Shown here: piece after piece, positions 1 to 64,000 of the stretch
Numbering within the stretch: the stretch's first letter is position 1
Layout of the letters: each line of letters starts with the position of its first letter
NCBI GenBank assembly: GCA_963815095.1
Contig: CAWFFH010000003.1
Span: forward strand, 224,001-288,000
Direction: 5' to 3'
Source: Candidatus Bathyarchaeota archaeon
GTDB taxonomy: Archaea > Thermoproteota > Bathyarchaeia > Bathyarchaeales > Bathycorpusculaceae
Length of the DNA stretch: 64,000 nt
Notes under the pieces: generated by a model
Seen by the model: the letters and a program-made list of their open reading frames with translations, nothing else
Database searches by the model: none
What the model was told of the DNA's origin: nothing
Position numbers and translations under genes: made by a program

Positions 1-232
1 ACCGGGAATTTTGGCATTATTTTGATTGATTGAGATTTAATGGTATTTTTTTAGATAAATATCTAGGCACTCAAGCGGTGTTTTTTGACATATCCACAAT
101 AATACCTTCACGCCTTTGACAAGAAAATGTTTAATTTTGATGGTAAGAAGAAAAATATCTATGGAAAAACTACGATAACTTTTTTATCTTATCAGCCTAA
201 ACCATGCAACATAACATTGGAGGATAAACTAC

Positions 233-403
233 ATGGCTAAATGTCCAAAATGCGGAACCGAAGTAGCAAAGCCAAAGAAAACTTGGAAAATGGCAGGCCG
301 ACCAGATAAAGCTGGCAAACGCATGCAACTAGAAATCGGACTCTACGAATGCCCAAAATGTGGCAACGTATTCCGCGAAGTACTAAGTAAACAAAAAATC
401 TAA
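233..403 (+). CDS. Cren7-like chromatin protein, zinc-ribbon variant (56 aa, below ORF-track cutoff)
   Basis: Hand translation MAKCPKCGTEVAKPKKTWKMAGRPDKAGKRMQLEIGLYECPKCGNVFREVLSKQKI. The P.K.W...IGLY..P..G..FR pattern resembles Cren7. GGAGGA RBS upstream; hairpin plus T-run downstream. Confidence 0.8.
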   Translation: MAKCPKCGTEVAKPKKTWKMAGRPDKAGKRMQLEIGLYECPKCGNVFREVLSKQKI

Positions 404-510
404 ACAACGCAATCTAACCAAAATTAGTTGCGCTCTATTTTTTCTTTTTTTAGAACAGCGGTAGTTTTAAAACCAAGCGCTTGCTATCAACTGATATATG
501 GGTTCGGCAG

Positions 511-1145
511 ATGGCAAAAAAAGCGGTTGATTTAAAGAAACTTCGGAACAACAATTATTTTAAAACTGCAATCGCCATCGCCTTGGTTGTAGCCATCATT
601 GGAGAATTCTTTTTTGGTATGCAACTGGTTCTTGGGACTAATGTTCCAATTAGGGTAATAGAAAGCAGGAGCATGTGTGTGATCAACAATAGCAACTGCG
701 ACGGCTGGAACCATCCTTTTGATCAGGCGTTACACTTAGGGGACATAATTATTATTCAGCAAGTAAATTCTGCCGATTTAAATATAAACTATCCCAACAG
801 CGACATCATAGTCTACAAGAATCCCAACTTAGTCACACCCATCGTTCACCGAATAGTTTCAGCAGAAAACATTAACGGTACAATGTATTTCAAAACGAAG
901 GGTGACGGCAATGGACTAGGCCGGCAGATACCAACGATTACGATAACATTCCAGATGCAAGAGGAGTTCCACAAAACCTCGTAGAAGGAAAAGTTATTTT
1001 GCGGATTCCATGGTTTGGATGGATTTCGCTATTTGTGAGGGGCAATTCTTGGGTTTTGCCCGTAGCCATGGCTTTGATTGTAATGTTTGCGTTTGTTCTT
1101 TCTATGGTTAAAGCTAAAAGAAAGAACCTGCGCACAGCAAAATAA
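511..1145 (+). pseudogene. Signal peptidase I (S26B/Sec11-like), frameshifted near 915-920 (pseudogene or sequence error)
   Basis: TM, SxSM, GDII, IVHR and TKGDGN in 481..984. The family C-terminus (VEGKVILRIPWFGW plus TM, stop 1143-1145) continues in another frame from 921. Confidence 0.8.
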
Positions 1146-1230
1146 AAAAAGCTAGCTATAGATGTATTTATAAAGAAAGCCTTGATAAATGAACATTCAA
1201 GAAAGGCGATAGAGCCGAGGGAAAAACTGT

Positions 1231-1791
1231 TTGCCAAAAGTTAAAGCTACATTACGCATTGAAAACGTGGTCGCTTCTGCAACACTTAACCAAAAAGTCG
1301 ATTTAAACGCTGTCGTTAAAGGTTACCCGGGCGTAGAATATCGTCCTGAACAATTTCCAGGCTTAGTTTTTCGCTTAAAACGCCCAAAAACTGCAACTTT
1401 GATTTTTAGTTCCGGAAAAATGGTATGCACGGGCGCGAAGTCAGAGAAGGAAGCGCGTCGAGCGGTAACGAAAGTTGTGAAGGAGCTCAAGAAGGGCGGC
1501 ATAATAATAATCAGCAAGCCTGAACTCAAAATCCAAAACATCGTGGCTTCAGGCATTTTAGGCGGAATGATTGATCTAGAAAAAGCGGCTTATACCATGG
1601 ATCACGCTATGTATGAGCCAGAACAGTTTCCAGGCTTAATCTACCGCATGGTGGAGCCTAAAGTTGTGATTCTTCTTTTTGCAAGCGGCAAACTTGTTTG
1701 CACAGGTGGCAAAAAAGAACAGGATGTTTACGATGCTGTGGAAAAATTGCATTCGCTACTTGAAGAAACCCGCCTAATTTTCTACGAATAA
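1231..1791 (+). CDS. tbp: TATA-box binding protein
   Basis: Two repeats of NVVAS/NIVAS...YxPEQFPGL...LIFSSGK/LLFASGK; TTG start. Confidence 0.98.
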   Translation: MPKVKATLRIENVVASATLNQKVDLNAVVKGYPGVEYRPEQFPGLVFRLKRPKTATLIFSSGKMVCTGAKSEKEARRAVTKVVKELKKGGIIIISKPELKIQNIVASGILGGMIDLEKAAYTMDHAMYEPEQFPGLIYRMVEPKVVILLFASGKLVCTGGKKEQDVYDAVEKLHSLLEETRLIFYE

Positions 1792-1797
1792 CCCCAA

Positions 1798-2427
1798 CTA
1801 ACGTTTCTTTACCTGTTTCAATATCGTTTTCAGGCTTTCTTTATCAATTGCACCCATTTCGAAGAGTGTGTTGGCTATTTCACTTATCTTTAGCAGTGCA
1901 TGCAGTTTTATTCCGTTTTTCTCCAGCAGTTCTTTTCCGCCTTCTTCACGATCCAAGAAAACAACAGCTTCCGTTACAACTCCACCTTCAGCTCTCACAG
2001 CATCCGCAGCTTTTTTGAGCGTTAAGCCAGTGGTAAGCAAATCGTCAATTAGCAAAACCTTGTCTCCTGAAGACAAGACTCCTTCTACTCTGCGTTCTCT
2101 GCCGCGCAGTCGGATGCCTTTGCGCACGTAAAGGAAAGGTTTCTTGAGGTTGTATGCGATTTGGGACGCGAAGGGGATTCCTGTGAGGGGTATGGCTGCG
2201 ACGCGGTCGAAGTTTTTTAGTCCAATTTGACCGTTTATGTATTGCGCGTAGGATTCGCAGATCTCTCGGAAAGCATCTGGGAAGCTGGGAATTACTCTAA
2301 GGTCAACGTAGTAGGGGCTTGCTTTTCTGTTGGTGAGTTTGAAGACACCGAATTTTATGGCGTCGAGTTTGAAGAGTATGTTTGCCATTCGCTCTTTAGG
2401 GGTTAAATTTGCGGTGTTAGTTTTCAT
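1798..2427 (-). CDS. pyrE: Orotate phosphoribosyltransferase
   Basis: FGVFKLT..ASPYYVDLR, YVRK, PRPP motif VLLIDDLLTTG, DREEGG. Confidence 0.93.
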   Translation of the reverse strand: MKTNTANLTPKERMANILFKLDAIKFGVFKLTNRKASPYYVDLRVIPSFPDAFREICESYAQYINGQIGLKNFDRVAAIPLTGIPFASQIAYNLKKPFLYVRKGIRLRGRERRVEGVLSSGDKVLLIDDLLTTGLTLKKAADAVRAEGGVVTEAVVFLDREEGGKELLEKNGIKLHALLKISEIANTLFEMGAIDKESLKTILKQVKKR

Positions 2428-3122
2428 GTTTTTATTTCCCTCTTTGAAACTTGATAGATTTTGTTCTGTTCAGGAATCAAGCATGCGGTTCTTGGGAGCT
2501 CCTTTTTTAAGAGTTCAGCAAACTCTTTTTGGCTTGCAACCGTGGCTGTGTGGTAGGGCACTGCAATTTGTGGTTTAGTTAACCATGCAATCTCAAAACC
2601 CGTCTGTGGTGAAGCGCTTGGAGCGATCCCTACGGTGCAGAAAACCAAGTCAAAATTTTCCTTTTGAGCAAGTTTAGCCATTTCTGGAAAAGGTAAACTA
2701 TCTGCAGTATGATAAACTTTCATGTTGTCTTCACTGGTTATGATGTATGTAACTGGAGCTTGGGCTGGGTGGTTGCTTTTTTCTGCTTTGACTGAGACTT
2801 CGCCAATTTTGATTTCCATGCCAGGTTTGATTTCTTGAAGTTTATCGCCTGGGAGGGCAAGTTGTAGTTTTTTGGTTGAGGCGGAGTCCGCAATTATGGT
2901 GCAGCCGGTTACTTTCTGGATTCCGATAATTAGTGGCGGGTCGAGGTGGTCGTAGTGTTCGTGAGTGATTAGGATAGCGTCTACGTTTTGGAGTTTTTTG
3001 ACTTTGACGTCAACAGGGTCGATGACAAGTGTTTTAGACGGCGTTTTCAGCATTATTCCAGCGTAGTTGTTGAGCCAAACGAAAAGTATGCTGTTTTTTT
3101 CGGGCGTCTTCTGAATGGACAT
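2424..3122 (-). CDS. MBL-fold metallo-hydrolase (UlaG/YtkL-like)
   Basis: IDP, THEHYDHLD, YHTADS, PYH. ATG at 3122 follows a GTGAGG RBS; 4-nt overlap with pyrE. Confidence 0.85.
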   Translation of the reverse strand: MSIQKTPEKNSILFVWLNNYAGIMLKTPSKTLVIDPVDVKVKKLQNVDAILITHEHYDHLDPPLIIGIQKVTGCTIIADSASTKKLQLALPGDKLQEIKPGMEIKIGEVSVKAEKSNHPAQAPVTYIITSEDNMKVYHTADSLPFPEMAKLAQKENFDLVFCTVGIAPSASPQTGFEIAWLTKPQIAVPYHTATVASQKEFAELLKKELPRTACLIPEQNKIYQVSKREIKT

Positions 3123-3401
3123 AACTCGATTCCTCACAAATAACTATGCTATGACCGTTTTAAAGAAGTTATGCATCAACCGCGAGTACACTTTGCTTTA
3201 GGATTATTTCTGGTTTTTGTTGCAACCGGTGTGCAGAATGCAGGTGCAACAACAACTTCTATCACTCGTTGGTCTTCAGCTCTGAAGTTGAATAGTGGTT
3301 TTTGTATTTTTAGTAGATGCAACAGTTGATTTGCAGAATCGGGTTGCAGCAGCAACTTCTCTGTCTGCTTTTGCAGAAATAGAACAAACCAAAAAAGCAA
3401 A

Positions 3402-5243
3402 TTATTTTTTGGGAGTTTTAGTGGGTTCTTTCTTTTCTGGCTTTGCTTCCATTTTTTCGGGTCTGGTTGTTTTTGTGTAGTAGTATTCACCGATGTCTTT
3501 TTGGAATTTATCCATCTGTGAGTCTTCTTTGTTTACTCGGGGGCGGTAAGTGACTGAGTCTCGTCGAAAAGTAATGTCCATTTCTTTGAGGAAAGTATTC
3601 ATGCCTTGCCTTAGGCTAGTTGGCGGATGTGCCAAGCCAGAAACGCCTGGTTCACCATTAAAAACCATCAAGCGGTCGGCGATAAAGTCTTGAGTAACTA
3701 CGTCATGTTCAACGACGAAGGCTGGGATACTGTGGGCTTCTACAACCCGCCGCAATGTTTTTGCCACGTTTAAACGTTCTTCAACGTCAAGGTACGCGCT
3801 TGGCTCGTCAAGCAAAAACAGGTCTGTTTTGCGGCTAAGACATGCTGCGATAGCGACTTTTTGGAGTTCTCCACCGCTGAGCTCCATGACGTTTTTGTCC
3901 ATTAGAACTTGAAGACGTAGAGGTTGGGCAATTTCAGTTTTGTACCAGCTTGAGGTAAAGTTTTCTTTTGCAACATTCATCAAAAGTTCTTGAACGGTGC
4001 CTGCAAAGTCTGGAGCGATGTATTGAGGTTTGTAGCTTACCGTCAGCTTGCTTAGTTGACGTTTATCATCTGTTTCATCTAAACCTGCTAAAATCTTGAC
4101 AAAAGTGGTTTTTCCAATCCCGTTAGGTCCAAGAATGCCAATGATTTCGCCAGTCCGTATTTCGCCGGGTTCGATTGCAAGTTTGAAGCCTTTGAAGGTT
4201 TTCTCCATCTTGTCCCACTTGAGCAGAGGTTCGCCTACCATTTCTCCCGCATTGGGCGGTTTCTCGTGGAATACAATGGCTTCTTTTCGGAACATAATGT
4301 TCTCATCTGGGATGAAACCTTGTAAGTAAATGTTAATTCCAGTTCGGACGCCATGAGTATGTGAGACAACTCCGTAGACACTTGGTTCACCGTAGAAGAC
4401 GCAAATCTGGTCAGATAAGTAGTCGATAATAGCTAAGTCATGCTCAGCCACAACTATTGTTTTTTGTTGTTCTTTGAGGCTACGGATGGCTCGGGCAACC
4501 ACAAGTCGCTGCTTAACATCTAAGTAGCTGGAAGGCTCATCGAAAAGGTATACATCGGCTTCGCGACTTAGCGCCGCCGCAACCGCTACACGCTGCAATT
4601 CCCCGCCACTGAGTACGTCAAGGGGTCTGTCCCAAATCTTTTTGAGTTCTAACTCCTCGGCGATGGCATCAAGCTGTTTGCGTTCATCGACTTTTTCAAG
4701 GAGCTCGCCAGCTTTGCCTGAAACTGCCTTGGGAATTTTGTCCACATATTGGGGTTTGCTGCTGACTTTGAGTTTTTTCTCACTTAGTTTTTGGAAGTAA
4801 TCTTGAAGGCTGGAACCCCGATAGTATTGGATGATTTCTGGCCATTCTGGCGGGTCGTCGAATCGGCCAAGGTTGGGTTTGATTTCGCCTGAAAAAATCT
4901 TCAGTGTAGTGCTTTTTCCAATCCCGTTTTGGCCCAGCAACCCTAAAACTGTTCCCGGCGAAGGCATAGGTAAGCGGAAGAGTTTGAAGCTGTTTTCGCC
5001 GAAGCGGTGGCTGCAGTCTTTTTCCAGCTCATCAGGCAGGTTAACGATGTTAATGGCTTTGAAGGGGCATTTTTTGACGCATATCCCGCAACCGCTGCAA
5101 AGTGTTTCGGCTATGATGGCTTTAGACCCCTCAACCCGTATGGCTTCCACTCTGCTACGTACCATTGGACAGAAGCTAACACAGAGTGAGTTACATTTTT
5201 TGACTTTGCACTTATCTTCATTTAATACGGCGATTCTGGTCAT
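3402..5243 (-). CDS. rli: Ribosome recycling ATPase ABCE1/Rli1
   Basis: N-terminal Fe-S cysteines (CSGCGICVKKCP) and two ABC domains (GQNGIGKS, GPNGIGKT, LSGGELQ, DEPS). Confidence 0.97.
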   Translation of the reverse strand: MTRIAVLNEDKCKVKKCNSLCVSFCPMVRSRVEAIRVEGSKAIIAETLCSGCGICVKKCPFKAINIVNLPDELEKDCSHRFGENSFKLFRLPMPSPGTVLGLLGQNGIGKSTTLKIFSGEIKPNLGRFDDPPEWPEIIQYYRGSSLQDYFQKLSEKKLKVSSKPQYVDKIPKAVSGKAGELLEKVDERKQLDAIAEELELKKIWDRPLDVLSGGELQRVAVAAALSREADVYLFDEPSSYLDVKQRLVVARAIRSLKEQQKTIVVAEHDLAIIDYLSDQICVFYGEPSVYGVVSHTHGVRTGINIYLQGFIPDENIMFRKEAIVFHEKPPNAGEMVGEPLLKWDKMEKTFKGFKLAIEPGEIRTGEIIGILGPNGIGKTTFVKILAGLDETDDKRQLSKLTVSYKPQYIAPDFAGTVQELLMNVAKENFTSSWYKTEIAQPLRLQVLMDKNVMELSGGELQKVAIAACLSRKTDLFLLDEPSAYLDVEERLNVAKTLRRVVEAHSIPAFVVEHDVVTQDFIADRLMVFNGEPGVSGLAHPPTSLRQGMNTFLKEMDITFRRDSVTYRPRVNKEDSQMDKFQKDIGEYYYTKTTRPEKMEAKPEKKEPTKTPKK

Positions 5244-5419
5244 AGTTGGCGTCGCTTAATGATGCCTACAAGATAGTTATAAATGTAAACCTCAAGGAAA
5301 AAAGAAACACAAAAAGGCGAAAAGGTTTTTTCATCGGTTTAGAAAATGAACCTCAAAATTATGGGGAAAAATTCAAACTTAAAAGAAAAATATACAAAAG
5401 TGCGGTTTTGGCGTTTAAT

Positions 5420-5491
5420 TTACCATTCTTCTTCTTCCCATTCTTCATCTTCGCCTTCTTCCCATTCATCTTCTTCTTCTCTGAATATCAA
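5420..5491 (-). CDS. Putative 23-aa ultra-acidic peptide MIFREEEDEWEEGEDEEWEEEEW
   Basis: TTG start 9 nt after a GAGGTGA RBS (5501-5507, minus strand); clean E/D/W coding to TAA. Confidence 0.55.
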   Translation of the reverse strand: MIFREEEDEWEEGEDEEWEEEEW

Positions 5492-5699
5492 GTGTTTTTT
5501 TCACCTCACAAATTCTCGTATAAGCTACCCTATCCTAAGCGAGGTTTAAGCATTTAGATTCGTCAAATGACGTTAATTCCAGACCAAAGTCTTGGATTAA
5601 AACATGAATGTGCAAGGATTTTTCTACAAAATTCTACAATTTTTGTGGAGTAATCTTTTATACAAACTCAAGCAAATACGATTTCAAGAAGGAGTTGAA

Positions 5700-6269
5700 A
5701 TGAGAAAAATATTCAAAATAATCCTTGCAATAGTCGCAATACTAATAATCGTTGTAGTAGCCGTTGGAGCTATAATACTCTTAGATGTGGCTGCTTACAC
5801 GGCAACTGGATCAAAAACCCTAACGCCGAGAGATACTCCTGCGGGAAAGGCCATCGTAATCTATGACCCTGGACTGTCAGGAACCTCAAAAACTGTTGCA
5901 ACCCAAATCGCCACTGACTTACAAACCCAAAACTACCAGGTCACATTGGCAGGCATAAAAAGTTCAGCCGCAGCAGACGTTGCAGGCTATAAAATCATCA
6001 TTGTCGGAGGACCAGTATACGCAGGCGCCCTAACCAGTTCAGTAAAAGACACTCTCAGCAGCTTAGATAGTTTACATGTTCAAGGAACCAAAATCGGTGT
6101 TTTCGGAAGCGGACAAGGCGCAACCTCACAAGATGACATAAATCAACTCAAACAATCAATGCCGACAGGTTCAGACAACACTTTATCGGAAGCAGTTGTC
6201 GTTAAGATCGGAAGCAGCGAAGACCTCAACATACGAGCCCAAGACTTCGTAAATCAGCTGCTACAATAA
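5700..6269 (+). CDS. Membrane-anchored flavodoxin-like protein
   Basis: N-terminal TM, then IYDPGLSGTSKTVA, IIVGGPVYAG, GVFGSG. ATG at 5700 follows GGAG. Confidence 0.75.
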   Translation: MRKIFKIILAIVAILIIVVVAVGAIILLDVAAYTATGSKTLTPRDTPAGKAIVIYDPGLSGTSKTVATQIATDLQTQNYQVTLAGIKSSAAADVAGYKIIIVGGPVYAGALTSSVKDTLSSLDSLHVQGTKIGVFGSGQGATSQDDINQLKQSMPTGSDNTLSEAVVVKIGSSEDLNIRAQDFVNQLLQ

Positions 6270-6772
6270 AATCATCAAAATTTAACTTTAACTTTTTTCT
6301 TTTTGTTGATTTTACTAATCAAAATAGATAAATCTGCACAAACAACATTAAAGTGGGAATGATGTAAGGCGACGGCTTTGAGCCTAAAGCTGTGAGAGAT
6401 CGTCTATCAACACTGACCCAAAACCATTTGCCCGAAAAAATCGACACTTTAGCTTTTGGTTCTACATTTAACCTAGATCAAAGTTTTTTTGCCGAAGTTT
6501 GTGGTTCGTTGCGCAACCTGTTGCAGTTTAATCCAGAAGCAGAACACGAAAAACGGTCGGCAAAATTGATTGCAGGTTATTGTTGTGTATAGGGACTCTG
6601 TCAACAACAACTATACAAAAGCAAACAACCCCATTAATTTTGATCGGCCGATAAAGGAGGGGGAGATGCATTAAGCAGCAGGCTTTTTCAAGTCAATTAT
6701 TTTGCCTTGAACGCTTATGGTAGATAAAAATCCTCAACGCCTCTCCCACATAAACGATGACTCTAGAGCGGC

Positions 6773-7102
6773 TTATTTTTTTCGGTTATTGCATTGAAGC
6801 ACTTTGGGGCAAATCAAGCATTCATCAGTACTTCCTGAGGGAGTATTGAGCAGCCCGCTGAAGTGAGCGCATTTGGCGGGGGAATCAAAAACCATCGGGT
6901 ACTCAGTTGCCCTGACACCCACAATTTTTTCTTTGACGGTTTCAAGTTCCAATCGGGACATGCAGAATGGGCAGGCATAATGCGTTTGGCGTGGAAGCAC
7001 AGAGTCATCTGTAATCATAGTGGGCCTATCAAAGTGCTTTTCGCAGCCTTTGTAGGGGCACTGAAGCTTGTCGTTGGAACCGTTGGAGTGGAAAAGACGC
7101 AT
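6773..7102 (-). CDS. Cys-rich putative zinc-binding protein
   Basis: CPYKGC, CPFC, CAH, CLICP...C motifs; ATG at 7102. Confidence 0.6.
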   Translation of the reverse strand: MRLFHSNGSNDKLQCPYKGCEKHFDRPTMITDDSVLPRQTHYACPFCMSRLELETVKEKIVGVRATEYPMVFDSPAKCAHFSGLLNTPSGSTDECLICPKVLQCNNRKK

Positions 7103-7448
7103 ACTGCTCAGCCTTGAAAAAGTTGGTGTCGTAACATTTAATAAACCTTGCCAGAAAGACCCAAAAAGTGATAGGCGTACAACACAACGACAAAAACAAA
7201 AATCGTATAGTTTGTTCAAATGTTACAAGTTTTTAATATCTACTTACACGTTCGCACACATTTACAACCATGAGATTAGCAATCTTCAAGATTTTCATAA
7301 TAATTATGAATCAAATCACAATCAAGCTTGTGCCATATTATAATTAATAAATATTAAATCAAGGCGAGAAAAAATGGAAAAAATGTTACTGCCAAAAAAA
7401 AGTTTCTGCTAAAAGATATAGTGTATTTCCTGCGCGTATAAATCTAGA

Positions 7449-7522
7449 AGCCTCGAGCGGGCTTTGCTCCCGCGGCCTGCTGCTTACGAGGCAGCCGCTC
7501 CACTGGGCTGAGCTATCGAGGC
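7449..7522 (-). tRNA. tRNA-Thr(CGU) with atypical D and T loops
   Basis: Cloverleaf GCCTCGA/TCGAGGC, GCTC/GAGC, GCTGC-CT CGT AA-GCAGC, GCGGG/CCCGC; U73 discriminator as in archaeal tRNA-Thr. Confidence 0.9.
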
Positions 7523-7698
7523 GCAGTACGTGATTATTTGTGTGTTTTTTGGTGTTCTTAAATGTTGGTTTGGCTGTAGCTTATTTTTTGTAAATATTTG
7601 GTTTTTCATATAGTTATATGATAAGTGAAGAGCGTATTGGGTGGATTATAGAAAAAACTATTAGCTGATTCAAACAACTAATATTTGGTGACAACTTT

Positions 7699-7914
7699 AT
7701 GGTTTTAACACAAATCGAATTTGCCTCAATTTTGAAAAACTTAAAGATAGCATATTCAGGTGATGTGATTGAAGCCTGTAGTATATCAAAAATAGAGACC
7801 CCTCAAATCGCTGAAAAATGGTTTAAAGCGGCGTTTTACGTTGCGGCGCAGGATAACCGCAGTATTTTGACGGCACAAGACGTTAACAGGGCACTAGCTG
7901 AAATGTTTCGGTAA
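7699..7914 (+). CDS. Small helical protein, histone-fold or AAA+ lid-like
   Basis: 71 aa; C-terminal A...A...R-x6-D-V..A pattern (AAQDNRSILTAQDVNRAL); GGTGA RBS. Confidence 0.55.
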   Translation: MVLTQIEFASILKNLKIAYSGDVIEACSISKIETPQIAEKWFKAAFYVAAQDNRSILTAQDVNRALAEMFR

Positions 7915-8072
7915 CTGAAACTGAAGTCACTCCGATATTCAATGGACTACTGAGTTTTCGCTTGGGGGCTACTGGAAGTTATTTCTTACAATTTTATCCT
8001 TCATAATGACGTCAGTTTTAAAAAGGATTGCAAACCTAATCAATAATCCAATGTTAGGTAAATGGTGACTGC

Positions 8073-9095
8073 ATGAAAAAAGACAAAACGGGAAAAAGCA
8101 CAAGAGAAACAACCATGACTCTTGGCGAACACAAAATAATCGAAATCATCAAAAACCACCTTGAACCTATGCCTGATTTGCCCGTACCGTTTGGAGACGA
8201 CATTTCTGCAGTCAGCCTTGACTCAAAAAAAGTTGCCGTACTAAAAACGGATATGCTGGTAGGCAGAACAGATGTACCCGAAGAAATGACGCTTTTTCAA
8301 GCGGCAAGAAAAGCCTTAGTTATGAACATCAGTGATTTTGCGTCAAAAGGTGTCCAGCCAACAGCGGCACTTGTTGCATTAGGGTTACCTGCTAATTTTA
8401 CACAAAAAAACATCGAGCAAATCGCGGATGGTTTGAATGCTGGAGCAGTAGAATATGGCTCTTACATAATTGGCGGCGACACAAGTGAGGCTTCAGACCT
8501 AATTATTTCAGTCTCACTTTACGGAACGGCAGAGAAATCGATTTTGATGCTTCGCAGTGGCGCAAAAGTGGGAGACATTTTGGCGGTTACAGGGTTTTTC
8601 GGTAAATCAGCGGCTGGATTACGATTGCTACTAGGCGGTTGCTTAGTCTCCAAGAATGCAAAAACCCTTGTAGATGCGGTTCTAATGCCCAAAGCAAGGT
8701 TAGTGGAGGGTTTGACGCTCGGCCGGTGCGGTGTCGTTTCCGCTTCCATGGATTCTAGTGATGGTTTAGCTTGGACGTTGCATGAACTTGCACGTTTGAG
8801 TAACGTAGGGTTTGAACTAGACAAAGTTCCAGTGGCGCCAGAAGTTAAACAGTTTGCAGACCTGAACAGTCTTGACGCTGCGGAATTGGCTCTATATGGA
8901 GGCGAAGAATACGAGTTGGTAGTGACCGTTAAACCTCAAGGGTGGACCACTGCGCTATCTGCGGTTGAAGATGTTGGAGGACAACTTTTGCCTATCGGAA
9001 AAGCAACGGAGGAAAAACAGATTTTACTTAAAAAAGACGATAAGCTGGTTCGTATTGAAGCACGTGGTTGGGAACACTTCAAAACCCAAATTTAG
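8073..9095 (+). CDS. thiL: Thiamine-monophosphate kinase
   Basis: GEH..I, FGDD, KTDML, NISDFASKG, GGDT, RSGA, DSSDGL, GGEEYEL, GWEHF. True start may be the internal ATG near 8115. Confidence 0.95.
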   Translation: MKKDKTGKSTRETTMTLGEHKIIEIIKNHLEPMPDLPVPFGDDISAVSLDSKKVAVLKTDMLVGRTDVPEEMTLFQAARKALVMNISDFASKGVQPTAALVALGLPANFTQKNIEQIADGLNAGAVEYGSYIIGGDTSEASDLIISVSLYGTAEKSILMLRSGAKVGDILAVTGFFGKSAAGLRLLLGGCLVSKNAKTLVDAVLMPKARLVEGLTLGRCGVVSASMDSSDGLAWTLHELARLSNVGFELDKVPVAPEVKQFADLNSLDAAELALYGGEEYELVVTVKPQGWTTALSAVEDVGGQLLPIGKATEEKQILLKKDDKLVRIEARGWEHFKTQI

Positions 9096-9658
9096 ATTGC
9101 TGAATCCAATGTGTAATTAATTACAGTGATGCATGAGGCTGCCAGATAGGGTTGTTTTCCAAGGCTGATTTTTTCGCCAAACCGCTGCGAAAAAAGCTCA
9201 GCTTTTTTGGGCAACCCAACATGGTCGCCGAGAACAAAGAGGCTATTATCGTTGAGCGTAATTTCGTTTATGTCTTTGCCATCTTCCTCAAGAACAAAGA
9301 TCTGATGTGTTTGAGCTTTACCTCTGAGGAGCGCCTCAAAGCTTGTTTTGTCCTTGGTTATGCCTGGGTGAGACTTGCCAGATAAAGTTTTTTTTAGTAT
9401 TACCTGCCAAGTGTCCATGTCAGTGCGTACGTCGTAGAGGCTGCTGCCGTCGATTTGAATGTGGATAGGGGGGTTTGGGGGGCCGTTTAAGATGGCATGG
9501 AAGGTTACGTCCCTGCGCAGCCCATGGGAAAGAAAAAGGCTACTAACGATACATTCGTGAACGATATCAAGTCTTCCCGCGTCATGGAGATTACGGAAGT
9601 TTGAGTCGGTTTGTCCTATACGCGAGAAAAGGATGAATTCTCTTGGCAAATCAGTCAC
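9092..9658 (-). CDS. trmY: tRNA (pseudouridine54-N1)-methyltransferase, SPOUT family
   Basis: REFI, AGRLD, LFLSHGLRRDV, L.EDG.DI, FVLGDHVG, ISLG...YLAASCI. Confidence 0.88.
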   Translation of the reverse strand: MTDLPREFILFSRIGQTDSNFRNLHDAGRLDIVHECIVSSLFLSHGLRRDVTFHAILNGPPNPPIHIQIDGSSLYDVRTDMDTWQVILKKTLSGKSHPGITKDKTSFEALLRGKAQTHQIFVLEEDGKDINEITLNDNSLFVLGDHVGLPKKAELFSQRFGEKISLGKQPYLAASCITVINYTLDSAI

Positions 9659-9772
9659 TGCATACAGCTATGCGCAGGTTGCTTTAAAGTGCTTTCTTGA
9701 ATGAATTGTTGTCGTCAGCCAGAAGCATCCGGTAAGCGCTTGAAAATACACATTTCAAAATATTCAAGCGAA

Positions 9773-10942
9773 TTATCCTATCAACTTGTTCAAAACGGGT
9801 ATCTTCTTCATAATTAGAATGATGCCGAGACTAACGAATAAGACTAGCACTGTCATTAATGGGACGCCTATAATCGAATTGATTGTGTTGCCGTTAATCG
9901 TGAAACCCAAATAGCCATACTGAAAAGTTTCAAGCACCATTACATGAAATAGGTAAAGTGGCAAGGTGTTTATGCTGATTAAGTGCATCAGTTTTTTAGC
10001 TTTAGATTGGTTCTCAGGCGGGTTCTTAATTGCAGGACTTGCAAGGCTGGCGGCGGAGTAATTCTGTTGCACCGCAGATGACACTGAGATCACTGGTATT
10101 GCTTGATCAGTCGATTTACAGACTGAAGACCCTGGGAATGTATTCAATAACAGAAACAACGCAACTGCGGCTAAGATCAGTGTTGGACTGAGGTAACCTT
10201 GGAAGAAGAACATGGTTCCACCCCCAATAGTCCAAGCTAAAATGTATGTACCAATTGCCGTCAATACAACGCCGACAGATAGCAGAATTGCAATGGTTGA
10301 GCGGCGCATTTGGACAGTTAAGAGGAAAGCGCCTAAAATGAAGTAGCCAGCGTAACCAGTGAACTCAAAAACGTTACTATCCAAACGAAGGGTGGTTAAC
10401 AAGCCGAAAACGGGCAAGATAGCTGCCCCTAAAAACCATAGTGCCAGTAAATATTTTAGTAGATTGAGGTTGGCGTAAGTTATTACTACGCGCATGATTG
10501 GCGTTAAGAGGTAAAGACCCAGCAGTAAATACAGATACCAAAACTGGTAGTGTGGGCCAGTCAATACACCTTGGATTATGGAACCTGTATTGATTGGTTG
10601 ATTGTTAATGTTATGAACGACAAAAAAGTCCCAGGCGAAGTAAACGGCACCCCAAAACACGAACGCTAAACCTATCCGAGCGAAACGTTTCTTAAAAAAT
10701 ACTTTTATGGGCTCATTAATTTTACTTGGCTGAAGAAGAAGGGCACCTGTCAATAAAAGAAACAGAGGGACTCCCATTCGTCCTATACTTTGGTAGAAGT
10801 CAACTGTGGTCCAACGGAAAATTTCAAACGAGTTCATCTGTTGGATTGTTAAGTCGTTGGCGGCATGCAGCAAGATAACGCCTACTATGGCGACTGTGCG
10901 AACCAAATCTACAGGTATAGAAAAACTTCTCTCGCGACTCAA
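9773..10942 (-). CDS. Acyltransferase family 3 (AT3) membrane O-acetyltransferase
   Basis: D.VR.VAI.GVILLH, GVPLFLLLTGALLL, KKRFARI, FWYLY, YLFH; multiple TMs. Confidence 0.88.
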   Translation of the reverse strand: MSRERSFSIPVDLVRTVAIVGVILLHAANDLTIQQMNSFEIFRWTTVDFYQSIGRMGVPLFLLLTGALLLQPSKINEPIKVFFKKRFARIGLAFVFWGAVYFAWDFFVVHNINNQPINTGSIIQGVLTGPHYQFWYLYLLLGLYLLTPIMRVVITYANLNLLKYLLALWFLGAAILPVFGLLTTLRLDSNVFEFTGYAGYFILGAFLLTVQMRRSTIAILLSVGVVLTAIGTYILAWTIGGGTMFFFQGYLSPTLILAAVALFLLLNTFPGSSVCKSTDQAIPVISVSSAVQQNYSAASLASPAIKNPPENQSKAKKLMHLISINTLPLYLFHVMVLETFQYGYLGFTINGNTINSIIGVPLMTVLVLFVSLGIILIMKKIPVLNKLIG

Positions 10943-11044
10943 CGTTTTCCCCTTTTAGGCCAACCTACACCTAAAACAACACTTTAAGCTAATAAAATTT
11001 AACCTCTAAAAAATAATATCTAGATATTTCCTTTCAGAGCTGTT

Positions 11045-11160
11045 TTATGGGTTGCCCCCTGAAATTAACGCTTGATATATAGTGTTGGCGATTGTTTTGT
11101 GCCGTTGGGGTGGACGCCATCAAGGAAACTGGTGGGATGGTTAAGCAATACATGCTGGTC
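11045..11160 (-). pseudogene. 3' remnant of an SGNH/GDSL hydrolase gene
   Basis: Reads LLNHPTSFLDGVHPNG, then after a frameshift KTIANTIYQALISGGNP*. Matches the end of 25919..26599 (LIDHPELFLDGVHPSSDGAKLIAKTIYNALSS). Confidence 0.75.
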
Positions 11161-11307
11161 TAAAATAGTATTTTTTTTTATTAATTAAATTGTTATGGGT
11201 TTATGCGAAATAAATAATTGCGCTCCATAAAGAGGACATTTTCGATAAAACTTTAAATTGTTCTAAACTCAGAGAAAAGGTGCAAACCAAGCGCCTTACA
11301 TCTTTGT

Positions 11308-11420
11308 GCCGGGGTCTCCTAGCCAGGCAGGGAGCAAGCCTGGAGATGCACCTTTAAAGTGCACCAATTAGCTTGTGGCCTCTCGGGGCCACGGGGGTTC
11401 GAATCCCCCTCCCGGCGCCA
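11308..11420 (+). tRNA. tRNA-Ser(GGA) with a 24-nt intron at 37/38 (11346-11369), CCA encoded
   Basis: GCCGGGG/TCCCGGC acceptor, CAAGC/GCTTG anticodon stem, long variable arm, GGGGG-TTCGAAT-CCCCC, G73. BHB with AGA and TTA bulges and a TGCAC/GTGCA intron hairpin. Confidence 0.93.
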
Positions 11421-11689
11421 TTTTACCCGTCATAGTTGTTTTAGCATATTTTGTATAAAATATACCATAGTTAAAGTTCATTCAAATTAGTGATGGCTGC
11501 ATTTGAAATCGTGAAAAGCAGGAAGGCGAGTTGTACTCAAATGCCCACCAAATGCATATATTGAGTTAACAAGTTGAGTTCGACTCTTCAGCGAGGTTCC
11601 TGGTCGAAGTAATATGCTGTTGTAGTTAGTTATCAATCACAAAAGGTTAACTTGCAAGCGCCATTTAATCTCTTGAGGTTTAGTTATCT

Positions 11690-12094
11690 ATGGAAAAAGA
11701 ACTGCTTTTTGAAGGAACTGAGAATACCAGCTCAGTAAATATAAAAGAATTTACTCCATCAGGCGTAAGACTTGAAATCACAGTTGCCGGTAAAGTAAGC
11801 GGTAAGGTGACTGGACAAATTATGTCTACACATAACATTCTCATGAAACCTGGCGGTACAAGCGACCTTGACCTAAAATCAATCATATTCAGCAATGGCG
11901 AGCCTATTTTCGAAATGGGAAAGGCCAGCGGAAAACTCATTGACCCAACTCCAATAGGAAAGATTGAAGCAAACCTTACATTCCAAACCCCTTCCCAAAA
12001 ACTGGCATACCTGAACACAACCAAAGGCTGGTCAGAAGCCACATACAACATGGCAACAGGCGAATACGTCTTCAAGGTCTACGCCGTAAAATAG
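11690..12094 (+). CDS. Hypothetical beta-rich protein
   Basis: 134-aa ORF with GAGGT RBS and downstream T-run; no family recognised. Confidence 0.65.
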   Translation: MEKELLFEGTENTSSVNIKEFTPSGVRLEITVAGKVSGKVTGQIMSTHNILMKPGGTSDLDLKSIIFSNGEPIFEMGKASGKLIDPTPIGKIEANLTFQTPSQKLAYLNTTKGWSEATYNMATGEYVFKVYAVK

Positions 12095-12697
12095 AAACGT
12101 AAAGTACCCTATCTGTATTTTTTTAACTATAACTTAATTCAACCTAAAAGGAGGAAAAAGTCATATTCACTAAAATGCAAACTTCAGAAGAACTTCATGA
12201 AGTGCTAATAAATGGTCTCTATGAACATTTGAAACCCCAAATTGATTTTTCAGAGTAACTTATAGAAAATTGTAGGTGCTTTTTTGTCTTCGATTATTAT
12301 GCCATTTGAAATTAGTGGAGTTCAATACGGAACTCCGATTGTCTAAATCCCAGGTGGTCTTAGTGGGTTGGGTCAGTTGGAAGCCTCATGCAAAAGTATG
12401 TCCAAGAATTTTAAAGTTGTACGAGAAATCCAGCTTCTGAATATGGTAGCTGGCGAAAAAGAATCAATCTCCCCTGAAGGTCATTCTCTTCGCACTTAAA
12501 GTGAGGCTCTCAAAAGCCCATTTCCCAGATTTATTGAGTTCTTTCCTTCTTAGAGCACGTCCTGCAAAGGGACTCTCACCTTTTTGGAGATGTGTTCGGT
12601 CCGATTCATCTTAAAGAAATTAAGAAAAGAATAGGTCTGAAAGCATCTCGAAACACCGTTTTTTGAAAAAAAGAGAAAAACCAATATTAGTCCAGGC

Positions 12698-15600
12698 TTA
12701 TTTGATATCGATCTCTTTTCTAGTTGGTGGCAAACGCAGGATGAAAGTTGTACCATTCCCTTCCTGGCTTTCAAAAGTTACCGTACCCCCTAAAGCTTCG
12801 ATCATACGCTTGACAACGGCTAACCCTAGACCTTGACCTTTAGATTTAGTGGTGAAAAATGGAGTAAATAACTTCGGCTTAACTTTATCAGAGATTCCGA
12901 TACCTGTATCCTTAACAGTAATGATATTATGTCCAGATTCTTGGTATGCTCTAAGAGTTAGTTCTCCGCCATTAGGCATAGCTTGAATAGCATTAGATAC
13001 CAGATTGCCGAGGATTCGCTTTAGTAAATTACAATCAATCACGATTCTTTTAGCGGTCTTATCGACTCTGCAAGAAGTTTTTATGTTCTGTGGTTTATTC
13101 TTAAGTAAATTTTTACATAAAACTTCTAAGTCGGTTTCTTGAGCAACAGGATTAATAATTTTCGAGTAGTCTTGAAGATCAGCCACAATCTTGTTAATGT
13201 AATCAATGTTCGTCTCAATCTCTTGGAGACTTTCTAACATATTCTTTTTCTCATTGCTCTCAGGAATTGAAGCCAGTTCAACTTTAGCCAAATAGACATC
13301 GCTTGTAATCGCCTGTAATGGATTGCGAATATCATGCCCGACCATACCAGCCGTCTCGCCTATTGCGGCCAATCGTTGATTCTTTTCAAGTTGTTTTCTG
13401 TCGCTAGCATCGACAAATGACAAGACAGCGCCATCTATTTTGTCTTCTTGTGTTATGTAGGGACGAATCCGCATTTCAAAATAATTGCCTTGCGAATCCC
13501 TTACTTCTTCTGAAATACCCCTTAGTTTAGAAATCACTTCTGAAATTATTCCTCTCAAGTCTTCAACAATTACGTTAAGTTTTATAGTTGTCAGTGGAAT
13601 TCCAACCATTGAGGGTGAAAGACCCAGAATTTTCTGCGCAGAAGGCGAAAACAGTCTAATCCTTAAACTTTTATCGATTATGACAATTGCTGGATCTACG
13701 TTCCTATTCAAATTCGTTAAATCGTCGTTCAACTGGGCAAGCGTTTGGTTTCGGTTTTTAACCTCGTCATTTAACGTTTTTAGTTCTTCGTTGCTTGACT
13801 GAAGCTCTTCTTTTGCTGTTTCCAATTCCTCATTTGTACTCTGCAACTCCTCGTTGGTTGACTGCGCCTCCTCCATTGTGGTCCTGAGCTCTTCATTTGT
13901 CGCTTCCTGTGTTTCAATAATTCTCTGCAAAGTCTGTTTAGTCGAATCCAACTCTTCCCTGAGCACTCTATTTTGACGGTCCTTAACGTTCTCCCGTCCT
14001 TTAGAAGTGATATTTAACTCCATTGTTTGACGAAGAAGATCAGCCCCTGCACTTACATCTTCAAACAAGAGAAGATAAAACGGCGATTCATACTGCTCAA
14101 CATGTAGTGGGACAACTTTGATGTTGATTGTTTTCAGTTCTCCGGAATATTCAAACCGCACAGCATTTTCTTTGACAGGTTTGTCCTCTTTTTTTGCCCT
14201 ATAGATTACTGTTTGCACTTCAGACCTTAACTCTTTGCGAATAATCTTTGCCAGATTCAAACTTGCCAATCCCGATTCGGGCAATACATATGGTGCAATA
14301 GCTCCTCGAAAAATCAGAACATCCAAATCAACATTAACCAACAACGCTGCAGGAACATACTCAGTGATGAGCAAATGGTCAACCTCATCCCTTAACATTG
14401 ATAGCGCATCTTTCTTCTCAGGTTCCTTGACTTCTTTATGTTTTAGATAAGGCGATGATACTTGAAAACCAAAATTAATGCTGGGTTGAGCCCTCTTCTT
14501 CTCGTAGATGGAACACTTTTTGTTTGCTGGTTCAAATAATTGGGTGAATTTTCCAATAGTTTCAGACTGCCCTAAGACCAAAAAACCGCCTATTTTTAAT
14601 GCGTAATGCAAAATCGGCACTACTTTTTCGTGAAGGCTCTCGTCAAAGTATATGAGCATATTGCGGCAGCTAATAAGATCCATATTGGAGAAAGGCGGGT
14701 CTGCAGTGATGTCTTGCTTTGCGAAAACACACATGTCTCTTATGGTTTTTACGATTTGATAGTTACCGTTAGAGCTTGTGAAGAAACGTTTTAGTCGTTG
14801 TTCAGGAACATCGGTTTCTATGGCTCTTAGATAGATTCCTTGTCTTGCTTTTTCAACGTTTTTTTCATTCACGTCGGTGCCAAAGATTTGGACCTGAATA
14901 TTCGTTAAAGCATTTTCTTTGAGGTAATCTTGAATTGCTATAGCGAAGGAGTAAGCTTCCTCTCCTGTTGAGCACCCAGGAATCCAAATTCGAATAGGCT
15001 CGTTTGGCGAACGGTTTTTCACCAACTTTGGAAAGACCGTTTCTTTCAAAGCGACGAATGTTTCAGGTTCCCTAAAGAAACTTGTTACTCCAATGAGCAT
15101 GTCATTATATAACGCTTCGAGTTCATTTGGATGAGCCCGCAGATACTCTGCGTAAGAGGTCATGGTTTTTAAATGATTAATTACCATTCGTCGTGTCACA
15201 CGACGGTTTACGACTGTTTCTTTGTAGTGTGAGAAATCAATATTAAAATTGGATTTTAGCAAAGAAAATATTGCAATTATGGCTGTTTCTTTCTTAGGTT
15301 TTGCCTCTATTGTTCCAGTTTCGTCTCTTGCTGCGATTTCGCTTCGAGCATGTTGAGGGTTCATGGAGATTTTTTGCAGCTCAATGGCAATCTTGTCAGG
15401 GGTCAGGATAAAATCTGCAGCTTCTGCAGAAATAGCACTTTGAGGCATATCGCCATACTGCGCAGAATTGGGAGTTTGAGCGAAAGTGATTCCGCCCTGA
15501 GCTTTTATGGCTTTTAGGCCCTCAGTTCCATCAGAGCCTGTCCCTGAAAGTACGATACCTATGCTTTGATTTTTTAAGTCTTCGGCCAAGGAGACAAAGA

Positions 15601-16009
15601 AAGCATCTATTGGTTTCAGAGACTTACCCTTCGGGTTTAGGTTGAGGATTTTGTTATCCACAGTCATGGTGGTTCCAGGCGGAATAACGTAAACATTGTT
15701 TGGTTCAACTGACATCTTATCTTTGACTGCTTGGACAGTCATTTTGGTAAATCTTGAAAGAATATCAGTCAACATACTTTCTTGTCCAGGAGCAAGATGT
15801 TGGATAACTACAAAAGACAAGCCAGTATCGACAGCTAAACATTCAAGTAAACTTTTGAATGCTTCTAAGCCGCCTGCAGAAGCGCCAATTCCAACTATAG
15901 GAACTCCTTGAATAGCTTGGTCAGAAAGGGATTTATTATAAAACTGCTTGGCTACTTCTTTTTGTTTTTCGGGAATTTTGTTTCCCCCCACAGTATTGAA
16001 AGGTGTCAT
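12698..16009 (-). CDS. CheB methylesterase-CheR methyltransferase-coiled coil-PAS-histidine kinase fusion
   Basis: GASAGG/QH/GSDG (CheB triad), GCSTGEE/GTD/CRN (CheR), EELQS repeats, PAS-like region, HDIRNPLQ, NAIQA, DTGIG, FFTTK, GQGLGL. Likely ATG at 16009. Confidence 0.93.
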   Translation of the reverse strand: MTPFNTVGGNKIPEKQKEVAKQFYNKSLSDQAIQGVPIVGIGASAGGLEAFKSLLECLAVDTGLSFVVIQHLAPGQESMLTDILSRFTKMTVQAVKDKMSVEPNNVYVIPPGTTMTVDNKILNLNPKGKSLKPIDAFFVSLAEDLKNQSIGIVLSGTGSDGTEGLKAIKAQGGITFAQTPNSAQYGDMPQSAISAEAADFILTPDKIAIELQKISMNPQHARSEIAARDETGTIEAKPKKETAIIAIFSLLKSNFNIDFSHYKETVVNRRVTRRMVINHLKTMTSYAEYLRAHPNELEALYNDMLIGVTSFFREPETFVALKETVFPKLVKNRSPNEPIRIWIPGCSTGEEAYSFAIAIQDYLKENALTNIQVQIFGTDVNEKNVEKARQGIYLRAIETDVPEQRLKRFFTSSNGNYQIVKTIRDMCVFAKQDITADPPFSNMDLISCRNMLIYFDESLHEKVVPILHYALKIGGFLVLGQSETIGKFTQLFEPANKKCSIYEKKRAQPSINFGFQVSSPYLKHKEVKEPEKKDALSMLRDEVDHLLITEYVPAALLVNVDLDVLIFRGAIAPYVLPESGLASLNLAKIIRKELRSEVQTVIYRAKKEDKPVKENAVRFEYSGELKTINIKVVPLHVEQYESPFYLLLFEDVSAGADLLRQTMELNITSKGRENVKDRQNRVLREELDSTKQTLQRIIETQEATNEELRTTMEEAQSTNEELQSTNEELETAKEELQSSNEELKTLNDEVKNRNQTLAQLNDDLTNLNRNVDPAIVIIDKSLRIRLFSPSAQKILGLSPSMVGIPLTTIKLNVIVEDLRGIISEVISKLRGISEEVRDSQGNYFEMRIRPYITQEDKIDGAVLSFVDASDRKQLEKNQRLAAIGETAGMVGHDIRNPLQAITSDVYLAKVELASIPESNEKKNMLESLQEIETNIDYINKIVADLQDYSKIINPVAQETDLEVLCKNLLKNKPQNIKTSCRVDKTAKRIVIDCNLLKRILGNLVSNAIQAMPNGGELTLRAYQESGHNIITVKDTGIGISDKVKPKLFTPFFTTKSKGQGLGLAVVKRMIEALGGTVTFESQEGNGTTFILRLPPTRKEIDIK

Positions 16010-16175
16010 CGAGGTAACTCCCAGATGTACAACGTTGTATTGTTGTACAAAATAAACGCATAAAAGGTTATGCGTACGGTACGAAAAAACACAACGATTC
16101 ACCAATACAACATAATTACGTCTGGTTTAATTGGTACAAACAGAAGATTCGATCTATGCTAAAACCTTCTTCAAT

Positions 16176-17125
16176 TCACTTCATTAAAAGCGCTTTACCT
16201 TTATCAAAAACATACGCAAATCCGGAGTATATTCTGAGATAATAGGCCCAATATCCTTTCCAATTGCCGTACTTCTCAGCTATCTGACATACATTTCATT
16301 GCTTATAGGTTCTTCTTTTCCAGAATAAATTCTGGCTACATCTAAAGCAAGCTGTGGTTCAATGTTTGACAGTTCATCCATTCTTCACAATCCTCGTATC
16401 ATTATAAAGTTGGCAGACCAAACTCCAACACCTTTGATATCAGTCAACCAATCATAAACTTCATCATAAGGCGCGATTCTGAGCCATTGCTCATCAATTT
16501 TACTGAACGCGTTTGCCACACCTGATAGGTACTCTGTCTTTCTCTTATTTGACACCAATTGAGGTAACTCGACAGATGCAGCCACAAGATTAGACGGCTC
16601 TGGAAATGAAAAATATTCAACACCTTTAACTTTAATTTGACCACCTAATTTCTTGACAATGTTTTCTTTCATTTTGCGAGCTACAGCCATTGGTATTCTT
16701 TGGGCTAGAATTGCCCAACAAGCAATTTCAAAGGGCGTCAAGAACTTTACTTGTTTGTGGCCATAAAACTTCTTGATTGCGGGTTGTATGCATTCGTCTT
16801 TTTTGGCTATTTCGTAAAACTCTTTTAAATTGTCTTGGAGGCTTAGAAAGAAGCTTATCCGGTCAGCAACCAACGTCTTGACTTCGTCAGTGAATTTTGC
16901 TTCCGTATATGCTGTGAATTGTAACATTGGGTTTTCAACGGTCCCAATGTCGGTTACTTCAAAAGCGACTATTTTGCCTTTTACTTGAACAGCTTTTGTA
17001 AAAGAACCACTTCTTACTTCTTGTTCATTTTGCATAGGACTAAAATCAGATAGAAATTCTAGAGATTTGGAGAAATCAAAAGGAGCAACTGGTTTCAATG
17101 TACTTTCAAAAGAATAAAGAGACAA
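16176..17125 (-). pseudogene. AlkA-like DNA-3-methyladenine glycosylase (HhH-GPD), disrupted
   Basis: ILAQRI, FP.P, IKGVGVWSA. In-frame TGA in RGL*RMD where Gly is expected, then a frameshift near 16295 before YGNWKGYWAYYLR. Confidence 0.82.
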
Positions 17126-17488
17126 GAAAACTACCTAAATTTATTGTTATGAAACAGCTATTTTAAAGAATCGTTAGTTCTTTTGATTGAAGGTTACCTA
17201 ACAATGGGGTACTCCTTCAATCACATTGAATTGAGGAAAGAGTTGATCTAAATCTCGAAAGACAAGATATGTTTTTATCCTTATCACACAACGCAAAAAC
17301 TAAGCATATACCCCAATTGCATCATTATTGTCATTAAAGAAGCCAAAACGATTCCAATGAAAGATTAACTTAAAAGCATGCGATTTTGCCTTCCAAATTT
17401 CATTGCTTGCTTTCAAATTGTCCTTTTCTGTTTTCAACCCACAAAATAAAATAATTGTTAGCTACTTATAGTTCATGAGGAATTGTGA

Positions 17489-17656
17489 TTGGTTTTAGAC
17501 ATTGTTTGCGGAATGGAAATAGACGAGAAAAAGGCAAAATCGAAATCAGAGTACAAAGGCAAAACTTACTATTTTTGTGGACCCATGTGCAAATTAGAGT
17601 TCGACGAGAACCCCGAAAAATACTTGTCAGATGCCCAAGCTTTTTTGAACAAATGA
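17489..17656 (+). CDS. YHS/TRASH-domain small metal-binding protein (55 aa, not in ORF track)
   Basis: [45 protein letters not shown]: D.VCGM...Y.G..YYFC...C...F...PEKY. Confidence 0.88.
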
Positions 17657-17739
17657 ACAAAAAAACCTCATTTGATATAGCTTCTGTACAGTCACAACCT
17701 CTTAAATACCTATTCCTTACTTAGTCAAAGTGTGATTTT

Positions 17740-18276
17740 ATGTCAGCAAGTACATCTCTCAGACAAGCCATGAGAAGATTATGGATGGACCATACGGTAT
17801 ACACGCGATTATACATTGTTTCAGCATTTGCAGACCTACCTGATGCACAAACAGTTGCAGGAAGGCTGCTTAGAAACCAAGAAGACATCGGAAACGCTAT
17901 TGTTCCATACTATGGAAAAGACGCCGGCAATAAACTTACAGATCTACTAAAACAGCACATCCTTATAGCAACTGAAGTAGTAGCTGCAGCAAAATCAGGT
18001 GACCAAGACAAACTTGGTGAAAGCTATAATAAATGGGTAGCAAACGCGGATGACATAGCCGGATTTTTAAGTTCAGCTAATCCAAATTGGCCAAAGAAAG
18101 ACGCCGCCGATCTTCTCCACCTACATCTGCAATTAATCAAAGAATTCGTAGTCGCTAGATTAGCCAAAAATTATTCCGAAGACATCAAAAAACTCGATGA
18201 ATACTTTACAGAAGGCATGCTAATTGCAGATACTCTTTCCGAAGGCGTAATCAAACAATTCGCTAATAAATTCTAA
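17740..18276 (+). CDS. Helical-bundle protein with repeated His motifs, function unknown
   Basis: LW.DH..YTR, RLLRNQEDIG, LL..H, W..NADDIA.FLS.ANP.W. Confidence 0.7.
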   Translation: MSASTSLRQAMRRLWMDHTVYTRLYIVSAFADLPDAQTVAGRLLRNQEDIGNAIVPYYGKDAGNKLTDLLKQHILIATEVVAAAKSGDQDKLGESYNKWVANADDIAGFLSSANPNWPKKDAADLLHLHLQLIKEFVVARLAKNYSEDIKKLDEYFTEGMLIADTLSEGVIKQFANKF

Positions 18277-18297
18277 AGAACCTGTGAGATTATAGCC

Positions 18298-18849
18298 TTG
18301 GCCCTTTTTTCTATAACTTATCCATTCGAAATTGGGCAAAAAGCACCCCCATTCAAAAACTTGCTAGGTGTCGATGGCAAACAGTATTCGCTTTCTAGCT
18401 TCGATGATAAACAAATAATTATTTTGCTGTTTATGGCTAATCGCTGCCCAACCGCAAGAGTATACACTGATAGGCTGAAGACAATTCAAAACGACTACGG
18501 GCCAAAAGGCGTTCAGCTTATCGGAATAAATTCGGATAATCAATATTTTTATTCAACTGAAGCCTTATCGAAGATGCTTGGTATATCAGAAGAAAGAAAT
18601 TATAATTTTCCCTATTTAAAAGATGAGGACCAGTCTGTAGCAAAAAGCTACGGCGCGTTAGTAACCCTGCACGCTTTTGTGCTTGATAATCAAAGGAAAC
18701 TGCGGTATAGGGGAAGAGTGGATGATTCTCGTGACCCTTCCAAAGTAACGATCAGTAGTCTAAGAAACGCTTTAGACGATTTGCTTGGGGGCAATGAGGT
18801 TAGAACTCCAGAAACGCGACCATTTGCTTGCAGCATAGAGTATTTCTGA
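18298..18849 (+). CDS. Thioredoxin-fold AhpC/TSA-like protein
   Basis: G..APPF..L.GVDGK.YSL, ANRCP, GINS, FPYL.DE.Q.VA..YGA, YRGRVDD, ACSI. Confidence 0.85.
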   Translation: MALFSITYPFEIGQKAPPFKNLLGVDGKQYSLSSFDDKQIIILLFMANRCPTARVYTDRLKTIQNDYGPKGVQLIGINSDNQYFYSTEALSKMLGISEERNYNFPYLKDEDQSVAKSYGALVTLHAFVLDNQRKLRYRGRVDDSRDPSKVTISSLRNALDDLLGGNEVRTPETRPFACSIEYF

Positions 18850-19104
18850 CAACAGAATTAGAGGAAACCAAAATGACTATTAGATTTTTGGATAGGGGAC
18901 TTTGAAATAGAACTCTACCACCTCAATTCAAAATGGTTAAAACAAAGAAGGTAATTTAGAAAAAATCATCATTCGGCAAATGACATTTGACGAATACCCA
19001 TTTAGGGGTAGCAGGATCTATTTATCATCTACTTCTTTTTACTGGAAAAATTTTAAACAAGAACAAAGAAAGAAAAGCCAGCTAACAAGAATATTCGTGT
19101 TTGC

Positions 19105-19458
19105 TTATTCTTCCTCATCCACATTCAGAAAGCGCTTTATTGTGACCATAATTTCCTGTAGCCCTTTATCGGTCAGAGGTGGATTGTATGGAATTCTAAG
19201 AACATCCCAGCCTTGAGCCGTTAAAAGGTCATCAATTTCTTCGTCGCGCTCTATTGCTTTGTCTTTTTTGTGCACAGGTATGCCGTCTATGTAGACGATT
19301 TTGCGTTTTTCCATCCAGCAAAAATCAGGAATCGTTGATTTTAGGATGATCGGTTGTTGCGTAACCATGCCAGTTGTTAATCCAGATGCGCTTAATGCTT
19401 TGAAAACCTCGATTTCCGCTCGGCTTACTTTTGGGTGCATGCGTTCTTTATAGCTCAA
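19105..19458 (-). CDS. DUF559/Vsr-like endonuclease
   Basis: S.AE, PDF, YIDG..H, RD...D..L...GW.VLRI. Confidence 0.8.
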   Translation of the reverse strand: MSYKERMHPKVSRAEIEVFKALSASGLTTGMVTQQPIILKSTIPDFCWMEKRKIVYIDGIPVHKKDKAIERDEEIDDLLTAQGWDVLRIPYNPPLTDKGLQEIMVTIKRFLNVDEEE

Positions 19459-19552
19459 GGTAACTCACGAAGGGTAGCATTGCATATGAGCCTTAATAAA
19501 TTATATACTAGAAACCGATTAAACTATAGTGGCACGCCGTAACTAAAAGTAG

Positions 19553-19662
19553 GCTTGACGGATCGCCCATGTCAATCCAAGACGCCAATCAAAAGTAATC
19601 CCCTAATCCTTCTTTAGGGGCGTATCAATTGCGCGTCATGATTAACGGCTGACCCGTCAAGC
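19553..19662 (-). ncRNA. Putative rod-like structured RNA (about 110-nt irregular hairpin)
   Basis: Nested stems on the minus strand: GCTTGACGGG/TCCGTCAAGC, GCC/GGC, TTAATC/GATTGA, GACGC/GCGTC, CAATT/GATTG, CCCCTAA/TTAGGGG. Mismatches become G-U pairs on this strand. Confidence 0.5.
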
Positions 19663-20038
19663 GTGGGTGTACCTCTTGGATGGCTATTTCTCGCAAGAGA
19701 ACAATTATTTATCAGCTATAAATGGTGTTGTGACTGTATTATAGTAACAACAAGCGTGTGAGCACTGCCGCCTTCATTAACTCAAAAGTCGCAACAGAAT
19801 GCGAATTATCAAACGCGATCAAGCAACAGCCCAAGATACCTATGAAAATGGAGAGAGAAAGAATCATCAACAGGACCTTTGCTGCGGTTATGCTTAACTT
19901 TTCTAGCCACCAACTTTGCACCTACTCATTGCACTCGGCTGATTAGCAAATGAGCTTTAATTAGCCAGAATAAAGATTAAAAATCAACATCAAAAAATAA
20001 CTAAAATAAGAAAAAAGTAGTGATTGAATAATTTTCTT

Positions 20039-22453
20039 TTATTCTTCGACCTTTTTGTGTTGCGTCTGGGCGCCGGGGTATTCTTTAAGTTTTTCTGCCA
20101 TTTCCCGCAACTGCTTATCAACAAGATAGTTTACTGTTCCTTCATCGTAGGTTCCATCTGCTCGCCGCTCGCCTGCCTTTGTTCCTGTAAGCACTTCAAT
20201 GCCTTCGTCGATTGTTTTAACCGAGTAAACGTTGAATTTGCCTTCTTTAACCGCGTCCACAACTTCTTCTTTGAGCATCAGGTTTTGTACGTTGCTGTCA
20301 GGAATCATAACGCCCTGCTGGCCAGTTAATCCTTTGGCTTTGCATACTTCGAAGAAACCTTCAATTTTCTCATTTACTCCGCCGATGGCTTGGACTTCTC
20401 CTTTTTGGTTAACCGAGCCAGTGACGGCTAAGTTTTGTTTTATTGGCAATCCACTGAGGGAGGAGAGAATCGAGTAGAGTTCCGTGCTTGAAGCGCTGTC
20501 GCCTTCGACACCTTCATAATTCTGCTCAAACACAAGTCTTGCAGAGAGACTCAAAAGCTTGTCTTTGGCGTATTTGTCGTTTAAGTAACCACTGAGAATC
20601 AAGACCCCTTTAGTGTGGATAGGTCCGCCCATTTTGGCTTCACGTTCAATGTCCATTACACCTTCTCGTCCCAAACCGATGCTTACGGTCACGCGTGAAG
20701 GCATTCCAAAAGCAAAATCACCCAGTCCCATAACGGACAACCCGTTCACTTGCCCAACTTTCTGATCAACCGTATCAATCAAGAAGAAACCTCTCGTGAT
20801 CATCTCTTGAATTTTTTCTTGTATAAGTTTTGATCGGTAAATCTTTTCTTCAATGGCTTTTCTAACATGGATTCCTGTTATGTAATCTGCGTTTTCTTGC
20901 GTTGCGTAATAGTTGGATTCGCGAATTATGTCGGCGATGGCTGAGAACTGAGTTGATAGTTTGTATTGGTCTTCTATAATCCTTGAACTATATTCAACCA
21001 GTTTTGCCAGTGCGCTGCCGGCGAGGTGTTTTAAGCCTTCTTTATCGCAAAGACCGCAGACGAAGGATCCGTATTGGAGTACTTTTTCGTCTGTTCTTGG
21101 CATGGTTGAGTCGAATTCTGCTTTTATCTTGAAGAGTTCTTGGAAATCCGGGTCTAAGCTGAACATTAGTTGGTAAAGGTAAGGTGTGCCAATTAGGATT
21201 ATTTTGGTAGATAACGGGATGGGTTGAGGCTTGATTGTTTTGACGCTTAAAAATCCGTAACGTTCTTCGGGTTCTTCAATAGACATTTTTTGGTCTTTAA
21301 TGTCGCGTTTTAAGCCATCATAGGAGAGTGGGTTTCGAAGCAAATCTTCAACGGGGACGATTAGGTAGCCACCGTTGGCTTTATGGATCGATCCTGCGCG
21401 AATCATGGTGAAATCGGTTGTGAGGGCGCCGAACTGAGCTTCTTTCTCAGTTCTGCCAAGCAAGTTGTGGTAGGTTGGATTAGTTTCGACGACGACTGGC
21501 GCTCCCGTAGTGCTTGAGTTGTCAATGATTAAGTTTACTTCATATTTCTTATAGGGTTCTTCTTTCATCCAGGGCATCGCAAAAGGAAATTGAGGTTCAG
21601 GTTCACCGCGCCTAATGAACTGTTGCAGATTATCCAAGATGTTGTTTTCTACTTCTTTGAGGTATGCTGCAACTTCAGAAGTATCCTTATACTTTTCAAT
21701 AAGGCTCTCCAACTGGTTTCCCAAAGCGTAGAGGGCAACTTCCTTGTTTAGCTTCTTTAGGGCTTCATGTATTTTACGTTCCATATCAATTAACTGACGC
21801 ATGGTGTTTCGGAATTCTGATTCCAATTTTTCTCTTTTTTCATTAATTTTATCTTTTGTTTTTGGAGGCAGAGCGAGCATTTCTTCTTCGCTGAGTGGTT
21901 TACCATCCAACACTGGAATGAGAAGTATACCCATTGGAGTTGTCTGAATTACGAATCCTTCACTTTGGGCTTTTACGCTTAACTCGTCAATTAACTTTTT
22001 TCGTTGGTCTTCTAATTCTTTAATTGTAACTTCTCGTCGGGCTATGTAATCGTCGCTTTCAAACGCCTTCGGAAGCGCCGTTTTAACGTTCTCAATGAAG
22101 TTTTTCATATCTTCGCGGAAATCTTTGCCCTTTCCCGCCGGCAACTTTATGGCTTTGGGTTCATACTGGTTGCCAAAATTGTTTACGTAGCACCAATCTG
22201 GCGGAACAGATTGGACCTTGGCTTGAGCTTCCACGAAATTTTTCACTGCGGTTTTTCTGCCCGTTCCAGGATAACCAGCCACATACACGTTGAAGCCGTG
22301 ATCTTTTATCCCTAATCCGAATTTTAAGGCTCGGACAGCCCTTTCTTGACCTATAATTTCATTGAGCGGAACAAGTTCCTTAGTAGATTCACACTTCATG
22401 AAATTAGCATCACAAACATTCCTAAGTTTCTCTACGGGTAATTGATTAACCAA
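20039..22453 (-). CDS. Lon-like protease, LonC/AAA_32 type
   Basis: IGQERA, degenerate Walker A GYPGTGRK, ANGGYL, GQVNGL, catalytic GDSAS and NEKIEG. No TM insertion; TTG at 22453 after GGAGGA. Confidence 0.92.
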   Translation of the reverse strand: MVNQLPVEKLRNVCDANFMKCESTKELVPLNEIIGQERAVRALKFGLGIKDHGFNVYVAGYPGTGRKTAVKNFVEAQAKVQSVPPDWCYVNNFGNQYEPKAIKLPAGKGKDFREDMKNFIENVKTALPKAFESDDYIARREVTIKELEDQRKKLIDELSVKAQSEGFVIQTTPMGILLIPVLDGKPLSEEEMLALPPKTKDKINEKREKLESEFRNTMRQLIDMERKIHEALKKLNKEVALYALGNQLESLIEKYKDTSEVAAYLKEVENNILDNLQQFIRRGEPEPQFPFAMPWMKEEPYKKYEVNLIIDNSSTTGAPVVVETNPTYHNLLGRTEKEAQFGALTTDFTMIRAGSIHKANGGYLIVPVEDLLRNPLSYDGLKRDIKDQKMSIEEPEERYGFLSVKTIKPQPIPLSTKIILIGTPYLYQLMFSLDPDFQELFKIKAEFDSTMPRTDEKVLQYGSFVCGLCDKEGLKHLAGSALAKLVEYSSRIIEDQYKLSTQFSAIADIIRESNYYATQENADYITGIHVRKAIEEKIYRSKLIQEKIQEMITRGFFLIDTVDQKVGQVNGLSVMGLGDFAFGMPSRVTVSIGLGREGVMDIEREAKMGGPIHTKGVLILSGYLNDKYAKDKLLSLSARLVFEQNYEGVEGDSASSTELYSILSSLSGLPIKQNLAVTGSVNQKGEVQAIGGVNEKIEGFFEVCKAKGLTGQQGVMIPDSNVQNLMLKEEVVDAVKEGKFNVYSVKTIDEGIEVLTGTKAGERRADGTYDEGTVNYLVDKQLREMAEKLKEYPGAQTQHKKVEE

Positions 22454-22679
22454 AACGAAATCCTCCAATAAGTCTACTTTAAAAAACACACCTTAAACTT
22501 TTAACCCTTTCTACCAAGCGACAACATGCTATAACGACTAAATATAGTTACATATGTTACTTTTATGCAAGTTATGAATCCAACAAATTAAGTCAACCAT
22601 GGAAAATATCTATTTAGTATTCATATTCTCTGTTAACAAACCTTATTTTGGTTAGATGAGTAAACAATCTTGATGCAAA

Positions 22680-22847
22680 TTGGGCTTAAACGAAAAAATT
22701 TTAGGTTCTTTCGCTCTTATGTTTCTTAGCGTAGGTTGCGTTCCAGCCTATTTTGATCATATGTTCTATGCGGATATATTATGGATGATTGGTTTTGCCA
22801 TAATGAACATCCATGTTTTCATTTTATCGCGCAGAACAAAAATCTAA
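22680..22847 (+). CDS. Small two-TM membrane protein (55 aa)
   Basis: Hand translation MGLNEKILGSFALMFLSVGCVPAYFDHMFYADILWMIGFAIMNIHVFILSRRTKI. Confidence 0.4.
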   Translation: MGLNEKILGSFALMFLSVGCVPAYFDHMFYADILWMIGFAIMNIHVFILSRRTKI

Positions 22848-22980
22848 ACTGCATCCCGAAAAAATGAATAATTTCTTTAATCAAAGTCAGTAAAAATAAT
22901 TTATGCCGCATGAGAAGCGACAGTTGGGATATACTTGTCGTATACCTTTGCTACCATCTTTCACTGCATGCAGTTTCTGG

Positions 22981-23169
22981 CTAAATCTTTGATTGTACTC
23001 TGCCTACTTTGCCGTCTGTAAGCCGTACTTTGATGCCGTGAGGGTGGGTTGGGCTACTGGTTAAGATGTCTTTTACGGTACCTTCGGTTAATTTACCGCT
23101 GTGTTGGTCTTGCTTTAGGACGATTTTTACGCGGGTACCAGGCTTAATCTGGATTCTTGAAGGTTGCAT
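22981..23169 (-). CDS. YwbE/DUF2196 family protein
   Basis: IVLKQDQ.SGKLTEG.VKDILT.SP.HPHGIKVRL.DG.VGRV. Confidence 0.9.
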   Translation of the reverse strand: MQPSRIQIKPGTRVKIVLKQDQHSGKLTEGTVKDILTSSPTHPHGIKVRLTDGKVGRVQSKI

Positions 23170-23223
23170 TTGAGATAAAATGGTACTTCGAAGTTTATGT
23201 GCATTCTCATGGTATAGTCCATG

Positions 23224-23772
23224 TTATTGGTTTAGTTTTGCGAAGTGTTCTAGGGTTTCTTGGTTGCGTACTTCAGGGTGGAATAGGACGCCGTAGATGT
23301 TTTCTTGTTTGTGTTTTATAGCTTGGATACATTTTGTGGACTCCGCAAACGTTTCAAATTTTTTGGAAGATTCAACTGAATAGTTGTGGAGTGTATAAGC
23401 CTTGAAGTCGCCTTGAAAGAGCGGGTTTTCTTTTAGAGTAGAGATTTCCGCCATTCCAATCTGCAGGATAGTCGTCAAAGGGACCTCGAAAACTAAGGCG
23501 ATGGTTTGCATTCCAGCACAGATTCCCAAAATAGGTTTGTTGCAAGTTTTTATCCAATTGAATTTGTCTATTTGCTTGAGGGTTGCGTGGTCTTTGAGGG
23601 CTGTTCCCGATAGGATAATCTTGCTATAACCATCAAGAACAGTAGTGTTAACGTCCAAAAAATGTTTTACTACGCAGTCCTCAAACGGCTGAACCACTGA
23701 AACAATGGGGGAAACAAACTCGTAAAACGCCAACGAATCCCGTTTCCAGTTCATATCAACAATCAGAATCAT
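23224..23772 (-). CDS. Class I glutamine amidotransferase, standalone
   Basis: IILSG, PILGICAGMQ (catalytic Cys), H.YSV, GVLFHPE (His-Glu). Overlaps the dph6 stop by 4 nt. Confidence 0.9.
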   Translation of the reverse strand: MILIVDMNWKRDSLAFYEFVSPIVSVVQPFEDCVVKHFLDVNTTVLDGYSKIILSGTALKDHATLKQIDKFNWIKTCNKPILGICAGMQTIALVFEVPLTTILQIGMAEISTLKENPLFQGDFKAYTLHNYSVESSKKFETFAESTKCIQAIKHKQENIYGVLFHPEVRNQETLEHFAKLNQ

Positions 23773-24449
23773 TTGGGAACCAGCCGAGCCTCCCTAATTT
23801 GATAAACCCCACAGTTACCCTTCGCCTCAACAACGGAGTCAAGGATTTCTATTTTCTGCTTAAACATCGGGGTATCCAATACGGTTGTTTCAATCTCCCC
23901 GCCTTCTCCAGAAGGGCTGATACCGTATTGCCCTTGAAGCTCCACCAACCGCCCAATCACAGATGGGTCTATTTGTTTTCCAAGCCACGTCTCATCTAGC
24001 GGATAAGCAAAAATTCCTGAAATCATCACCTTGAAGTTTTTCACAAGCAACGTTTCCAATAGTTCTTTCTGGTCGTGCTTCCATAACGGGTTGAAACACC
24101 AGATATCAAGACGGTTGCAGATCCGTTGAACCCGTGATGCTTGATAAACCGACTCTACCGCTCCCGTTACCACGCCATCAATTTGGAATCTGTTTTTAGC
24201 CTCGCAGATTGCTTTCTCCAAATCGGATAGTTCCTCTTCTTTTTTCCCCTCTGTAATCACCGAAATCAGAGGCAACCCCAACGCTTCCGCCTGCAATGCA
24301 GTAACATCAATATTGGGCGTATGGAACATGTAGCTTTCCTTGTTCTTAGAAACTACAGTGATTAGGCAAACTATCTCCTCTTTTTCCGCTGCCAGTTGCA
24401 ATGCAAAAGTTGAATCCTTGCCACCTGAAAACAGAACTCCCAATCGCAT
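23769..24449 (-). CDS. dph6: Diphthine-ammonia ligase (PP-loop)
   Basis: LFSGGKDS, SYMFH, GAVES.YQ..R, PLW, GEGGE.ET.VLD.PMF. Confidence 0.92.
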   Translation of the reverse strand: MRLGVLFSGGKDSTFALQLAAEKEEIVCLITVVSKNKESYMFHTPNIDVTALQAEALGLPLISVITEGKKEEELSDLEKAICEAKNRFQIDGVVTGAVESVYQASRVQRICNRLDIWCFNPLWKHDQKELLETLLVKNFKVMISGIFAYPLDETWLGKQIDPSVIGRLVELQGQYGISPSGEGGEIETTVLDTPMFKQKIEILDSVVEAKGNCGVYQIREARLVPK

Positions 24450-24753
24450 AACTTATCCTAACGCAGAAACCCCTTATATACACTGCAACGAGAATTTTCA
24501 GCTTAACTTAAGTTGCACTGTGGGAAAAGTGGAGTCTAATATGTTTCTAAATCAAAAAATAATAAAGCTTTACAAAAATATTCTATAAAATGCAAAGTTA
24601 CATATCAATTGTTTTAAAAGAAAACGGTATTCCGGCTCAGATTTCGCTGACCTCACCAAAATACGGGGAGAGACAAAAGTGTTAAATCCCTAATGCCGGA
24701 TTAAACCGAATTATGAAAATAACTCTCGACGTTTCCAGCTTTAGTTTTAACTG

Positions 24754-25866
24754 TTGATTGAGGTAATCACTATTCAGAACAGCTCTGACTTGAAAACCAG
24801 CGGATTTCCGCTCCCAGTGGACCTCATCAGAACAATTGCCATTATTCTAGTTGTAACCTATCATGTTGTTAACCAAAATTGGATTGTGGGGCAACAGAAT
24901 GCTACTCAATATTTGGTGATCTGGTCAAACACAAGCTTTTATTATTCATTTGCTCCGTTGGGCGTTCCATTGTTTCTAATGTTGACTGGTGCCCTTTTGC
25001 TGCAACCATCAAAGTTGGATGAACCAATTAGGGTGTTTTTCAAAAAACGGCTTGCCCGCATTGGTATAGCCTTCGTTTTTTGGAGTGTCATCTATTTCCT
25101 TTGGAGCTATTTTGTGGATCATGCGGCTCTTACTACTTATTCTATAACGCAGTCGCTTTTGGTGGGCGGTCCTTACTACCAGTTTTGGTATATTTACCTA
25201 CTCGTGGGTCTTTACTTGATAACGCCAATCTTGCGTGCTGTGGCAAAGTACCCTGACAAAAAAATCATGCCCTATCTCATCACTCTGTGGTTTGTAGCTG
25301 CTTCCGTGCCGCCGCTTCTTCATTTAGTCACTGGCCTTGCTATGGACAACACTCTTCTCTTGTTAGGAGGATATATTGGATATTTTGTCTTAGGTGCCTA
25401 CCTGATCGAAGTTAAGGTCAAAACTAAAGTTTTGAGTATGATCTTGGTGGCATGCGTGGTATTGACGTTTGTTGGTTTGTATTTGATGAATTTTCCTTTT
25501 CGTAACTTGGGTAATTATTATTTCTTCGATGGGTACATGTCGATGAACGTTATTTTGGCTTCTGTTGCCGCTTTCCTGTTACTAAGCAAGGTTCGAAGCG
25601 ATTGGCCTGGAAATAATAATCCGTGGTTCAATCGCTTGGTGCAAGCGATCAGCGCGAATACTTTACCCATCTTTTTCTTGCACCCTATAATCGTTGCAAT
25701 AATCAACAGAGCCATAATAGGCTTCCAAGTTATGTTTTTCATTGCGCCTCCAATCTACATTCCAATAGTTGCTGTTCCCATAGCGGTTGTCTCTACCCTG
25801 TTTATTTGCTTGGGCTTAATTATAGCAATGAAGAAAGTTCCGGTTCTCAAAAAACTAATCGGTTAA
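24754..25866 (+). CDS. Acyltransferase family 3 O-acetyltransferase, paralog of 9773..10942
   Basis: PVDLIRT.AI, GVPLFLMLTGALLLQPSK, KKRLARIG, FWYIY, C-terminal MKKVPVLKKLIG. Start uncertain. Confidence 0.88.
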   Translation: MIEVITIQNSSDLKTSGFPLPVDLIRTIAIILVVTYHVVNQNWIVGQQNATQYLVIWSNTSFYYSFAPLGVPLFLMLTGALLLQPSKLDEPIRVFFKKRLARIGIAFVFWSVIYFLWSYFVDHAALTTYSITQSLLVGGPYYQFWYIYLLVGLYLITPILRAVAKYPDKKIMPYLITLWFVAASVPPLLHLVTGLAMDNTLLLLGGYIGYFVLGAYLIEVKVKTKVLSMILVACVVLTFVGLYLMNFPFRNLGNYYFFDGYMSMNVILASVAAFLLLSKVRSDWPGNNNPWFNRLVQAISANTLPIFFLHPIIVAIINRAIIGFQVMFFIAPPIYIPIVAVPIAVVSTLFICLGLIIAMKKVPVLKKLIG

Positions 25867-25918
25867 AACAGAGCCTCGAGGAGGCGAGTTTGGGCATAAA
25901 TTAAATAAGGTTTAGTCG

Positions 25919-26599
25919 ATGAACCTAATTAATATGAAATTGAACAAACAAAAAATCTTCGTGGCAACCGCAGTTGTCCTAATACTTGCGTTGGTAGGCA
26001 CAGTCATTTTTCAGTCCTTTGAATTAAACTCTGCCCGCTCTATCCGTGTTGCCTGTGTTGGCGACAGCATAACAGCGGGAACCGAATACTCAATTGATTT
26101 GTGGAATTTGCTTGGACCAAATTATAATGTAGGGAACTTAGGCATAGGCGGAGCCACAGTAACCCTGAATTTAGGAACAGGCTACAATACCTCATTTGCT
26201 TTTAAAGTGGCGAAACAGTTCCAACCAAACATCGTAATCATTATGTTGGGAACCAATGATGCAAAAGCCTCCCTCAATGAAACCAATGCAATATTCATCA
26301 GAGACTATGAACTGATCGTGCGCGAGTTTCAATCGTTACCCAACAAACCCTCCGTGTGGGTTGTACTGCCGCCCCCAATCTTTAACAACACTGTAGGGGT
26401 GAGTGAACAACTTCTTGAGCAAAATGTTATGCCAAACATCAGGGAGATTGCTAACGAGATGGGAACTGGGTTGATAGATGTACATTCGACGTTGATTGAT
26501 CACCCGGAGTTGTTCTTAGATGGAGTGCATCCGAGTTCTGATGGCGCCAAGTTAATTGCCAAAACCATTTACAATGCGTTAAGTTCAGCAAATAATTAA
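25919..26599 (+). CDS. Membrane-anchored SGNH/GDSL hydrolase
   Basis: TM, then GDSIT, NLGIGG, LGTND, DGVHP. Confidence 0.92.
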   Translation: MNLINMKLNKQKIFVATAVVLILALVGTVIFQSFELNSARSIRVACVGDSITAGTEYSIDLWNLLGPNYNVGNLGIGGATVTLNLGTGYNTSFAFKVAKQFQPNIVIIMLGTNDAKASLNETNAIFIRDYELIVREFQSLPNKPSVWVVLPPPIFNNTVGVSEQLLEQNVMPNIREIANEMGTGLIDVHSTLIDHPELFLDGVHPSSDGAKLIAKTIYNALSSANN

Positions 26600-26641
26600 T
26601 CGCTAAAAAAGATACATAATAAAGGAAAAAAATAGGTCTGT

Positions 26642-27835
26642 TTAGACCTTAACGTCGCAGACGTTGTCGATTTTCTTTAGAACCTCAAGTGTTGCATGGT
26701 CAACTTTCTTGTGCAGGACGTACACTGAGATGGCGTAGCCGCTTTTTCCGATTTGCCGCGAATAGTTCGCTCGGATGTTGATGTCGCTGTCCGCTAATAC
26801 CTTGTCGATGCTAGCAAAAACTCCTGGAACATCTCGGTGATGGATGAAGAGCGTGTGAACGGCTTTTTCTTCCACTTCTATGCTTTCGCCAGCGTTCACG
26901 GCGTTGGTGAAGTCTCCGCCTAAAAGGTATCCTGAAATGACCCGGGCAATCTCGGTTGATGTTTCACGTTGTGCTTCTGCGGTTGATGCGCCAAGATGGC
27001 TACTCAACACGATGTTTTGGAGTTCTTTTAGTTGGTCTTTGAATTCGGCGCCTTCACCTTTGGGTTCTTCTTGGTACACATCAGTTGCGGCTCCCGCGAT
27101 TTTGCCTTCTTTTAGCGCTTTGTAGAGTGCTTGTTGGTCAATGTTACTGCCTCGTGAAGTATTGATTACATAAGCGGTAGGTTTCATGAGGGCGAATTCT
27201 TTTTCGCCGATTACAGCCTCTTTGCCTCCCGTGTGAAGGCTGATATAATCAGCTTTTGCGAGAACTTCCTCTTTACTCATGAATTTTATTCCTGACTCTA
27301 AGCATGGCTTAATGTCGTAGCCAATGACTTCCATATCGAAGGCGCGCCTGGCTATTTGAGCTACTTTCTGACCGATTCTGCCACAGCCCAAAAGCCCCAA
27401 CGTTTTGTACGCAAGTTCGGTGCCTTTGAGGCTGTCTTTTTTCCAAACCCCATTCTTGAGTGAGGCGTGGGCTTGGGGGGTTTTTCTTGAAATACTTAGC
27501 ATTAAACCTATGGTTAATTCTGCAACAGCGTTAGTGCTGCCGTACGGCGCAATCTTTACGACGATACCGAATTCTGAAGCCGCAGCCGCATCAATGTTAT
27601 CGTATCCAACGCCTGCTCTACCGACAATTTTGAGTTTGCCTTTGGCACCTGCTTCCAAAACCTCACGCGTAACTTTAGTAGCGCTACGGACAACTAATGC
27701 GTCAAACTGGCCAATCTCACCAACAAGAGCGGCTAAATCGCGCTTTTTTGTGTCTGTTTCTATGCCTGCTTCTTGGAAGAGCTTTAGGCCTTCCTTCTCT
27801 AAACCATCGTTCAACAGTACCTTCATGCTTAGCAT
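26642..27835 (-). CDS. serA: D-3-phosphoglycerate dehydrogenase with ACT domain
   Basis: VRSATKV, RAGVGYDNID, GCGRIG, NTSRG, DVY..EP, HLGAST.EAQ, C-terminal H.DVPGV (ACT). Confidence 0.9.
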   Translation of the reverse strand: MLSMKVLLNDGLEKEGLKLFQEAGIETDTKKRDLAALVGEIGQFDALVVRSATKVTREVLEAGAKGKLKIVGRAGVGYDNIDAAAASEFGIVVKIAPYGSTNAVAELTIGLMLSISRKTPQAHASLKNGVWKKDSLKGTELAYKTLGLLGCGRIGQKVAQIARRAFDMEVIGYDIKPCLESGIKFMSKEEVLAKADYISLHTGGKEAVIGEKEFALMKPTAYVINTSRGSNIDQQALYKALKEGKIAGAATDVYQEEPKGEGAEFKDQLKELQNIVLSSHLGASTAEAQRETSTEIARVISGYLLGGDFTNAVNAGESIEVEEKAVHTLFIHHRDVPGVFASIDKVLADSDINIRANYSRQIGKSGYAISVYVLHKKVDHATLEVLKKIDNVCDVKV

Positions 27836-27908
27836 CTCCAGTAAATATTAACTGAAAAGTTGATTGTTATTGTGGATAATAAAGTTCTCTGAATAAACGA
27901 TTTGTCAC

Positions 27909-28199
27909 TTATGCTTTTTGTTTGACTTTTGGAGAGTTTTTTGGTTTGCTGACTCTTGTAGCCATTATGTCATAGGTTGATTTTACGTGGCAGTAAGGAC
28001 ATTTTAGTGGTCTTCTGCCCCTGTAAAGAAGGGAAGTAATTGTGGCACCTGGGACCCAATGGAAATTGAAGCTTTTCCTGCAGTTTGGGCACGTTAATCG
28101 GGATGTGTAGTGTGGACCGTACCTTGGAAGCAACACAAAAAGTATCACGAAACCTATGGCGACAATTAAGAACAGAATCGATAGGGGATCGAATGTCAT
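27909..28199 (-). CDS. Membrane-anchored zinc-ribbon protein
   Basis: TM followed by CPNC...CPYC. Confidence 0.65.
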   Translation of the reverse strand: MTFDPLSILFLIVAIGFVILFVLLPRYGPHYTSRLTCPNCRKSFNFHWVPGATITSLLYRGRRPLKCPYCHVKSTYDIMATRVSKPKNSPKVKQKA

Positions 28200-28265
28200 A
28201 GGTTTTCAGTCCTAAAAGCGAAAAGTTGCTTAATTAATGTTTAGGGCAAAGAATGGGAATTGGGG

Positions 28266-29603
28266 TTAAACCTTTTTGATGTAGCTTAAGGCTTCTTCCA
28301 CATTTTGGAAACCATATTTTACGTTGCAAAACTCTTTCTTAAGTGTCAAAACATCAACTTTAACTTGGGCTGGGGTCCGTTTGCTCTTGATGACGTCAAG
28401 CATCAAGTCACAGAGATGTTTAACATCGCCTTCGCCAAAGCCCCTTCGGGTTATGTCTTGGAAACCAACCCGTAAGCCTGAGGGGTTTTCTTTTGTGCTT
28501 TGGTCATCGTAGGGAAGCAGGTTTTTGTTTAGGATGATGTTGGCGTCTTCGAGGTCTTGAGCGATTTTGTTTCCTCCTCCGTAACTTCGAATGTCAAGTG
28601 CAATCTGGTGTGACTTTGTGAAGCCTTTGTGTTCTGCGAGTACTTTAACTCCGTTTTCGCAGAGGTATTGCCCTGCGGTTTGGGCATTCTTGACTATTTG
28701 TTTTGCTAATTGAGGGCCAAAAACTTTCATTTCCAATGCAGCTATGCTCAGTGCAGGTAACCTGCCAAGATGGGTGCTTGAAGCGCTGAGTGGGAAAACT
28801 GCGAATTGTATCTTTTTTGCTGCTTTTTCCGTCGCTGGGCTGTTTGGGCTTCCCATTATAACTCCGCCTTGTGGTCCGGGGAAGGTTTTGTGGGTTGATG
28901 AGGTGATGAAGTCTGCGCCTTCGCGGAGGGGATCTTGGAATTGTCCGCCTGCAATTAAACCCAGTACGTGTGACGCATCATAGGCGATGTATGCGCCTAC
29001 TTCGTTGCAAACTTCTTTTAGTTCTTTTATCGGGTGCGGGAATAGGAAGAGACTGCCGCCGAAGGTAACGATCCCCGGTTTAGCTGCACGTATTACCCAA
29101 GCAGATTTTTCTGCATCTATGTTAAACTCGTCAATGTTGTAAATGTGATTAATGTTATCTAACCCAAGGATGTTGCCTGCTAAACCTGTGTAATCGTGAC
29201 TGATGTGTGCACCACAACTTAGTGGAGTGACAACCATCTTGTTATTTTTTGAAGCCATTGACAAACCCTTGAAAGTTGCAAGGTTTGCGTGTGTGCCTGA
29301 AACCAAGCGGACATCTGCCCAAGTGCTCCTAAAGAGATCTTTCATGATGTCTGTGGCAAGGTCTTCAATCTGGGACATGTATTTCTGCCCTTGATAATAC
29401 CGCTTCTTGACGTGACCTTGGGCGTCGTTGTCGCCTTCAGCATAGCGGCATGCGAGGTCATGTGAGAGGTCGAGCATTTGGTTGACGGCGGGGGATTTGA
29501 GTCCTTCGCTGGCGATCATGTTTATGCATTCTTTGTCGCGGTATTGTTCGTGTTTTTTTGTTGCTTCCACTATATCTGCGACTAAACTGGGCAGGTCGTT
29601 CAT
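28266..29603 (-). CDS. glyA: Serine hydroxymethyltransferase, archaeal type
   Basis: IASE, RYAEG, RYYQG, SGTHAN, GAHISH, YDASHV.GLIAGG, STHKTFPGPQGG, NKNLLP. Confidence 0.95.
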   Translation of the reverse strand: MNDLPSLVADIVEATKKHEQYRDKECINMIASEGLKSPAVNQMLDLSHDLACRYAEGDNDAQGHVKKRYYQGQKYMSQIEDLATDIMKDLFRSTWADVRLVSGTHANLATFKGLSMASKNNKMVVTPLSCGAHISHDYTGLAGNILGLDNINHIYNIDEFNIDAEKSAWVIRAAKPGIVTFGGSLFLFPHPIKELKEVCNEVGAYIAYDASHVLGLIAGGQFQDPLREGADFITSSTHKTFPGPQGGVIMGSPNSPATEKAAKKIQFAVFPLSASSTHLGRLPALSIAALEMKVFGPQLAKQIVKNAQTAGQYLCENGVKVLAEHKGFTKSHQIALDIRSYGGGNKIAQDLEDANIILNKNLLPYDDQSTKENPSGLRVGFQDITRRGFGEGDVKHLCDLMLDVIKSKRTPAQVKVDVLTLKKEFCNVKYGFQNVEEALSYIKKV

Positions 29604-29715
29604 TGTTTTACCTCTGCTGAGTATCAACGGAATTAGGCTTAGCAGTATTTAGCCGTTACTGGGAGCGGATGGTTATTGAAAGATTGTTTGGTGCGATGTT
29701 TCATGGACGTTATTT

Positions 29716-29771
29716 TTTAGGTGTGCCTAAACATTTATATGGTTTGGAGGTAGGATTTAGGTATACCTAAA
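29716..29771. promoter_or_regulatory. Two DtxR/MntR-type operator palindromes flanking the TATA box
   Basis: TTTAGGTGTGCCTAAA (29716-29731) and perfect TTTAGGTATACCTAAA (29756-29771) around TTTATAT, upstream of the DtxR-feoB operon. Confidence 0.85.
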
Positions 29772-29788
29772 AAAACAGGCGGAACAAA

Positions 29789-30508
29789 ATGGAGCAAAAA
29801 TCAACCCAAGACTACCTCAAAGCCATCTACAACATAGCCAAAAACGGCGACTTAGTCAGCACCACCGAAATCAGCCAAAAACTCAACGTCGCACCCGCCA
29901 GCGTCACAGAAATGCTCAAAAAACTCTCCGACGACAATTACATAAAATATGAACCCTACAAAGGCAGCGCCCTCACCAAAAAAGGGCTCCACGAAGCCCA
30001 GCGAGTCGCCAGAAAACACCGATTGCTCGAAACGTTTCTCGCCGACGTACTCCATATTGGAAAAGACAAAGTTCACAAGGAAGCTTGCCAGCTTGAGCAT
30101 GCCCTATCAGACGAAGCTGAAGAGTCACTCTGCCGTCTGTTGAAGCACCCTGATACTTGCTCGGACGACGGCAAAACCATCCCCGCCTGTGATTTACCGT
30201 TCTCTAACTGTGAAGAATGCATCCAACTTCACAATCAAGGCTTAGAAGAAGTTGGGAAACGAAAAGAAAACCTCGTCGCATTAAGCGAACTGAAGAGGGG
30301 GCAATCAGGTAAAATCTCCTTCATTAGAGGAGGTCATAATGTGCTCCAACGGCTCTTGGATATGGGGTTAACACCTAGTACAAAGATAACTCTGCTGAAA
30401 GCAGCACCGTTTGAGGGGCCTATCGAGATATCAGTGCGGGGCTCAAAATTAGCGTTGGGCAGAGGTATCGCGTCCAAAGTTTTTGTTGAAATTGAACATA
30501 AGATTTGA
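29789..30508 (+). CDS. DtxR/MntR-family metal-dependent regulator with C-terminal FeoA domain
   Basis: [43 protein letters not shown]...RGSKLALGR. Confidence 0.93.
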
Positions 30509-30522
30509 GGAGGCTTCAAACT

Positions 30523-32505
30523 TTGTCATGCCATTCTAATGCTAAGTCAAAAGGGCAAATATGCAAAGGAAGAAACTGTAAGCAACTAACTTTTGCGCTT
30601 GCAGGAAACGCCAACGTCGGCAAAAGTGTAATCTTCAACCAGCTCACCGGGTCTAATCAGATAATCGGTAATTGGCCAGGTAAAACCGTGGATCGGGCAG
30701 AGGGCACATTAAACTATGAAGGCTACGAAATAAAGATTATAGACTTGCCGGGAATCTACTCTTTTTCAACGTTTTCTATGGAAGAAATTGTTTCAAGAGA
30801 TTACATCGCTCTTGAAAAACCTGATGTGGTCATAAACGTTGTTGACGCTTCAGTTTTGGAAAGAAATTTGTTTTTCACTTTGCAGTTGCTTGAAATGCAG
30901 GCTCCTTTGGTTTTATGTGTAAATCAAGTAGATGTTGCAAAAAGCAAAGGGATGATAATTGACAAGGAAAAACTGCAGAAAGCCCTTGGTGTGCCCGTTG
31001 TATTTGTAGTGGCAACACGGGGAGAAGGCATCTATGAACTCATGGGTGAAGCCGTAAATGTTGCCCTATCCAAACCAAAGAACAAGAATCTAAGATACCG
31101 ACGAGATGTGGAAGAGAGCATAACAAAACTAAAGCAGGTTATAGATACAGCCAACCTTTCATTGCAGTATCCCCCTCGTTGGCTAGCAATAAAACTGCTT
31201 GAAGGCGACGGCGAAATCATCAAGGCTGTTTCCACCGAGTCAAGGGAAGTCATCAATTCTGCCTTAGCTATATCGAAGGAAATGTCCAGCAATTGCCAAG
31301 AAGCGTGCTTCTCAGCTATCGCTTCTGAACGGTATGCGCTTGCAAGTTCCATCGCTGCTTCTGCTCTTCAGCAAAGTGAAGTAAAGAGCACTTTCTCTGA
31401 AAAACTTGAATGGATAACAACTCACAGGGTACTGGGATACTTTACATCTGTGGGAATAATTGCTGGGTTACTGCTTTGGACATTTTTCATAGGGAATGAA
31501 CTGTCTAATTTGATTTCAAGTGGCTTAAGTTTCATTAAACCAATTGACCCAGCTTTATCTACTTCTCAACCAATTCTGTCGATTATTTTGAACGGTGTTT
31601 GGGGTGGATTCAATGCTGGGTTAACCCTGATTATTCCCTTCGTTATCCCGTTTTACCTATTACTGGCTTTTGTTGAGAACTCAGGTGTCCTTACCCGTGT
31701 AGCTTTCGTGATGGATAGTGCCATGCACAAAATGGGCTTACACGGCAAAGCCTTAATCCCTATAATTTTGGGATATGGCTGTAACGTGCCTGCGATTCAA
31801 GCTTGCAAAATCATGGAGACGCGACGCGAGCGGCTTTTAGCTGCCTTCGCCATCACTTTCGCCCCTTGTTCAGCCAGAACTATCGTGCTCTTTGGTATGG
31901 TAGGATTGTTTGTTGGCATTCAGTGGGCGTTGTTGCTCTATGTGGTTGATGTGGTAGTTATCTTTGCTTTAGGCAGAGTCGCTATGAAAGTGATTCCAGG
32001 CAAATCGACAGGGTTGATTATGGAGATGAGCAGCTTCAAGGTGCCCTCGCTTAAAGTTATACTTAAGCAAACTTGGGCAAGAACCAAATCAATCATCTAC
32101 ATAGTGTTTCCCATCTATATCGTTGGCAGCGCCCTGCTTCAAGCCCTTTACGTTTACAACGTATTGACGCCTGTCAGCAATGCGCTCTCGCCATTGACAG
32201 TTTGGTGGCTTGGCTTACCTGCGGCTGCAGGAGTCCTCCTCATATTAGGTACTGTTCGCAAAGAATTCGTGCTACTTGGCGCTGTAGCAATTTTTGGCAC
32301 AACCAACTTGGCTCTATACTTCTCTCCTGTACAGTTTGTAATTATGGCTTTAGTTTCGATGCTCTATATTCCCTGCGTGTCGACAGTGGCGATTTTGGCA
32401 AAAGAATTCGGTTGGAAAGCTGCAACATACATATCATTGGCAAATATAGCAGCGGCGTTGTTGATTGGTGGCTTAGCATTTAGACTACTAACGCTATTTG
32501 TCTAA
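30523..32505 (+). CDS. feoB: Ferrous iron transporter B
   Basis: [46 protein letters not shown] at 30523 follows GAGGAGG. Confidence 0.96.
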
Positions 32506-32515
32506 AATTTTTTCT

Positions 32516-32920
32516 TTAGATTAAGTACATTAATACGTAGACTATTTCTCCTGAGAGAAAGGCAAACCACCATATTGGGAAGAGAACCTTTGCAAGTTTG
32601 CCGTGCCACTTGTTTGATGTTTTCAGCCGAACTTGTAAAATTCCGAGGGCGAGAACTGCAATTTCCAAGGCCATTACTATAACTGCGATTGCACCGTGGA
32701 TTCCAAAATAAACTGTTAAAATTGGGGTCAAAGTTATTGTTACTGTGCGGAGCAGCATGTATCCGATGGACAGTGATAAGTCCCATACGATTGCTATTGC
32801 GCCTGTGACTGGATGGATCCTTTTTTTGCCTCTTCCGCTGAGGTAAGCGTGGATGAAGAGGAAGGCTACTGGGATTAAGCCTACGGCAACTATTGTGCTT
32901 TCAAGTGGAGCGGTTGTCAT
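32516..32920 (-). CDS. Four-TM membrane protein with His residues (DUF420-like)
   Basis: Hydrophobic helices with H in RIH, IHG and WHG. Confidence 0.6.
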   Translation of the reverse strand: MTTAPLESTIVAVGLIPVAFLFIHAYLSGRGKKRIHPVTGAIAIVWDLSLSIGYMLLRTVTITLTPILTVYFGIHGAIAVIVMALEIAVLALGILQVRLKTSNKWHGKLAKVLFPIWWFAFLSGEIVYVLMYLI

Positions 32921-32962
32921 GGTTTTTGCCTTGTGCTGCTATGGGGAGTTTGCGGTTGCTAA

Positions 32963-33778
32963 TTAAGTTGACGACGTATTTTGTTGACTTTGGGTTGGAG
33001 TTTGATTTATTTTAGCTATCGCCACCGCGCCCGAGAGGACGCTATTGTTTAGGAACTTTATCTCCTTTCCCGAATCCAAAAGTACCGTTGTGTGAAGACC
33101 CGTTAACTCCTTAACAGCGCCTTGCTCATTGAGGTAAGATGTGATTACTCGGTCGCCTACAGTATAATGTAGCCTGCTTTCAAATGTAGATTCAGGTTTT
33201 TTCACTGCCGTTATAATAACTCCCCCTGAAGCGACGGCACTGTTCGGGATAGTAATTTGCCCCACATCAGTTCTTATCCGCATGACGAGTGCGGTCATGT
33301 CGATGAGTTTTCCAGGCACATTGTTAACCATGACGTCCTCACCAATTTTGAATTGGTAGGTGGTAAAAACTAGCGCGCCAGAGAGCAACCCACCAACGAA
33401 GGTGGAGATTACTAAGCCAACTGTTATGGAGATTATGCCTGCGCTAGTCAGAAGGGTCGAAAGTGAGACACTAAAGTAGCCCAAGATTATGAAAGTCATT
33501 ATGAGGATAGCTACTCCCATAGAGAGAAACTGTAGTATCGTCGCTACTTGGAGTCCTATTCGCGGCGTTAAGAGCGTTTTTATCCGACGTAAAAAAAATA
33601 TGGCTGCTATTGTAAAGATGAAGACTAAGGATATTTCTACTAATCGTTGAAAGAAATTAGGCAGATTAGTGGGTCCAGCTACAAAAAGCTCAAACAGTAA
33701 GATGGTGATTGCTGCTAAGACTACGATGAAGATTAGGAATGCTATCAGTTTTTTAAGAGAACCCAAGACGCCTGCCAA
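32963..33778 (-). CDS. MscS-family mechanosensitive channel
   Basis: TMs, LLSG..., FKIGE.V, G...D, ITIPNS, duplicated beta domain. Confidence 0.8.
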   Translation of the reverse strand: MAGVLGSLKKLIAFLIFIVVLAAITILLFELFVAGPTNLPNFFQRLVEISLVFIFTIAAIFFLRRIKTLLTPRIGLQVATILQFLSMGVAILIMTFIILGYFSVSLSTLLTSAGIISITVGLVISTFVGGLLSGALVFTTYQFKIGEDVMVNNVPGKLIDMTALVMRIRTDVGQITIPNSAVASGGVIITAVKKPESTFESRLHYTVGDRVITSYLNEQGAVKELTGLHTTVLLDSGKEIKFLNNSVLSGAVAIAKINQTPTQSQQNTSST

Positions 33779-33876
33779 AGCGGATTATCTTCCTTAGTCT
33801 CAATATTAGGTAAGGGTGTTTCTAAGGTTTTCCTCAAGCAGGAACTATTATATTGAATGTTAGTTTAGACTTTGTT

Positions 33877-33996
33877 ATGAGTTACAAAGCTCCGCATTGT
33901 CCTTGCCCAAAGAAAACTTGCCCTCGCCATGGCAACTGCCAAGAATGTGTAAATCATCATAAAGAAAAAAATGAGATGCCCTATTGTGCAAGGTAA
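33877..33996 (+). CDS. 39-aa Cys/His-rich metal-binding peptide (not in ORF track)
   Basis: MSYKAPHCPCPKKTCPRHGNCQECVNHHKEKNEMPYCAR; TATA-like TTATAT upstream; next ORF starts 5 nt later. Confidence 0.7.
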   Translation: MSYKAPHCPCPKKTCPRHGNCQECVNHHKEKNEMPYCAR

Positions 33997-34001
33997 TTTG
34001 A

Positions 34002-34244
34002 TTGGCTAAATGGTTAGATGGCGAAGCGCAGAAGAAGCGGGAAAAAATCCAAGCGCACTTTTGGAAAATAGTTGGGTCAGTTGAACACATTAACATACCA
34101 AAGTTAGAAGATGCTGTCAAAAAAGAATTCAACACAACCGACGATAGGTTTGTTCAAATGCAAATTAGGCTTATGCAAACGGAATCGAGGGTTAGAGTGC
34201 AAAGCAAGGTTAAAGTGTGGATTAAACAGCCAAATTCTCCTTGA
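34002..34244 (+). CDS. Small basic hypothetical protein
   Basis: 80-aa ORF apparently co-transcribed with 33877..33996. Confidence 0.55.
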   Translation: MAKWLDGEAQKKREKIQAHFWKIVGSVEHINIPKLEDAVKKEFNTTDDRFVQMQIRLMQTESRVRVQSKVKVWIKQPNSP

Positions 34245-34341
34245 TTATGGGTGATTTGCGGCAGATATCACAACATTTTAGTGCAAATTACAAAACACTT
34301 AAATTAGCAGATGTTCGCTCTCTTCCATAAGGTAATATGGA

Positions 34342-34923
34342 ATGCAGGCTATCGGAATACTCTTGATACTAATCAGCATAGGAACTATTCTTGGACCCGT
34401 CGGCGCCGTTGTAGTTATTTACCGTAATGATTTAACCCAACTTGTCATTACTCCCCAAATCAGAGACATAATGAACGGCGACAGCAGCATCATTCCAATT
34501 AACCACAACTCAAACGACAACAGCAACTCAGGAGTAGGCGGATTAATGAGCCCCGTGCTTATCAGCACACGAATCAACATAGAAACTTACACCCTCACTG
34601 CTATCTTTAACGTAACTAATACCCTCAATTATGATTTGACACTGAACAGTTTTAGCACCGATGTAGAAATCACTGGGGACCACATTCAGGCTGGCTCTAT
34701 AGGCCTCAGCAACCCAGTTATGGTAGATGCCGGTGAAACTTCACAATTGACCCTTTCAGGCTCTTGGACTCAAGCTGTTCAAGACTATATAACAAATAAT
34801 TATTCAAGCACCTCATCCGTAGAAGTCTACATACTCAATGCCGAAGTAAATGTAAATGGCATAACAATTCAATCCAGCGGAACAATTGATGTTGGCAACA
34901 TCCCCTTTAGCATTGTAGGTTGA
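34342..34923 (+). CDS. Membrane-anchored beta-sandwich protein (LEA_2-like)
   Basis: TM, then FNVTNTLNYDLTL pattern. Confidence 0.6.
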   Translation: MQAIGILLILISIGTILGPVGAVVVIYRNDLTQLVITPQIRDIMNGDSSIIPINHNSNDNSNSGVGGLMSPVLISTRINIETYTLTAIFNVTNTLNYDLTLNSFSTDVEITGDHIQAGSIGLSNPVMVDAGETSQLTLSGSWTQAVQDYITNNYSSTSSVEVYILNAEVNVNGITIQSSGTIDVGNIPFSIVG

Positions 34924-34927
34924 TGTT

Positions 34928-35521
34928 ATGCAAAATAGAATTAACATCATCGGTTTGGTTGCTGGAATATCCACTCTTCTATTAATCGCTATCTCAATAT
35001 TTGTTCCTTGGTGGCAATTCAGTGTAGGAAAGCCCTTTATTGCCTCAGTTAACGTGTCCCCGGTTAACTGGAACATTGCACTCTTAGGCAACTCGATTAC
35101 GATTCCGCTTGTTTTTGCATTGAATTTAGCTAGTGCATTAACCCTATTGTCTGGAGGCATAATTATGATGATCTACTCTCTGAAACCCAACAAATCATAT
35201 TCAAAAAAGCTACTTGGGTTCGCATACAAAAAACCCCTGTACGCAGTGATAATATTTGTAGTTACATTAATAGCGATGAGCTTCATAGTTCAAGGTTTTT
35301 CAGGGTTTGCTTTTCCATTAATGGGTTCAAGTGTAATGTCGCTTCCGGGAAATTTAGTGCCTAATGGAACAAATGTCAGCGTTTACGTTTCAGCAGCTTT
35401 CGGTTGGCCGTTCTATTTTGCTATTGTTGTCGCTGGATTATGCATTGTCGCGAGGGTTTACCACAGAAAAGTCGAAACTGCAAACACGGAACTGCCACTC
35501 CCACCTCCTCCTAAACAATAA
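34928..35521 (+). CDS. Four-TM membrane protein
   Basis: Hydrophobic helices, PWW motif, Pro-rich tail. Confidence 0.65.
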   Translation: MQNRINIIGLVAGISTLLLIAISIFVPWWQFSVGKPFIASVNVSPVNWNIALLGNSITIPLVFALNLASALTLLSGGIIMMIYSLKPNKSYSKKLLGFAYKKPLYAVIIFVVTLIAMSFIVQGFSGFAFPLMGSSVMSLPGNLVPNGTNVSVYVSAAFGWPFYFAIVVAGLCIVARVYHRKVETANTELPLPPPPKQ

Positions 35522-35679
35522 ATTGAATTTTAGAAAAGGTGTTGAAAGCATCAGTATTACCTATTTCTTGATTCAAATTAACAATTTATTGCTGGAAATT
35601 CCTTCTATATCCTAATTTGTTCATTGACTGTTTTGAAAAAGTATTAGTTAAAGCACTTCATTGCTCTATTTTGATTAAA

Positions 35680-36202
35680 ATGAGCAGCCCAAATTTTCTG
35701 TTTGAAGTCAACGATTTGGTTATGAAAAAGAAAATCCTCTCTGTTCGAGAGCACTATGACTTTGAGGACGTGAACGGCGCAAAATTAGGTGAGGCTGACG
35801 GCGCCATTATTCAGGTTCCACCCAAATTTGTAGTTGTCGACAATCATGGTCAAAAGTTGATGCATCTTGAAGGAAAAATGCTCTCATTCCGAAGTCAATT
35901 CACTTTTTACGACAATCAGAGTGCTGAACTTGGAACCATAAGAAAGAAGATTGTCGAGTTGGTTGGAGAAGAATATTGGGTAGAAAAGAACGGGTTTGAA
36001 TTCATGCGCATTTATGGAGACTTCACTGAACATGATTACCAGATGGAAGTTAACGGCGCTCCAGTTGCTTCTATTCACAAGAAATGGGTTTCATTGCGCG
36101 ACCAAATAGGAATCTCTATTAACGGGAGCGGTGGACCATCGTGTAGTCGTTGGAGCGGTAGTTGTCATCGAGTACATAGAGGTCACGGGAAGGCAAAGAT
36201 AA
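35680..36202 (+). pseudogene. LURP-one-like (scramblase/tubby-fold) protein with frameshift near 36125
   Basis: KKILS.R..Y, G.I.KK, GDF..HDY, VASIHKKW.S.RD. The C-terminal helix VDHRVVVGAVVVIE is in a shifted frame ending at 36202. Confidence 0.75.
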
Positions 36203-36248
36203 TTCATAACAGCAGCAATTACAAACAAAAATATGAGACAGTTAAAAA

Positions 36249-36488
36249 TTATTTGATTATTTCACCGATAGCTAACTTTTCGCCCACTTGGACAATTTTA
36301 ACTTTAACGCGGTCCCGGGGCTTAGCTTTTGGAACCTGAATAAGATAGCCTCGAATATTAGACACACCATCTCCATTTGGACTCAAACCGTTAATGTTTA
36401 CGTCTAATTCGTCTCCTAACTCGACGGGACATTTCTTCTCAACATGTTTAATTTTAAATTTCCCGCCTCGAACTCTTCTATGAACCAA
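36249..36488 (-). CDS. Single-domain TRAM protein
   Basis: PVE.G.E.DV.I...S..GDGV....G..I.VP......VKVKI. Confidence 0.85.
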   Translation of the reverse strand: MVHRRVRGGKFKIKHVEKKCPVELGDELDVNINGLSPNGDGVSNIRGYLIQVPKAKPRDRVKVKIVQVGEKLAIGEIIK

Positions 36489-36697
36489 TGTAAAACCTCG
36501 CGTTATTTTATGTTTAAATGGAGATATAGGGCTTAAGTCTTCCGTAAATTCTTACAGTTTTCCACAAAGGTTTGAGTTTGTTTTTCAAAAAGAATATACC
36601 CAGGAAAATAATTATTTGTGGTAGTGAGCGGTTTCTTGAGAGCAAAATTTCTTGAACCTAACTCTATGGATCAAAAATCTTTGGTGCTGAAAATTCA

Positions 36698-37893
36698 ATG
36701 GTGTTCGATACCTACCGCAGATTACCCAAAGAGGCCAAATACCTAATTTACTCAGCCATCCTGCCCTTCATTGCATACTGCATGTTCTACACCGACCTCT
36801 CCTTCTTCCTCACTTCAGTCCAAGGTTTACCATCCCTATAATGGGGTTGATAGTAACCGTTATGGGTGTGGCAACTTTTGCCGCGAGCATTCCATTGGGG
36901 ATAGTTGCGGACAAATATGGCCGCAAAAGGCTCCATATAGCCGGCAACATAATTGCAAGCGCCATAATTACTGTTTTTGCTCTTACAACCAACATCGCTT
37001 TTTTGTTGATTGCTGCCGTTGTAGAGGGGATAGTTGAGGCGGCGTTTGCGGCTTCGGCGAATGCGTTACTTGCAGAGAAAGCTGAAGAAAAGCGGAGAAC
37101 CGATGCATATTCGCTGTTTGGGTTTGCACAAAGCGCTGCGTTTGGGGTGGGTAGCTTATTGATTCCTCTGGTGATGATTTTTGAGACTGTTGGCTTCAAC
37201 AACAAAGAGGGGCACGTTTTGCTTTACGTTGTTTTGGCGGTTCTTAGTTTGTCCTCAACGCTGTTTATGCTTCGGATAAGTGAACCGCAAAGGGAGAAGA
37301 GGCATGGCGTTAATTGGAAAAAGATGCTTCCTCACAAATCGAAAGACCCCTTGGTAAGGTACGTTATTTCGAGTGGGTTGATTGCTTTTGGTGCGGGGTT
37401 GGTGGTTCCGTTGATGGCGGCTTGGTTTGGGTTGAAATTTGGCATCAGCGACGCAGTGAGCGGACCCATATTGGGTTTATCAAGTATAGTGACAGGTGTA
37501 GCCACGTTGGCTGGGCCTTCGCTTGCCAAGAGACTAGGTTTAGTTAAAGCTATCACTGTCACACAGGGTTTCTCAACGTTGTTTATGTTTTTGGTTCCTT
37601 TGTCGTCTGGCTACGTTTCAGCTGGTTTCGCGTATGCAACTCGAAGCTTTTTGATAAACATGGCAACTCCGCTTGAGCAGTCGGTGATTATGGGTATAGT
37701 TGTTGAGGATGAACGAGGCGCTGCATCAGGCGTGAATTCAGCAGTCTGGAGTTTACCGAATGCTTTGAGCAGTTTCGTTGGCGCGTATTTGATGGCTTTG
37801 GGGTTTTTGGCAGCTCCCTTCTTTCTTTCAGGTATATTCTCTATCGTTTCTATTGCATTGTTCTGGTATTTCTTCCGAAAAATAATAGGTTAA
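36698..37893 (+). pseudogene. MFS transporter with a 1-nt frameshift near 36838
   Basis: G..ADKYGRK motif in 36841..37893. The first TM (MVFDTYRRLPKEAKYLIYSAILPF...) lies in another frame ending QGLPSL*. Confidence 0.75.
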
Positions 37894-38204
37894 AACGCAA
37901 AAAAAGGGGCAACTCCTATATGTCAGGTGGAAGTTTGAATAGCACAGATCGATATGAACCCAGAAAATTATAAATCGATAAGAAACAAGCCAAAACGCAC
38001 CGAGGTCATCAGCAAAGCCAAAAAACGAATGCTTGCAAAAGTTAAATTGTCTTCAACTTCTACCCCAAAGCTGCGATCTATCTACAATACAAAAACTGAA
38101 TGGGCAACAAAACTTCTTCCTAAAGTAAAAGAATAGATTAAGCGGGCAAACAAACAGGAAATCTTTTTTAATAATCATTCTTTTCAAAGATACAGTGAAT
38201 TTAC

Positions 38205-38438
38205 ATGACTGAATCAATCAAAAAAAGAGTACAAGAAGCTCTTGACGAAATAAGACCTCAAATCCAACTTGACGGCGGAGACGTCGAACTAGTTGCAGTT
38301 GAAGGATCAACCGTGAAAGTCCGCTTAGTTGGACACTGCGCAGGTTGCCCAATGTCAGCTATGACACTTAAAAATGGTGTCGAAGCAGTCATCAAGGAAC
38401 GCGTTCCAGAGATTCAGAAGGTTGAAGCGGTTCAATAA
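38205..38438 (+). CDS. NifU/NfuA C-terminal domain Fe-S carrier
   Basis: IRP.IQ.DGGDVELV...L.G.CAGCPMS.MTLK.GVE. Confidence 0.93.
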   Translation: MTESIKKRVQEALDEIRPQIQLDGGDVELVAVEGSTVKVRLVGHCAGCPMSAMTLKNGVEAVIKERVPEIQKVEAVQ

Positions 38439-38746
38439 GTCAGATCGCTTAATCTACAATTAAATTTTCTTGATTAGTCCAACTAAAAATTTTTTTCTTT
38501 TTGGATTTAGAATTCAAATGGCTTACTTGTTTGAACTGACTAAGTTTAACTTACGTTATCTCAAATAACAAATTTTGGATTTTGGAAAAATCGGTATCTG
38601 TACCTGTAACTTTTCGTTACCTCAGTTTCTTTTTTTTGCGGCAAAATGGTATTGTAAGCACAATGTACTCTGAAAATTGGTTGCAGAAATTAACAGCAGT
38701 CTAATAAGCACAATCCAACCAATCAGTTGGCTAAGGAGATCGACAT

Positions 38747-40171
38747 TTGAAAGTCCTGTTCATTGAGCCGCCTAAAGACATATGGTTTGTCATGGGCGAA
38801 TATTTGCCGCCTCCTTACGGCATAATTCAACTCGCTGCCTATTTGGAAAAAGAAAACAAAAATGTCCAACTAGAAATTCTTGATTGCAACGCGGAGAAAG
38901 TCGATTGGAAACAGATGAAGGAGCGCATTGTTGCTTCAAACCCTGATATGGTGGCTTGTGCTTCTCTTGCTACATGCAATACCTATGCCGTCGCAAAAAC
39001 TCTTCAAATAGCTAAACACATGGCACCAAAAGCTGTCACAGTTACAGGAGGGCAGCACTTCACCGCAACAGCCCAAGATAGCCTACAACTTTATCCAGAA
39101 ATCGATTTCATCATTCGCAACGAGGGAGAACAAACTTTAAGTGAATTGATAAAAGCCCGCCAACAGGGAAGGGATTTCCAAAAAATTGATGGCATCTCAT
39201 TTAGGAGCGGCGAAAAGGTCATACATAACCCATCTAGACCTTTGATAAGTAACTTAGAGGATTTGCCTTTTCCAGGCTACCATCTTGTTAGAGACAACAT
39301 GCCAAAATACCATTTCTCTGTCATGTCGGGCAAAAGGGCACCGTACGCACTTATTGAGGGCGCACGTGGCTGCAATCACCAATGCACTTTTTGTACACAA
39401 TGGCGTCATTGGCAAGCCTGCTGGCGACTCAAACCAGCGAAGCGCATTGCAGAAGAAATGGCATATTGTAGCCGGGAGTTTGGAAGCGAGATGATTTGGC
39501 TAACCGACGATAACTTTGGGTCTGGGCAGCGCCCAAGGGAAATTGCTGAGGAAATCATATCTAAACAGCTACCTGATGATGTGTCGTGGTTTGTTCAGGC
39601 AAGGTGCGATGACATTATTCGCAATAAAGATGTTCTGCCCAGATTGGCTAAGTCAGGGTTAAGCTGGGTGCTGCTTGGTGTCGAGAATTCGAGTCTTGCT
39701 ACATTGGACTATTTTAAGAAAGGCATAACGCCCAATGAAGCAAAGACGGCGGTGCGGCAACTGCAAGACAATGGCATAATGGCTCACGCCATGGTCATCA
39801 TTGGCAATAGAAAAGAAACTCACCAATCCATCCTTCAGCTCCGAGAGTTCGCCAACGATTTAGACCCCGATTTCCTTATGTTCGGCATATTAACACCGTT
39901 TCCTGGAACAGAAGTCTACTCCGAAGCAGAACGCAACGGGTGGATAGAAGATCGTAACTGGAACCACTACGACATGATTCATGCCATCATGCCAACTGAA
40001 ACGCTATCTACCCATCAAATACAAGAGGAACTTTATGGCTGCTACCGCGACTTCTATGGATCCTGGAATAGACGATTCCATGGACTTTTCTCAAGCAATC
40101 CCATGAAGCGACGCACCTTCAGGCACATGGTAACATGGGGAGTGCTTGGCAAAATTAAATCGATGTTCTAG
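38747..40171 (+). CDS. B12-binding radical SAM protein
   Basis: PPYG...LAAYL, GGQH.T, EGE, RGCNHQCTFC, DDNF, LGVE, TPFPGT. Confidence 0.92.
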   Translation: MKVLFIEPPKDIWFVMGEYLPPPYGIIQLAAYLEKENKNVQLEILDCNAEKVDWKQMKERIVASNPDMVACASLATCNTYAVAKTLQIAKHMAPKAVTVTGGQHFTATAQDSLQLYPEIDFIIRNEGEQTLSELIKARQQGRDFQKIDGISFRSGEKVIHNPSRPLISNLEDLPFPGYHLVRDNMPKYHFSVMSGKRAPYALIEGARGCNHQCTFCTQWRHWQACWRLKPAKRIAEEMAYCSREFGSEMIWLTDDNFGSGQRPREIAEEIISKQLPDDVSWFVQARCDDIIRNKDVLPRLAKSGLSWVLLGVENSSLATLDYFKKGITPNEAKTAVRQLQDNGIMAHAMVIIGNRKETHQSILQLREFANDLDPDFLMFGILTPFPGTEVYSEAERNGWIEDRNWNHYDMIHAIMPTETLSTHQIQEELYGCYRDFYGSWNRRFHGLFSSNPMKRRTFRHMVTWGVLGKIKSMF

Positions 40172-40180
40172 GCGAAAACA

Positions 40181-40873
40181 ATGTCGAACCATGAAATCTC
40201 CAAGTTTTTTCTGCTGTTCTTGGTGGCTGTTGCAGTTTTCGGGTTGGCGCTGGTCCCGCTTCTTTTGCTTCAGCCAAACCTGCAAGGCGACCAGTCATCC
40301 CTCCGGCGCCCTCTCATAAGCGTTGTATACTCAGTTATCTGCATTGGAGGCGTAGTTGCAGTGTTTTATCCTGGCAAATGCCGCTTGATGTTCCAAAAAC
40401 CTACAGTCTCTTACAATCCTAACGAAAAGTCTGCTTCACCTATACAGATTAAAGGGCACCATCCAGAGTGTGAAAACTTCTCAGCTAATCGTTTCACAAT
40501 AAGAGGTTCGGTTTTTTGCGCTGCTTGCAGTGGCTTATTGATAGGGGCAATTGCCGCAATAGCGGGAATAGCTATGTTTTCTTTAGGCTCTTTTGACTTG
40601 GGAAATGGAAGCCTATGGTTTCTAGTTGCTGGGGAAGTTTTGATGATTATTGGATTAGCTCAAATAAAAATTAGTGGTTTGTTCAAGCTGGCGGTTAATG
40701 CTTTGTTTGTGATTGGGTCGTTTTTAACTTTGGTTGAGGCGGATTTGGTTGGGCAGAGTTTCTTGGTTGATAGCTATGTGCTTGGATTAATTGTTTTTAT
40801 GTTGTGGTTTAGGATTTTGCTCTCAGAATGGAATAATAAACAAACTTGTGAGGCTTGTGAACGTTGCGTTTAG
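40181..40873 (+). CDS. Multi-TM protein with Cys/His clusters
   Basis: GHHPEC, FCAAC, C-terminal CEAC..C. Confidence 0.65.
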   Translation: MSNHEISKFFLLFLVAVAVFGLALVPLLLLQPNLQGDQSSLRRPLISVVYSVICIGGVVAVFYPGKCRLMFQKPTVSYNPNEKSASPIQIKGHHPECENFSANRFTIRGSVFCAACSGLLIGAIAAIAGIAMFSLGSFDLGNGSLWFLVAGEVLMIIGLAQIKISGLFKLAVNALFVIGSFLTLVEADLVGQSFLVDSYVLGLIVFMLWFRILLSEWNNKQTCEACERCV

Positions 40874-41220
40874 GCTGGGGGGTTTGGAGGGGCGCTATAT
40901 CGTCTGCGTCTTCCGAAAAGCGCTCCTAACACGATGAGCACGCCGAAGATGATTATTATGAATGGCCACAAATCTATCCATATGCCATAAGTGGCTTGTA
41001 AGAACAAGGCTAACCCCGCAAGGACTATAATGATACCTATAATGACGCCTACAATCATGCCACCGTTTGGCAAGCCGAAGCATTCGTTTTCCATTCTGCG
41101 GTAGTGCTCTCGGTCGCTTCCAGGGTAACGTTGACCTACAGTGTAGAGGGGTGCACCGCAGTTTGTGCAGTTGTTGTTGGTATCTGGGTTTTGGGTACCA
41201 CATTTGCTACAATAAACCAT
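40870..41220 (-). CDS. Zinc-ribbon two-TM protein
   Basis: YCSKCG..N.....C.NCGA followed by two TMs. Confidence 0.75.
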   Translation of the reverse strand: MVYCSKCGTQNPDTNNNCTNCGAPLYTVGQRYPGSDREHYRRMENECFGLPNGGMIVGVIIGIIIVLAGLALFLQATYGIWIDLWPFIIIIFGVLIVLGALFGRRRRYSAPPNPPA

Positions 41221-41420
41221 TAGAATCCTCAAACAACAGTTAACCTGATTTGGTTTTAAGATTTTCGATAATAAAAACTCGGTTATCTACTTCCCAGATT
41301 TGAGACCTAATAAGTCAACTTTGATCTTCCAGAAACCCAGTGAATAGCTGGTTCCAGGGCTTGAGGTTAATGCAAAAAAGTATCTTGAACGATATTGAGA
41401 TGTAAGACCTATCTTAGCCA

Positions 41421-42659
41421 TCAGGGTATCCAGAAGATACGCTTTCTCTTTCTTATTGTAATTGAACTTAACGAAATTAACCCAATAAGAGCCAGCAAAA
41501 TTAGCATAAATGGAAACTCTGGTATTGTTGGTGAAGGGTTTGGGGTTGAGCTAATAGTTGGCGAAGCTGTAGGGTTTTGTGCTGGATTATTTGTTGGTTG
41601 AGTTGTCGGTTGGATTGAAGGATTTTGTGTTGGAGCATTTGTTGGTGATGTTGTTGGGTTAGATGTTGGTGCTGAAGTTGGAACTGTGGAAGGAGTAGGA
41701 TGTGTTGATGGTGGTGGGATTGCAGTTGGAGTTGGGGATGGACTTGGAGAGGATATAGGAGTGGTGGTTTGACTTGCAGAATTTAGGGAAAAGATTATTG
41801 TGCCATTAATGTAAGTGCCGTAAGTGACTATGTTGTTGCTTGCTAGTATGTCAAGCGTCTGTTGAGTAGGATGCCCATATTGGTTGTTAATACCAGCACT
41901 AATAACAGCATATGCCGGAATAATAGCATTAAGGAATGCTTGAGAAGTGCTTGTGCTACTCCCATGATGACCCACCTTTAACACTTGACTATGAAGGCTA
42001 AAACCAGAAGACAACATACTTTGTTCACTATCAAATTGTGCATCTCCAGACAACATTACGCTAGTATTACCAACTTGAAGTTTCATAACAATGCTGTTAT
42101 CATTGATCTCGTTATCGGTACTGCCAAATTGCGTTGGATTAGTTGGGCTAATAACAGTGAAATTAATTGTTGGTGAGATAGAATAAATTTGATTTCTATG
42201 ACCTTGCGTTAAATTATGTGTCAAAGCTAAATTTTTCCATGTGTTAAAAGTTGCAGCTGAAGTGTAATTATAACCATTGTAGACTATATCCTGAATAGGT
42301 ATACTTGATTGCAATACTGAGACTAAACCACCTATATGGTCTGCATGAGGATGAGTTGCAATAAGTAGATCTATTTTTTTGACATTATAGGTGCTCAAAT
42401 AACCTAGCATAGTAGTGCCAGCACTTGTCGGTCCGCCATCTATCAGAATGTTCTTTGTTAAAGTTTTCACTATTATGGAATCACCTTGCCCAATATCAAG
42501 AAAATAAACAGTTACATTTTCTGGACAAGAAGTGTAAAGAGAGAGGGAGGATGTTGAAGATGCATAAGTTTGTGTTTGTAAGTCAACTTGAAAGATTGCT
42601 ATTACTAATAATGCAATTATAATGACTACAGATATTCTCTTCAAATTTAATTTCCTCAA
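41421..42659 (-). CDS. Secreted ComEC/Rec2-like MBL nuclease with P/T linker and PEF-CTERM-like anchor
   Basis: Signal peptide, FLDIGQGDS, THPHADHIGG, GDA, KVGHHGS, YGHP, P/T/S linker, IPEFP-TM-RKRKR. Confidence 0.88.
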   Translation of the reverse strand: MRKLNLKRISVVIIIALLVIAIFQVDLQTQTYASSTSSLSLYTSCPENVTVYFLDIGQGDSIIVKTLTKNILIDGGPTSAGTTMLGYLSTYNVKKIDLLIATHPHADHIGGLVSVLQSSIPIQDIVYNGYNYTSAATFNTWKNLALTHNLTQGHRNQIYSISPTINFTVISPTNPTQFGSTDNEINDNSIVMKLQVGNTSVMLSGDAQFDSEQSMLSSGFSLHSQVLKVGHHGSSTSTSQAFLNAIIPAYAVISAGINNQYGHPTQQTLDILASNNIVTYGTYINGTIIFSLNSASQTTTPISSPSPSPTPTAIPPPSTHPTPSTVPTSAPTSNPTTSPTNAPTQNPSIQPTTQPTNNPAQNPTASPTISSTPNPSPTIPEFPFMLILLALIGLISLSSITIRKRKRIFWIP

Positions 42660-42890
42660 AGATACCTAACAATTCAACTTCATTTTGATTATGTGATGTT
42701 AGCACTTAAAAGTCTAAGCATAGCACATAACTAGTACACTTAAATTGAGACTGTTTTTGTTATCCCAAGATTCTCAAGTATGTTTACTAGACATTATTTA
42801 TGGCAAGATATGAAATCACTTGGGCTTATGGTAATAGAGATAGAAAAATAGATTGGAGAAGACTTTGCTGTCTACCAGTTTATTGTCATG

Positions 42891-43595
42891 TTAACTAGCT
42901 ATCCTAAAGTAAGTTGTCGCCACTTCATCTGCAAAGTTACTGTACTGATTTGCTTCTGTCTTAACAGCAATTGATAACTCATGCATTCCTTCTGATAATC
43001 CATTAATTGTAATATTACCATTAAATGGTTGCCAATGATTGGAATCTTGATCATCTAAACTATAGTATGCCCATACAACCTTAGAATTAATGTGATAAAT
43101 TAAGTCAACCGCATTTGTGTTGTAGGTTTGGTTCTGTGGAGAAATCATGATAAGTTCTGGTTCAATAAAGCTAGTATCTACGGTTATTGTTGAGTTGACT
43201 GGCGTGCGTATCTTTCCATCTGCTAGGCGGGCATTAATCATTAGTGTATAATTGTCATTTGGTATGTTTGTATAGGTTTTAGAAAGTACATATTCTGATG
43301 CGAGAGGGGAATGGAGCATTATTGAACTGTCAATAATCTTATGGTTGCTATCAGTTATTGTGTAGGTACAGTATAGGACTATAGTTCCTGCGCTTGGAGT
43401 GTATCCCATTGAGAGTGTAAATGTTGGTTTGTTAACGATGTGGGGTGCAAATATGTAGGTTCCTGAGTGGTCAGATATTACATCTTCTCCATATAGACCA
43501 CCAGATGGATAAAAATCAATAATAGACAAGGCTAAGCCAACTATTAGTATGATTGTGACAACTGCAACAATTATTGCGTAAATCTTCTTTCTCAT
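42891..43595 (-). CDS. Surface protein with Ig-like repeat
   Basis: N-terminal TM; SP.N.TY...YSLD...GN.T..GLSEG.H repeat shared with the 47-54 kb genes. Confidence 0.7.
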   Translation of the reverse strand: MRKKIYAIIVAVVTIILIVGLALSIIDFYPSGGLYGEDVISDHSGTYIFAPHIVNKPTFTLSMGYTPSAGTIVLYCTYTITDSNHKIIDSSIMLHSPLASEYVLSKTYTNIPNDNYTLMINARLADGKIRTPVNSTITVDTSFIEPELIMISPQNQTYNTNAVDLIYHINSKVVWAYYSLDDQDSNHWQPFNGNITINGLSEGMHELSIAVKTEANQYSNFADEVATTYFRIAS

Positions 43596-43830
43596 GAAAC
43601 CAAGTGTTTGAAATGTATGAATGTGGGTTAATGAAACTTCTTATTCAGTAATCTATAGTCTGCATTGTTAGAGAAACCTATGGTTACTTGCTTTAGTCTA
43701 AGTTTCTGGTTTTCTGCATGGACAATACATGCTATGGTTAGATTGTTTATGTTTTAGTCTTCCATCTTCAACCATTACAAGATGCCCACAGTTTTTGCAT
43801 CTAAGTTTGCTTTCTTGGTTTCCCATAGAT

Positions 43831-44415
43831 TTAGCTCCCTACCAGATTCTTTCTCCTTGAAAATACTACTGCACCCAATGCTATTACCACTAAACATGAT
43901 ACTGTTAGTGTTGTTGGAAACTCTGGAAGAGTAGGAATTGGAGTTGGAGCTATAGTTGGTGAAGAAGTAGGGCTGGGCAATGTTTGAATTTGAACTATGT
44001 TGGAGAAAGCTCCACCCAAATAATCTCCTGCGAGGATATAGAAATAATATTTTGTGGATGAAGATAAATTAGTTACAATGGTCGTGGTTTGTTGGCTGTC
44101 TGATGTCGTCCAAATGTCTTCGTAATCAGAACGGGCGAATGGGTAATGAGAATCCAAAGTTTTGTTTGACATACGCAAAATATAGTTACCAAAATAGGGA
44201 TGTTTAGGAAAGGGCACAAAACCCGCTGGTGGCTGATCACTTGTCCAAGACAACGTAACTGTTGTATCCGTAACTTCTGTAACATTAAGTGTTAAAGCGG
44301 GATTATGATTAGGTGTTGGTTCAGGAAGTGCTTTAACATTTTGTGGCAAGGCCACCATTGAAGCGATGAATAATAGAAGAAACATTAAAGCCAAACTCTT
44401 GCTAATGTAGCCCAT
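43831..44415 (-). CDS. Fibronectin type III surface protein with PEF-CTERM-like anchor
   Basis: Signal peptide, VTDTTVTLSW, TNLS.STKY.F.I.A, LPEFP-TM-RRK. Confidence 0.8.
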   Translation of the reverse strand: MGYISKSLALMFLLLFIASMVALPQNVKALPEPTPNHNPALTLNVTEVTDTTVTLSWTSDQPPAGFVPFPKHPYFGNYILRMSNKTLDSHYPFARSDYEDIWTTSDSQQTTTIVTNLSSSTKYYFYILAGDYLGGAFSNIVQIQTLPSPTSSPTIAPTPIPTLPEFPTTLTVSCLVVIALGAVVFSRRKNLVGS

Positions 44416-44464
44416 ACTTACATCTGGAACTGATTTTCATTATAAGGCTTCTCGTAAAAGACTC

Positions 44465-44824
44465 TTAACTGAGGTTAGTCAAATTTCTATTCAAATTCAA
44501 GGTAGATTTAAGGCGTATTATTATTTTCGTAATGACCGGTTCCTCCACAAGAGCTATTAAAATTAAGCTAACAAAAAAAACAACAGTCGAACCAATAACT
44601 AACAGAATATAGGACAATTGTGTTCCATAAAATCCCAGGACTATATGGGAGAAAATCATAAAACTATTATGAGGTATGTTAATTCTTAAGTCAGCCTGTC
44701 CATAAAATAACTCTAAAAAATAGCTATCATCATGAGCATAATCATTAACTAAAAAATACGCCATTGGAACTATTGAAACTAGTGCAACAGAACACCGAAG
44801 AGCTAATTTGAATATTTTCTTCAT
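44465..44824 (-). CDS. Hypothetical membrane protein
   Basis: Hydrophobic 119-aa ORF. Confidence 0.5.
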   Translation of the reverse strand: MKKIFKLALRCSVALVSIVPMAYFLVNDYAHDDSYFLELFYGQADLRINIPHNSFMIFSHIVLGFYGTQLSYILLVIGSTVVFFVSLILIALVEEPVITKIIIRLKSTLNLNRNLTNLS

Positions 44825-44930
44825 CCTTAGCCCTTAATAATATACTAACAGTAGATTGAAAAAGATTATCTTACGCTAAAACATCAGTTCTTAGTGTACT
44901 TGCTAGAATTAAAGAAAAAATTAAGCATAT

Positions 44931-45122
44931 TTAGAGCATATTTGCGGCTGTTCCATAAATGAATGCAATCATCAAAATTATTCCCGCAATAACGCTTAGC
45001 TTAAACAGAATAGAGTAAATTTTTTCTGTTTTTCTTAACTTCCATAAGACAGCTAACCATGCAATTACAAAAACCAATACAAAAAGGATTGAGATTGGAA
45101 AAGGAATCAGTTCAAATGCCAT
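44931..45122 (-). CDS. Small two-TM protein
   Basis: 63 aa with two hydrophobic helices. Confidence 0.55.
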   Translation of the reverse strand: MAFELIPFPISILFVLVFVIAWLAVLWKLRKTEKIYSILFKLSVIAGIILMIAFIYGTAANML

Positions 45123-45168
45123 AAATTAGGTATTTACCTTTTATCTATTTAAGTTAAATTAGATTTAG

Positions 45169-45246
45169 TGGTGGGGCTCCCCGGATTTGAACCGGAGTCT
45201 ATAGAGCCCAAGTCTACAAGCCTAGACCAAGCTAGCCGAGAGCCCC
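45169..45246 (-). tRNA. tRNA-Pro(UGG), CCA encoded
   Basis: GGGGCTC/GAGCCCC, GTAGA-CT TGG GC-TCTAT, TCCGG-TTCAAAT-CCGGG, ACCA end. Confidence 0.95.
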
Positions 45247-45399
45247 ACTGTGGTGCAGAGAACATAATTTCAGCTGAACCATAAAAACCTTAGCCACCCG
45301 TGCTTAAGATTTAGGGTTTAGGGGTTACAAATTTGTAGGGATTTTTCTTGGAAATTAATTCAGCGTATCATATTTAGATCTGCGAAATAGCGGTTAAGT

Positions 45400-47184
45400 T
45401 TAAACTCCTGCCCAGAACAGAGTCTTCTTACGCATAAACGCTACGAATTCCTTGAGAAGTTCCTGCTCTGCACTAGTCAAGTCATCTAGGTGTGTTGTTA
45501 ACAGTTTTTTCGCGTCCGCTTCAGGCACCTTCACATACAAAACATCTTTCTCAAACACATGTCGTCCTGCAATTGGCTTATCCATTGAAATCGCCACCTG
45601 CATTCCGACCTTAGCTTCGCCGATTGGTTTGCCTTGGTCTTGAATCTGATCCACTTCACCTAAGTCTGAGCTGTCCTCTGCGCGCATAAGCGAAACTTTG
45701 GGTTTTATTCTGCCACCTAAAACTTCTACGCCAAGAACTACGGGTTTGGCGCGGCGGAAGATGCAGTTTGGCAGCACTGTGAGTTTGCCGGGTTTAACAA
45801 GTGCTTCAAAGTCTGCTTCGCTTTTGGCTTCGCGCTTATTTTTTGCCCATTCCATGTAGTTGTCGATTAGGTTATAGATGATGGGGTCTTTGAAGATTTT
45901 AACTCCGTTTGCTTCAGCTTCAATTTCAGCGTCGGGCAAAACTTTAACGCCGAACGCTAGGATTGCGCCTACTAAGGGTTGACGCGTCTTCACCACAGAG
46001 GCTTCGATGACGTCGCGTTTGCTGATGTCGCCAATGTCGGCGATGCGGACTTGAACGTTGTTGGCTTTTAAAATTTCAGCCATAGCTTCAAGGGAGCCTA
46101 AAGTGTCAGCTTTCACGATGACGCCGTCGATTTCTTTTGTTATCCTGATTCGACCAATTTCTTCAGTAATTAGGTTACAATACTTGTTAACGTCTTCACC
46201 TTCAGGAACAGCAAACAATGGTGCACCCGCCAAGGCGCCATCCAAATCGGGCGCAACAATTTTCACACCTGCACTTGCGTAAACACACTCGACGCTGGTG
46301 AATTTGTCACGTGGGTCACGCATCTCATCTAACGGCTTTGGAACCAAAATCGTTCGTACGCGAGCCGAAATTGGCCCGTTTTTTCCGCCGACAACTATCA
46401 AATCATCCTTATGGAGGGTACCGTCATAAACAATCGCGTTTAGCGTTAATCCCAACCCGGGTTCCTCTTTAACTTCTAAAATGGAACCTTTGGCGGCGCC
46501 ATCTGTGGTCTGCAGTCGCTTCTTTAGGAACTGCTGAGTTAAGCCCACAAGAACCATGACTAATTCGGATAAGCCTTCGCCGGTTTTGGCGCTGGTCGGT
46601 ACAAGGGCAATGTTGATGGTGAAGTCGCGGATGTGATCGAATCGGTCGGTTTTGAAACCCAACCGGCTAAAATCGCCCATGACAGCGTATAGGCGGTTGT
46701 CTAATGCTTCGCGGACAAAGCTTGACTGTTCTGCGTATGATTTCAAGAAAGGTGTGCCTTCTTGGGGTTTCCATCCGGGAATTCGGTCAATTTTGTTAAC
46801 TGCAACAATGAATGGAGTTTTACGTGCTTTAAGAATCTCAATGCACTCAAAGGTTTGTGCTTCAAAACCCCGCAAGGCATCAACGACTAGAATAGCTATG
46901 TCGGCAACGCTTCCGCCTCTGCGTCGAAGATTCGTAAACGCTTCATGCCCAGGAGTATCTACAATTAGCAACCCTGGAATTTCGATGCCTGTTTTGAAGG
47001 TGCCCATGTAAGGTCCAATGAGTTGTTTTAAGGTTTCCACAGGGAAAAAGCTGGCGCCTATGTGCTGAGTCATGCCCCCAGCTTCACGTAACTGAACATT
47101 GGTTTTTCGCAATTCATCAAGTAATGAGGTTTTGCCTGCATCTACGTGTCCTAGAACACAAACTATTGGTTGACGTGTGGGCAT
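45400..47184 (-). CDS. infB: Translation initiation factor aIF5B (IF-2)
   Basis: RQPIV.VLGHVDAGKT, TQHIGA, DTPGHEAF, NKID, KADTLGSLEA. Confidence 0.97.
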   Translation of the reverse strand: MPTRQPIVCVLGHVDAGKTSLLDELRKTNVQLREAGGMTQHIGASFFPVETLKQLIGPYMGTFKTGIEIPGLLIVDTPGHEAFTNLRRRGGSVADIAILVVDALRGFEAQTFECIEILKARKTPFIVAVNKIDRIPGWKPQEGTPFLKSYAEQSSFVREALDNRLYAVMGDFSRLGFKTDRFDHIRDFTINIALVPTSAKTGEGLSELVMVLVGLTQQFLKKRLQTTDGAAKGSILEVKEEPGLGLTLNAIVYDGTLHKDDLIVVGGKNGPISARVRTILVPKPLDEMRDPRDKFTSVECVYASAGVKIVAPDLDGALAGAPLFAVPEGEDVNKYCNLITEEIGRIRITKEIDGVIVKADTLGSLEAMAEILKANNVQVRIADIGDISKRDVIEASVVKTRQPLVGAILAFGVKVLPDAEIEAEANGVKIFKDPIIYNLIDNYMEWAKNKREAKSEADFEALVKPGKLTVLPNCIFRRAKPVVLGVEVLGGRIKPKVSLMRAEDSSDLGEVDQIQDQGKPIGEAKVGMQVAISMDKPIAGRHVFEKDVLYVKVPEADAKKLLTTHLDDLTSAEQELLKEFVAFMRKKTLFWAGV

Positions 47185-47395
47185 CTTGTTTTTTCTCCTT
47201 CAATAATTTTGATGATTGGTGAATTATTATAACTGTTAATTGATAAATAATCATTTAACAAGGTATTTGTTTAAGGTTTGGTTTAATAAAAGTCGTTTAG
47301 ATGGGGCTTTAATTGAAACATAAATCCTTTAAAAAACCAATGCACTAAAATGAGAATAAAACCTGTTCACTTTTCTTAATGGGGCTTCATCCTCT

Positions 47396-48835
47396 TCATT
47401 TGTGTTTTTTACGGTAAAAAAGTATCCCAGCAATTACTAAGACAATAAAAGTTATAGAAGCAGCAGCAATAGCAACAACGGGAAAAGACTCTGGTTCTGG
47501 TTTAGCTACAGTGAAACTGGTAGTTTGCGATGAACCTATGTTTCCGAATGTGTCTTGGGCGTAAACTGTTATGTTATGTAAACCGTTTGAAATGTCAGTT
47601 AGGCTTGTGTTGCCAGAAAAGGTTACGTTTTGTTGTCCATCAAGACTATAGCTTGTCCAGTTAACTGCTTTATTACTATTGAAAACTAAAGGTACACTTG
47701 ATTCGTTGTAGTTTTGGTTTATTGGTGATGTGACGTTGATTTTTGGTGGAGTATTTTCTGTTGGCGGTACATAAGATGGGTCAGGAGTGCCATACCCAAA
47801 GGGAGTATACATTTCAACTGCAGTAGACCTAACATAGGTTGTGTCAAACCAAGTCGAACGTTCTGAAATTGTTCCACCAATAGAATACAACCTATCATCT
47901 AACACAGCAACGGCACCAACTGCACTCCCATTTAAAATCGCCATATTGCTCCAAGTGTCCAGCTTAGGGTCATACACTGCACCTTGAGAACCGACAAAAT
48001 AAATTCTTTTAGGAGCTAAAACTCCAGTAGTGGCTGCCCCAACTGGGTAAGTTCCTAAGGAAACGTACAGTTGTTTGCCTTGACTCCACGTATTGTTTTC
48101 AGTTTCATATACCATCATAACAGTGATTCGACCTGTTGGTCCTGAATAGCCACCTGCAGAACTCATAACGTAAATTTTGTTATCAACTGCAACTGCAGCG
48201 TAATAGGGAAACACAGAATATGAAACACCCCAAAAAGACAGCTCCGAGGGCATAGGTGACTTAGATGACCAAACATCAGATATAGGGTCATAAACCCAGT
48301 TGGAAGTTCCGCTGAAAACGTAGATTTTGCCGTTTACCACATTAGCAGTAGGTGAACCAGAAGCTGCTGGCATTGGTGTTTTGGTTTCCCAAGTGTCTGT
48401 TAAAGTATTATACACTTCATTTACGTTTGTGACGTTGGAGTCATAGCCAATTTGACCATTTGCTATTCCACCTATGCAGTAAATCTTGTCCCGAAAAACT
48501 GCAGTAGCAAAATTACATCTTGGATTTGGCATTGGTGATTTAGTAACCCAAGAATTAGTGTTTGGGTTATATTCTTCATTTGTACCTACAACGCCACCTG
48601 TGTCTTTTGAGCCTGTAGAAGATTGGACGGTGAGGTCGGTACCTCCTATAGCGTAGATTTTGCCATTCACTGATGCAACACCAAGAAAATCTCTTGCTTG
48701 ATGCATTGGTGCCTTCTCCACCCAAGTATTCTCAGAGGCAGTGACTCCAGAAACAGGCATAGCTAAAATTATGGATGACGCTGTTAGGAAGACCAGAACA
48801 AGTGCTAAAGCTAAAGGTTTACTCATTACCACCAC
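47396..48835 (-). CDS. Kelch-repeat surface protein with Ig-like domain and PESF-TM anchor
   Basis: Repeated W..K.PMP..R....GKIYAIGG...E.Y.P; YSLDG domain; KPEPESFP-TM-RKKHK. Confidence 0.88.
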   Translation of the reverse strand: MVVMSKPLALALVLVFLTASSIILAMPVSGVTASENTWVEKAPMHQARDFLGVASVNGKIYAIGGTDLTVQSSTGSKDTGGVVGTNEEYNPNTNSWVTKSPMPNPRCNFATAVFRDKIYCIGGIANGQIGYDSNVTNVNEVYNTLTDTWETKTPMPAASGSPTANVVNGKIYVFSGTSNWVYDPISDVWSSKSPMPSELSFWGVSYSVFPYYAAVAVDNKIYVMSSAGGYSGPTGRITVMMVYETENNTWSQGKQLYVSLGTYPVGAATTGVLAPKRIYFVGSQGAVYDPKLDTWSNMAILNGSAVGAVAVLDDRLYSIGGTISERSTWFDTTYVRSTAVEMYTPFGYGTPDPSYVPPTENTPPKINVTSPINQNYNESSVPLVFNSNKAVNWTSYSLDGQQNVTFSGNTSLTDISNGLHNITVYAQDTFGNIGSSQTTSFTVAKPEPESFPVVAIAAASITFIVLVIAGILFYRKKHK

Positions 48836-48868
48836 TTCATTGTTGAAAGGGTTTGTAATAAAAGACTT

Positions 48869-48923
48869 CTTGTCAAGGAATCTGGACTAAACCGGTTTTT
48901 CTAAGTCAAGAATTATGAACTAA
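48869..48923. repeat. Tandem 8-6-8 palindromic sites
   Basis: CTTGTCAA-ggaatc-TGGACTAA and TAAGTCAA-gaatta-TGAACTAA. The block is near-identical to 54922..54976. Confidence 0.85.
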
Positions 48924-49023
48924 CTGTTCTTGCGTTAGTCTTTTGCTTCCTTTAGTCTTTTGAGAAAGTTCCTCAGGTTGACAAGACTAAGAGATGCAAA
49001 AACTATACACCTTAACTGTTGTT

Positions 49024-49404
49024 TTACTCCATTTCCTTTATGGAAATTGCGACTCCACATTTTTTCAGAAGATCCGTGTCTGCGGTGACTAACTTGAGGT
49101 TTCCTTTTTCCGCTAAATAAGCGTACGAGGCATCGTAGAAAGTTAGATGTCGATTTACTGCTAACTCTAAAACGTTGGCCAACGAGTCAATCTCCAGTTT
49201 TTTTAAAGGCGCAAGGGCTTCTGAAAAAATGGCAGCTATCCTTGCTGGGTCTTTGAGTTTCTTTTTCTGGTTCTCCTTCCACAGGACGTTTCCTATCTCG
49301 TATTCTGTTAGGGTGCTTACTGCGCATTCTTCAGGGTTGTATGGGTTGCCAGAAATTAACAGGGGATAGAGTGCTGAGGTGTCTATGAGGTATTTACATT
49401 TCAT
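49024..49404 (-). CDS. vapC: VapC PIN-domain toxin
   Basis: LIDTSA, LT.YEIGN, LTFYDASY..LA, LVTAD..L. Confidence 0.9.
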   Translation of the reverse strand: MKCKYLIDTSALYPLLISGNPYNPEECAVSTLTEYEIGNVLWKENQKKKLKDPARIAAIFSEALAPLKKLEIDSLANVLELAVNRHLTFYDASYAYLAEKGNLKLVTADTDLLKKCGVAISIKEME

Positions 49405-49624
49405 GTCTTGTCGCTTTGACGTCAGATACCCACTCCTCAGCTTTAACGTCCATTAGGCTATCGAGTTCTTTAGCTATTTTCTTTGCTTTAGCTTTCTTAT
49501 CAGCCACCAAGTCTTCGAGAAGCTGCTCTATCTCCACTTTTAAGTCGACTCCTAGCTTCTCAGCTTCATCTTTGAGGCTTTTTTTGACCCTTACAGATAG
49601 AACCTCAGTCAACGTATACACCAA
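49394..49624 (-). CDS. vapB: VapB-like RHH antitoxin
   Basis: VLSVRV...LK.EAEKLGVD; overlaps vapC. Confidence 0.82.
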   Translation of the reverse strand: MVYTLTEVLSVRVKKSLKDEAEKLGVDLKVEIEQLLEDLVADKKAKAKKIAKELDSLMDVKAEEWVSDVKATRHEM

Positions 49625-49640
49625 CTAAATAATGTATACA
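49613..49640. promoter_or_regulatory. Putative vapBC autorepression operator (two GTATAC palindromes)
   Basis: CGTATACA (49613-49620) and TGTATACA (49633-49640) between the TATA-like element and the vapB start. Confidence 0.5.
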
Positions 49641-49745
49641 AACAACCTATAAAACTTTACGAAAAAACCCCAAAACAGCTCATACTAGTTGTTTTCTTAA
49701 ATTGACTTCCATTTTTGCACTAATGCCATATTGTTTTGACTTTAC

Positions 49746-50612
49746 TTAAAAACTTTTTAAAATAACAATTGAATGGTTAAACTGTTTTCTTTTTGTGTTT
49801 TTCAGGTAGACCAACAAACCAGCAACCACCAAAGCAACTACTGCAACAGAAACAGCGGCAACGGCGATTGTTGAAAGAGGCATCGGTTGCTGAACGGTGA
49901 AGGTTTTTTCAGCCATCGCAGATTGATTAAACACGTCTTTCGCATAAGCCGTCAAAGTATGCGTGCCTTCAGATAAGCCAAATAAAGTTACATTGTACAC
50001 GTACGAATCCAAAAACGATGCTGATTCGTTTTGAGGCAAAGTCACGTTTGCTCCTCTGTCAAGGCTGTAGGAAACGGCTGAATCAAACTCGTTAGTGGTT
50101 ATGTTAAACATTGCTTGGTTTGCTTTGTATACGTCTAAACCTGAGATTGACATTTGGGGTTGAATCTCTCGATGAATAAAGAAATCGACTGATAATGAAG
50201 GATAAAGGTGATAAAAAACAGTAATCCATGTGCTTGGGCAATAATACAGGTCTAAATCAACTCTTATTGTATGTTTACCTTGGGTTAAATTCGTCAAAAT
50301 CAAATTTAAATTTGCATCAAGTACTTCATTTCGTCTACTGCTGATGTTTTGCTGGTTTTGATTACGGAGGTCTCCATCTAAATAGACATTATAAGATATT
50401 GTCTCGACCCAAACATAGTCGGCTTTCTTCGTGACGGAAAAGTGCAGATTTATACTAGTTCCGTTAATTATTTCTCCTTCATCTGGGTTTTCAATAGCTA
50501 CGCTAAAACCTTCTGCTTGAGCATTTGCGCAGTCAATAAACGACACGGGAAAAACTAAAAGCAACACGACTAAGATTGCGGCGTGTTTTTTCAGTTTGAA
50601 CCCTGACCTCAT
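49746..50612 (-). CDS. Surface protein with Ig-like repeats and C-terminal TM anchor
   Basis: Signal peptide, YSLD...N.T, GLSEG.H.LT.YA.D, AVSVAVVALVVAGLLVY+KR. Confidence 0.8.
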   Translation of the reverse strand: MRSGFKLKKHAAILVVLLLVFPVSFIDCANAQAEGFSVAIENPDEGEIINGTSINLHFSVTKKADYVWVETISYNVYLDGDLRNQNQQNISSRRNEVLDANLNLILTNLTQGKHTIRVDLDLYYCPSTWITVFYHLYPSLSVDFFIHREIQPQMSISGLDVYKANQAMFNITTNEFDSAVSYSLDRGANVTLPQNESASFLDSYVYNVTLFGLSEGTHTLTAYAKDVFNQSAMAEKTFTVQQPMPLSTIAVAAVSVAVVALVVAGLLVYLKNTKRKQFNHSIVILKSF

Positions 50613-50651
50613 TGGCGCACCTTAGAATCTTTAACTGTTGATAAGATATTT

Positions 50652-50690
50652 AGTTCTATTCAAGGAACAGAATGTTCCAATAATGGAACA
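50652..50690. repeat. Tandem GTTC-N8-GAAC palindromes, 21-bp period
   Basis: AGTTCT-attcaa-GGAACA gaa TGTTCC-aataat-GGAACA upstream of the 50612 gene. Confidence 0.65.
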
Positions 50691-50726
50691 GACACAAGTT
50701 TCTTGATGTACTGACTCTCGAATAAA

Positions 50727-52523
50727 CTATTTTTGCCTGCGTTTTTTGTCGTAAACCAACAAACCAGCAGTCGCCAATAACACAACTACGAGAGCCATAA
50801 CGATAACAATCAATGTTGGAAAACTTTCTGACTCCGTTTCCTTACTCTGTATAGTCCCTGAAAGTTCCTGAGGGACCTCAGTTGAAGGCAACTCAATAGC
50901 ACTGAACTCATTTGGAGATAATATTGGATAGTAGTCTATGTTACGGTCAGTTATTTTGTATGCTCCTTGCGCGGTTGAGTTGTTGTCGCTCCAGAAATTG
51001 CCAACCGAACCATTGTCCCAAGCATTATAGCTGGCGGCATACTGAGGAAACACAGTGGAGTTTTCGTTGTAGCCTTCATCGCCCTTCCAAACAAATCTTC
51101 CTTTAATCGAGACTTGGACGCTGCCGTTGTTGTTGTCTATGAAATTGTTGAGGTAGAAGCTGCTATTTTTTATGTCATTGTATATTATTATGGCAAAATT
51201 GGTGTTTTGAGCGAGGTTGTTCTCTTTTGTGGTGCACCAAGAAAGGTCACCCATTCCCATCTCTATACCTGCCTTATTTTTTGATATGTCGTTTCCAGTT
51301 ATCGTAACGTTAATGCCATTTCGGAAGCATAATCCGCCCTCTCTGTTTTGCGTAATATTGTTTTTGCAAACAATTGAGTTTGACATGTCCCAGAAGTAAA
51401 CCCCATGTTGTCCATTACCCTCAAGGTAATTCCCAGTAATGTTGCATCCTGTTCCTGCTTGTATTCCACAACCACTATTTGCGATTATTAGGTTATTTGA
51501 AATAATAGCGTTTTTCGAACCGCTGATGCTGTAACCGGTGCTGTCTATTCCACCTCCGTTAGCCCTGATTAAGTTGTTTGCGATGGTCGTGTTTTCTGAA
51601 TCATATTGTTCGATCGCGTCGTTACTGTTATTGGTTAATTTATTGCCGATTATCAAGTTGTTGGAGGAGTTGCGAAGGGATACGCCGATTTCGTTATCTG
51701 TTAATGTGTTTCCGTAAACTTTGCAATTGCTCGAGTTAAAAAGGGAAATTGCCGTATATGCATATTTAATGTCCAAATTAGGAACTATTATGTTACTGCA
51801 GCCTTCAAGATGAACCATACTTGCGTCGGCTGGCACAGTTATGTTTTGTTGGTTAATTAGGTAGTAGATTGGTTTACCGTTGATTGTATTCGACACATCT
51901 ACGTCACTTTTTTCGTAGGTCAAGTCTTCAAAATTAATTGTGTTGTTTTTCATTTGGTTATTTCTGAAGAGATTTTCTGAACCGAAAAAAGTTATGCCTA
52001 TCTCGTTATTCATTACTTGGTTTCCTATGATTCTGCATTCTATGCCCCCGACGATTGATATTCCATTGGTGGTGTTTGAAATTTTACAATTATTTATAGT
52101 GCAGTTGGTCGATCGGTTGGGGTTTGGGTCATACCACAAAAAAGCTTCTGGATCCCTATAATGACCGAGCAGAATACCAGTCTCAAAATTTTCTACATTA
52201 ATGTTTTTTATGGTAACGTTGTTTTTGTCGTAAAGAGCAATACCTGTGGAATTTCCTTTTCCTTTTAATGTGAAGCCTGCTCCGTCAAGCACAATGCCAT
52301 TACGCTCGATGGTAATGTCTCCTTCTATGTTTCCCTTGAGCGTGTAGGTGGTTCCGTCTCGGGTGATGTTTGGAGCGTTGCATTCTCCGTCTGAGTAGAT
52401 TTTGTAATTCTGAAGTGTGTTTGCAAATGTTGGAGAAGCATTAATTTGGGATAGGCTGCTTTGAAACCAAATCGGTGAAGTAAACAATGCCAACGCAAAG
52501 ATTGCCAGTAGTAACTTCTTCAC
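50727..52523 (-). CDS. NosD/CASH right-handed beta-helix surface protein
   Basis: Asn-rich GI.L..SSNN.I.GN repeats, NNF..N, WDNG.VGNFWSD, D.YP, SESFP-TM-KKRR. Confidence 0.88.
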   Translation of the reverse strand: MKKLLLAIFALALFTSPIWFQSSLSQINASPTFANTLQNYKIYSDGECNAPNITRDGTTYTLKGNIEGDITIERNGIVLDGAGFTLKGKGNSTGIALYDKNNVTIKNINVENFETGILLGHYRDPEAFLWYDPNPNRSTNCTINNCKISNTTNGISIVGGIECRIIGNQVMNNEIGITFFGSENLFRNNQMKNNTINFEDLTYEKSDVDVSNTINGKPIYYLINQQNITVPADASMVHLEGCSNIIVPNLDIKYAYTAISLFNSSNCKVYGNTLTDNEIGVSLRNSSNNLIIGNKLTNNSNDAIEQYDSENTTIANNLIRANGGGIDSTGYSISGSKNAIISNNLIIANSGCGIQAGTGCNITGNYLEGNGQHGVYFWDMSNSIVCKNNITQNREGGLCFRNGINVTITGNDISKNKAGIEMGMGDLSWCTTKENNLAQNTNFAIIIYNDIKNSSFYLNNFIDNNNGSVQVSIKGRFVWKGDEGYNENSTVFPQYAASYNAWDNGSVGNFWSDNNSTAQGAYKITDRNIDYYPILSPNEFSAIELPSTEVPQELSGTIQSKETESESFPTLIVIVMALVVVLLATAGLLVYDKKRRQK

Positions 52524-52570
52524 CGCTTTGTCCTCAAGTAAACCTCACCAAGTAAATCCTTTAAAGTGTT

Positions 52571-52627
52571 TTCGTCAAGATTTCTTGACTAACCCAGAAA
52601 ATTACTTAGTCAAACTTTCTTGACTAA
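52571..52627. repeat. Tandem 8-6-8 palindromic sites, one with perfect 10-bp arms
   Basis: TTCGTCAA-gatttc-TTGACTAA and ACTTAGTCAA-actttc-TTGACTAAGT. The second overlaps the stop of the 52610 gene. Confidence 0.85.
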
Positions 52628-53413
52628 GTTGAATTTATGTTTTTTGTGGCAAACTAACAAACCAGCAGCCACCAAGGCAACTGCTACAGTAAAAACAGCG
52701 ACAACAGGCACAACAGTAAAAGACTCTGGTTTAGCAATAGCTACGGTGAAGCTGATTGTTTCAGACGCGCCCATATTCCCATAGGTATCGTTAGCATAGA
52801 CAGTAACGTTGTGCAACCCATTTGGCAAACCATTGAGGGTGAAATTGCCGCTGATGGTGCTGTTTTTTTGGCCGTCGAGGCTGTAGCCTGTCCAATTAAC
52901 TTTATCGACTGTGAACATCAAGGGTACGTTTGTTTCTGTGTATGTCTGATTTATGGGTGATAGCGCCTGGATCTTGGGCGTGGTTGTTTCCACTATGAAG
53001 TGGACTGTTTCACTATCCCAGCAACTGGGTCCGGTTACCCAGTGGGCTTCCACATAGACAGATAATGTGTGTGGTCCGTCGGAGAGCTCTGGGAGCATCA
53101 CAGATCCAATCACTCGGTTCTTGCTCCATATCATCGAAGGAGAGACCACAAGTGACACATTGATGTTGGGTGTTCCGTCCAGACTGTAGGTAGCTGATAA
53201 ATGAATTGGTGAGAAGAGCTTGGTTGAAAAACTGATGTTAAGCGTGACTATTCTTGAACTGTATGTGGTGTTGACTGGAAACAATATGTAAGGTCCTGTT
53301 GCAAGGCGGGTTCCACTGTCATCAAATATGTCCGCTTTGATGGGGAGAGTCAAGGCTGAAGCTAACAAGAAAAGCGCCACGACGAATGCTAAGGCTAATG
53401 TTATTCCCTTCAT
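52610..53413 (-). CDS. Surface protein with two Ig-like repeats and PESF-TM anchor
   Basis: ATG at 53413, signal peptide, YSLDG twice, KPESF-TM-KKHK. Confidence 0.82.
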   Translation of the reverse strand: MKGITLALAFVVALFLLASALTLPIKADIFDDSGTRLATGPYILFPVNTTYSSRIVTLNISFSTKLFSPIHLSATYSLDGTPNINVSLVVSPSMIWSKNRVIGSVMLPELSDGPHTLSVYVEAHWVTGPSCWDSETVHFIVETTTPKIQALSPINQTYTETNVPLMFTVDKVNWTGYSLDGQKNSTISGNFTLNGLPNGLHNVTVYANDTYGNMGASETISFTVAIAKPESFTVVPVVAVFTVAVALVAAGLLVCHKKHKFNLVKKV

Positions 53414-53447
53414 AGTTTCCAGATGAAGTGAGCTCTTAGATGCATTT

Positions 53448-53507
53448 AGCTCTCCCCAGAGAACAGCCTGTTCCGCTAAGAGAACGCTTCGTTCCTCTAA
53501 AAGAGTA
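53448..53507. repeat. Three tandem GTTC-N8-GAAC-like palindromes, 21-bp period
   Basis: AGCTCT-N6-AGAACA, TGTTCC-N6-AGAACG, CGTTCC-N6-AGAGTA between divergent starts 53413 and 53547. Confidence 0.6.
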
Positions 53508-53546
53508 ATATACATCTTACTGCAGCGATATTAATTGTGAAAAGAC

Positions 53547-53655
53547 ATGAATAAAATAGCTCTTGTGCTAACAATGGTAGTAATTATCTGTTTGATTTCT
53601 GCTGCCATAGTTGCTTACAATCAGTTATTTTGTCAGTCTCAGTACTTTCGAGGGG
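53547..53655 (+). pseudogene. 5' stub (signal peptide) of a truncated secreted-protein gene
   Basis: MNKIALVLTMVVIICLISAAIVAYNQLF then runs directly into the antisense of the neighbour's TM anchor. Confidence 0.5.
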
Positions 53656-54877
53656 ATAAACCAACAAACCAACAACCACCAATGCAACCACTGCCACAGA
53701 AACAGCTAATACAGTTACAGTTGGAAAAACTTTTACGTTAAAGTGCAGTGTGTTTGGAGCACTGAAAATTCCATATTGATCCTTTGCGTAAATAGTCACA
53801 TTATGTTCTCCACTGGGCAAGTTATCCAAAGCAAGTGATACATTTGAGTCTGTTAGTTACATTGGCTTGATTATCTAAAGAGTAAAGAATTTGTGAAACA
53901 GGTTTATTCACAGAAAAATCCAGCACAACCTTAGCGGTATCATAGGTTTTGTTTTGGATCGTTGTAAAAGAAATTGTTGGAAGGATACTATCTATCGTAA
54001 AATTAACTGATGCAGAGCTGCCAATGTCATAAACATAAGAGGTGTTTTCAGATACAAAATTTCCCGCTCCAGCAGCAAAAACGGTTATTGTATGATTTCC
54101 CTCAGACATTCCAGTTAAAGAATCATTGAAGAAATTAGTTGAAGAGGTATTGTTTAAGTGGTATTCGGAGTTATTATTTTTTTCCCAAGCGACTTGGTAC
54201 CAGACGTCAGTAAGGACCGATGCATCTTTTGATGTGGTGGCTTTGAATGATAAAGAAACATTGTTGGCGGTAAAGATTGTGCTGTTTGGAGAGTATATTA
54301 TAATTTTGGGCGGTATAGCGCCTTCTGGTGCAGATACAGACCCGCCCCAAGCATATTGGTCATCGTTTACGTAGAATATTATCCTTGACGAATTACCTAT
54401 AACCGTATTGTGTGTGTAATCGTCAGTCCAATAATCGTATTGTCCTTCCGCGCTAACAGACATTGTATGTAATCCTTGAGAAAGCCCATTCAGCGGTAAT
54501 ATGTAGTTTAAAGTTGCTGGAATTGGATGTTCGGATAATCCGGTGTAGTTGTCGTTTGCAGGAATTGTAACAGGTGGTTGTCCATCTATGCTGTATCGAA
54601 TATAGTTTACTTTACCTTGGCAATCATAGTTGTAGAGAATTGCTCCTGAAGTAAACCATGATGCGGGTTTGGTTACTGTTAACTTTAGCTCAAAGTCTGG
54701 ACCGTAAACGTGGTTTTTTAGTGGATTTAAGACTGTGATTGAGAGTGGAGTAAAATCTGGGCCTGAATTCATAACTGGCCCCATTTGAGCAAAAGCACTG
54801 TCCAAAATTGATAACTGCGCTATCATCAATAACAGGAGCACTGAAAAGAACGTTATCACTACAGCTTTTCTATTCAT
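53584..54877 (-). pseudogene. Ig-like-repeat surface protein, frameshifted near 53858 and 3'-truncated
   Basis: 53822..54877 (YSIDG/YSLD repeats) continues in the 53584..53829 frame (LPSGEHNVTIYAKD...VFP-TM). The basic tail after the TM is lost. Confidence 0.75.
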
Positions 54878-54921
54878 ACATACCTAACTTTACTTTTGAA
54901 TTGCCTGACCTTAAAAGACTT

Positions 54922-54976
54922 CTTGTCAAGGAACCTGAACTAAACCCGTTTTTCTAAGTCAAGAATTCTGGACTAA
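54922..54976. repeat. Tandem 8-6-8 palindromic sites
   Basis: CTTGTCAA-ggaacc-TGAACTAA and TAAGTCAA-gaattc-TGGACTAA, adjacent to the TATA of the 54877 gene. Confidence 0.85.
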
Positions 54977-55085
54977 CAGTCATTTGGAAAATACTCATTT
55001 ACCAAAGGCCTTCATTTTCATCATAACTGAATATTAAAAAACTTATAACGGGCTTTTTACCTAATCTCAATTGGAAGTTATTGAT

Positions 55086-55253
55086 ATGGATGGTCCTCAA
55101 TTGCCAGTTACTCCCAGGCTGTGTGATAATGTTGCTTCTCCATGTTCAAGATGTGACAATGCAGGAGAAGAGGGACCAAAAGACCCTATACTTTGCGAAA
55201 AATGTGAAAAATTCAAAACTTGGGAAGAAAAAGAGTGCTCTCCAATAGATTAG
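55086..55253 (+). CDS. Small Cys-rich protein
   Basis: C, CSRC, CEKC, C; TTATAA upstream. Confidence 0.5.
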   Translation: MDGPQLPVTPRLCDNVASPCSRCDNAGEEGPKDPILCEKCEKFKTWEEKECSPID

Positions 55254-55294
55254 TTCTATTGAGACACAACAAGCATTCCAATTTTTGTTTAGGG

Positions 55295-55741
55295 TTATTC
55301 GGGATTAGCTATGCTTGGGTGGATTTCAAACGAGTAAGTTATAGGCACAGTTCCTTTCAACATTCCGCCCACCGAACAATACGTCTCCATAGATAAGTCA
55401 ATGGCTCTTTTGACTGCCTCTGAACTCACATTTTCGCCTCTAATTATATATTTCAAATGAATTTTTGTAAAGATATTTGGGGGAGGATCATCCCTTCTTT
55501 CCGCTATGGCTTCAACTGAGTAACCTGTTACTTTTTGTCGTTTCTTTTTAAGAACTATTAAAACGTCATAACTGCTGCATGCCGCTAAGCTTGCAAGCAC
55601 ATTTTCCATGGGGGTTAAAGCAGTTTCTTCACCGCCAAATTCTTGTGATGCATCAAACCTAACAGAAAGTCCTTTTTCGTTTTTTGCGATCAAACGGTAA
55701 TTGCGTTCCCAATCAAGAAATATTTTCTTTGTAGAAGTCAT
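55295..55741 (-). CDS. OsmC/Ohr family protein (YhfA-like)
   Basis: D.....GG.....PME..L.SLAAC, F..I.L.Y, YCSV. Confidence 0.9.
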   Translation of the reverse strand: MTSTKKIFLDWERNYRLIAKNEKGLSVRFDASQEFGGEETALTPMENVLASLAACSSYDVLIVLKKKRQKVTGYSVEAIAERRDDPPPNIFTKIHLKYIIRGENVSSEAVKRAIDLSMETYCSVGGMLKGTVPITYSFEIHPSIANPE

Positions 55742-55892
55742 AGTTTCTGTTAGGTGAAATTTGACTAAAAACCTTTGCCTTTCAGGCACTGGGTCTTTTG
55801 AATAGGTAGAATTTTCAGTAATAGAGAGTGCTTTCTTTGTACATTTAGAAAGTGTAAAAGAAGATTGAAGTAGCAGCTCGAATTTATGAGAT

Positions 55893-56333
55893 TTAGATTT
55901 TGTTTCGTTTTTGGTCTATTACTTTTTTCGCTAAAGCCACTGCATCTTCTCTTGTTTTGCCATATAATGCACCGATTTTGTCGGCATCCTCTTTGTCTAC
56001 AGCAGCCCCGCCTATCATAACTACAACTTTGTTCTTTAGCCCTTCAGCTTCTAAGGCAGAAATCAGTTTTAGAAGATTCTCTTTAGCACCAGAAATGCTA
56101 ACAGTAACAACAATTATGTCAGCGTTTGTCTCTTTGATCTTTGAAACAAATTCTGCAACAGAAACACCTTTTCCGACATCTACTGTCTTAAACTGAGCCG
56201 TTTTTAGTGATTTTCTAACCATCTCTTTAGCAGTATCTATCATGTCGGGATGGAGAGTACCTATAACAATTGTTCCGATGGGATTGGCTGGTTCGGCTGG
56301 CTCTTTTTCTCTCATAGCTTTTAACCAAGACAT
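55893..56333 (-). CDS. Standalone cobalamin-binding-domain protein lacking the axial His
   Basis: GTIVIGT...D..D..K..V...L....F..VD.G..V, ADI, VMIGGA, ADKIGA. DxHxxG reads DMIDTA. Confidence 0.8.
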   Translation of the reverse strand: MSWLKAMREKEPAEPANPIGTIVIGTLHPDMIDTAKEMVRKSLKTAQFKTVDVGKGVSVAEFVSKIKETNADIIVVTVSISGAKENLLKLISALEAEGLKNKVVVMIGGAAVDKEDADKIGALYGKTREDAVALAKKVIDQKRNKI

Positions 56334-56559
56334 AAAAAAATCAAATCCACCATATTCTCTTGCTACTATTCTTAAGATATTGTGTTAAAACTATATAATT
56401 AATCATTTGCAAACGTACAAAGAGGCTATTCAAATAGTTACATAGCTACTGAAATGACACCTATGAAATACGCATTTTGTTTGTGTTGCGCTCTGTTTGC
56501 GCGGTTTTGCTTCAAGCAACGTTTTTATTTTCGCAGCAGTTTTTTAGTTTGGTGATTGT

Positions 56560-56877
56560 TTGCCTTATTGCGTCAAGTGTGGAGCTCCATTAAAGGAAGG
56601 CGACAAGTTTTGCACTGTTTGCGGCACTGCAGTTCCTAAGTTTTCACGTGAAGAGTATACTGTTTCTGGAAAAAATCTTGTTGACCGTGTTGGAGAGTTG
56701 TTGCATGAAGGAAATGTGACACGTATAATCGTTAAGGATGAAGCAGGAAAAACTTTGTTAGAAATTCCAGCAACGGTGGGTGTAGTTGGAGTCGTTGTTG
56801 CGCCTTGGTTGGCAGCTTTGGGTGTCGTTGCTGCTTTAGTTACAAATTGTAAAATTGTGGTTGAAAGAAGAGAATAA
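56560..56877 (+). CDS. Zinc-ribbon plus DUF4342 protein
   Basis: YCVKCG...FCTVCG, then V.ELLHEGNVTRI.VK...LLEIP.TVG. Confidence 0.85.
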   Translation: MPYCVKCGAPLKEGDKFCTVCGTAVPKFSREEYTVSGKNLVDRVGELLHEGNVTRIIVKDEAGKTLLEIPATVGVVGVVVAPWLAALGVVAALVTNCKIVVERRE

Positions 56878-56883
56878 GGTTGC

Positions 56884-57084
56884 TTATTCTGGCGGTTTAA
56901 CCAGAAGCAGGAAAATGCCCAAAAGCATTAAAATGACACTCAATGTGCCGAAAAGCAAGCCAAACGGACCCAAACCGGCGCTTGTGGCCGTAAAGTAAAG
57001 CATTATTGCACCAATTGCTATTAGGAGTAATCCGAAGAGTCTTTCGATTAAGGATACCCAGAATGTGTCGCCTTCTTCACTCAT
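56884..57084 (-). CDS. Small two-TM protein
   Basis: 66 aa with two hydrophobic helices. Confidence 0.6.
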   Translation of the reverse strand: MSEEGDTFWVSLIERLFGLLLIAIGAIMLYFTATSAGLGPFGLLFGTLSVILMLLGIFLLLVKPPE

Positions 57085-57248
57085 GACATTTTTTCTTCCT
57101 TGCGTAATTTCTTATGTGTTTCTTTCATATAAACAAGAGGAGTTATTTTAAATTTTGCTGGAAAAATAACGGCTCCTCTAACAAGGATATTCTGTTTTAC
57201 TCGTACAAACAATCAAAGCATTATTTCGCAAAATAGAAATTAAGGAAA

Positions 57249-58691
57249 TCAAATAGACTCAATTAATTTCTGAGATTTTATTTTCTTAACCTCAGTAAGG
57301 ATTCTATTCAAAATTTCCTCATCCCCTAAAACTCCACTTGGAGCGTTGACAACTATCTTAAGCGGAAGAGGTACACGATCCATACGATAAGCAGTTCCGT
57401 CCATTTCAATACCCGCAACCGCAGCTGAAAAAACCACATCAGCCATTAATGACGAGGCATTCAGGTGAGGATCAATAACGATAAGTGGATTCTTAACAAG
57501 ATGCTCTACAGCAACCTTTGGAAAACCAGCCACAGGATCTGAAGCAACAGCTAAAAAAGCATCAGACTCATGACGCGTAAGGATCTCAACTACAGAGGTT
57601 TCTCCCGGATTATATCTTGGGTAACCAAGAGAAAAATCAACACCAAAAGGAAAACCAGTTTGCCAAGTTAAAACCATATTTGCGCCAGTGACATTAAAAT
57701 GTCCTCTCATGGGCATCATTGCAAATTTTGTGCGAGAATTAAGATCCCGAACCAATTCAATAGCAGCCTCTATATTTCGAGATTTGCCTTCACTCTGAGC
57801 TAACCCCATGCCAAAGAAAAGCACCCCAAAGTTGCAGTTTACCAAAACCTCAGCAACTTCACTGAGATATTTAATCGGAATCCCAGCCACGGTATCAACA
57901 TCAATTTCTTGATCATTAACCTGCATTCGCAAGGCCTGAATAAGCTCAAAGTCTTTGTTGGGTTCTATTTGAAGAAAGAAATTTGCCATTGCAGCAGTCG
58001 AGGTTTTGCGAACGTCAACAACTATAAGCTTGCGAGCTTCCTTACTCAAAGTTTGAGGCAAAGAATTAGGATCAGAGTTATCCGTTTGAAACTGAGTTGG
58101 AGACTTCGCTAAGTCTATAGCTTGATTAACTTCTACATTGTTTTGATCAGAATGTACTTTCCGTTGGCTCTCTTCAAATCTTCCTTCAGAAAAGATAGTG
58201 TATCTTTGCATGTGTCTTGGGTGGGAACTCAACGGATCACAACCCCAATAGAGGATAAGATCAGCTCGGTGTCTAACCTCTCCTAAAGTGCAAGAAGGAA
58301 TACCTTCTTCTTGCATACCTAAAACTGATGGTCCATGACAAACAGTTGAAGTATTATCAAAAACACCGCCAACTAGCTCCGCCAATTCTATACCAATCCG
58401 CTGAGCCTCACAACTTGTACTACTCCAACCGTACAGTATGGGATAGTTCGCGTTAGCAAGAATTTCAGCAGACTTATGAATGGCTTCATCAAACGGAACT
58501 TCAACTAACACGCCGTTTTTCCTTATTAGGGGCTTTTGAATCCTGTGTGCATTGTTATAATTTAGGAATTTAGCGTTGCTAAGAACGCATCCATTTTTGT
58601 TTTTTATTATTTTTCCGTTTTCAACGGTTAATTCGATATCGTCGCACAAGCAACCGCAAAAGGGACAAGCTACAGAACTAATTATTTTCAG
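57249..58691 (-). CDS. fwdB: Formylmethanofuran dehydrogenase subunit B (Mo/W-bisPGD)
   Basis: CPFCGCLCDD (upstream of the track start), YGWSST.CEAQ, TVCHGPS, CTLGEVR.RAD, HPRH..RY, MRGHFNV.G, GTAYRMD.VP. Start probably CTG at 58691. Confidence 0.92.
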   Translation of the reverse strand: MKIISSVACPFCGCLCDDIELTVENGKIIKNKNGCVLSNAKFLNYNNAHRIQKPLIRKNGVLVEVPFDEAIHKSAEILANANYPILYGWSSTSCEAQRIGIELAELVGGVFDNTSTVCHGPSVLGMQEEGIPSCTLGEVRHRADLILYWGCDPLSSHPRHMQRYTIFSEGRFEESQRKVHSDQNNVEVNQAIDLAKSPTQFQTDNSDPNSLPQTLSKEARKLIVVDVRKTSTAAMANFFLQIEPNKDFELIQALRMQVNDQEIDVDTVAGIPIKYLSEVAEVLVNCNFGVLFFGMGLAQSEGKSRNIEAAIELVRDLNSRTKFAMMPMRGHFNVTGANMVLTWQTGFPFGVDFSLGYPRYNPGETSVVEILTRHESDAFLAVASDPVAGFPKVAVEHLVKNPLIVIDPHLNASSLMADVVFSAAVAGIEMDGTAYRMDRVPLPLKIVVNAPSGVLGDEEILNRILTEVKKIKSQKLIESI

Positions 58692-58822
58692 TTTAAGCGA
58701 CCACGCCTATTCAATTTACTGCACTCAATCCAATAGTAAATACGTTTGTTGAATAAATAACTAAGTACTACCACGGCAATTTCCAATATAATTTTTAATT
58801 AGTTTACAAAAACCTGCGATAA

Positions 58823-60202
58823 TTAGTCTAAACAAACATGTACTTTGGTTTTTCGACGCTTAAAAACCAATGCAACAAAGAGCAGTGAAAGAAGCAAAGG
58901 CACAACTACAAACCATGATAACTCCCTAACGGTGGGAGTTGGCGATGAGGTTGGCGTTTGTGATGGGAGTTCTGATGGAATTAGGATTATTTGAGGCTGA
59001 GGAGGAAGGTTTTGAGTCCATTGTGGCAAGTAAATTGGAACGTCGTCGATATTGACTTGATTTGTTAATGGAAAATTATCTTGTCCGAAGATAATGCTTG
59101 TATAGTTGATAGTCCCGTGCTCATATACTGTCTCGTTGAGCAAATAGGGAGTATCCCATATGCCATCCCCGTTCAAATCAATATCTTTGTATTCTTCCCA
59201 GAAATTGCCGCGTGTTCCGTTATCCCAATAATTCGTTTCAGGTCCATTTGGGAAGTATTGCCTGAAGTTAGGGTCGCTGTACTGGTCGTAAATGTAGTCA
59301 TGTCTCCAAGATGGGTTTCCCATGAAGTTGTTGAGAAAGAACTCATTTCTTGACGACATACCTAAACTAATGCTATGGGTTAGTGAGTCATTAATGGTGT
59401 TTGCTTGAACTATATTGTCTAAAGAGTACCAGAACCTAAATCCCATTTGGTAGCCTGAAATTCGGTTTTTATAAAAATAGTTGTTATTGCTCCAAGTCAT
59501 GTCTATGCCACTGTAGCCAAGTGAGCTGCTCAAAATGCTGTTAGCTAGAATTACAGTGTCTGTTGTATTAGCTAAGCCAATAGTCTGTTGGACATTATTG
59601 TTTTCTACAAGGTTAAATGATCCGTATAAATAGATGTTTTCTAACGTATTACCTCTGGCTTGGTTATGGTTTCCGTTGAGTTGAACCAGTCCACGCACTG
59701 AACTATCAATTATTTGGGTATACGAACCGTTAACTTGAAGCCCAGTTGAGTAGCCAGAAATTACATTGCAACCAACAACCTGCAGCTGATCGCCCCTTAC
59801 AGAAAGATCTCCGCCTGGGTCATGCATAATTATTGTTAAGTTTTGGAATTTGCATCCGTCAGCTAAGACGGTTATGCCATCTGAATAGTCATAAAGTCCA
59901 GTTGTGAAAATCCAAGTCACATTGAAGGCTGGAAATAAAGTAATTATAACGCCTTGTGTACTTTCCCCGATAATAGTTAACGTTTTATCAATTATTATTG
60001 TCTGGTTAATTGGTCCGTTGTAGTTACCATTTCTAAAATAAATTGTGTCACCGCTAGTTGAATTTCCTATAGCTGAGGTAATGGTTGAATAATCATCTGG
60101 AACAATAATTGTTTTAGTTTGGGCTTTGACCGTGATGGATTGGGGCAAAAATAATGGAGGAAGAAACAGCAGAATAAGTAGCAATACTAAACTTCTTTTC
60201 AT
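58823..60202 (-). CDS. NosD/CASH beta-helix surface protein
   Basis: IIVPDDY.TI..AI, Asn-rich repeats, WDNG.RGNFW..Y...D.NGDGIWDTPY, D.FPL, P/T linker, TM+KRRK. Confidence 0.87.
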   Translation of the reverse strand: MKRSLVLLLILLFLPPLFLPQSITVKAQTKTIIVPDDYSTITSAIGNSTSGDTIYFRNGNYNGPINQTIIIDKTLTIIGESTQGVIITLFPAFNVTWIFTTGLYDYSDGITVLADGCKFQNLTIIMHDPGGDLSVRGDQLQVVGCNVISGYSTGLQVNGSYTQIIDSSVRGLVQLNGNHNQARGNTLENIYLYGSFNLVENNNVQQTIGLANTTDTVILANSILSSSLGYSGIDMTWSNNNYFYKNRISGYQMGFRFWYSLDNIVQANTINDSLTHSISLGMSSRNEFFLNNFMGNPSWRHDYIYDQYSDPNFRQYFPNGPETNYWDNGTRGNFWEEYKDIDLNGDGIWDTPYLLNETVYEHGTINYTSIIFGQDNFPLTNQVNIDDVPIYLPQWTQNLPPQPQIILIPSELPSQTPTSSPTPTVRELSWFVVVPLLLSLLFVALVFKRRKTKVHVCLD

Positions 60203-60245
60203 TTTGACCTGATTCAAAAGTAAATGTGTTTTCCATAAAAGCTTT

Positions 60246-60291
60246 TTTGTATAGGTTTCTTGACTAAGCTAAATCAAAGGTTATTGACTGG
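60246..60291. repeat. Tandem 8-6-8 palindromic sites
   Basis: TTTGTATA-ggtttc-TTGACTAA and TAAATCAA-aggtta-TTGACTGG adjacent to the TATA of the 60202 gene. Confidence 0.7.
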
Positions 60292-60389
60292 AAAATCAGA
60301 TTCCTCTCCAATACTTGGCTGTCTTTTCTTGATTAGCTCCAAAAATCCCCGATAATAATTACTAAAGAAGAAAAAGATAGCCCTCAGGG

Positions 60390-61226
60390 CTAAACATAAT
60401 ATTTTGAAACTCCCGCTGGCTTCTTTGGTTTAGCCATTCTCTTAACAAGCCATTTCATTTTGATGCGTTGGCTTCTTGCGTTGTTTAGGCAGAACTTCAT
60501 GCAATTGCCGCACCCTAGACATCTTTTCTCCGATGAATCGCTCATGAGGGTTTGTGCATCTATAGCTCCCATAGGACAAGCTTTGACACATGCTTGGCAC
60601 TTTGTACACTTTCTTAAGTCAGCAGAGGAGCAACCAAGTAAACCTAACACTCTTTGCTCGCCAGTAAATCTAAGTCTGAAGGGTACTTTAGCCGATATTA
60701 TAGCATCTATTGAGCTGATAGATGAGCTATCCAGTCCTTTTTTGAGCACAGAGATTCCAAGTTCTCTCGCAACTACCATGTCATCTTCGTTAGGGCGCCC
60801 AAGAGTCCCTTTAGGGTCTAAACCGTGGAATCTTTTAAACCAGTGTTGTCCTATGAATTCGCCGGCACCAATTACGTTTAATCCTTTTTGAGAGAGCAAC
60901 TCAACAAGCTGCTTAAGTGCCACTCCCGCATCCACATTGCCGTAAACAGATACAGCTATGGCAGATGTCTTCTTTGGAACTCCATCTAATGCCAGAGCGA
61001 TTCTTTCACTGGCTAAGACAGGCATTCTTGAAGCGTAAACTGGAACACCGACTACCCAAATATCTACTGTGCCAAGGTTTTGGGTATTTTGGTCTATGGA
61101 TTTTGTTAAGTCCATTCGAATTGGTGATATTGTGCTTATTGCTTTGGCAATTTCTTCGCAGATTTTGCGAGTGGTTCCTGTAGGTGAAAAGTACATTAGT
61201 CCCACGGTTGGGTTTTGGTTGTTCAT
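60390..61226 (-). CDS. Flavodoxin-ferredoxin fusion (EFR1-like)
   Basis: YFSPTGTT, PVYA, VYGN, GRPN..D, CTKCQACVKACP, CLGCGNCMKFC. Confidence 0.88.
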   Translation of the reverse strand: MNNQNPTVGLMYFSPTGTTRKICEEIAKAISTISPIRMDLTKSIDQNTQNLGTVDIWVVGVPVYASRMPVLASERIALALDGVPKKTSAIAVSVYGNVDAGVALKQLVELLSQKGLNVIGAGEFIGQHWFKRFHGLDPKGTLGRPNEDDMVVARELGISVLKKGLDSSSISSIDAIISAKVPFRLRFTGEQRVLGLLGCSSADLRKCTKCQACVKACPMGAIDAQTLMSDSSEKRCLGCGNCMKFCLNNARSQRIKMKWLVKRMAKPKKPAGVSKYYV

Positions 61227-61227
61227 T

Positions 61228-61473
61228 TTAGTTGCCTCCGTTTTGGGTGTTGACTTTGATTTCTTTGGCTTGGAGGTCAAGTCTTAGAGTTCCTTTGGTT
61301 CCTGTGACTTCGAGGACTATTCCTTCGGTGAAGGTTGCTTTGATTAGGTTGCCGATTGTTCCTTCGATTAGTGTGTTTTCTTTTTGTCCTTCTGTCATTG
61401 ACATGTGTTTGATTTGGTGTTTAGAGCTTAGTTCAATTGAGAAGAACCGCTCATTTTCTTCCTGAGTTTGCAT
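61228..61473 (-). CDS. Small hypothetical protein
   Basis: FSIEL.SK...LIEG.IG....F.EG.VLEV.G..G.LR.DL; GGAGGA RBS; operonic. Confidence 0.7.
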   Translation of the reverse strand: MQTQEENERFFSIELSSKHQIKHMSMTEGQKENTLIEGTIGNLIKATFTEGIVLEVTGTKGTLRLDLQAKEIKVNTQNGGN

Positions 61474-61507
61474 CCGAATTTCCTCCAAGCATCATTCTTG
61501 TATTGTG

Positions 61508-61774
61508 CTAAAGCCCTGCAATTTTTTTGCTAAGTGAGCGCATACCAAAGTAGTGTATTATTACTCCAACGCTCATTCCGCACGTTGGAAACAGGAACCA
61601 TGGAAATTGGGGCACGGTCAGCGTGTTAATCACAACTAACAGACCACTAACCGCCACGGTTACTCCAACGTGAACTTTGAAGCCTTTTCTTGCTTCTTTT
61701 GATTCTTGTTCAAGGGAACTTGTTTCGATTTTTGTTTGGGTTATTTTTTGGGTGTTCATTTTATTTTTTCTCAA
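61508..61774 (-). CDS. 2TM-domain protein
   Basis: KGFKVH.......L..IN......PWFLFP..G..G...H. Confidence 0.78.
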   Translation of the reverse strand: MRKNKMNTQKITQTKIETSSLEQESKEARKGFKVHVGVTVAVSGLLVVINTLTVPQFPWFLFPTCGMSVGVIIHYFGMRSLSKKIAGL

Positions 61775-61819
61775 ACAACCCTATGGTTGAAAATACCCAT
61801 TAGTTTTATTTGACAACTC

Positions 61820-61835
61820 TGTGTAAGATTACACA
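61820..61835. promoter_or_regulatory. Putative operator of the divergent wHTH regulator
   Basis: TGTGTAA-GA-TTACACA palindrome between divergent genes. Confidence 0.55.
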
Positions 61836-61854
61836 AGTGTGTTGAATTGAGTCG

Positions 61855-62610
61855 GTGGTCGCTTTGGTTGAAGAAAAACGCTTAGATACGCTATTTTACG
61901 AGTTGGCAAGCGAGGATAGAATTGCAATCTTAAGAGAACTTTGTTTGTCTCAGCTAAAAATGCAGGACATAGCGCGTAAACTTGACTTGACTGCGACTGA
62001 AGCTTCTCGTCAATTGCAAAGAATGGGCCAAGCTAAACTATTAGAAAGAGGACCCGAAGGAACTTACTCAACCACTCAACTAGGTAAGCTTTTGTTGATA
62101 CTTTCAGTTTCGATGGAACTAGTCTACAAGAATGATGATTATTTTTTAGCCCACGACATAACAAAGATTCCTTTGCCATTTGTTAATAGGATAGGGGAAT
62201 TATCGCAAGCTATCTTAATCGCAGATCTTAACCTAAATTTGACTCGATGGGAAACACTAATCAAAACTGCGAAAGACTACGTTTGGTTAATGACTCCACA
62301 AGCTATGGGACATCTTAGCCGAGTAATGGCTGATAAACTTCTTGAAGGTGTCAAGCTAAGGTCAATCTTTTGCGAAAACATTCGAGAATCAAAAGCTTCT
62401 CTTCCCTCAGGAAAGAACGTTGAAAGAAAACTCTTGTCGGCCGTTCCAGTTATAATGATTATTTCAGAGAAAGAAGCATCTGTTTCCTTCCCACGACTTG
62501 ATGGAAGCGTAGACTATCCATCATTCTTTGGCACGGACCCAACATTTCTCAAATGGGCAAAAGATATGTATATTTACTATTGGGAACAAGCAAAAATCTG
62601 GTATTCTTAA
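61855..62610 (+). CDS. ArsR-like wHTH regulator with C-terminal sensor domain (DUF1724/FilR1-like)
   Basis: LFYELASEDR..IL, E.SRQLQR, Y..T.LG, YF..HD, F..RIGEL, G.DP.F..WA.D...YW. Confidence 0.85.
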   Translation: MVALVEEKRLDTLFYELASEDRIAILRELCLSQLKMQDIARKLDLTATEASRQLQRMGQAKLLERGPEGTYSTTQLGKLLLILSVSMELVYKNDDYFLAHDITKIPLPFVNRIGELSQAILIADLNLNLTRWETLIKTAKDYVWLMTPQAMGHLSRVMADKLLEGVKLRSIFCENIRESKASLPSGKNVERKLLSAVPVIMIISEKEASVSFPRLDGSVDYPSFFGTDPTFLKWAKDMYIYYWEQAKIWYS

Positions 62611-62710
62611 TTAGCGCTGAAAATCCCAATAATTATTCACCTAGAAGTATTTAGTTTCCCTCTATCATTTTGGATAACTTAGAAAAAAGTTGTCCGAACC
62701 GTAATTTTCT

Positions 62711-63430
62711 CTATATCCATCCTCTGCGTTTGAAAATCAATGCAAGAGTTGAAGCTACAGCAGCCATTATTGCAATCATAATATAGAAGCCATAGGGATT
62801 TGTGACTTCAGGAATTTGCCCTGGCCTGAAGTTTGTTCCATATATTCCAGCAATCAAAGTTAAATGAAGAAAAATGGCTGAAATTATTGTTAAAACTCTG
62901 ATTATGTTGTTTGTGTTTATTGTTTGAACGTTAACAAGGATGTCACGGATGTTGCTCATTTCTTCTCGGTGAGAATCAACGACATCTACTAACTGGATTG
63001 TTCGGTCCTGGTTACCAAATCCATGAAAATATACAACATAATATCAGTTGAATGGACAAAGGACAGAGAAAAATAACGTGCGCACCAATTTTTTGTAGAC
63101 GGAACATGTCAAAATCGGATAAGCCTTTATGAACAGTGATTAGCCATTTTGAGCAAACAAGCATCGCAATTCGCTCCATTTTGGCATCAGAAATAAAGCC
63201 GTCTCCATGCGGAAAATAAAGAAGACAAAACATGCAGCCTTCATGTTCATCTATTCTTGAAAGTTCCCCTTCTTCACGCAGTTCTTGAAGGTCATGTTCG
63301 TCTAAGTTAAAATAATTTTTTAGCTCATTCATTTCGTCATCGGTTGGATCTTAGGCATCAAACCATAGAACTTGTTCTTTGCTTATTTCTTCAGGGAGAA
63401 CCAAGTTTTCTGATTGCCATCGTCATTCTT
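62711..63430 (-). pseudogene. corA: CorA Mg/Co transporter, fragmented
   Basis: WFDA*DPTDDEM (in-frame TAA), WLITVH, and LTIIS.IFL.LT.IAGIYGTNF...PE (GMN-like) spread over several frames. Confidence 0.78.
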
Positions 63431-63643
63431 CATGTTGCTTGAGCAAAGTAATTGTTAGCAGATGCTATCCCAATTACTAAACAAGAATTCTCCTTTGTAA
63501 ACCTAACCATTATCTTCGTAAAAAAGGTCTGTTTCTTGCCCAAGAACCATCCAACGGCAATCAAATTGACTATGAAAGCATTTTTATTAGAATGTAGAAG
63601 GATATTTGGGTAACCTGATTTCACAACAAGGCGACTGCTAACA

Positions 63644-64000
63644 TTGGAAGAGATTATTGTAACCCAAAACTTAACAAAAAAATACAAAAATGTTTGTGCA
63701 ATAGAAAATTTGAATCTCAGTGTAAAATATGGTGAAATTTTTGGTTTTCTAGGTCCCAACGGTGCAGGCAAGACTACAACCATCCGCACTCTTACAACAT
63801 TAACCAAACCTTCTTCTGGTTCTATTTGGATTTCGGACTTTGATGTAGAAAAAGAACCTGCCAAAGTCAAAAAATTAATTGGCGTAGTACAGCAGCACCT
63901 AACTTTTGATTTAGATTTGAACTTGAGAGAAAATTTGGAGCTACATGCACGATTGCATCATATTCCTATAAGAGAAGGCAAACAACGTATTGCTGAACTG
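63644..64000 (+). CDS. ABC transporter ATP-binding subunit (DrrA/CcmA-like), truncated by window end
   Basis: Hand translation NLTKKY...GEIFGFLGPNGAGKTTTIR...PSSG...IGVVQQ...ENL. Confidence 0.9.
   Translation, partial: MEEIIVTQNLTKKYKNVCAIENLNLSVKYGEIFGFLGPNGAGKTTTIRTLTTLTKPSSGSIWISDFDVEKEPAKVKKLIGVVQQHLTFDLDLNLRENLELHARLHHIPIREGKQRIAEL

Follow-up and report, generated by a model that had tools for sequence, protein, structure and literature searches.

Five minus-strand promoters in the window, the 64-kb stretch of DNA analysed here, carry a repeated 22-bp palindrome, TTAGTCAAGAAAcCTTGACtAA, ahead of genes for secreted proteins (Table 1), as called by our own codon-usage gene caller in the genome of the window (G000). 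The NosD-like β-helix protein encoded at 50727-52523 has a signal peptide and a C-terminal membrane anchor with a basic tail, and its best reciprocal match in G130, a genome from another family of the same order, likewise bears a site. The Kelch β-propeller gene may start at a GTG at 48835 or at an ATG at 48823 behind GGTGG, of which the ATG is more likely. Gene 43831-44415, in whose product LPEFP precedes a C-terminal anchor, is a probable target of its degenerate box. The Ig-like protein gene 49746-50612 is probably co-transcribed with 50727-52523, and the same-strand ORFs 53584-53829 and 52610-53515 that follow gene 53822-54877 may be co-transcribed with it.

Table 1. Palindromic boxes, core promoter elements, target genes and the variable island in the window
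Feature	Coordinates	Strand	Details
Degenerate proximal box, gene 43831-44415 promoter	44451..44472	-	15.7 bits; then aagc CTTATAAT
Secreted fibronectin-III-like protein, 194 aa	43831..44415	-	Pfam fn3 3.9e-5, below cut-off
9.2-kb island	47257..56465	.	Contains three of the five promoters with boxes, plus a PIN toxin pair; absent in three related species
Proximal box, gene 47396-48835 promoter	48869..48890	-	27.4 bits
Distal box, gene 47396-48835	48902..48923	-	19.1 bits; centre 33 bp from proximal box
BRE and TATA, gene 47396-48835	48857..48872	-	CAAGAAGT CTTTTATT
Secreted Kelch β-propeller target	47396..48835	-	Ig-like domain and C-terminal anchor; Pfam Kelch_1 2.1e-30
Secreted Ig-like protein gene without own box	49746..50612	-	114 nt downstream of gene 50727-52523
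Proximal box, gene 50727-52523 promoter	52571..52592	-	TTAGTCAAGAAATCTTGACGAA; 33.4 bits; 1 mismatch to consensus
Distal box, gene 50727-52523	52606..52627	-	30.7 bits; 0 mismatches; centre 35 bp from proximal box
BRE and TATA, gene 50727-52523	52559..52574	-	CGAAAACA CTTTAAAG; first 4 bases are the proximal box's last 4
Secreted right-handed β-helix (NosD-like) target, 598 aa	50727..52523	-	Pfam Beta_helix 2.9e-30, NosD 3.4e-25
Proximal box, gene 53822-54877 promoter	54922..54943	-	21.7 bits
Distal box, gene 53822-54877	54955..54976	-	27.2 bits; 2 mismatches; centre 33 bp from proximal box
BRE and TATA, gene 53822-54877	54910..54925	-	CAAGAAGT CTTTTAAG
Secreted target protein, 351 aa	53822..54877	-	Without Pfam family
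Single proximal box, gene 58823-60202 promoter	60246..60267	-	29.0 bits; right arm replaced by CTATACAAA
BRE and TATA, gene 58823-60202	60234..60249	-	CAAAAAAG CTTTTATG; 11.7 bits, tRNA-derived matrix
Secreted NosD-like β-helix target	58823..60202	-	C-terminal anchor; Pfam Beta_helix and NosD ~1e-5

When TTAGTCAA-N6-TTGACTAA was searched with at most three mismatches, six matches were found in the window where 0.69 were expected, and none of 100 shuffles reached six. A weight matrix derived from 47 sites across the genome gave eight sites of at least 12 bits in the whole window and none besides. These scores bear out most of the paired sites listed in the original prediction: both members of 48869/48902, 52571/52606 and 54922/54955 are strong, but the partner adjoining the 60246 box (60270-60291) is weak, at 5.2 bits. 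The partner at 44475, described as having one good arm, is indeed a half-site (-2.2 bits), while the degenerate copy placed at 43640 scores -9.5 bits and falls away. The perfect palindrome at 52604-52629, around the distal box of gene 50727-52523, was confirmed with its 10-bp arms and 6-bp spacer. Arms had also been said to overlap the 3′ ends of three genes; this holds for ORF 52610-53515, whose stop lies inside the distal site 52606-52627, but the 58823 gene has no site at its 3′ end, and ORF 44465-44824 was rejected by the codon-usage gene caller.

Beyond the window, the matrix found 80 matches of at least 20 bits over both strands of the genome, against 0, 0 and 0 in three Markov shuffles, an enrichment far beyond chance. 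At a threshold of 19 bits there are 62 unique sites, 53 of them outside called genes, though the genome is 80% coding. The conserved core is GTCAAG-N4-CTTGAC, and its half-sites lie one helical turn from each other, which is what two helix-turn-helix units on one face of the DNA would call for. With signal peptides and anchors called by our own hydropathy rule rather than a trained predictor, a signal-like N-terminus was found in 26 of 33 site-bearing genes versus 377 of 2797 others (Fisher p = 8e-17), and a signal combined with a C-terminal anchor in 17/33 versus 59/2797. The products include Kelch and PQQ β-propellers, NosD-type β-helices, Ig-like proteins and small membrane proteins. The palindrome very probably marks a regulon in which about 30 promoters drive genes for secreted surface proteins, most of which are C-terminally anchored.

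The boxes are placed in a constant register with the core promoter. When the 33 promoters are lined up by their proximal boxes (numbered 1-22), the final four box bases double as the start of the BRE and TATA begins at position 27-28, with C at position 27 in 29/33, T at 28 in 31/33 and A at 32 in 32/33; at all five window promoters the box ends 4-5 nt before CTTTTA or CTTTAA, in keeping with the distance of about 5 nt first proposed. An independent BRE/TATA matrix, trained solely on 39 tRNA upstream regions, selects this box-TATA offset in 27 of the 33 promoters, and no strong site lies 3′ of TATA in any of them. Scored in this fixed register with the tRNA-derived matrix, the regulon promoters have a median of 7.8 bits, compared with 5.5-13.6 for the tRNA promoters that trained it and a median of 4.4 for other genes at the best of 66 offsets. 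The regulon core promoters are thus not obviously weak, and a poor BRE, the classic mark of activation by recruitment, is not clearly present. The sole departure is at box position 21, which is A in 32/33 promoters, where the tRNA BRE has G in 31/39. About two thirds of the promoter modules have a second, upstream box at a centre-to-centre distance of 24, 32-35 or 43-46 bp, with spacings of 24 (n=14), 32-35 (n=10) and 45 (n=1) in G000 and of 25 (n=1), 34-35 (n=4) and 43-46 (n=15) in G130, so that the tandem spacings step by one helical turn. The distal copies are the strongest, and are closer to a perfect palindrome than the proximal ones. Some of the constancy of register could be inherited from promoter modules that were duplicated; one such pair in the window is identical at 60 of 66 bases.

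The motif is present in all 18 genomes of the genus, where a reversed-pattern control gave 0-1. Across the order it occurs in 71 of 201 genomes; within family f1 it is strong in genera g1, g18, g19, g24 and part of g17, and within family f7 in g37. In G130, which belongs to f7, a signal-like N-terminus is found in 15 of 18 site genes versus 239 of 1601 others (p = 3e-10), the composite of box and AAnGCTTTT is identical, and at least five reciprocal-best orthologue pairs have a site in both G000 and G130. Thus G130, from a different family, shows the same box, register and gene class. The scan of this and related genomes that had been proposed at the outset accordingly upholds one of the two readings then offered, an operator of a surface-protein regulon, in that the motif is enriched genome-wide upstream of secreted and surface genes, keeps a fixed BRE/TATA register and is retained at orthologous promoters across families.

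The other reading was that the boxes are dif-like or attC-like sites at which a tyrosine recombinase shuffles cassettes of single surface-protein genes. Like Xer/dif sites, pdif modules and integron attC sites, the boxes have inverted arms around a 6-bp centre in an 8-6-8 geometry, and the variable island houses surface-protein genes. Moreover, the blocks at 48860-48925 and 54913-54978 are near-identical, as originally reported, so that one 66-bp promoter module precedes two otherwise unrelated genes, with flanks that match at a random level (15-21/60), and homology to an orthologue in G228 stops at the outer edge of the distal box, at 54976. However, sites of homodimeric transcription factors also have inverted arms and a 6-bp spacer. 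Tyrosine recombinases require matching overlap regions, whereas the 62 strong sites have 26 different central 6-mers between them, and the seven strong sites of the window are all different. Nor do the sites flank genes, since one lies past the stop in only 3 of the 33 site-bearing genes. Unlike the known recombination sites, the boxes are many per genome rather than one; they keep a single orientation and a single distance to TATA and start codon, and they stand at 5′ ends only, fused to the core promoter and without an adjacent recombinase. The genome has four matches to the integrase (tyrosine recombinase) family, three over the Pfam cut-off and one below, and all lie elsewhere, none near any box cluster; the window had been described as free of a recombinase. 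Among all same-spacing pairs, only one module is clearly shared between unrelated genes. The island, the only rearrangement mapped, corresponds in three related species to a gap between the aIF5B gene and the DUF4342 gene, and neither of its breakpoints (47256/47257 and 56465/56466) has a box, contrary to the expectation that breakpoints would map to the sites. Recombination is thus largely refuted, and is the least probable of the explanations considered here.

Very probably, then, the palindrome is a site at which a regulatory protein binds to control the regulon. The reading that we prefer, with a probability of roughly 0.58, is that it serves as an upstream activating site for a dimeric regulator of the surface-protein genes. 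A dimeric, sequence-specific transcription regulator would occupy the strong distal box and, perhaps cooperatively, the weaker proximal box, from which it could touch and recruit TFB and TBP on the neighbouring BRE and TATA, much as Ptr2, TFB-RF1, EarA and GvpE do. According to PMC5512572, the typical place for an activator in archaea is immediately 5′ of the BRE, and for a repressor over or downstream of the promoter; for TrmBL1, an upstream site leads to activation and a downstream site to repression (PMC4706686). The position of the boxes was counted for activation on this rule, and, given a regulatory site, we lean towards an activator over a repressor.

Nevertheless, the same regulon might be controlled by a repressor operator, in which a dimer seated on the proximal box would mask the BRE at its upstream edge and exclude TFB, with the distal box increasing occupancy by cooperative binding. 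We regard this as less likely than activation. The 4-bp overlap between proximal box and BRE was counted against activation, as it could equally mean competition with TFB; the good BRE and TATA scores suggest that these promoters may not need help; and, according to PMC5512572, archaea commonly have repressors that impede TFB or TBP at the promoter. Yet the strong sites are all upstream of TATA in one register, with none over TATA or the start site, the places at which the majority of archaeal repressors act according to PMC4706686 and PMC5512572. In addition, the strongest and most palindromic copies are the distal ones, which lie 24-45 bp further from the core promoter and cannot occlude anything, and the phased spacing suggests protein-protein geometry over mere occupancy. 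Far less probable is that the box is an extended core-promoter element by which a paralogue of TFB or TBP, acting as an alternative general factor, recognizes a class of surface-protein promoters. Such a factor would fit the fusion of the proximal box to the BRE in a single register, and there are three TFB genes in G000, G130 and G150 and two in the motif-less G061, G104, G031 and G024. However, the third TFB of G000 is a recent copy of its second (86% identical) and that of G130 shares only 53-55% identity with either, so these are not the same gene, and a 22-bp palindrome with stand-alone perfect palindromes 24-45 bp upstream suits a dimer rather than monomeric TFB. The regulator was not found among seven candidates tested. 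Ptr2 is a member of the Lrp family, whose proteins bind in the form of dimers or larger oligomers. A single Lrp-family protein, P0005, was among the candidates tested; its distribution fails to separate motif-rich from motif-poor genomes, and no boxes are nearby.

Systems of this type are already known, but the palindrome regulon itself is new, and no published description of either palindrome or regulon was found in the literature. At the fla (archaellum) promoter of Methanococcus maripaludis, the EarA sites are also immediately upstream of BRE/TATA, and cell-surface structure genes need the factor for transcription, as surface proteins are the targets here; however, EarA binds four 6-bp sites, essentially at a single operon, in contrast to 22-bp palindromes in phased tandem copies at about 30 promoters (PMC5512572). 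Ptr2 of Methanocaldococcus jannaschii, which activates through TBP recruitment, similarly uses multiple palindromic sites upstream of the BRE (PMC5512572). TFB-RF1 (PF1088) of Pyrococcus furiosus binds beside the BRE and recruits TFB, but at weak-BRE promoters of one or a few operons, whereas the BREs here score reasonably well (PMC5937170, PMC5512572). The GvpE UAS of haloarchaeal gas-vesicle promoters, 20 nt with two conserved 8-nt parts directly upstream of the BRE, has a layout almost equal to that of the proximal box, although it is described for two divergent promoters of one haloarchaeal gene cluster, of unrelated sequence and in unrelated organisms, and not for a regulon of dozens (PMC2241852). 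The TGM of P. furiosus is likewise a palindrome, bound by the dimeric winged-helix regulator TrmBL1 at about 30 promoter-near sites, whose position relative to BRE/TATA predicts the sign of regulation; TGM sites are found both upstream and downstream and serve sugar metabolism, whereas the boxes described here are upstream only, in a single register, and serve the cell surface (PMC4706686).

The window does carry a tandem palindrome at its five minus-strand promoters, as had been proposed. The pattern TTAGTCAA-N6-TTGACTAA, with up to three mismatches allowed, has 6 matches in the window against 0.69 expected, a number reached in none of 100 shuffles. Read on the gene strand of the five intergenic regions, the real unit is a 22-bp palindrome, TTAGTCAAGAAAcCTTGACtAA (hereafter the box), with CTTTTA or CTTTAA 4-5 nt behind it and the called start codon a further 18-55 nt on at these five promoters. 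A weight matrix trained on 47 sites taken genome-wide gives eight window sites a score of at least 12 bits (see table), and a scan of the 64 kb with this matrix gave no others at that threshold. Several copies named in the original prediction are lost by this measure. The copy at 43640 (-9.5 bits) is not a site, nor is there a site at the 3′ end of the 58823 gene, and in the pairs 44451/44475 and 60246/60270 the first member stands while the second (-2.2 and 5.2 bits, respectively) does not. A scan of the entire genome (2.69 Mb in 9 contigs, with the window at C3:224001-288000) had been suggested as a check. Matches of at least 20 bits on both strands number 80, compared with 0 in each of three Markov-shuffled genomes, and 53 of the 62 unique sites of at least 19 bits fall outside the genes called by our own caller, even though coding sequence makes up 80% of the genome.

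Box promoters and other features discussed in the text (window positions, unless a contig is named)
Feature	Position	Strand	Remark
Promoter of gene 43831-44415	44451	minus	site of at least 12 bits
Promoter of Kelch gene 47396-48835	48869, 48902	minus	sites of at least 12 bits
Promoter of NosD-like gene 50727-52523	52571, 52606	minus	sites of at least 12 bits
Promoter of gene 53822-54877 (351 aa)	54922, 54955	minus	sites of at least 12 bits
Promoter of gene 58823-60202	60246	minus	site of at least 12 bits
66-bp module, Kelch gene	48860-48925
66-bp module, 351-aa gene	54913-54978
Perfect 10-bp arms	52604-52629		10-6-10 geometry
Island	47257-56465		9.2 kb, between aIF5B gene and DUF4342 zinc-ribbon gene
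Island breakpoints	47256/47257, 56465/56466		AT-rich spacer, no box
PIN-domain protein	49024-49624	minus	in island; Pfam 5e-9
Metallo-beta-lactamase-fold protein	41421-42659	minus	secreted; no box upstream
tRNA-Pro (TGG)	45169-45246	minus
FilR1-like regulator	61855-62610
PF00589 integrase-family match	C3:1217914		three of the four over cut-off
PF00589 integrase-family match	C6:10001
PF00589 integrase-family match	C3:564396
PF00589 integrase-family match	C4:44641
P0001 (L006), candidate regulator	C3:649363-650349		328 aa; Cys4 and winged helices
P0004, candidate regulator	C4:7013-7474		small membrane-anchored protein
L292, candidate regulator	C1:63392-63838		small membrane-anchored protein
TFB	C3:1386495-1387439
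Third TFB	C7:76143-77108		86% identical to the TFB in the row before
Box promoter and L3 operon	C3:645443-650490
Box promoter and L3 operon, G130	C1:1175363-1179390

When 33 promoters were aligned on the proximal box, the left arm and core proved to be near-invariant (T1 33/33, G4 32/33, T5 33/33, A8 33/33, T15 33/33, A18 33/33, C19 31/33), and the right arm is loosened to TT[G/T]AC[A/G]A[A/G]. Downstream of the box come A23-A24, two free positions, C27 (29/33), T28 (31/33) and A32 (32/33), and about 30 of the 33 promoters share one register with the TATA box. A general TATA signal could not be recovered by a start-codon-aligned search because leaders carrying a Shine-Dalgarno sequence predominate among the genes of this genome, and k-mer enrichment and tRNA promoters were used in its place. 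The leaders of box genes are short, and in most of these genes the start codon follows the box end by 18 to about 55 nt. For 27 of the 33 promoters, a BRE/TATA matrix trained on 39 tRNA upstream regions alone (consensus cRGnAAA-ry-TTWWAT) independently picks the stretch whose first base is box position 19; the median score is 7.8 bits. Hence, the proximal box and the BRE overlap by four bases, the end of the former being the start of the latter. The change from T to purine at position 20 agrees with the BRE requirement, and position 21 is A in 32/33 promoters despite the preference of the BRE for G (31/39 tRNA BREs). The site as a whole abuts the BRE on its 5′ side, with the box end inside the BRE and the TATA 5 nt further on, a position that it has in common with archaeal recruitment-type activator sites of the Ptr2, EarA, TFB-RF1, GvpE and ara-box kind.

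Boxes commonly occur in phased sets. The genome has 62 site clusters, including 23 doubles and 1 triple, and their centre-to-centre spacings are 24 (14 cases), 32-35 (10 cases) and 45 bp (1 case). G130, a genome of another family (genus g37, family f7), uses the same classes in other proportions, with spacings of 25 (1 case), 34-35 (4 cases) and 43-46 bp (15 cases). The three classes step by about 10.5 bp, or one helical turn, and therefore two bound units would keep an equal angular relation whichever spacing is used. Within each box the cores GTCAAG and CTTGAC are 10 bp apart. From this distance and the phased spacing, we infer binding by helix-turn-helix dimers that contact one another cooperatively. 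The distal copies have the best palindromes.

We defined a site gene as one with a site of at least 19 bits 15-170 nt upstream of its start, which gave 33 genes, and called signal-like segments and membrane anchors by our own hydropathy rule. By this rule, a signal-like hydrophobic N-terminus is present in 26/33 site genes versus 377/2797 others (Fisher p = 8e-17), and a signal together with a C-terminal membrane span and basic tail in 17/33 versus 59/2797. The seven misses include at least two (C8:17067 and C6:94237) that, judging from the sequences, result from errors in the start call or the threshold. Pfam families recognized among the encoded proteins are Kelch and PQQ beta-propellers, NosD/right-handed beta-helices and Ig-like domains, and many proteins match no family. 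The clear non-secreted targets are the transcription factor P0001 and, weakly, a citrate synthase; two further ones are the far sides of divergent palindromes. Several target proteins carry VPEFSW or LPEFP ahead of the last membrane span, which may offer a lead to a sorting signal, and none of 28 proteins scanned matches the NCBIfam PEF-CTERM models at E ≤ 0.01.

Related genomes, where a motif scan had also been proposed, carry the box widely. The pattern TTAGTCAAGNNNNCTTGAC with at most one mismatch is matched in all 18 other genomes of the genus (1-37 strand matches each) and in none of a first draw of 12 genomes from other families, with 0-1 matches for a reversed-pattern control; order-wide, 71 of 201 genomes have a match. 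High counts are limited to genera g1, g18, g19, g24 and part of g17 in family f1 and to g37 in family f7, where they reach 89. Within g17, G150 has 35 matches, and G061, G104 and G116 have 0. The single contig of G130, analysed whole, has 44 sites of at least 15 bits in 24 clusters, and 15/18 of its site genes have a signal-like N-terminus versus 239/1601 others (p = 3e-10). Its proximal box is followed by AAnGCTTTT at the same distance as in our genome (G000). Between the two genomes, both members carry a site in at least five reciprocal-best orthologue pairs, one of which involves gene 50727-52523 of the window, and since the median identity of reciprocal-best pairs is 54%, the box and its register have outlasted much protein divergence. 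At least 121 stretches in the species-genome collection contain the exact 19-mer TTAGTCAAGAAACCTTGAC. Among the matches listed, 80 titles comprise 67 Bathyarchaeota, Bathyarchaeia or Bathyarchaeum, 9 Crenarchaeota, MCG, Thermoproteota or 'uncultured archaeon', and 4 others (one Sulfotelmatobacter, one Muribaculaceae and two Methanocella).

Based upon the enrichment over chance, the fixed promoter position, the coherent targets and the retention of sites at orthologues, the regulon half of the original prediction is upheld, and the box is a predicted transcription-factor site fused to an archaeal core promoter, of a known kind but a new member of it. The other half of that prediction saw in the same palindromes recombination sites that shuffle gene cassettes. 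The geometry is indeed dif-like, with inverted 8-6-8 arms and one window site in which 10-bp arms are perfect, exactly as reported. However, the central 6-mers are of 26 kinds among 62 sites and differ among all seven strong window sites, and a site follows the stop codon within 300 bp in just 3/33 site genes, so that the sites do not flank genes. The window was correctly said to hold no recombinase: the genome has four PF00589 matches, and none lies there or near any box cluster. Comparison was made with 40 genomes of the genus, and the one rearrangement mapped is an island with three box promoters, a PIN toxin pair and genes for OsmC-like and B12-binding-domain proteins. The island is absent in three relatives (G231, G001 and G011), where the aIF5B gene abuts the DUF4342 gene, and is replaced in two others (G216 and G009) by about 1.25-1.35 kb of other DNA. 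No box lies at its breakpoints, whereas under cassette exchange they would fall in the sites. No RNA run was listed for 47300-55100. In four DNA runs over 43000-61000, which gave contigs of 166-457 bases at depth 2-5, an apparent join of 60267 to 52606 and loose ends at 52627 and 60235-60268 are due to cross-matching of other box-bearing loci. The dif-like look of the boxes is a false lead, now removed, and does not indicate a cassette-recombination system. One observation left over is the 66-bp module (TATA edge, two boxes and an 11-nt linker) that precedes the Kelch gene and the unrelated 351-aa gene. As had been noticed, the two copies are near-identical, at 60 of 66 bases (91%) and 10 of 11 linker bases, with random flanks. 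If the box were both the switch of an order-wide 'surfaceome' programme, under a regulator outside the families tested, and a portable promoter module acquired via conversion or recombination at or beside boxes, this would account for the near-identical module before unrelated genes and for box genes being clustered in strain-variable islands. This pair is the only clear unrelated-gene case among all same-spacing promoter pairs of the genome, and we regard such a combined scenario as a long shot.

For the regulatory site itself, activation is favored, since every strong site is upstream in a single register and the distal palindromes are the best. Repressors are described in one source as binding over or downstream of the promoter (PMC5512572), and the experiments on TrmBL1 presented in another had activation of two of three tested templates with an upstream site and repression of nine of nine with a downstream site (PMC4706686). 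Nevertheless, the 4-bp overlap of box and BRE could mean competition with TFB, and hence repression. An argument for activation from weak BREs is not clearly borne out, as the median of 7.8 bits lies within the 5.5-13.6 bits of tRNA promoters on the same matrix, and neither BRE nor TATA is clearly weak. On balance, given that the box is regulatory, we predict activation with a probability of roughly 0.6-0.65.

Candidates for the protein that reads the box were drawn from a home-made iterative winged-helix profile search of the G000 and G130 proteomes and from reciprocal best hits. Six of them (P0003, P0004, P0005, L290, L291 and L292) and P0001, seven in all, were compared by distribution, and none separates box-rich from box-poor genomes. 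P0001 has tandem boxes in its own promoter and belongs to a family of 310-330 aa proteins with an N-terminal CxxC...C...C and two or three winged-helix domains (HTH_45, DUF7347, ArsR-like). A box lies upstream of 8 of 34 homologues in the family tree, all eight on long branches and from 8 of 19 genomes. Fast-evolving extra copies with the box in the promoter occur as paralogues in G005, G007, G010, G011, G012, G016 and G017, and a slowly evolving copy without a box is found in 17 of the 18 other genus genomes searched. The family was not found in seven box-rich genomes (G004, G035, G130, G099, G087, G068 and G162, two of them single-contig assemblies), and P0001 is therefore a regulon member rather than the regulator. 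P0003 (HTH_20 with S_layer_C) has orthologues of 63-72% identity in four of five motif-less genomes searched; the fifth, G031, shows two fragments (69% and 83%). The closest fit is P0005 (Lrp/AsnC), which is encoded 1.8 kb from a box cluster and has a match of at least 54% identity in 66/201 genomes, nearly all box-rich ones included, yet it also occurs in 19 genomes with 0-1 motif matches and has no match in box-rich G100, G087 and G203; no box was found within 1.5 kb of 12 orthologues. L290 (HTH_45), L291 (ArsR), L292 and P0004 are all present in motif-less members of g17, and an orthologue of P0004 (59%) is found in motif-less G031 as well. The FilR1-like regulator of the window and P0002 have no reciprocal match in G130. 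A third TFB occurs in G000, G130 and G150, and a link to the box was rejected because the extra copies are not orthologous: that of G130 is only 53-55% identical to the TFBs of G000, and the copies therefore arose separately.

Bathyarchaeia, which are abundant in soils and sediments, are uncultured archaea without a genetic system. Full-text literature searches on the motif, and on promoters, regulons, binding motifs, TATA boxes and archaeosortase in this group, returned nothing on the box; sequence-word matches were primers and aptamers, and no transcription-factor site or regulon for Bathyarchaeia was found described in the literature searched. What makes the box notable is a rigid register, the helical phasing of its copies and its occurrence across two families of this class. 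It provides a sequence-only predictor of regulated cell-surface genes in many species, a defined DNA bait for finding the regulator, and a clean natural example of a regulator site fused to the BRE in one register with phased copies upstream.

Several smaller observations were made along the way. P0004 and L292 have an N-terminal winged helix and then two or three membrane spans; their family has 2-8 copies per genome in five genomes searched, and P0004 lies between two box-bearing genes. In both G000 and G130 a box promoter lies directly 5′ of, and on the same strand as, the ribosomal protein L3-L4-L23-L2 operon, with P0001 as the first gene behind the box in G000 versus a 54-aa membrane protein in G130. 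The island PIN protein overlaps with a 76-aa ORF ahead of it that matches no Pfam family, a VapBC-like layout, and its region has DNA matches of 77-79% elsewhere in related genomes; the closest DNA matches of the OsmC-like, B12-binding-domain and PIN genes likewise lie elsewhere in the genomes of relatives. The metallo-beta-lactamase-fold protein matches the ComEC/Rec2 C-terminal domain (NCBIfam, 6.6e-39, below cut-off) and has a long Pro/Thr/Ser linker and IPEFP before a C-terminal anchor. Many genomes of the genus have matches of 85-96% to the stretch from about 45169 to 45295, which includes the tRNA-Pro gene, and these matches lie at unrelated places. In a MAG titled Methanocella, two contigs (L049 and L075) carry the exact 19-mer that, among the matches listed, is almost confined to Bathyarchaeia records, and are possibly mis-binned. 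Finally, in G005, G016 and G017 (loci L182, L196 and L181) the strict pattern gives just 2-3 strand matches, and the box 5′ of the P0001 paralogue reads TTAGTAAAG, with A rather than C at position 6; drift of the box in these genomes is possible, which would make them useful for tracing its co-variation with the regulator.
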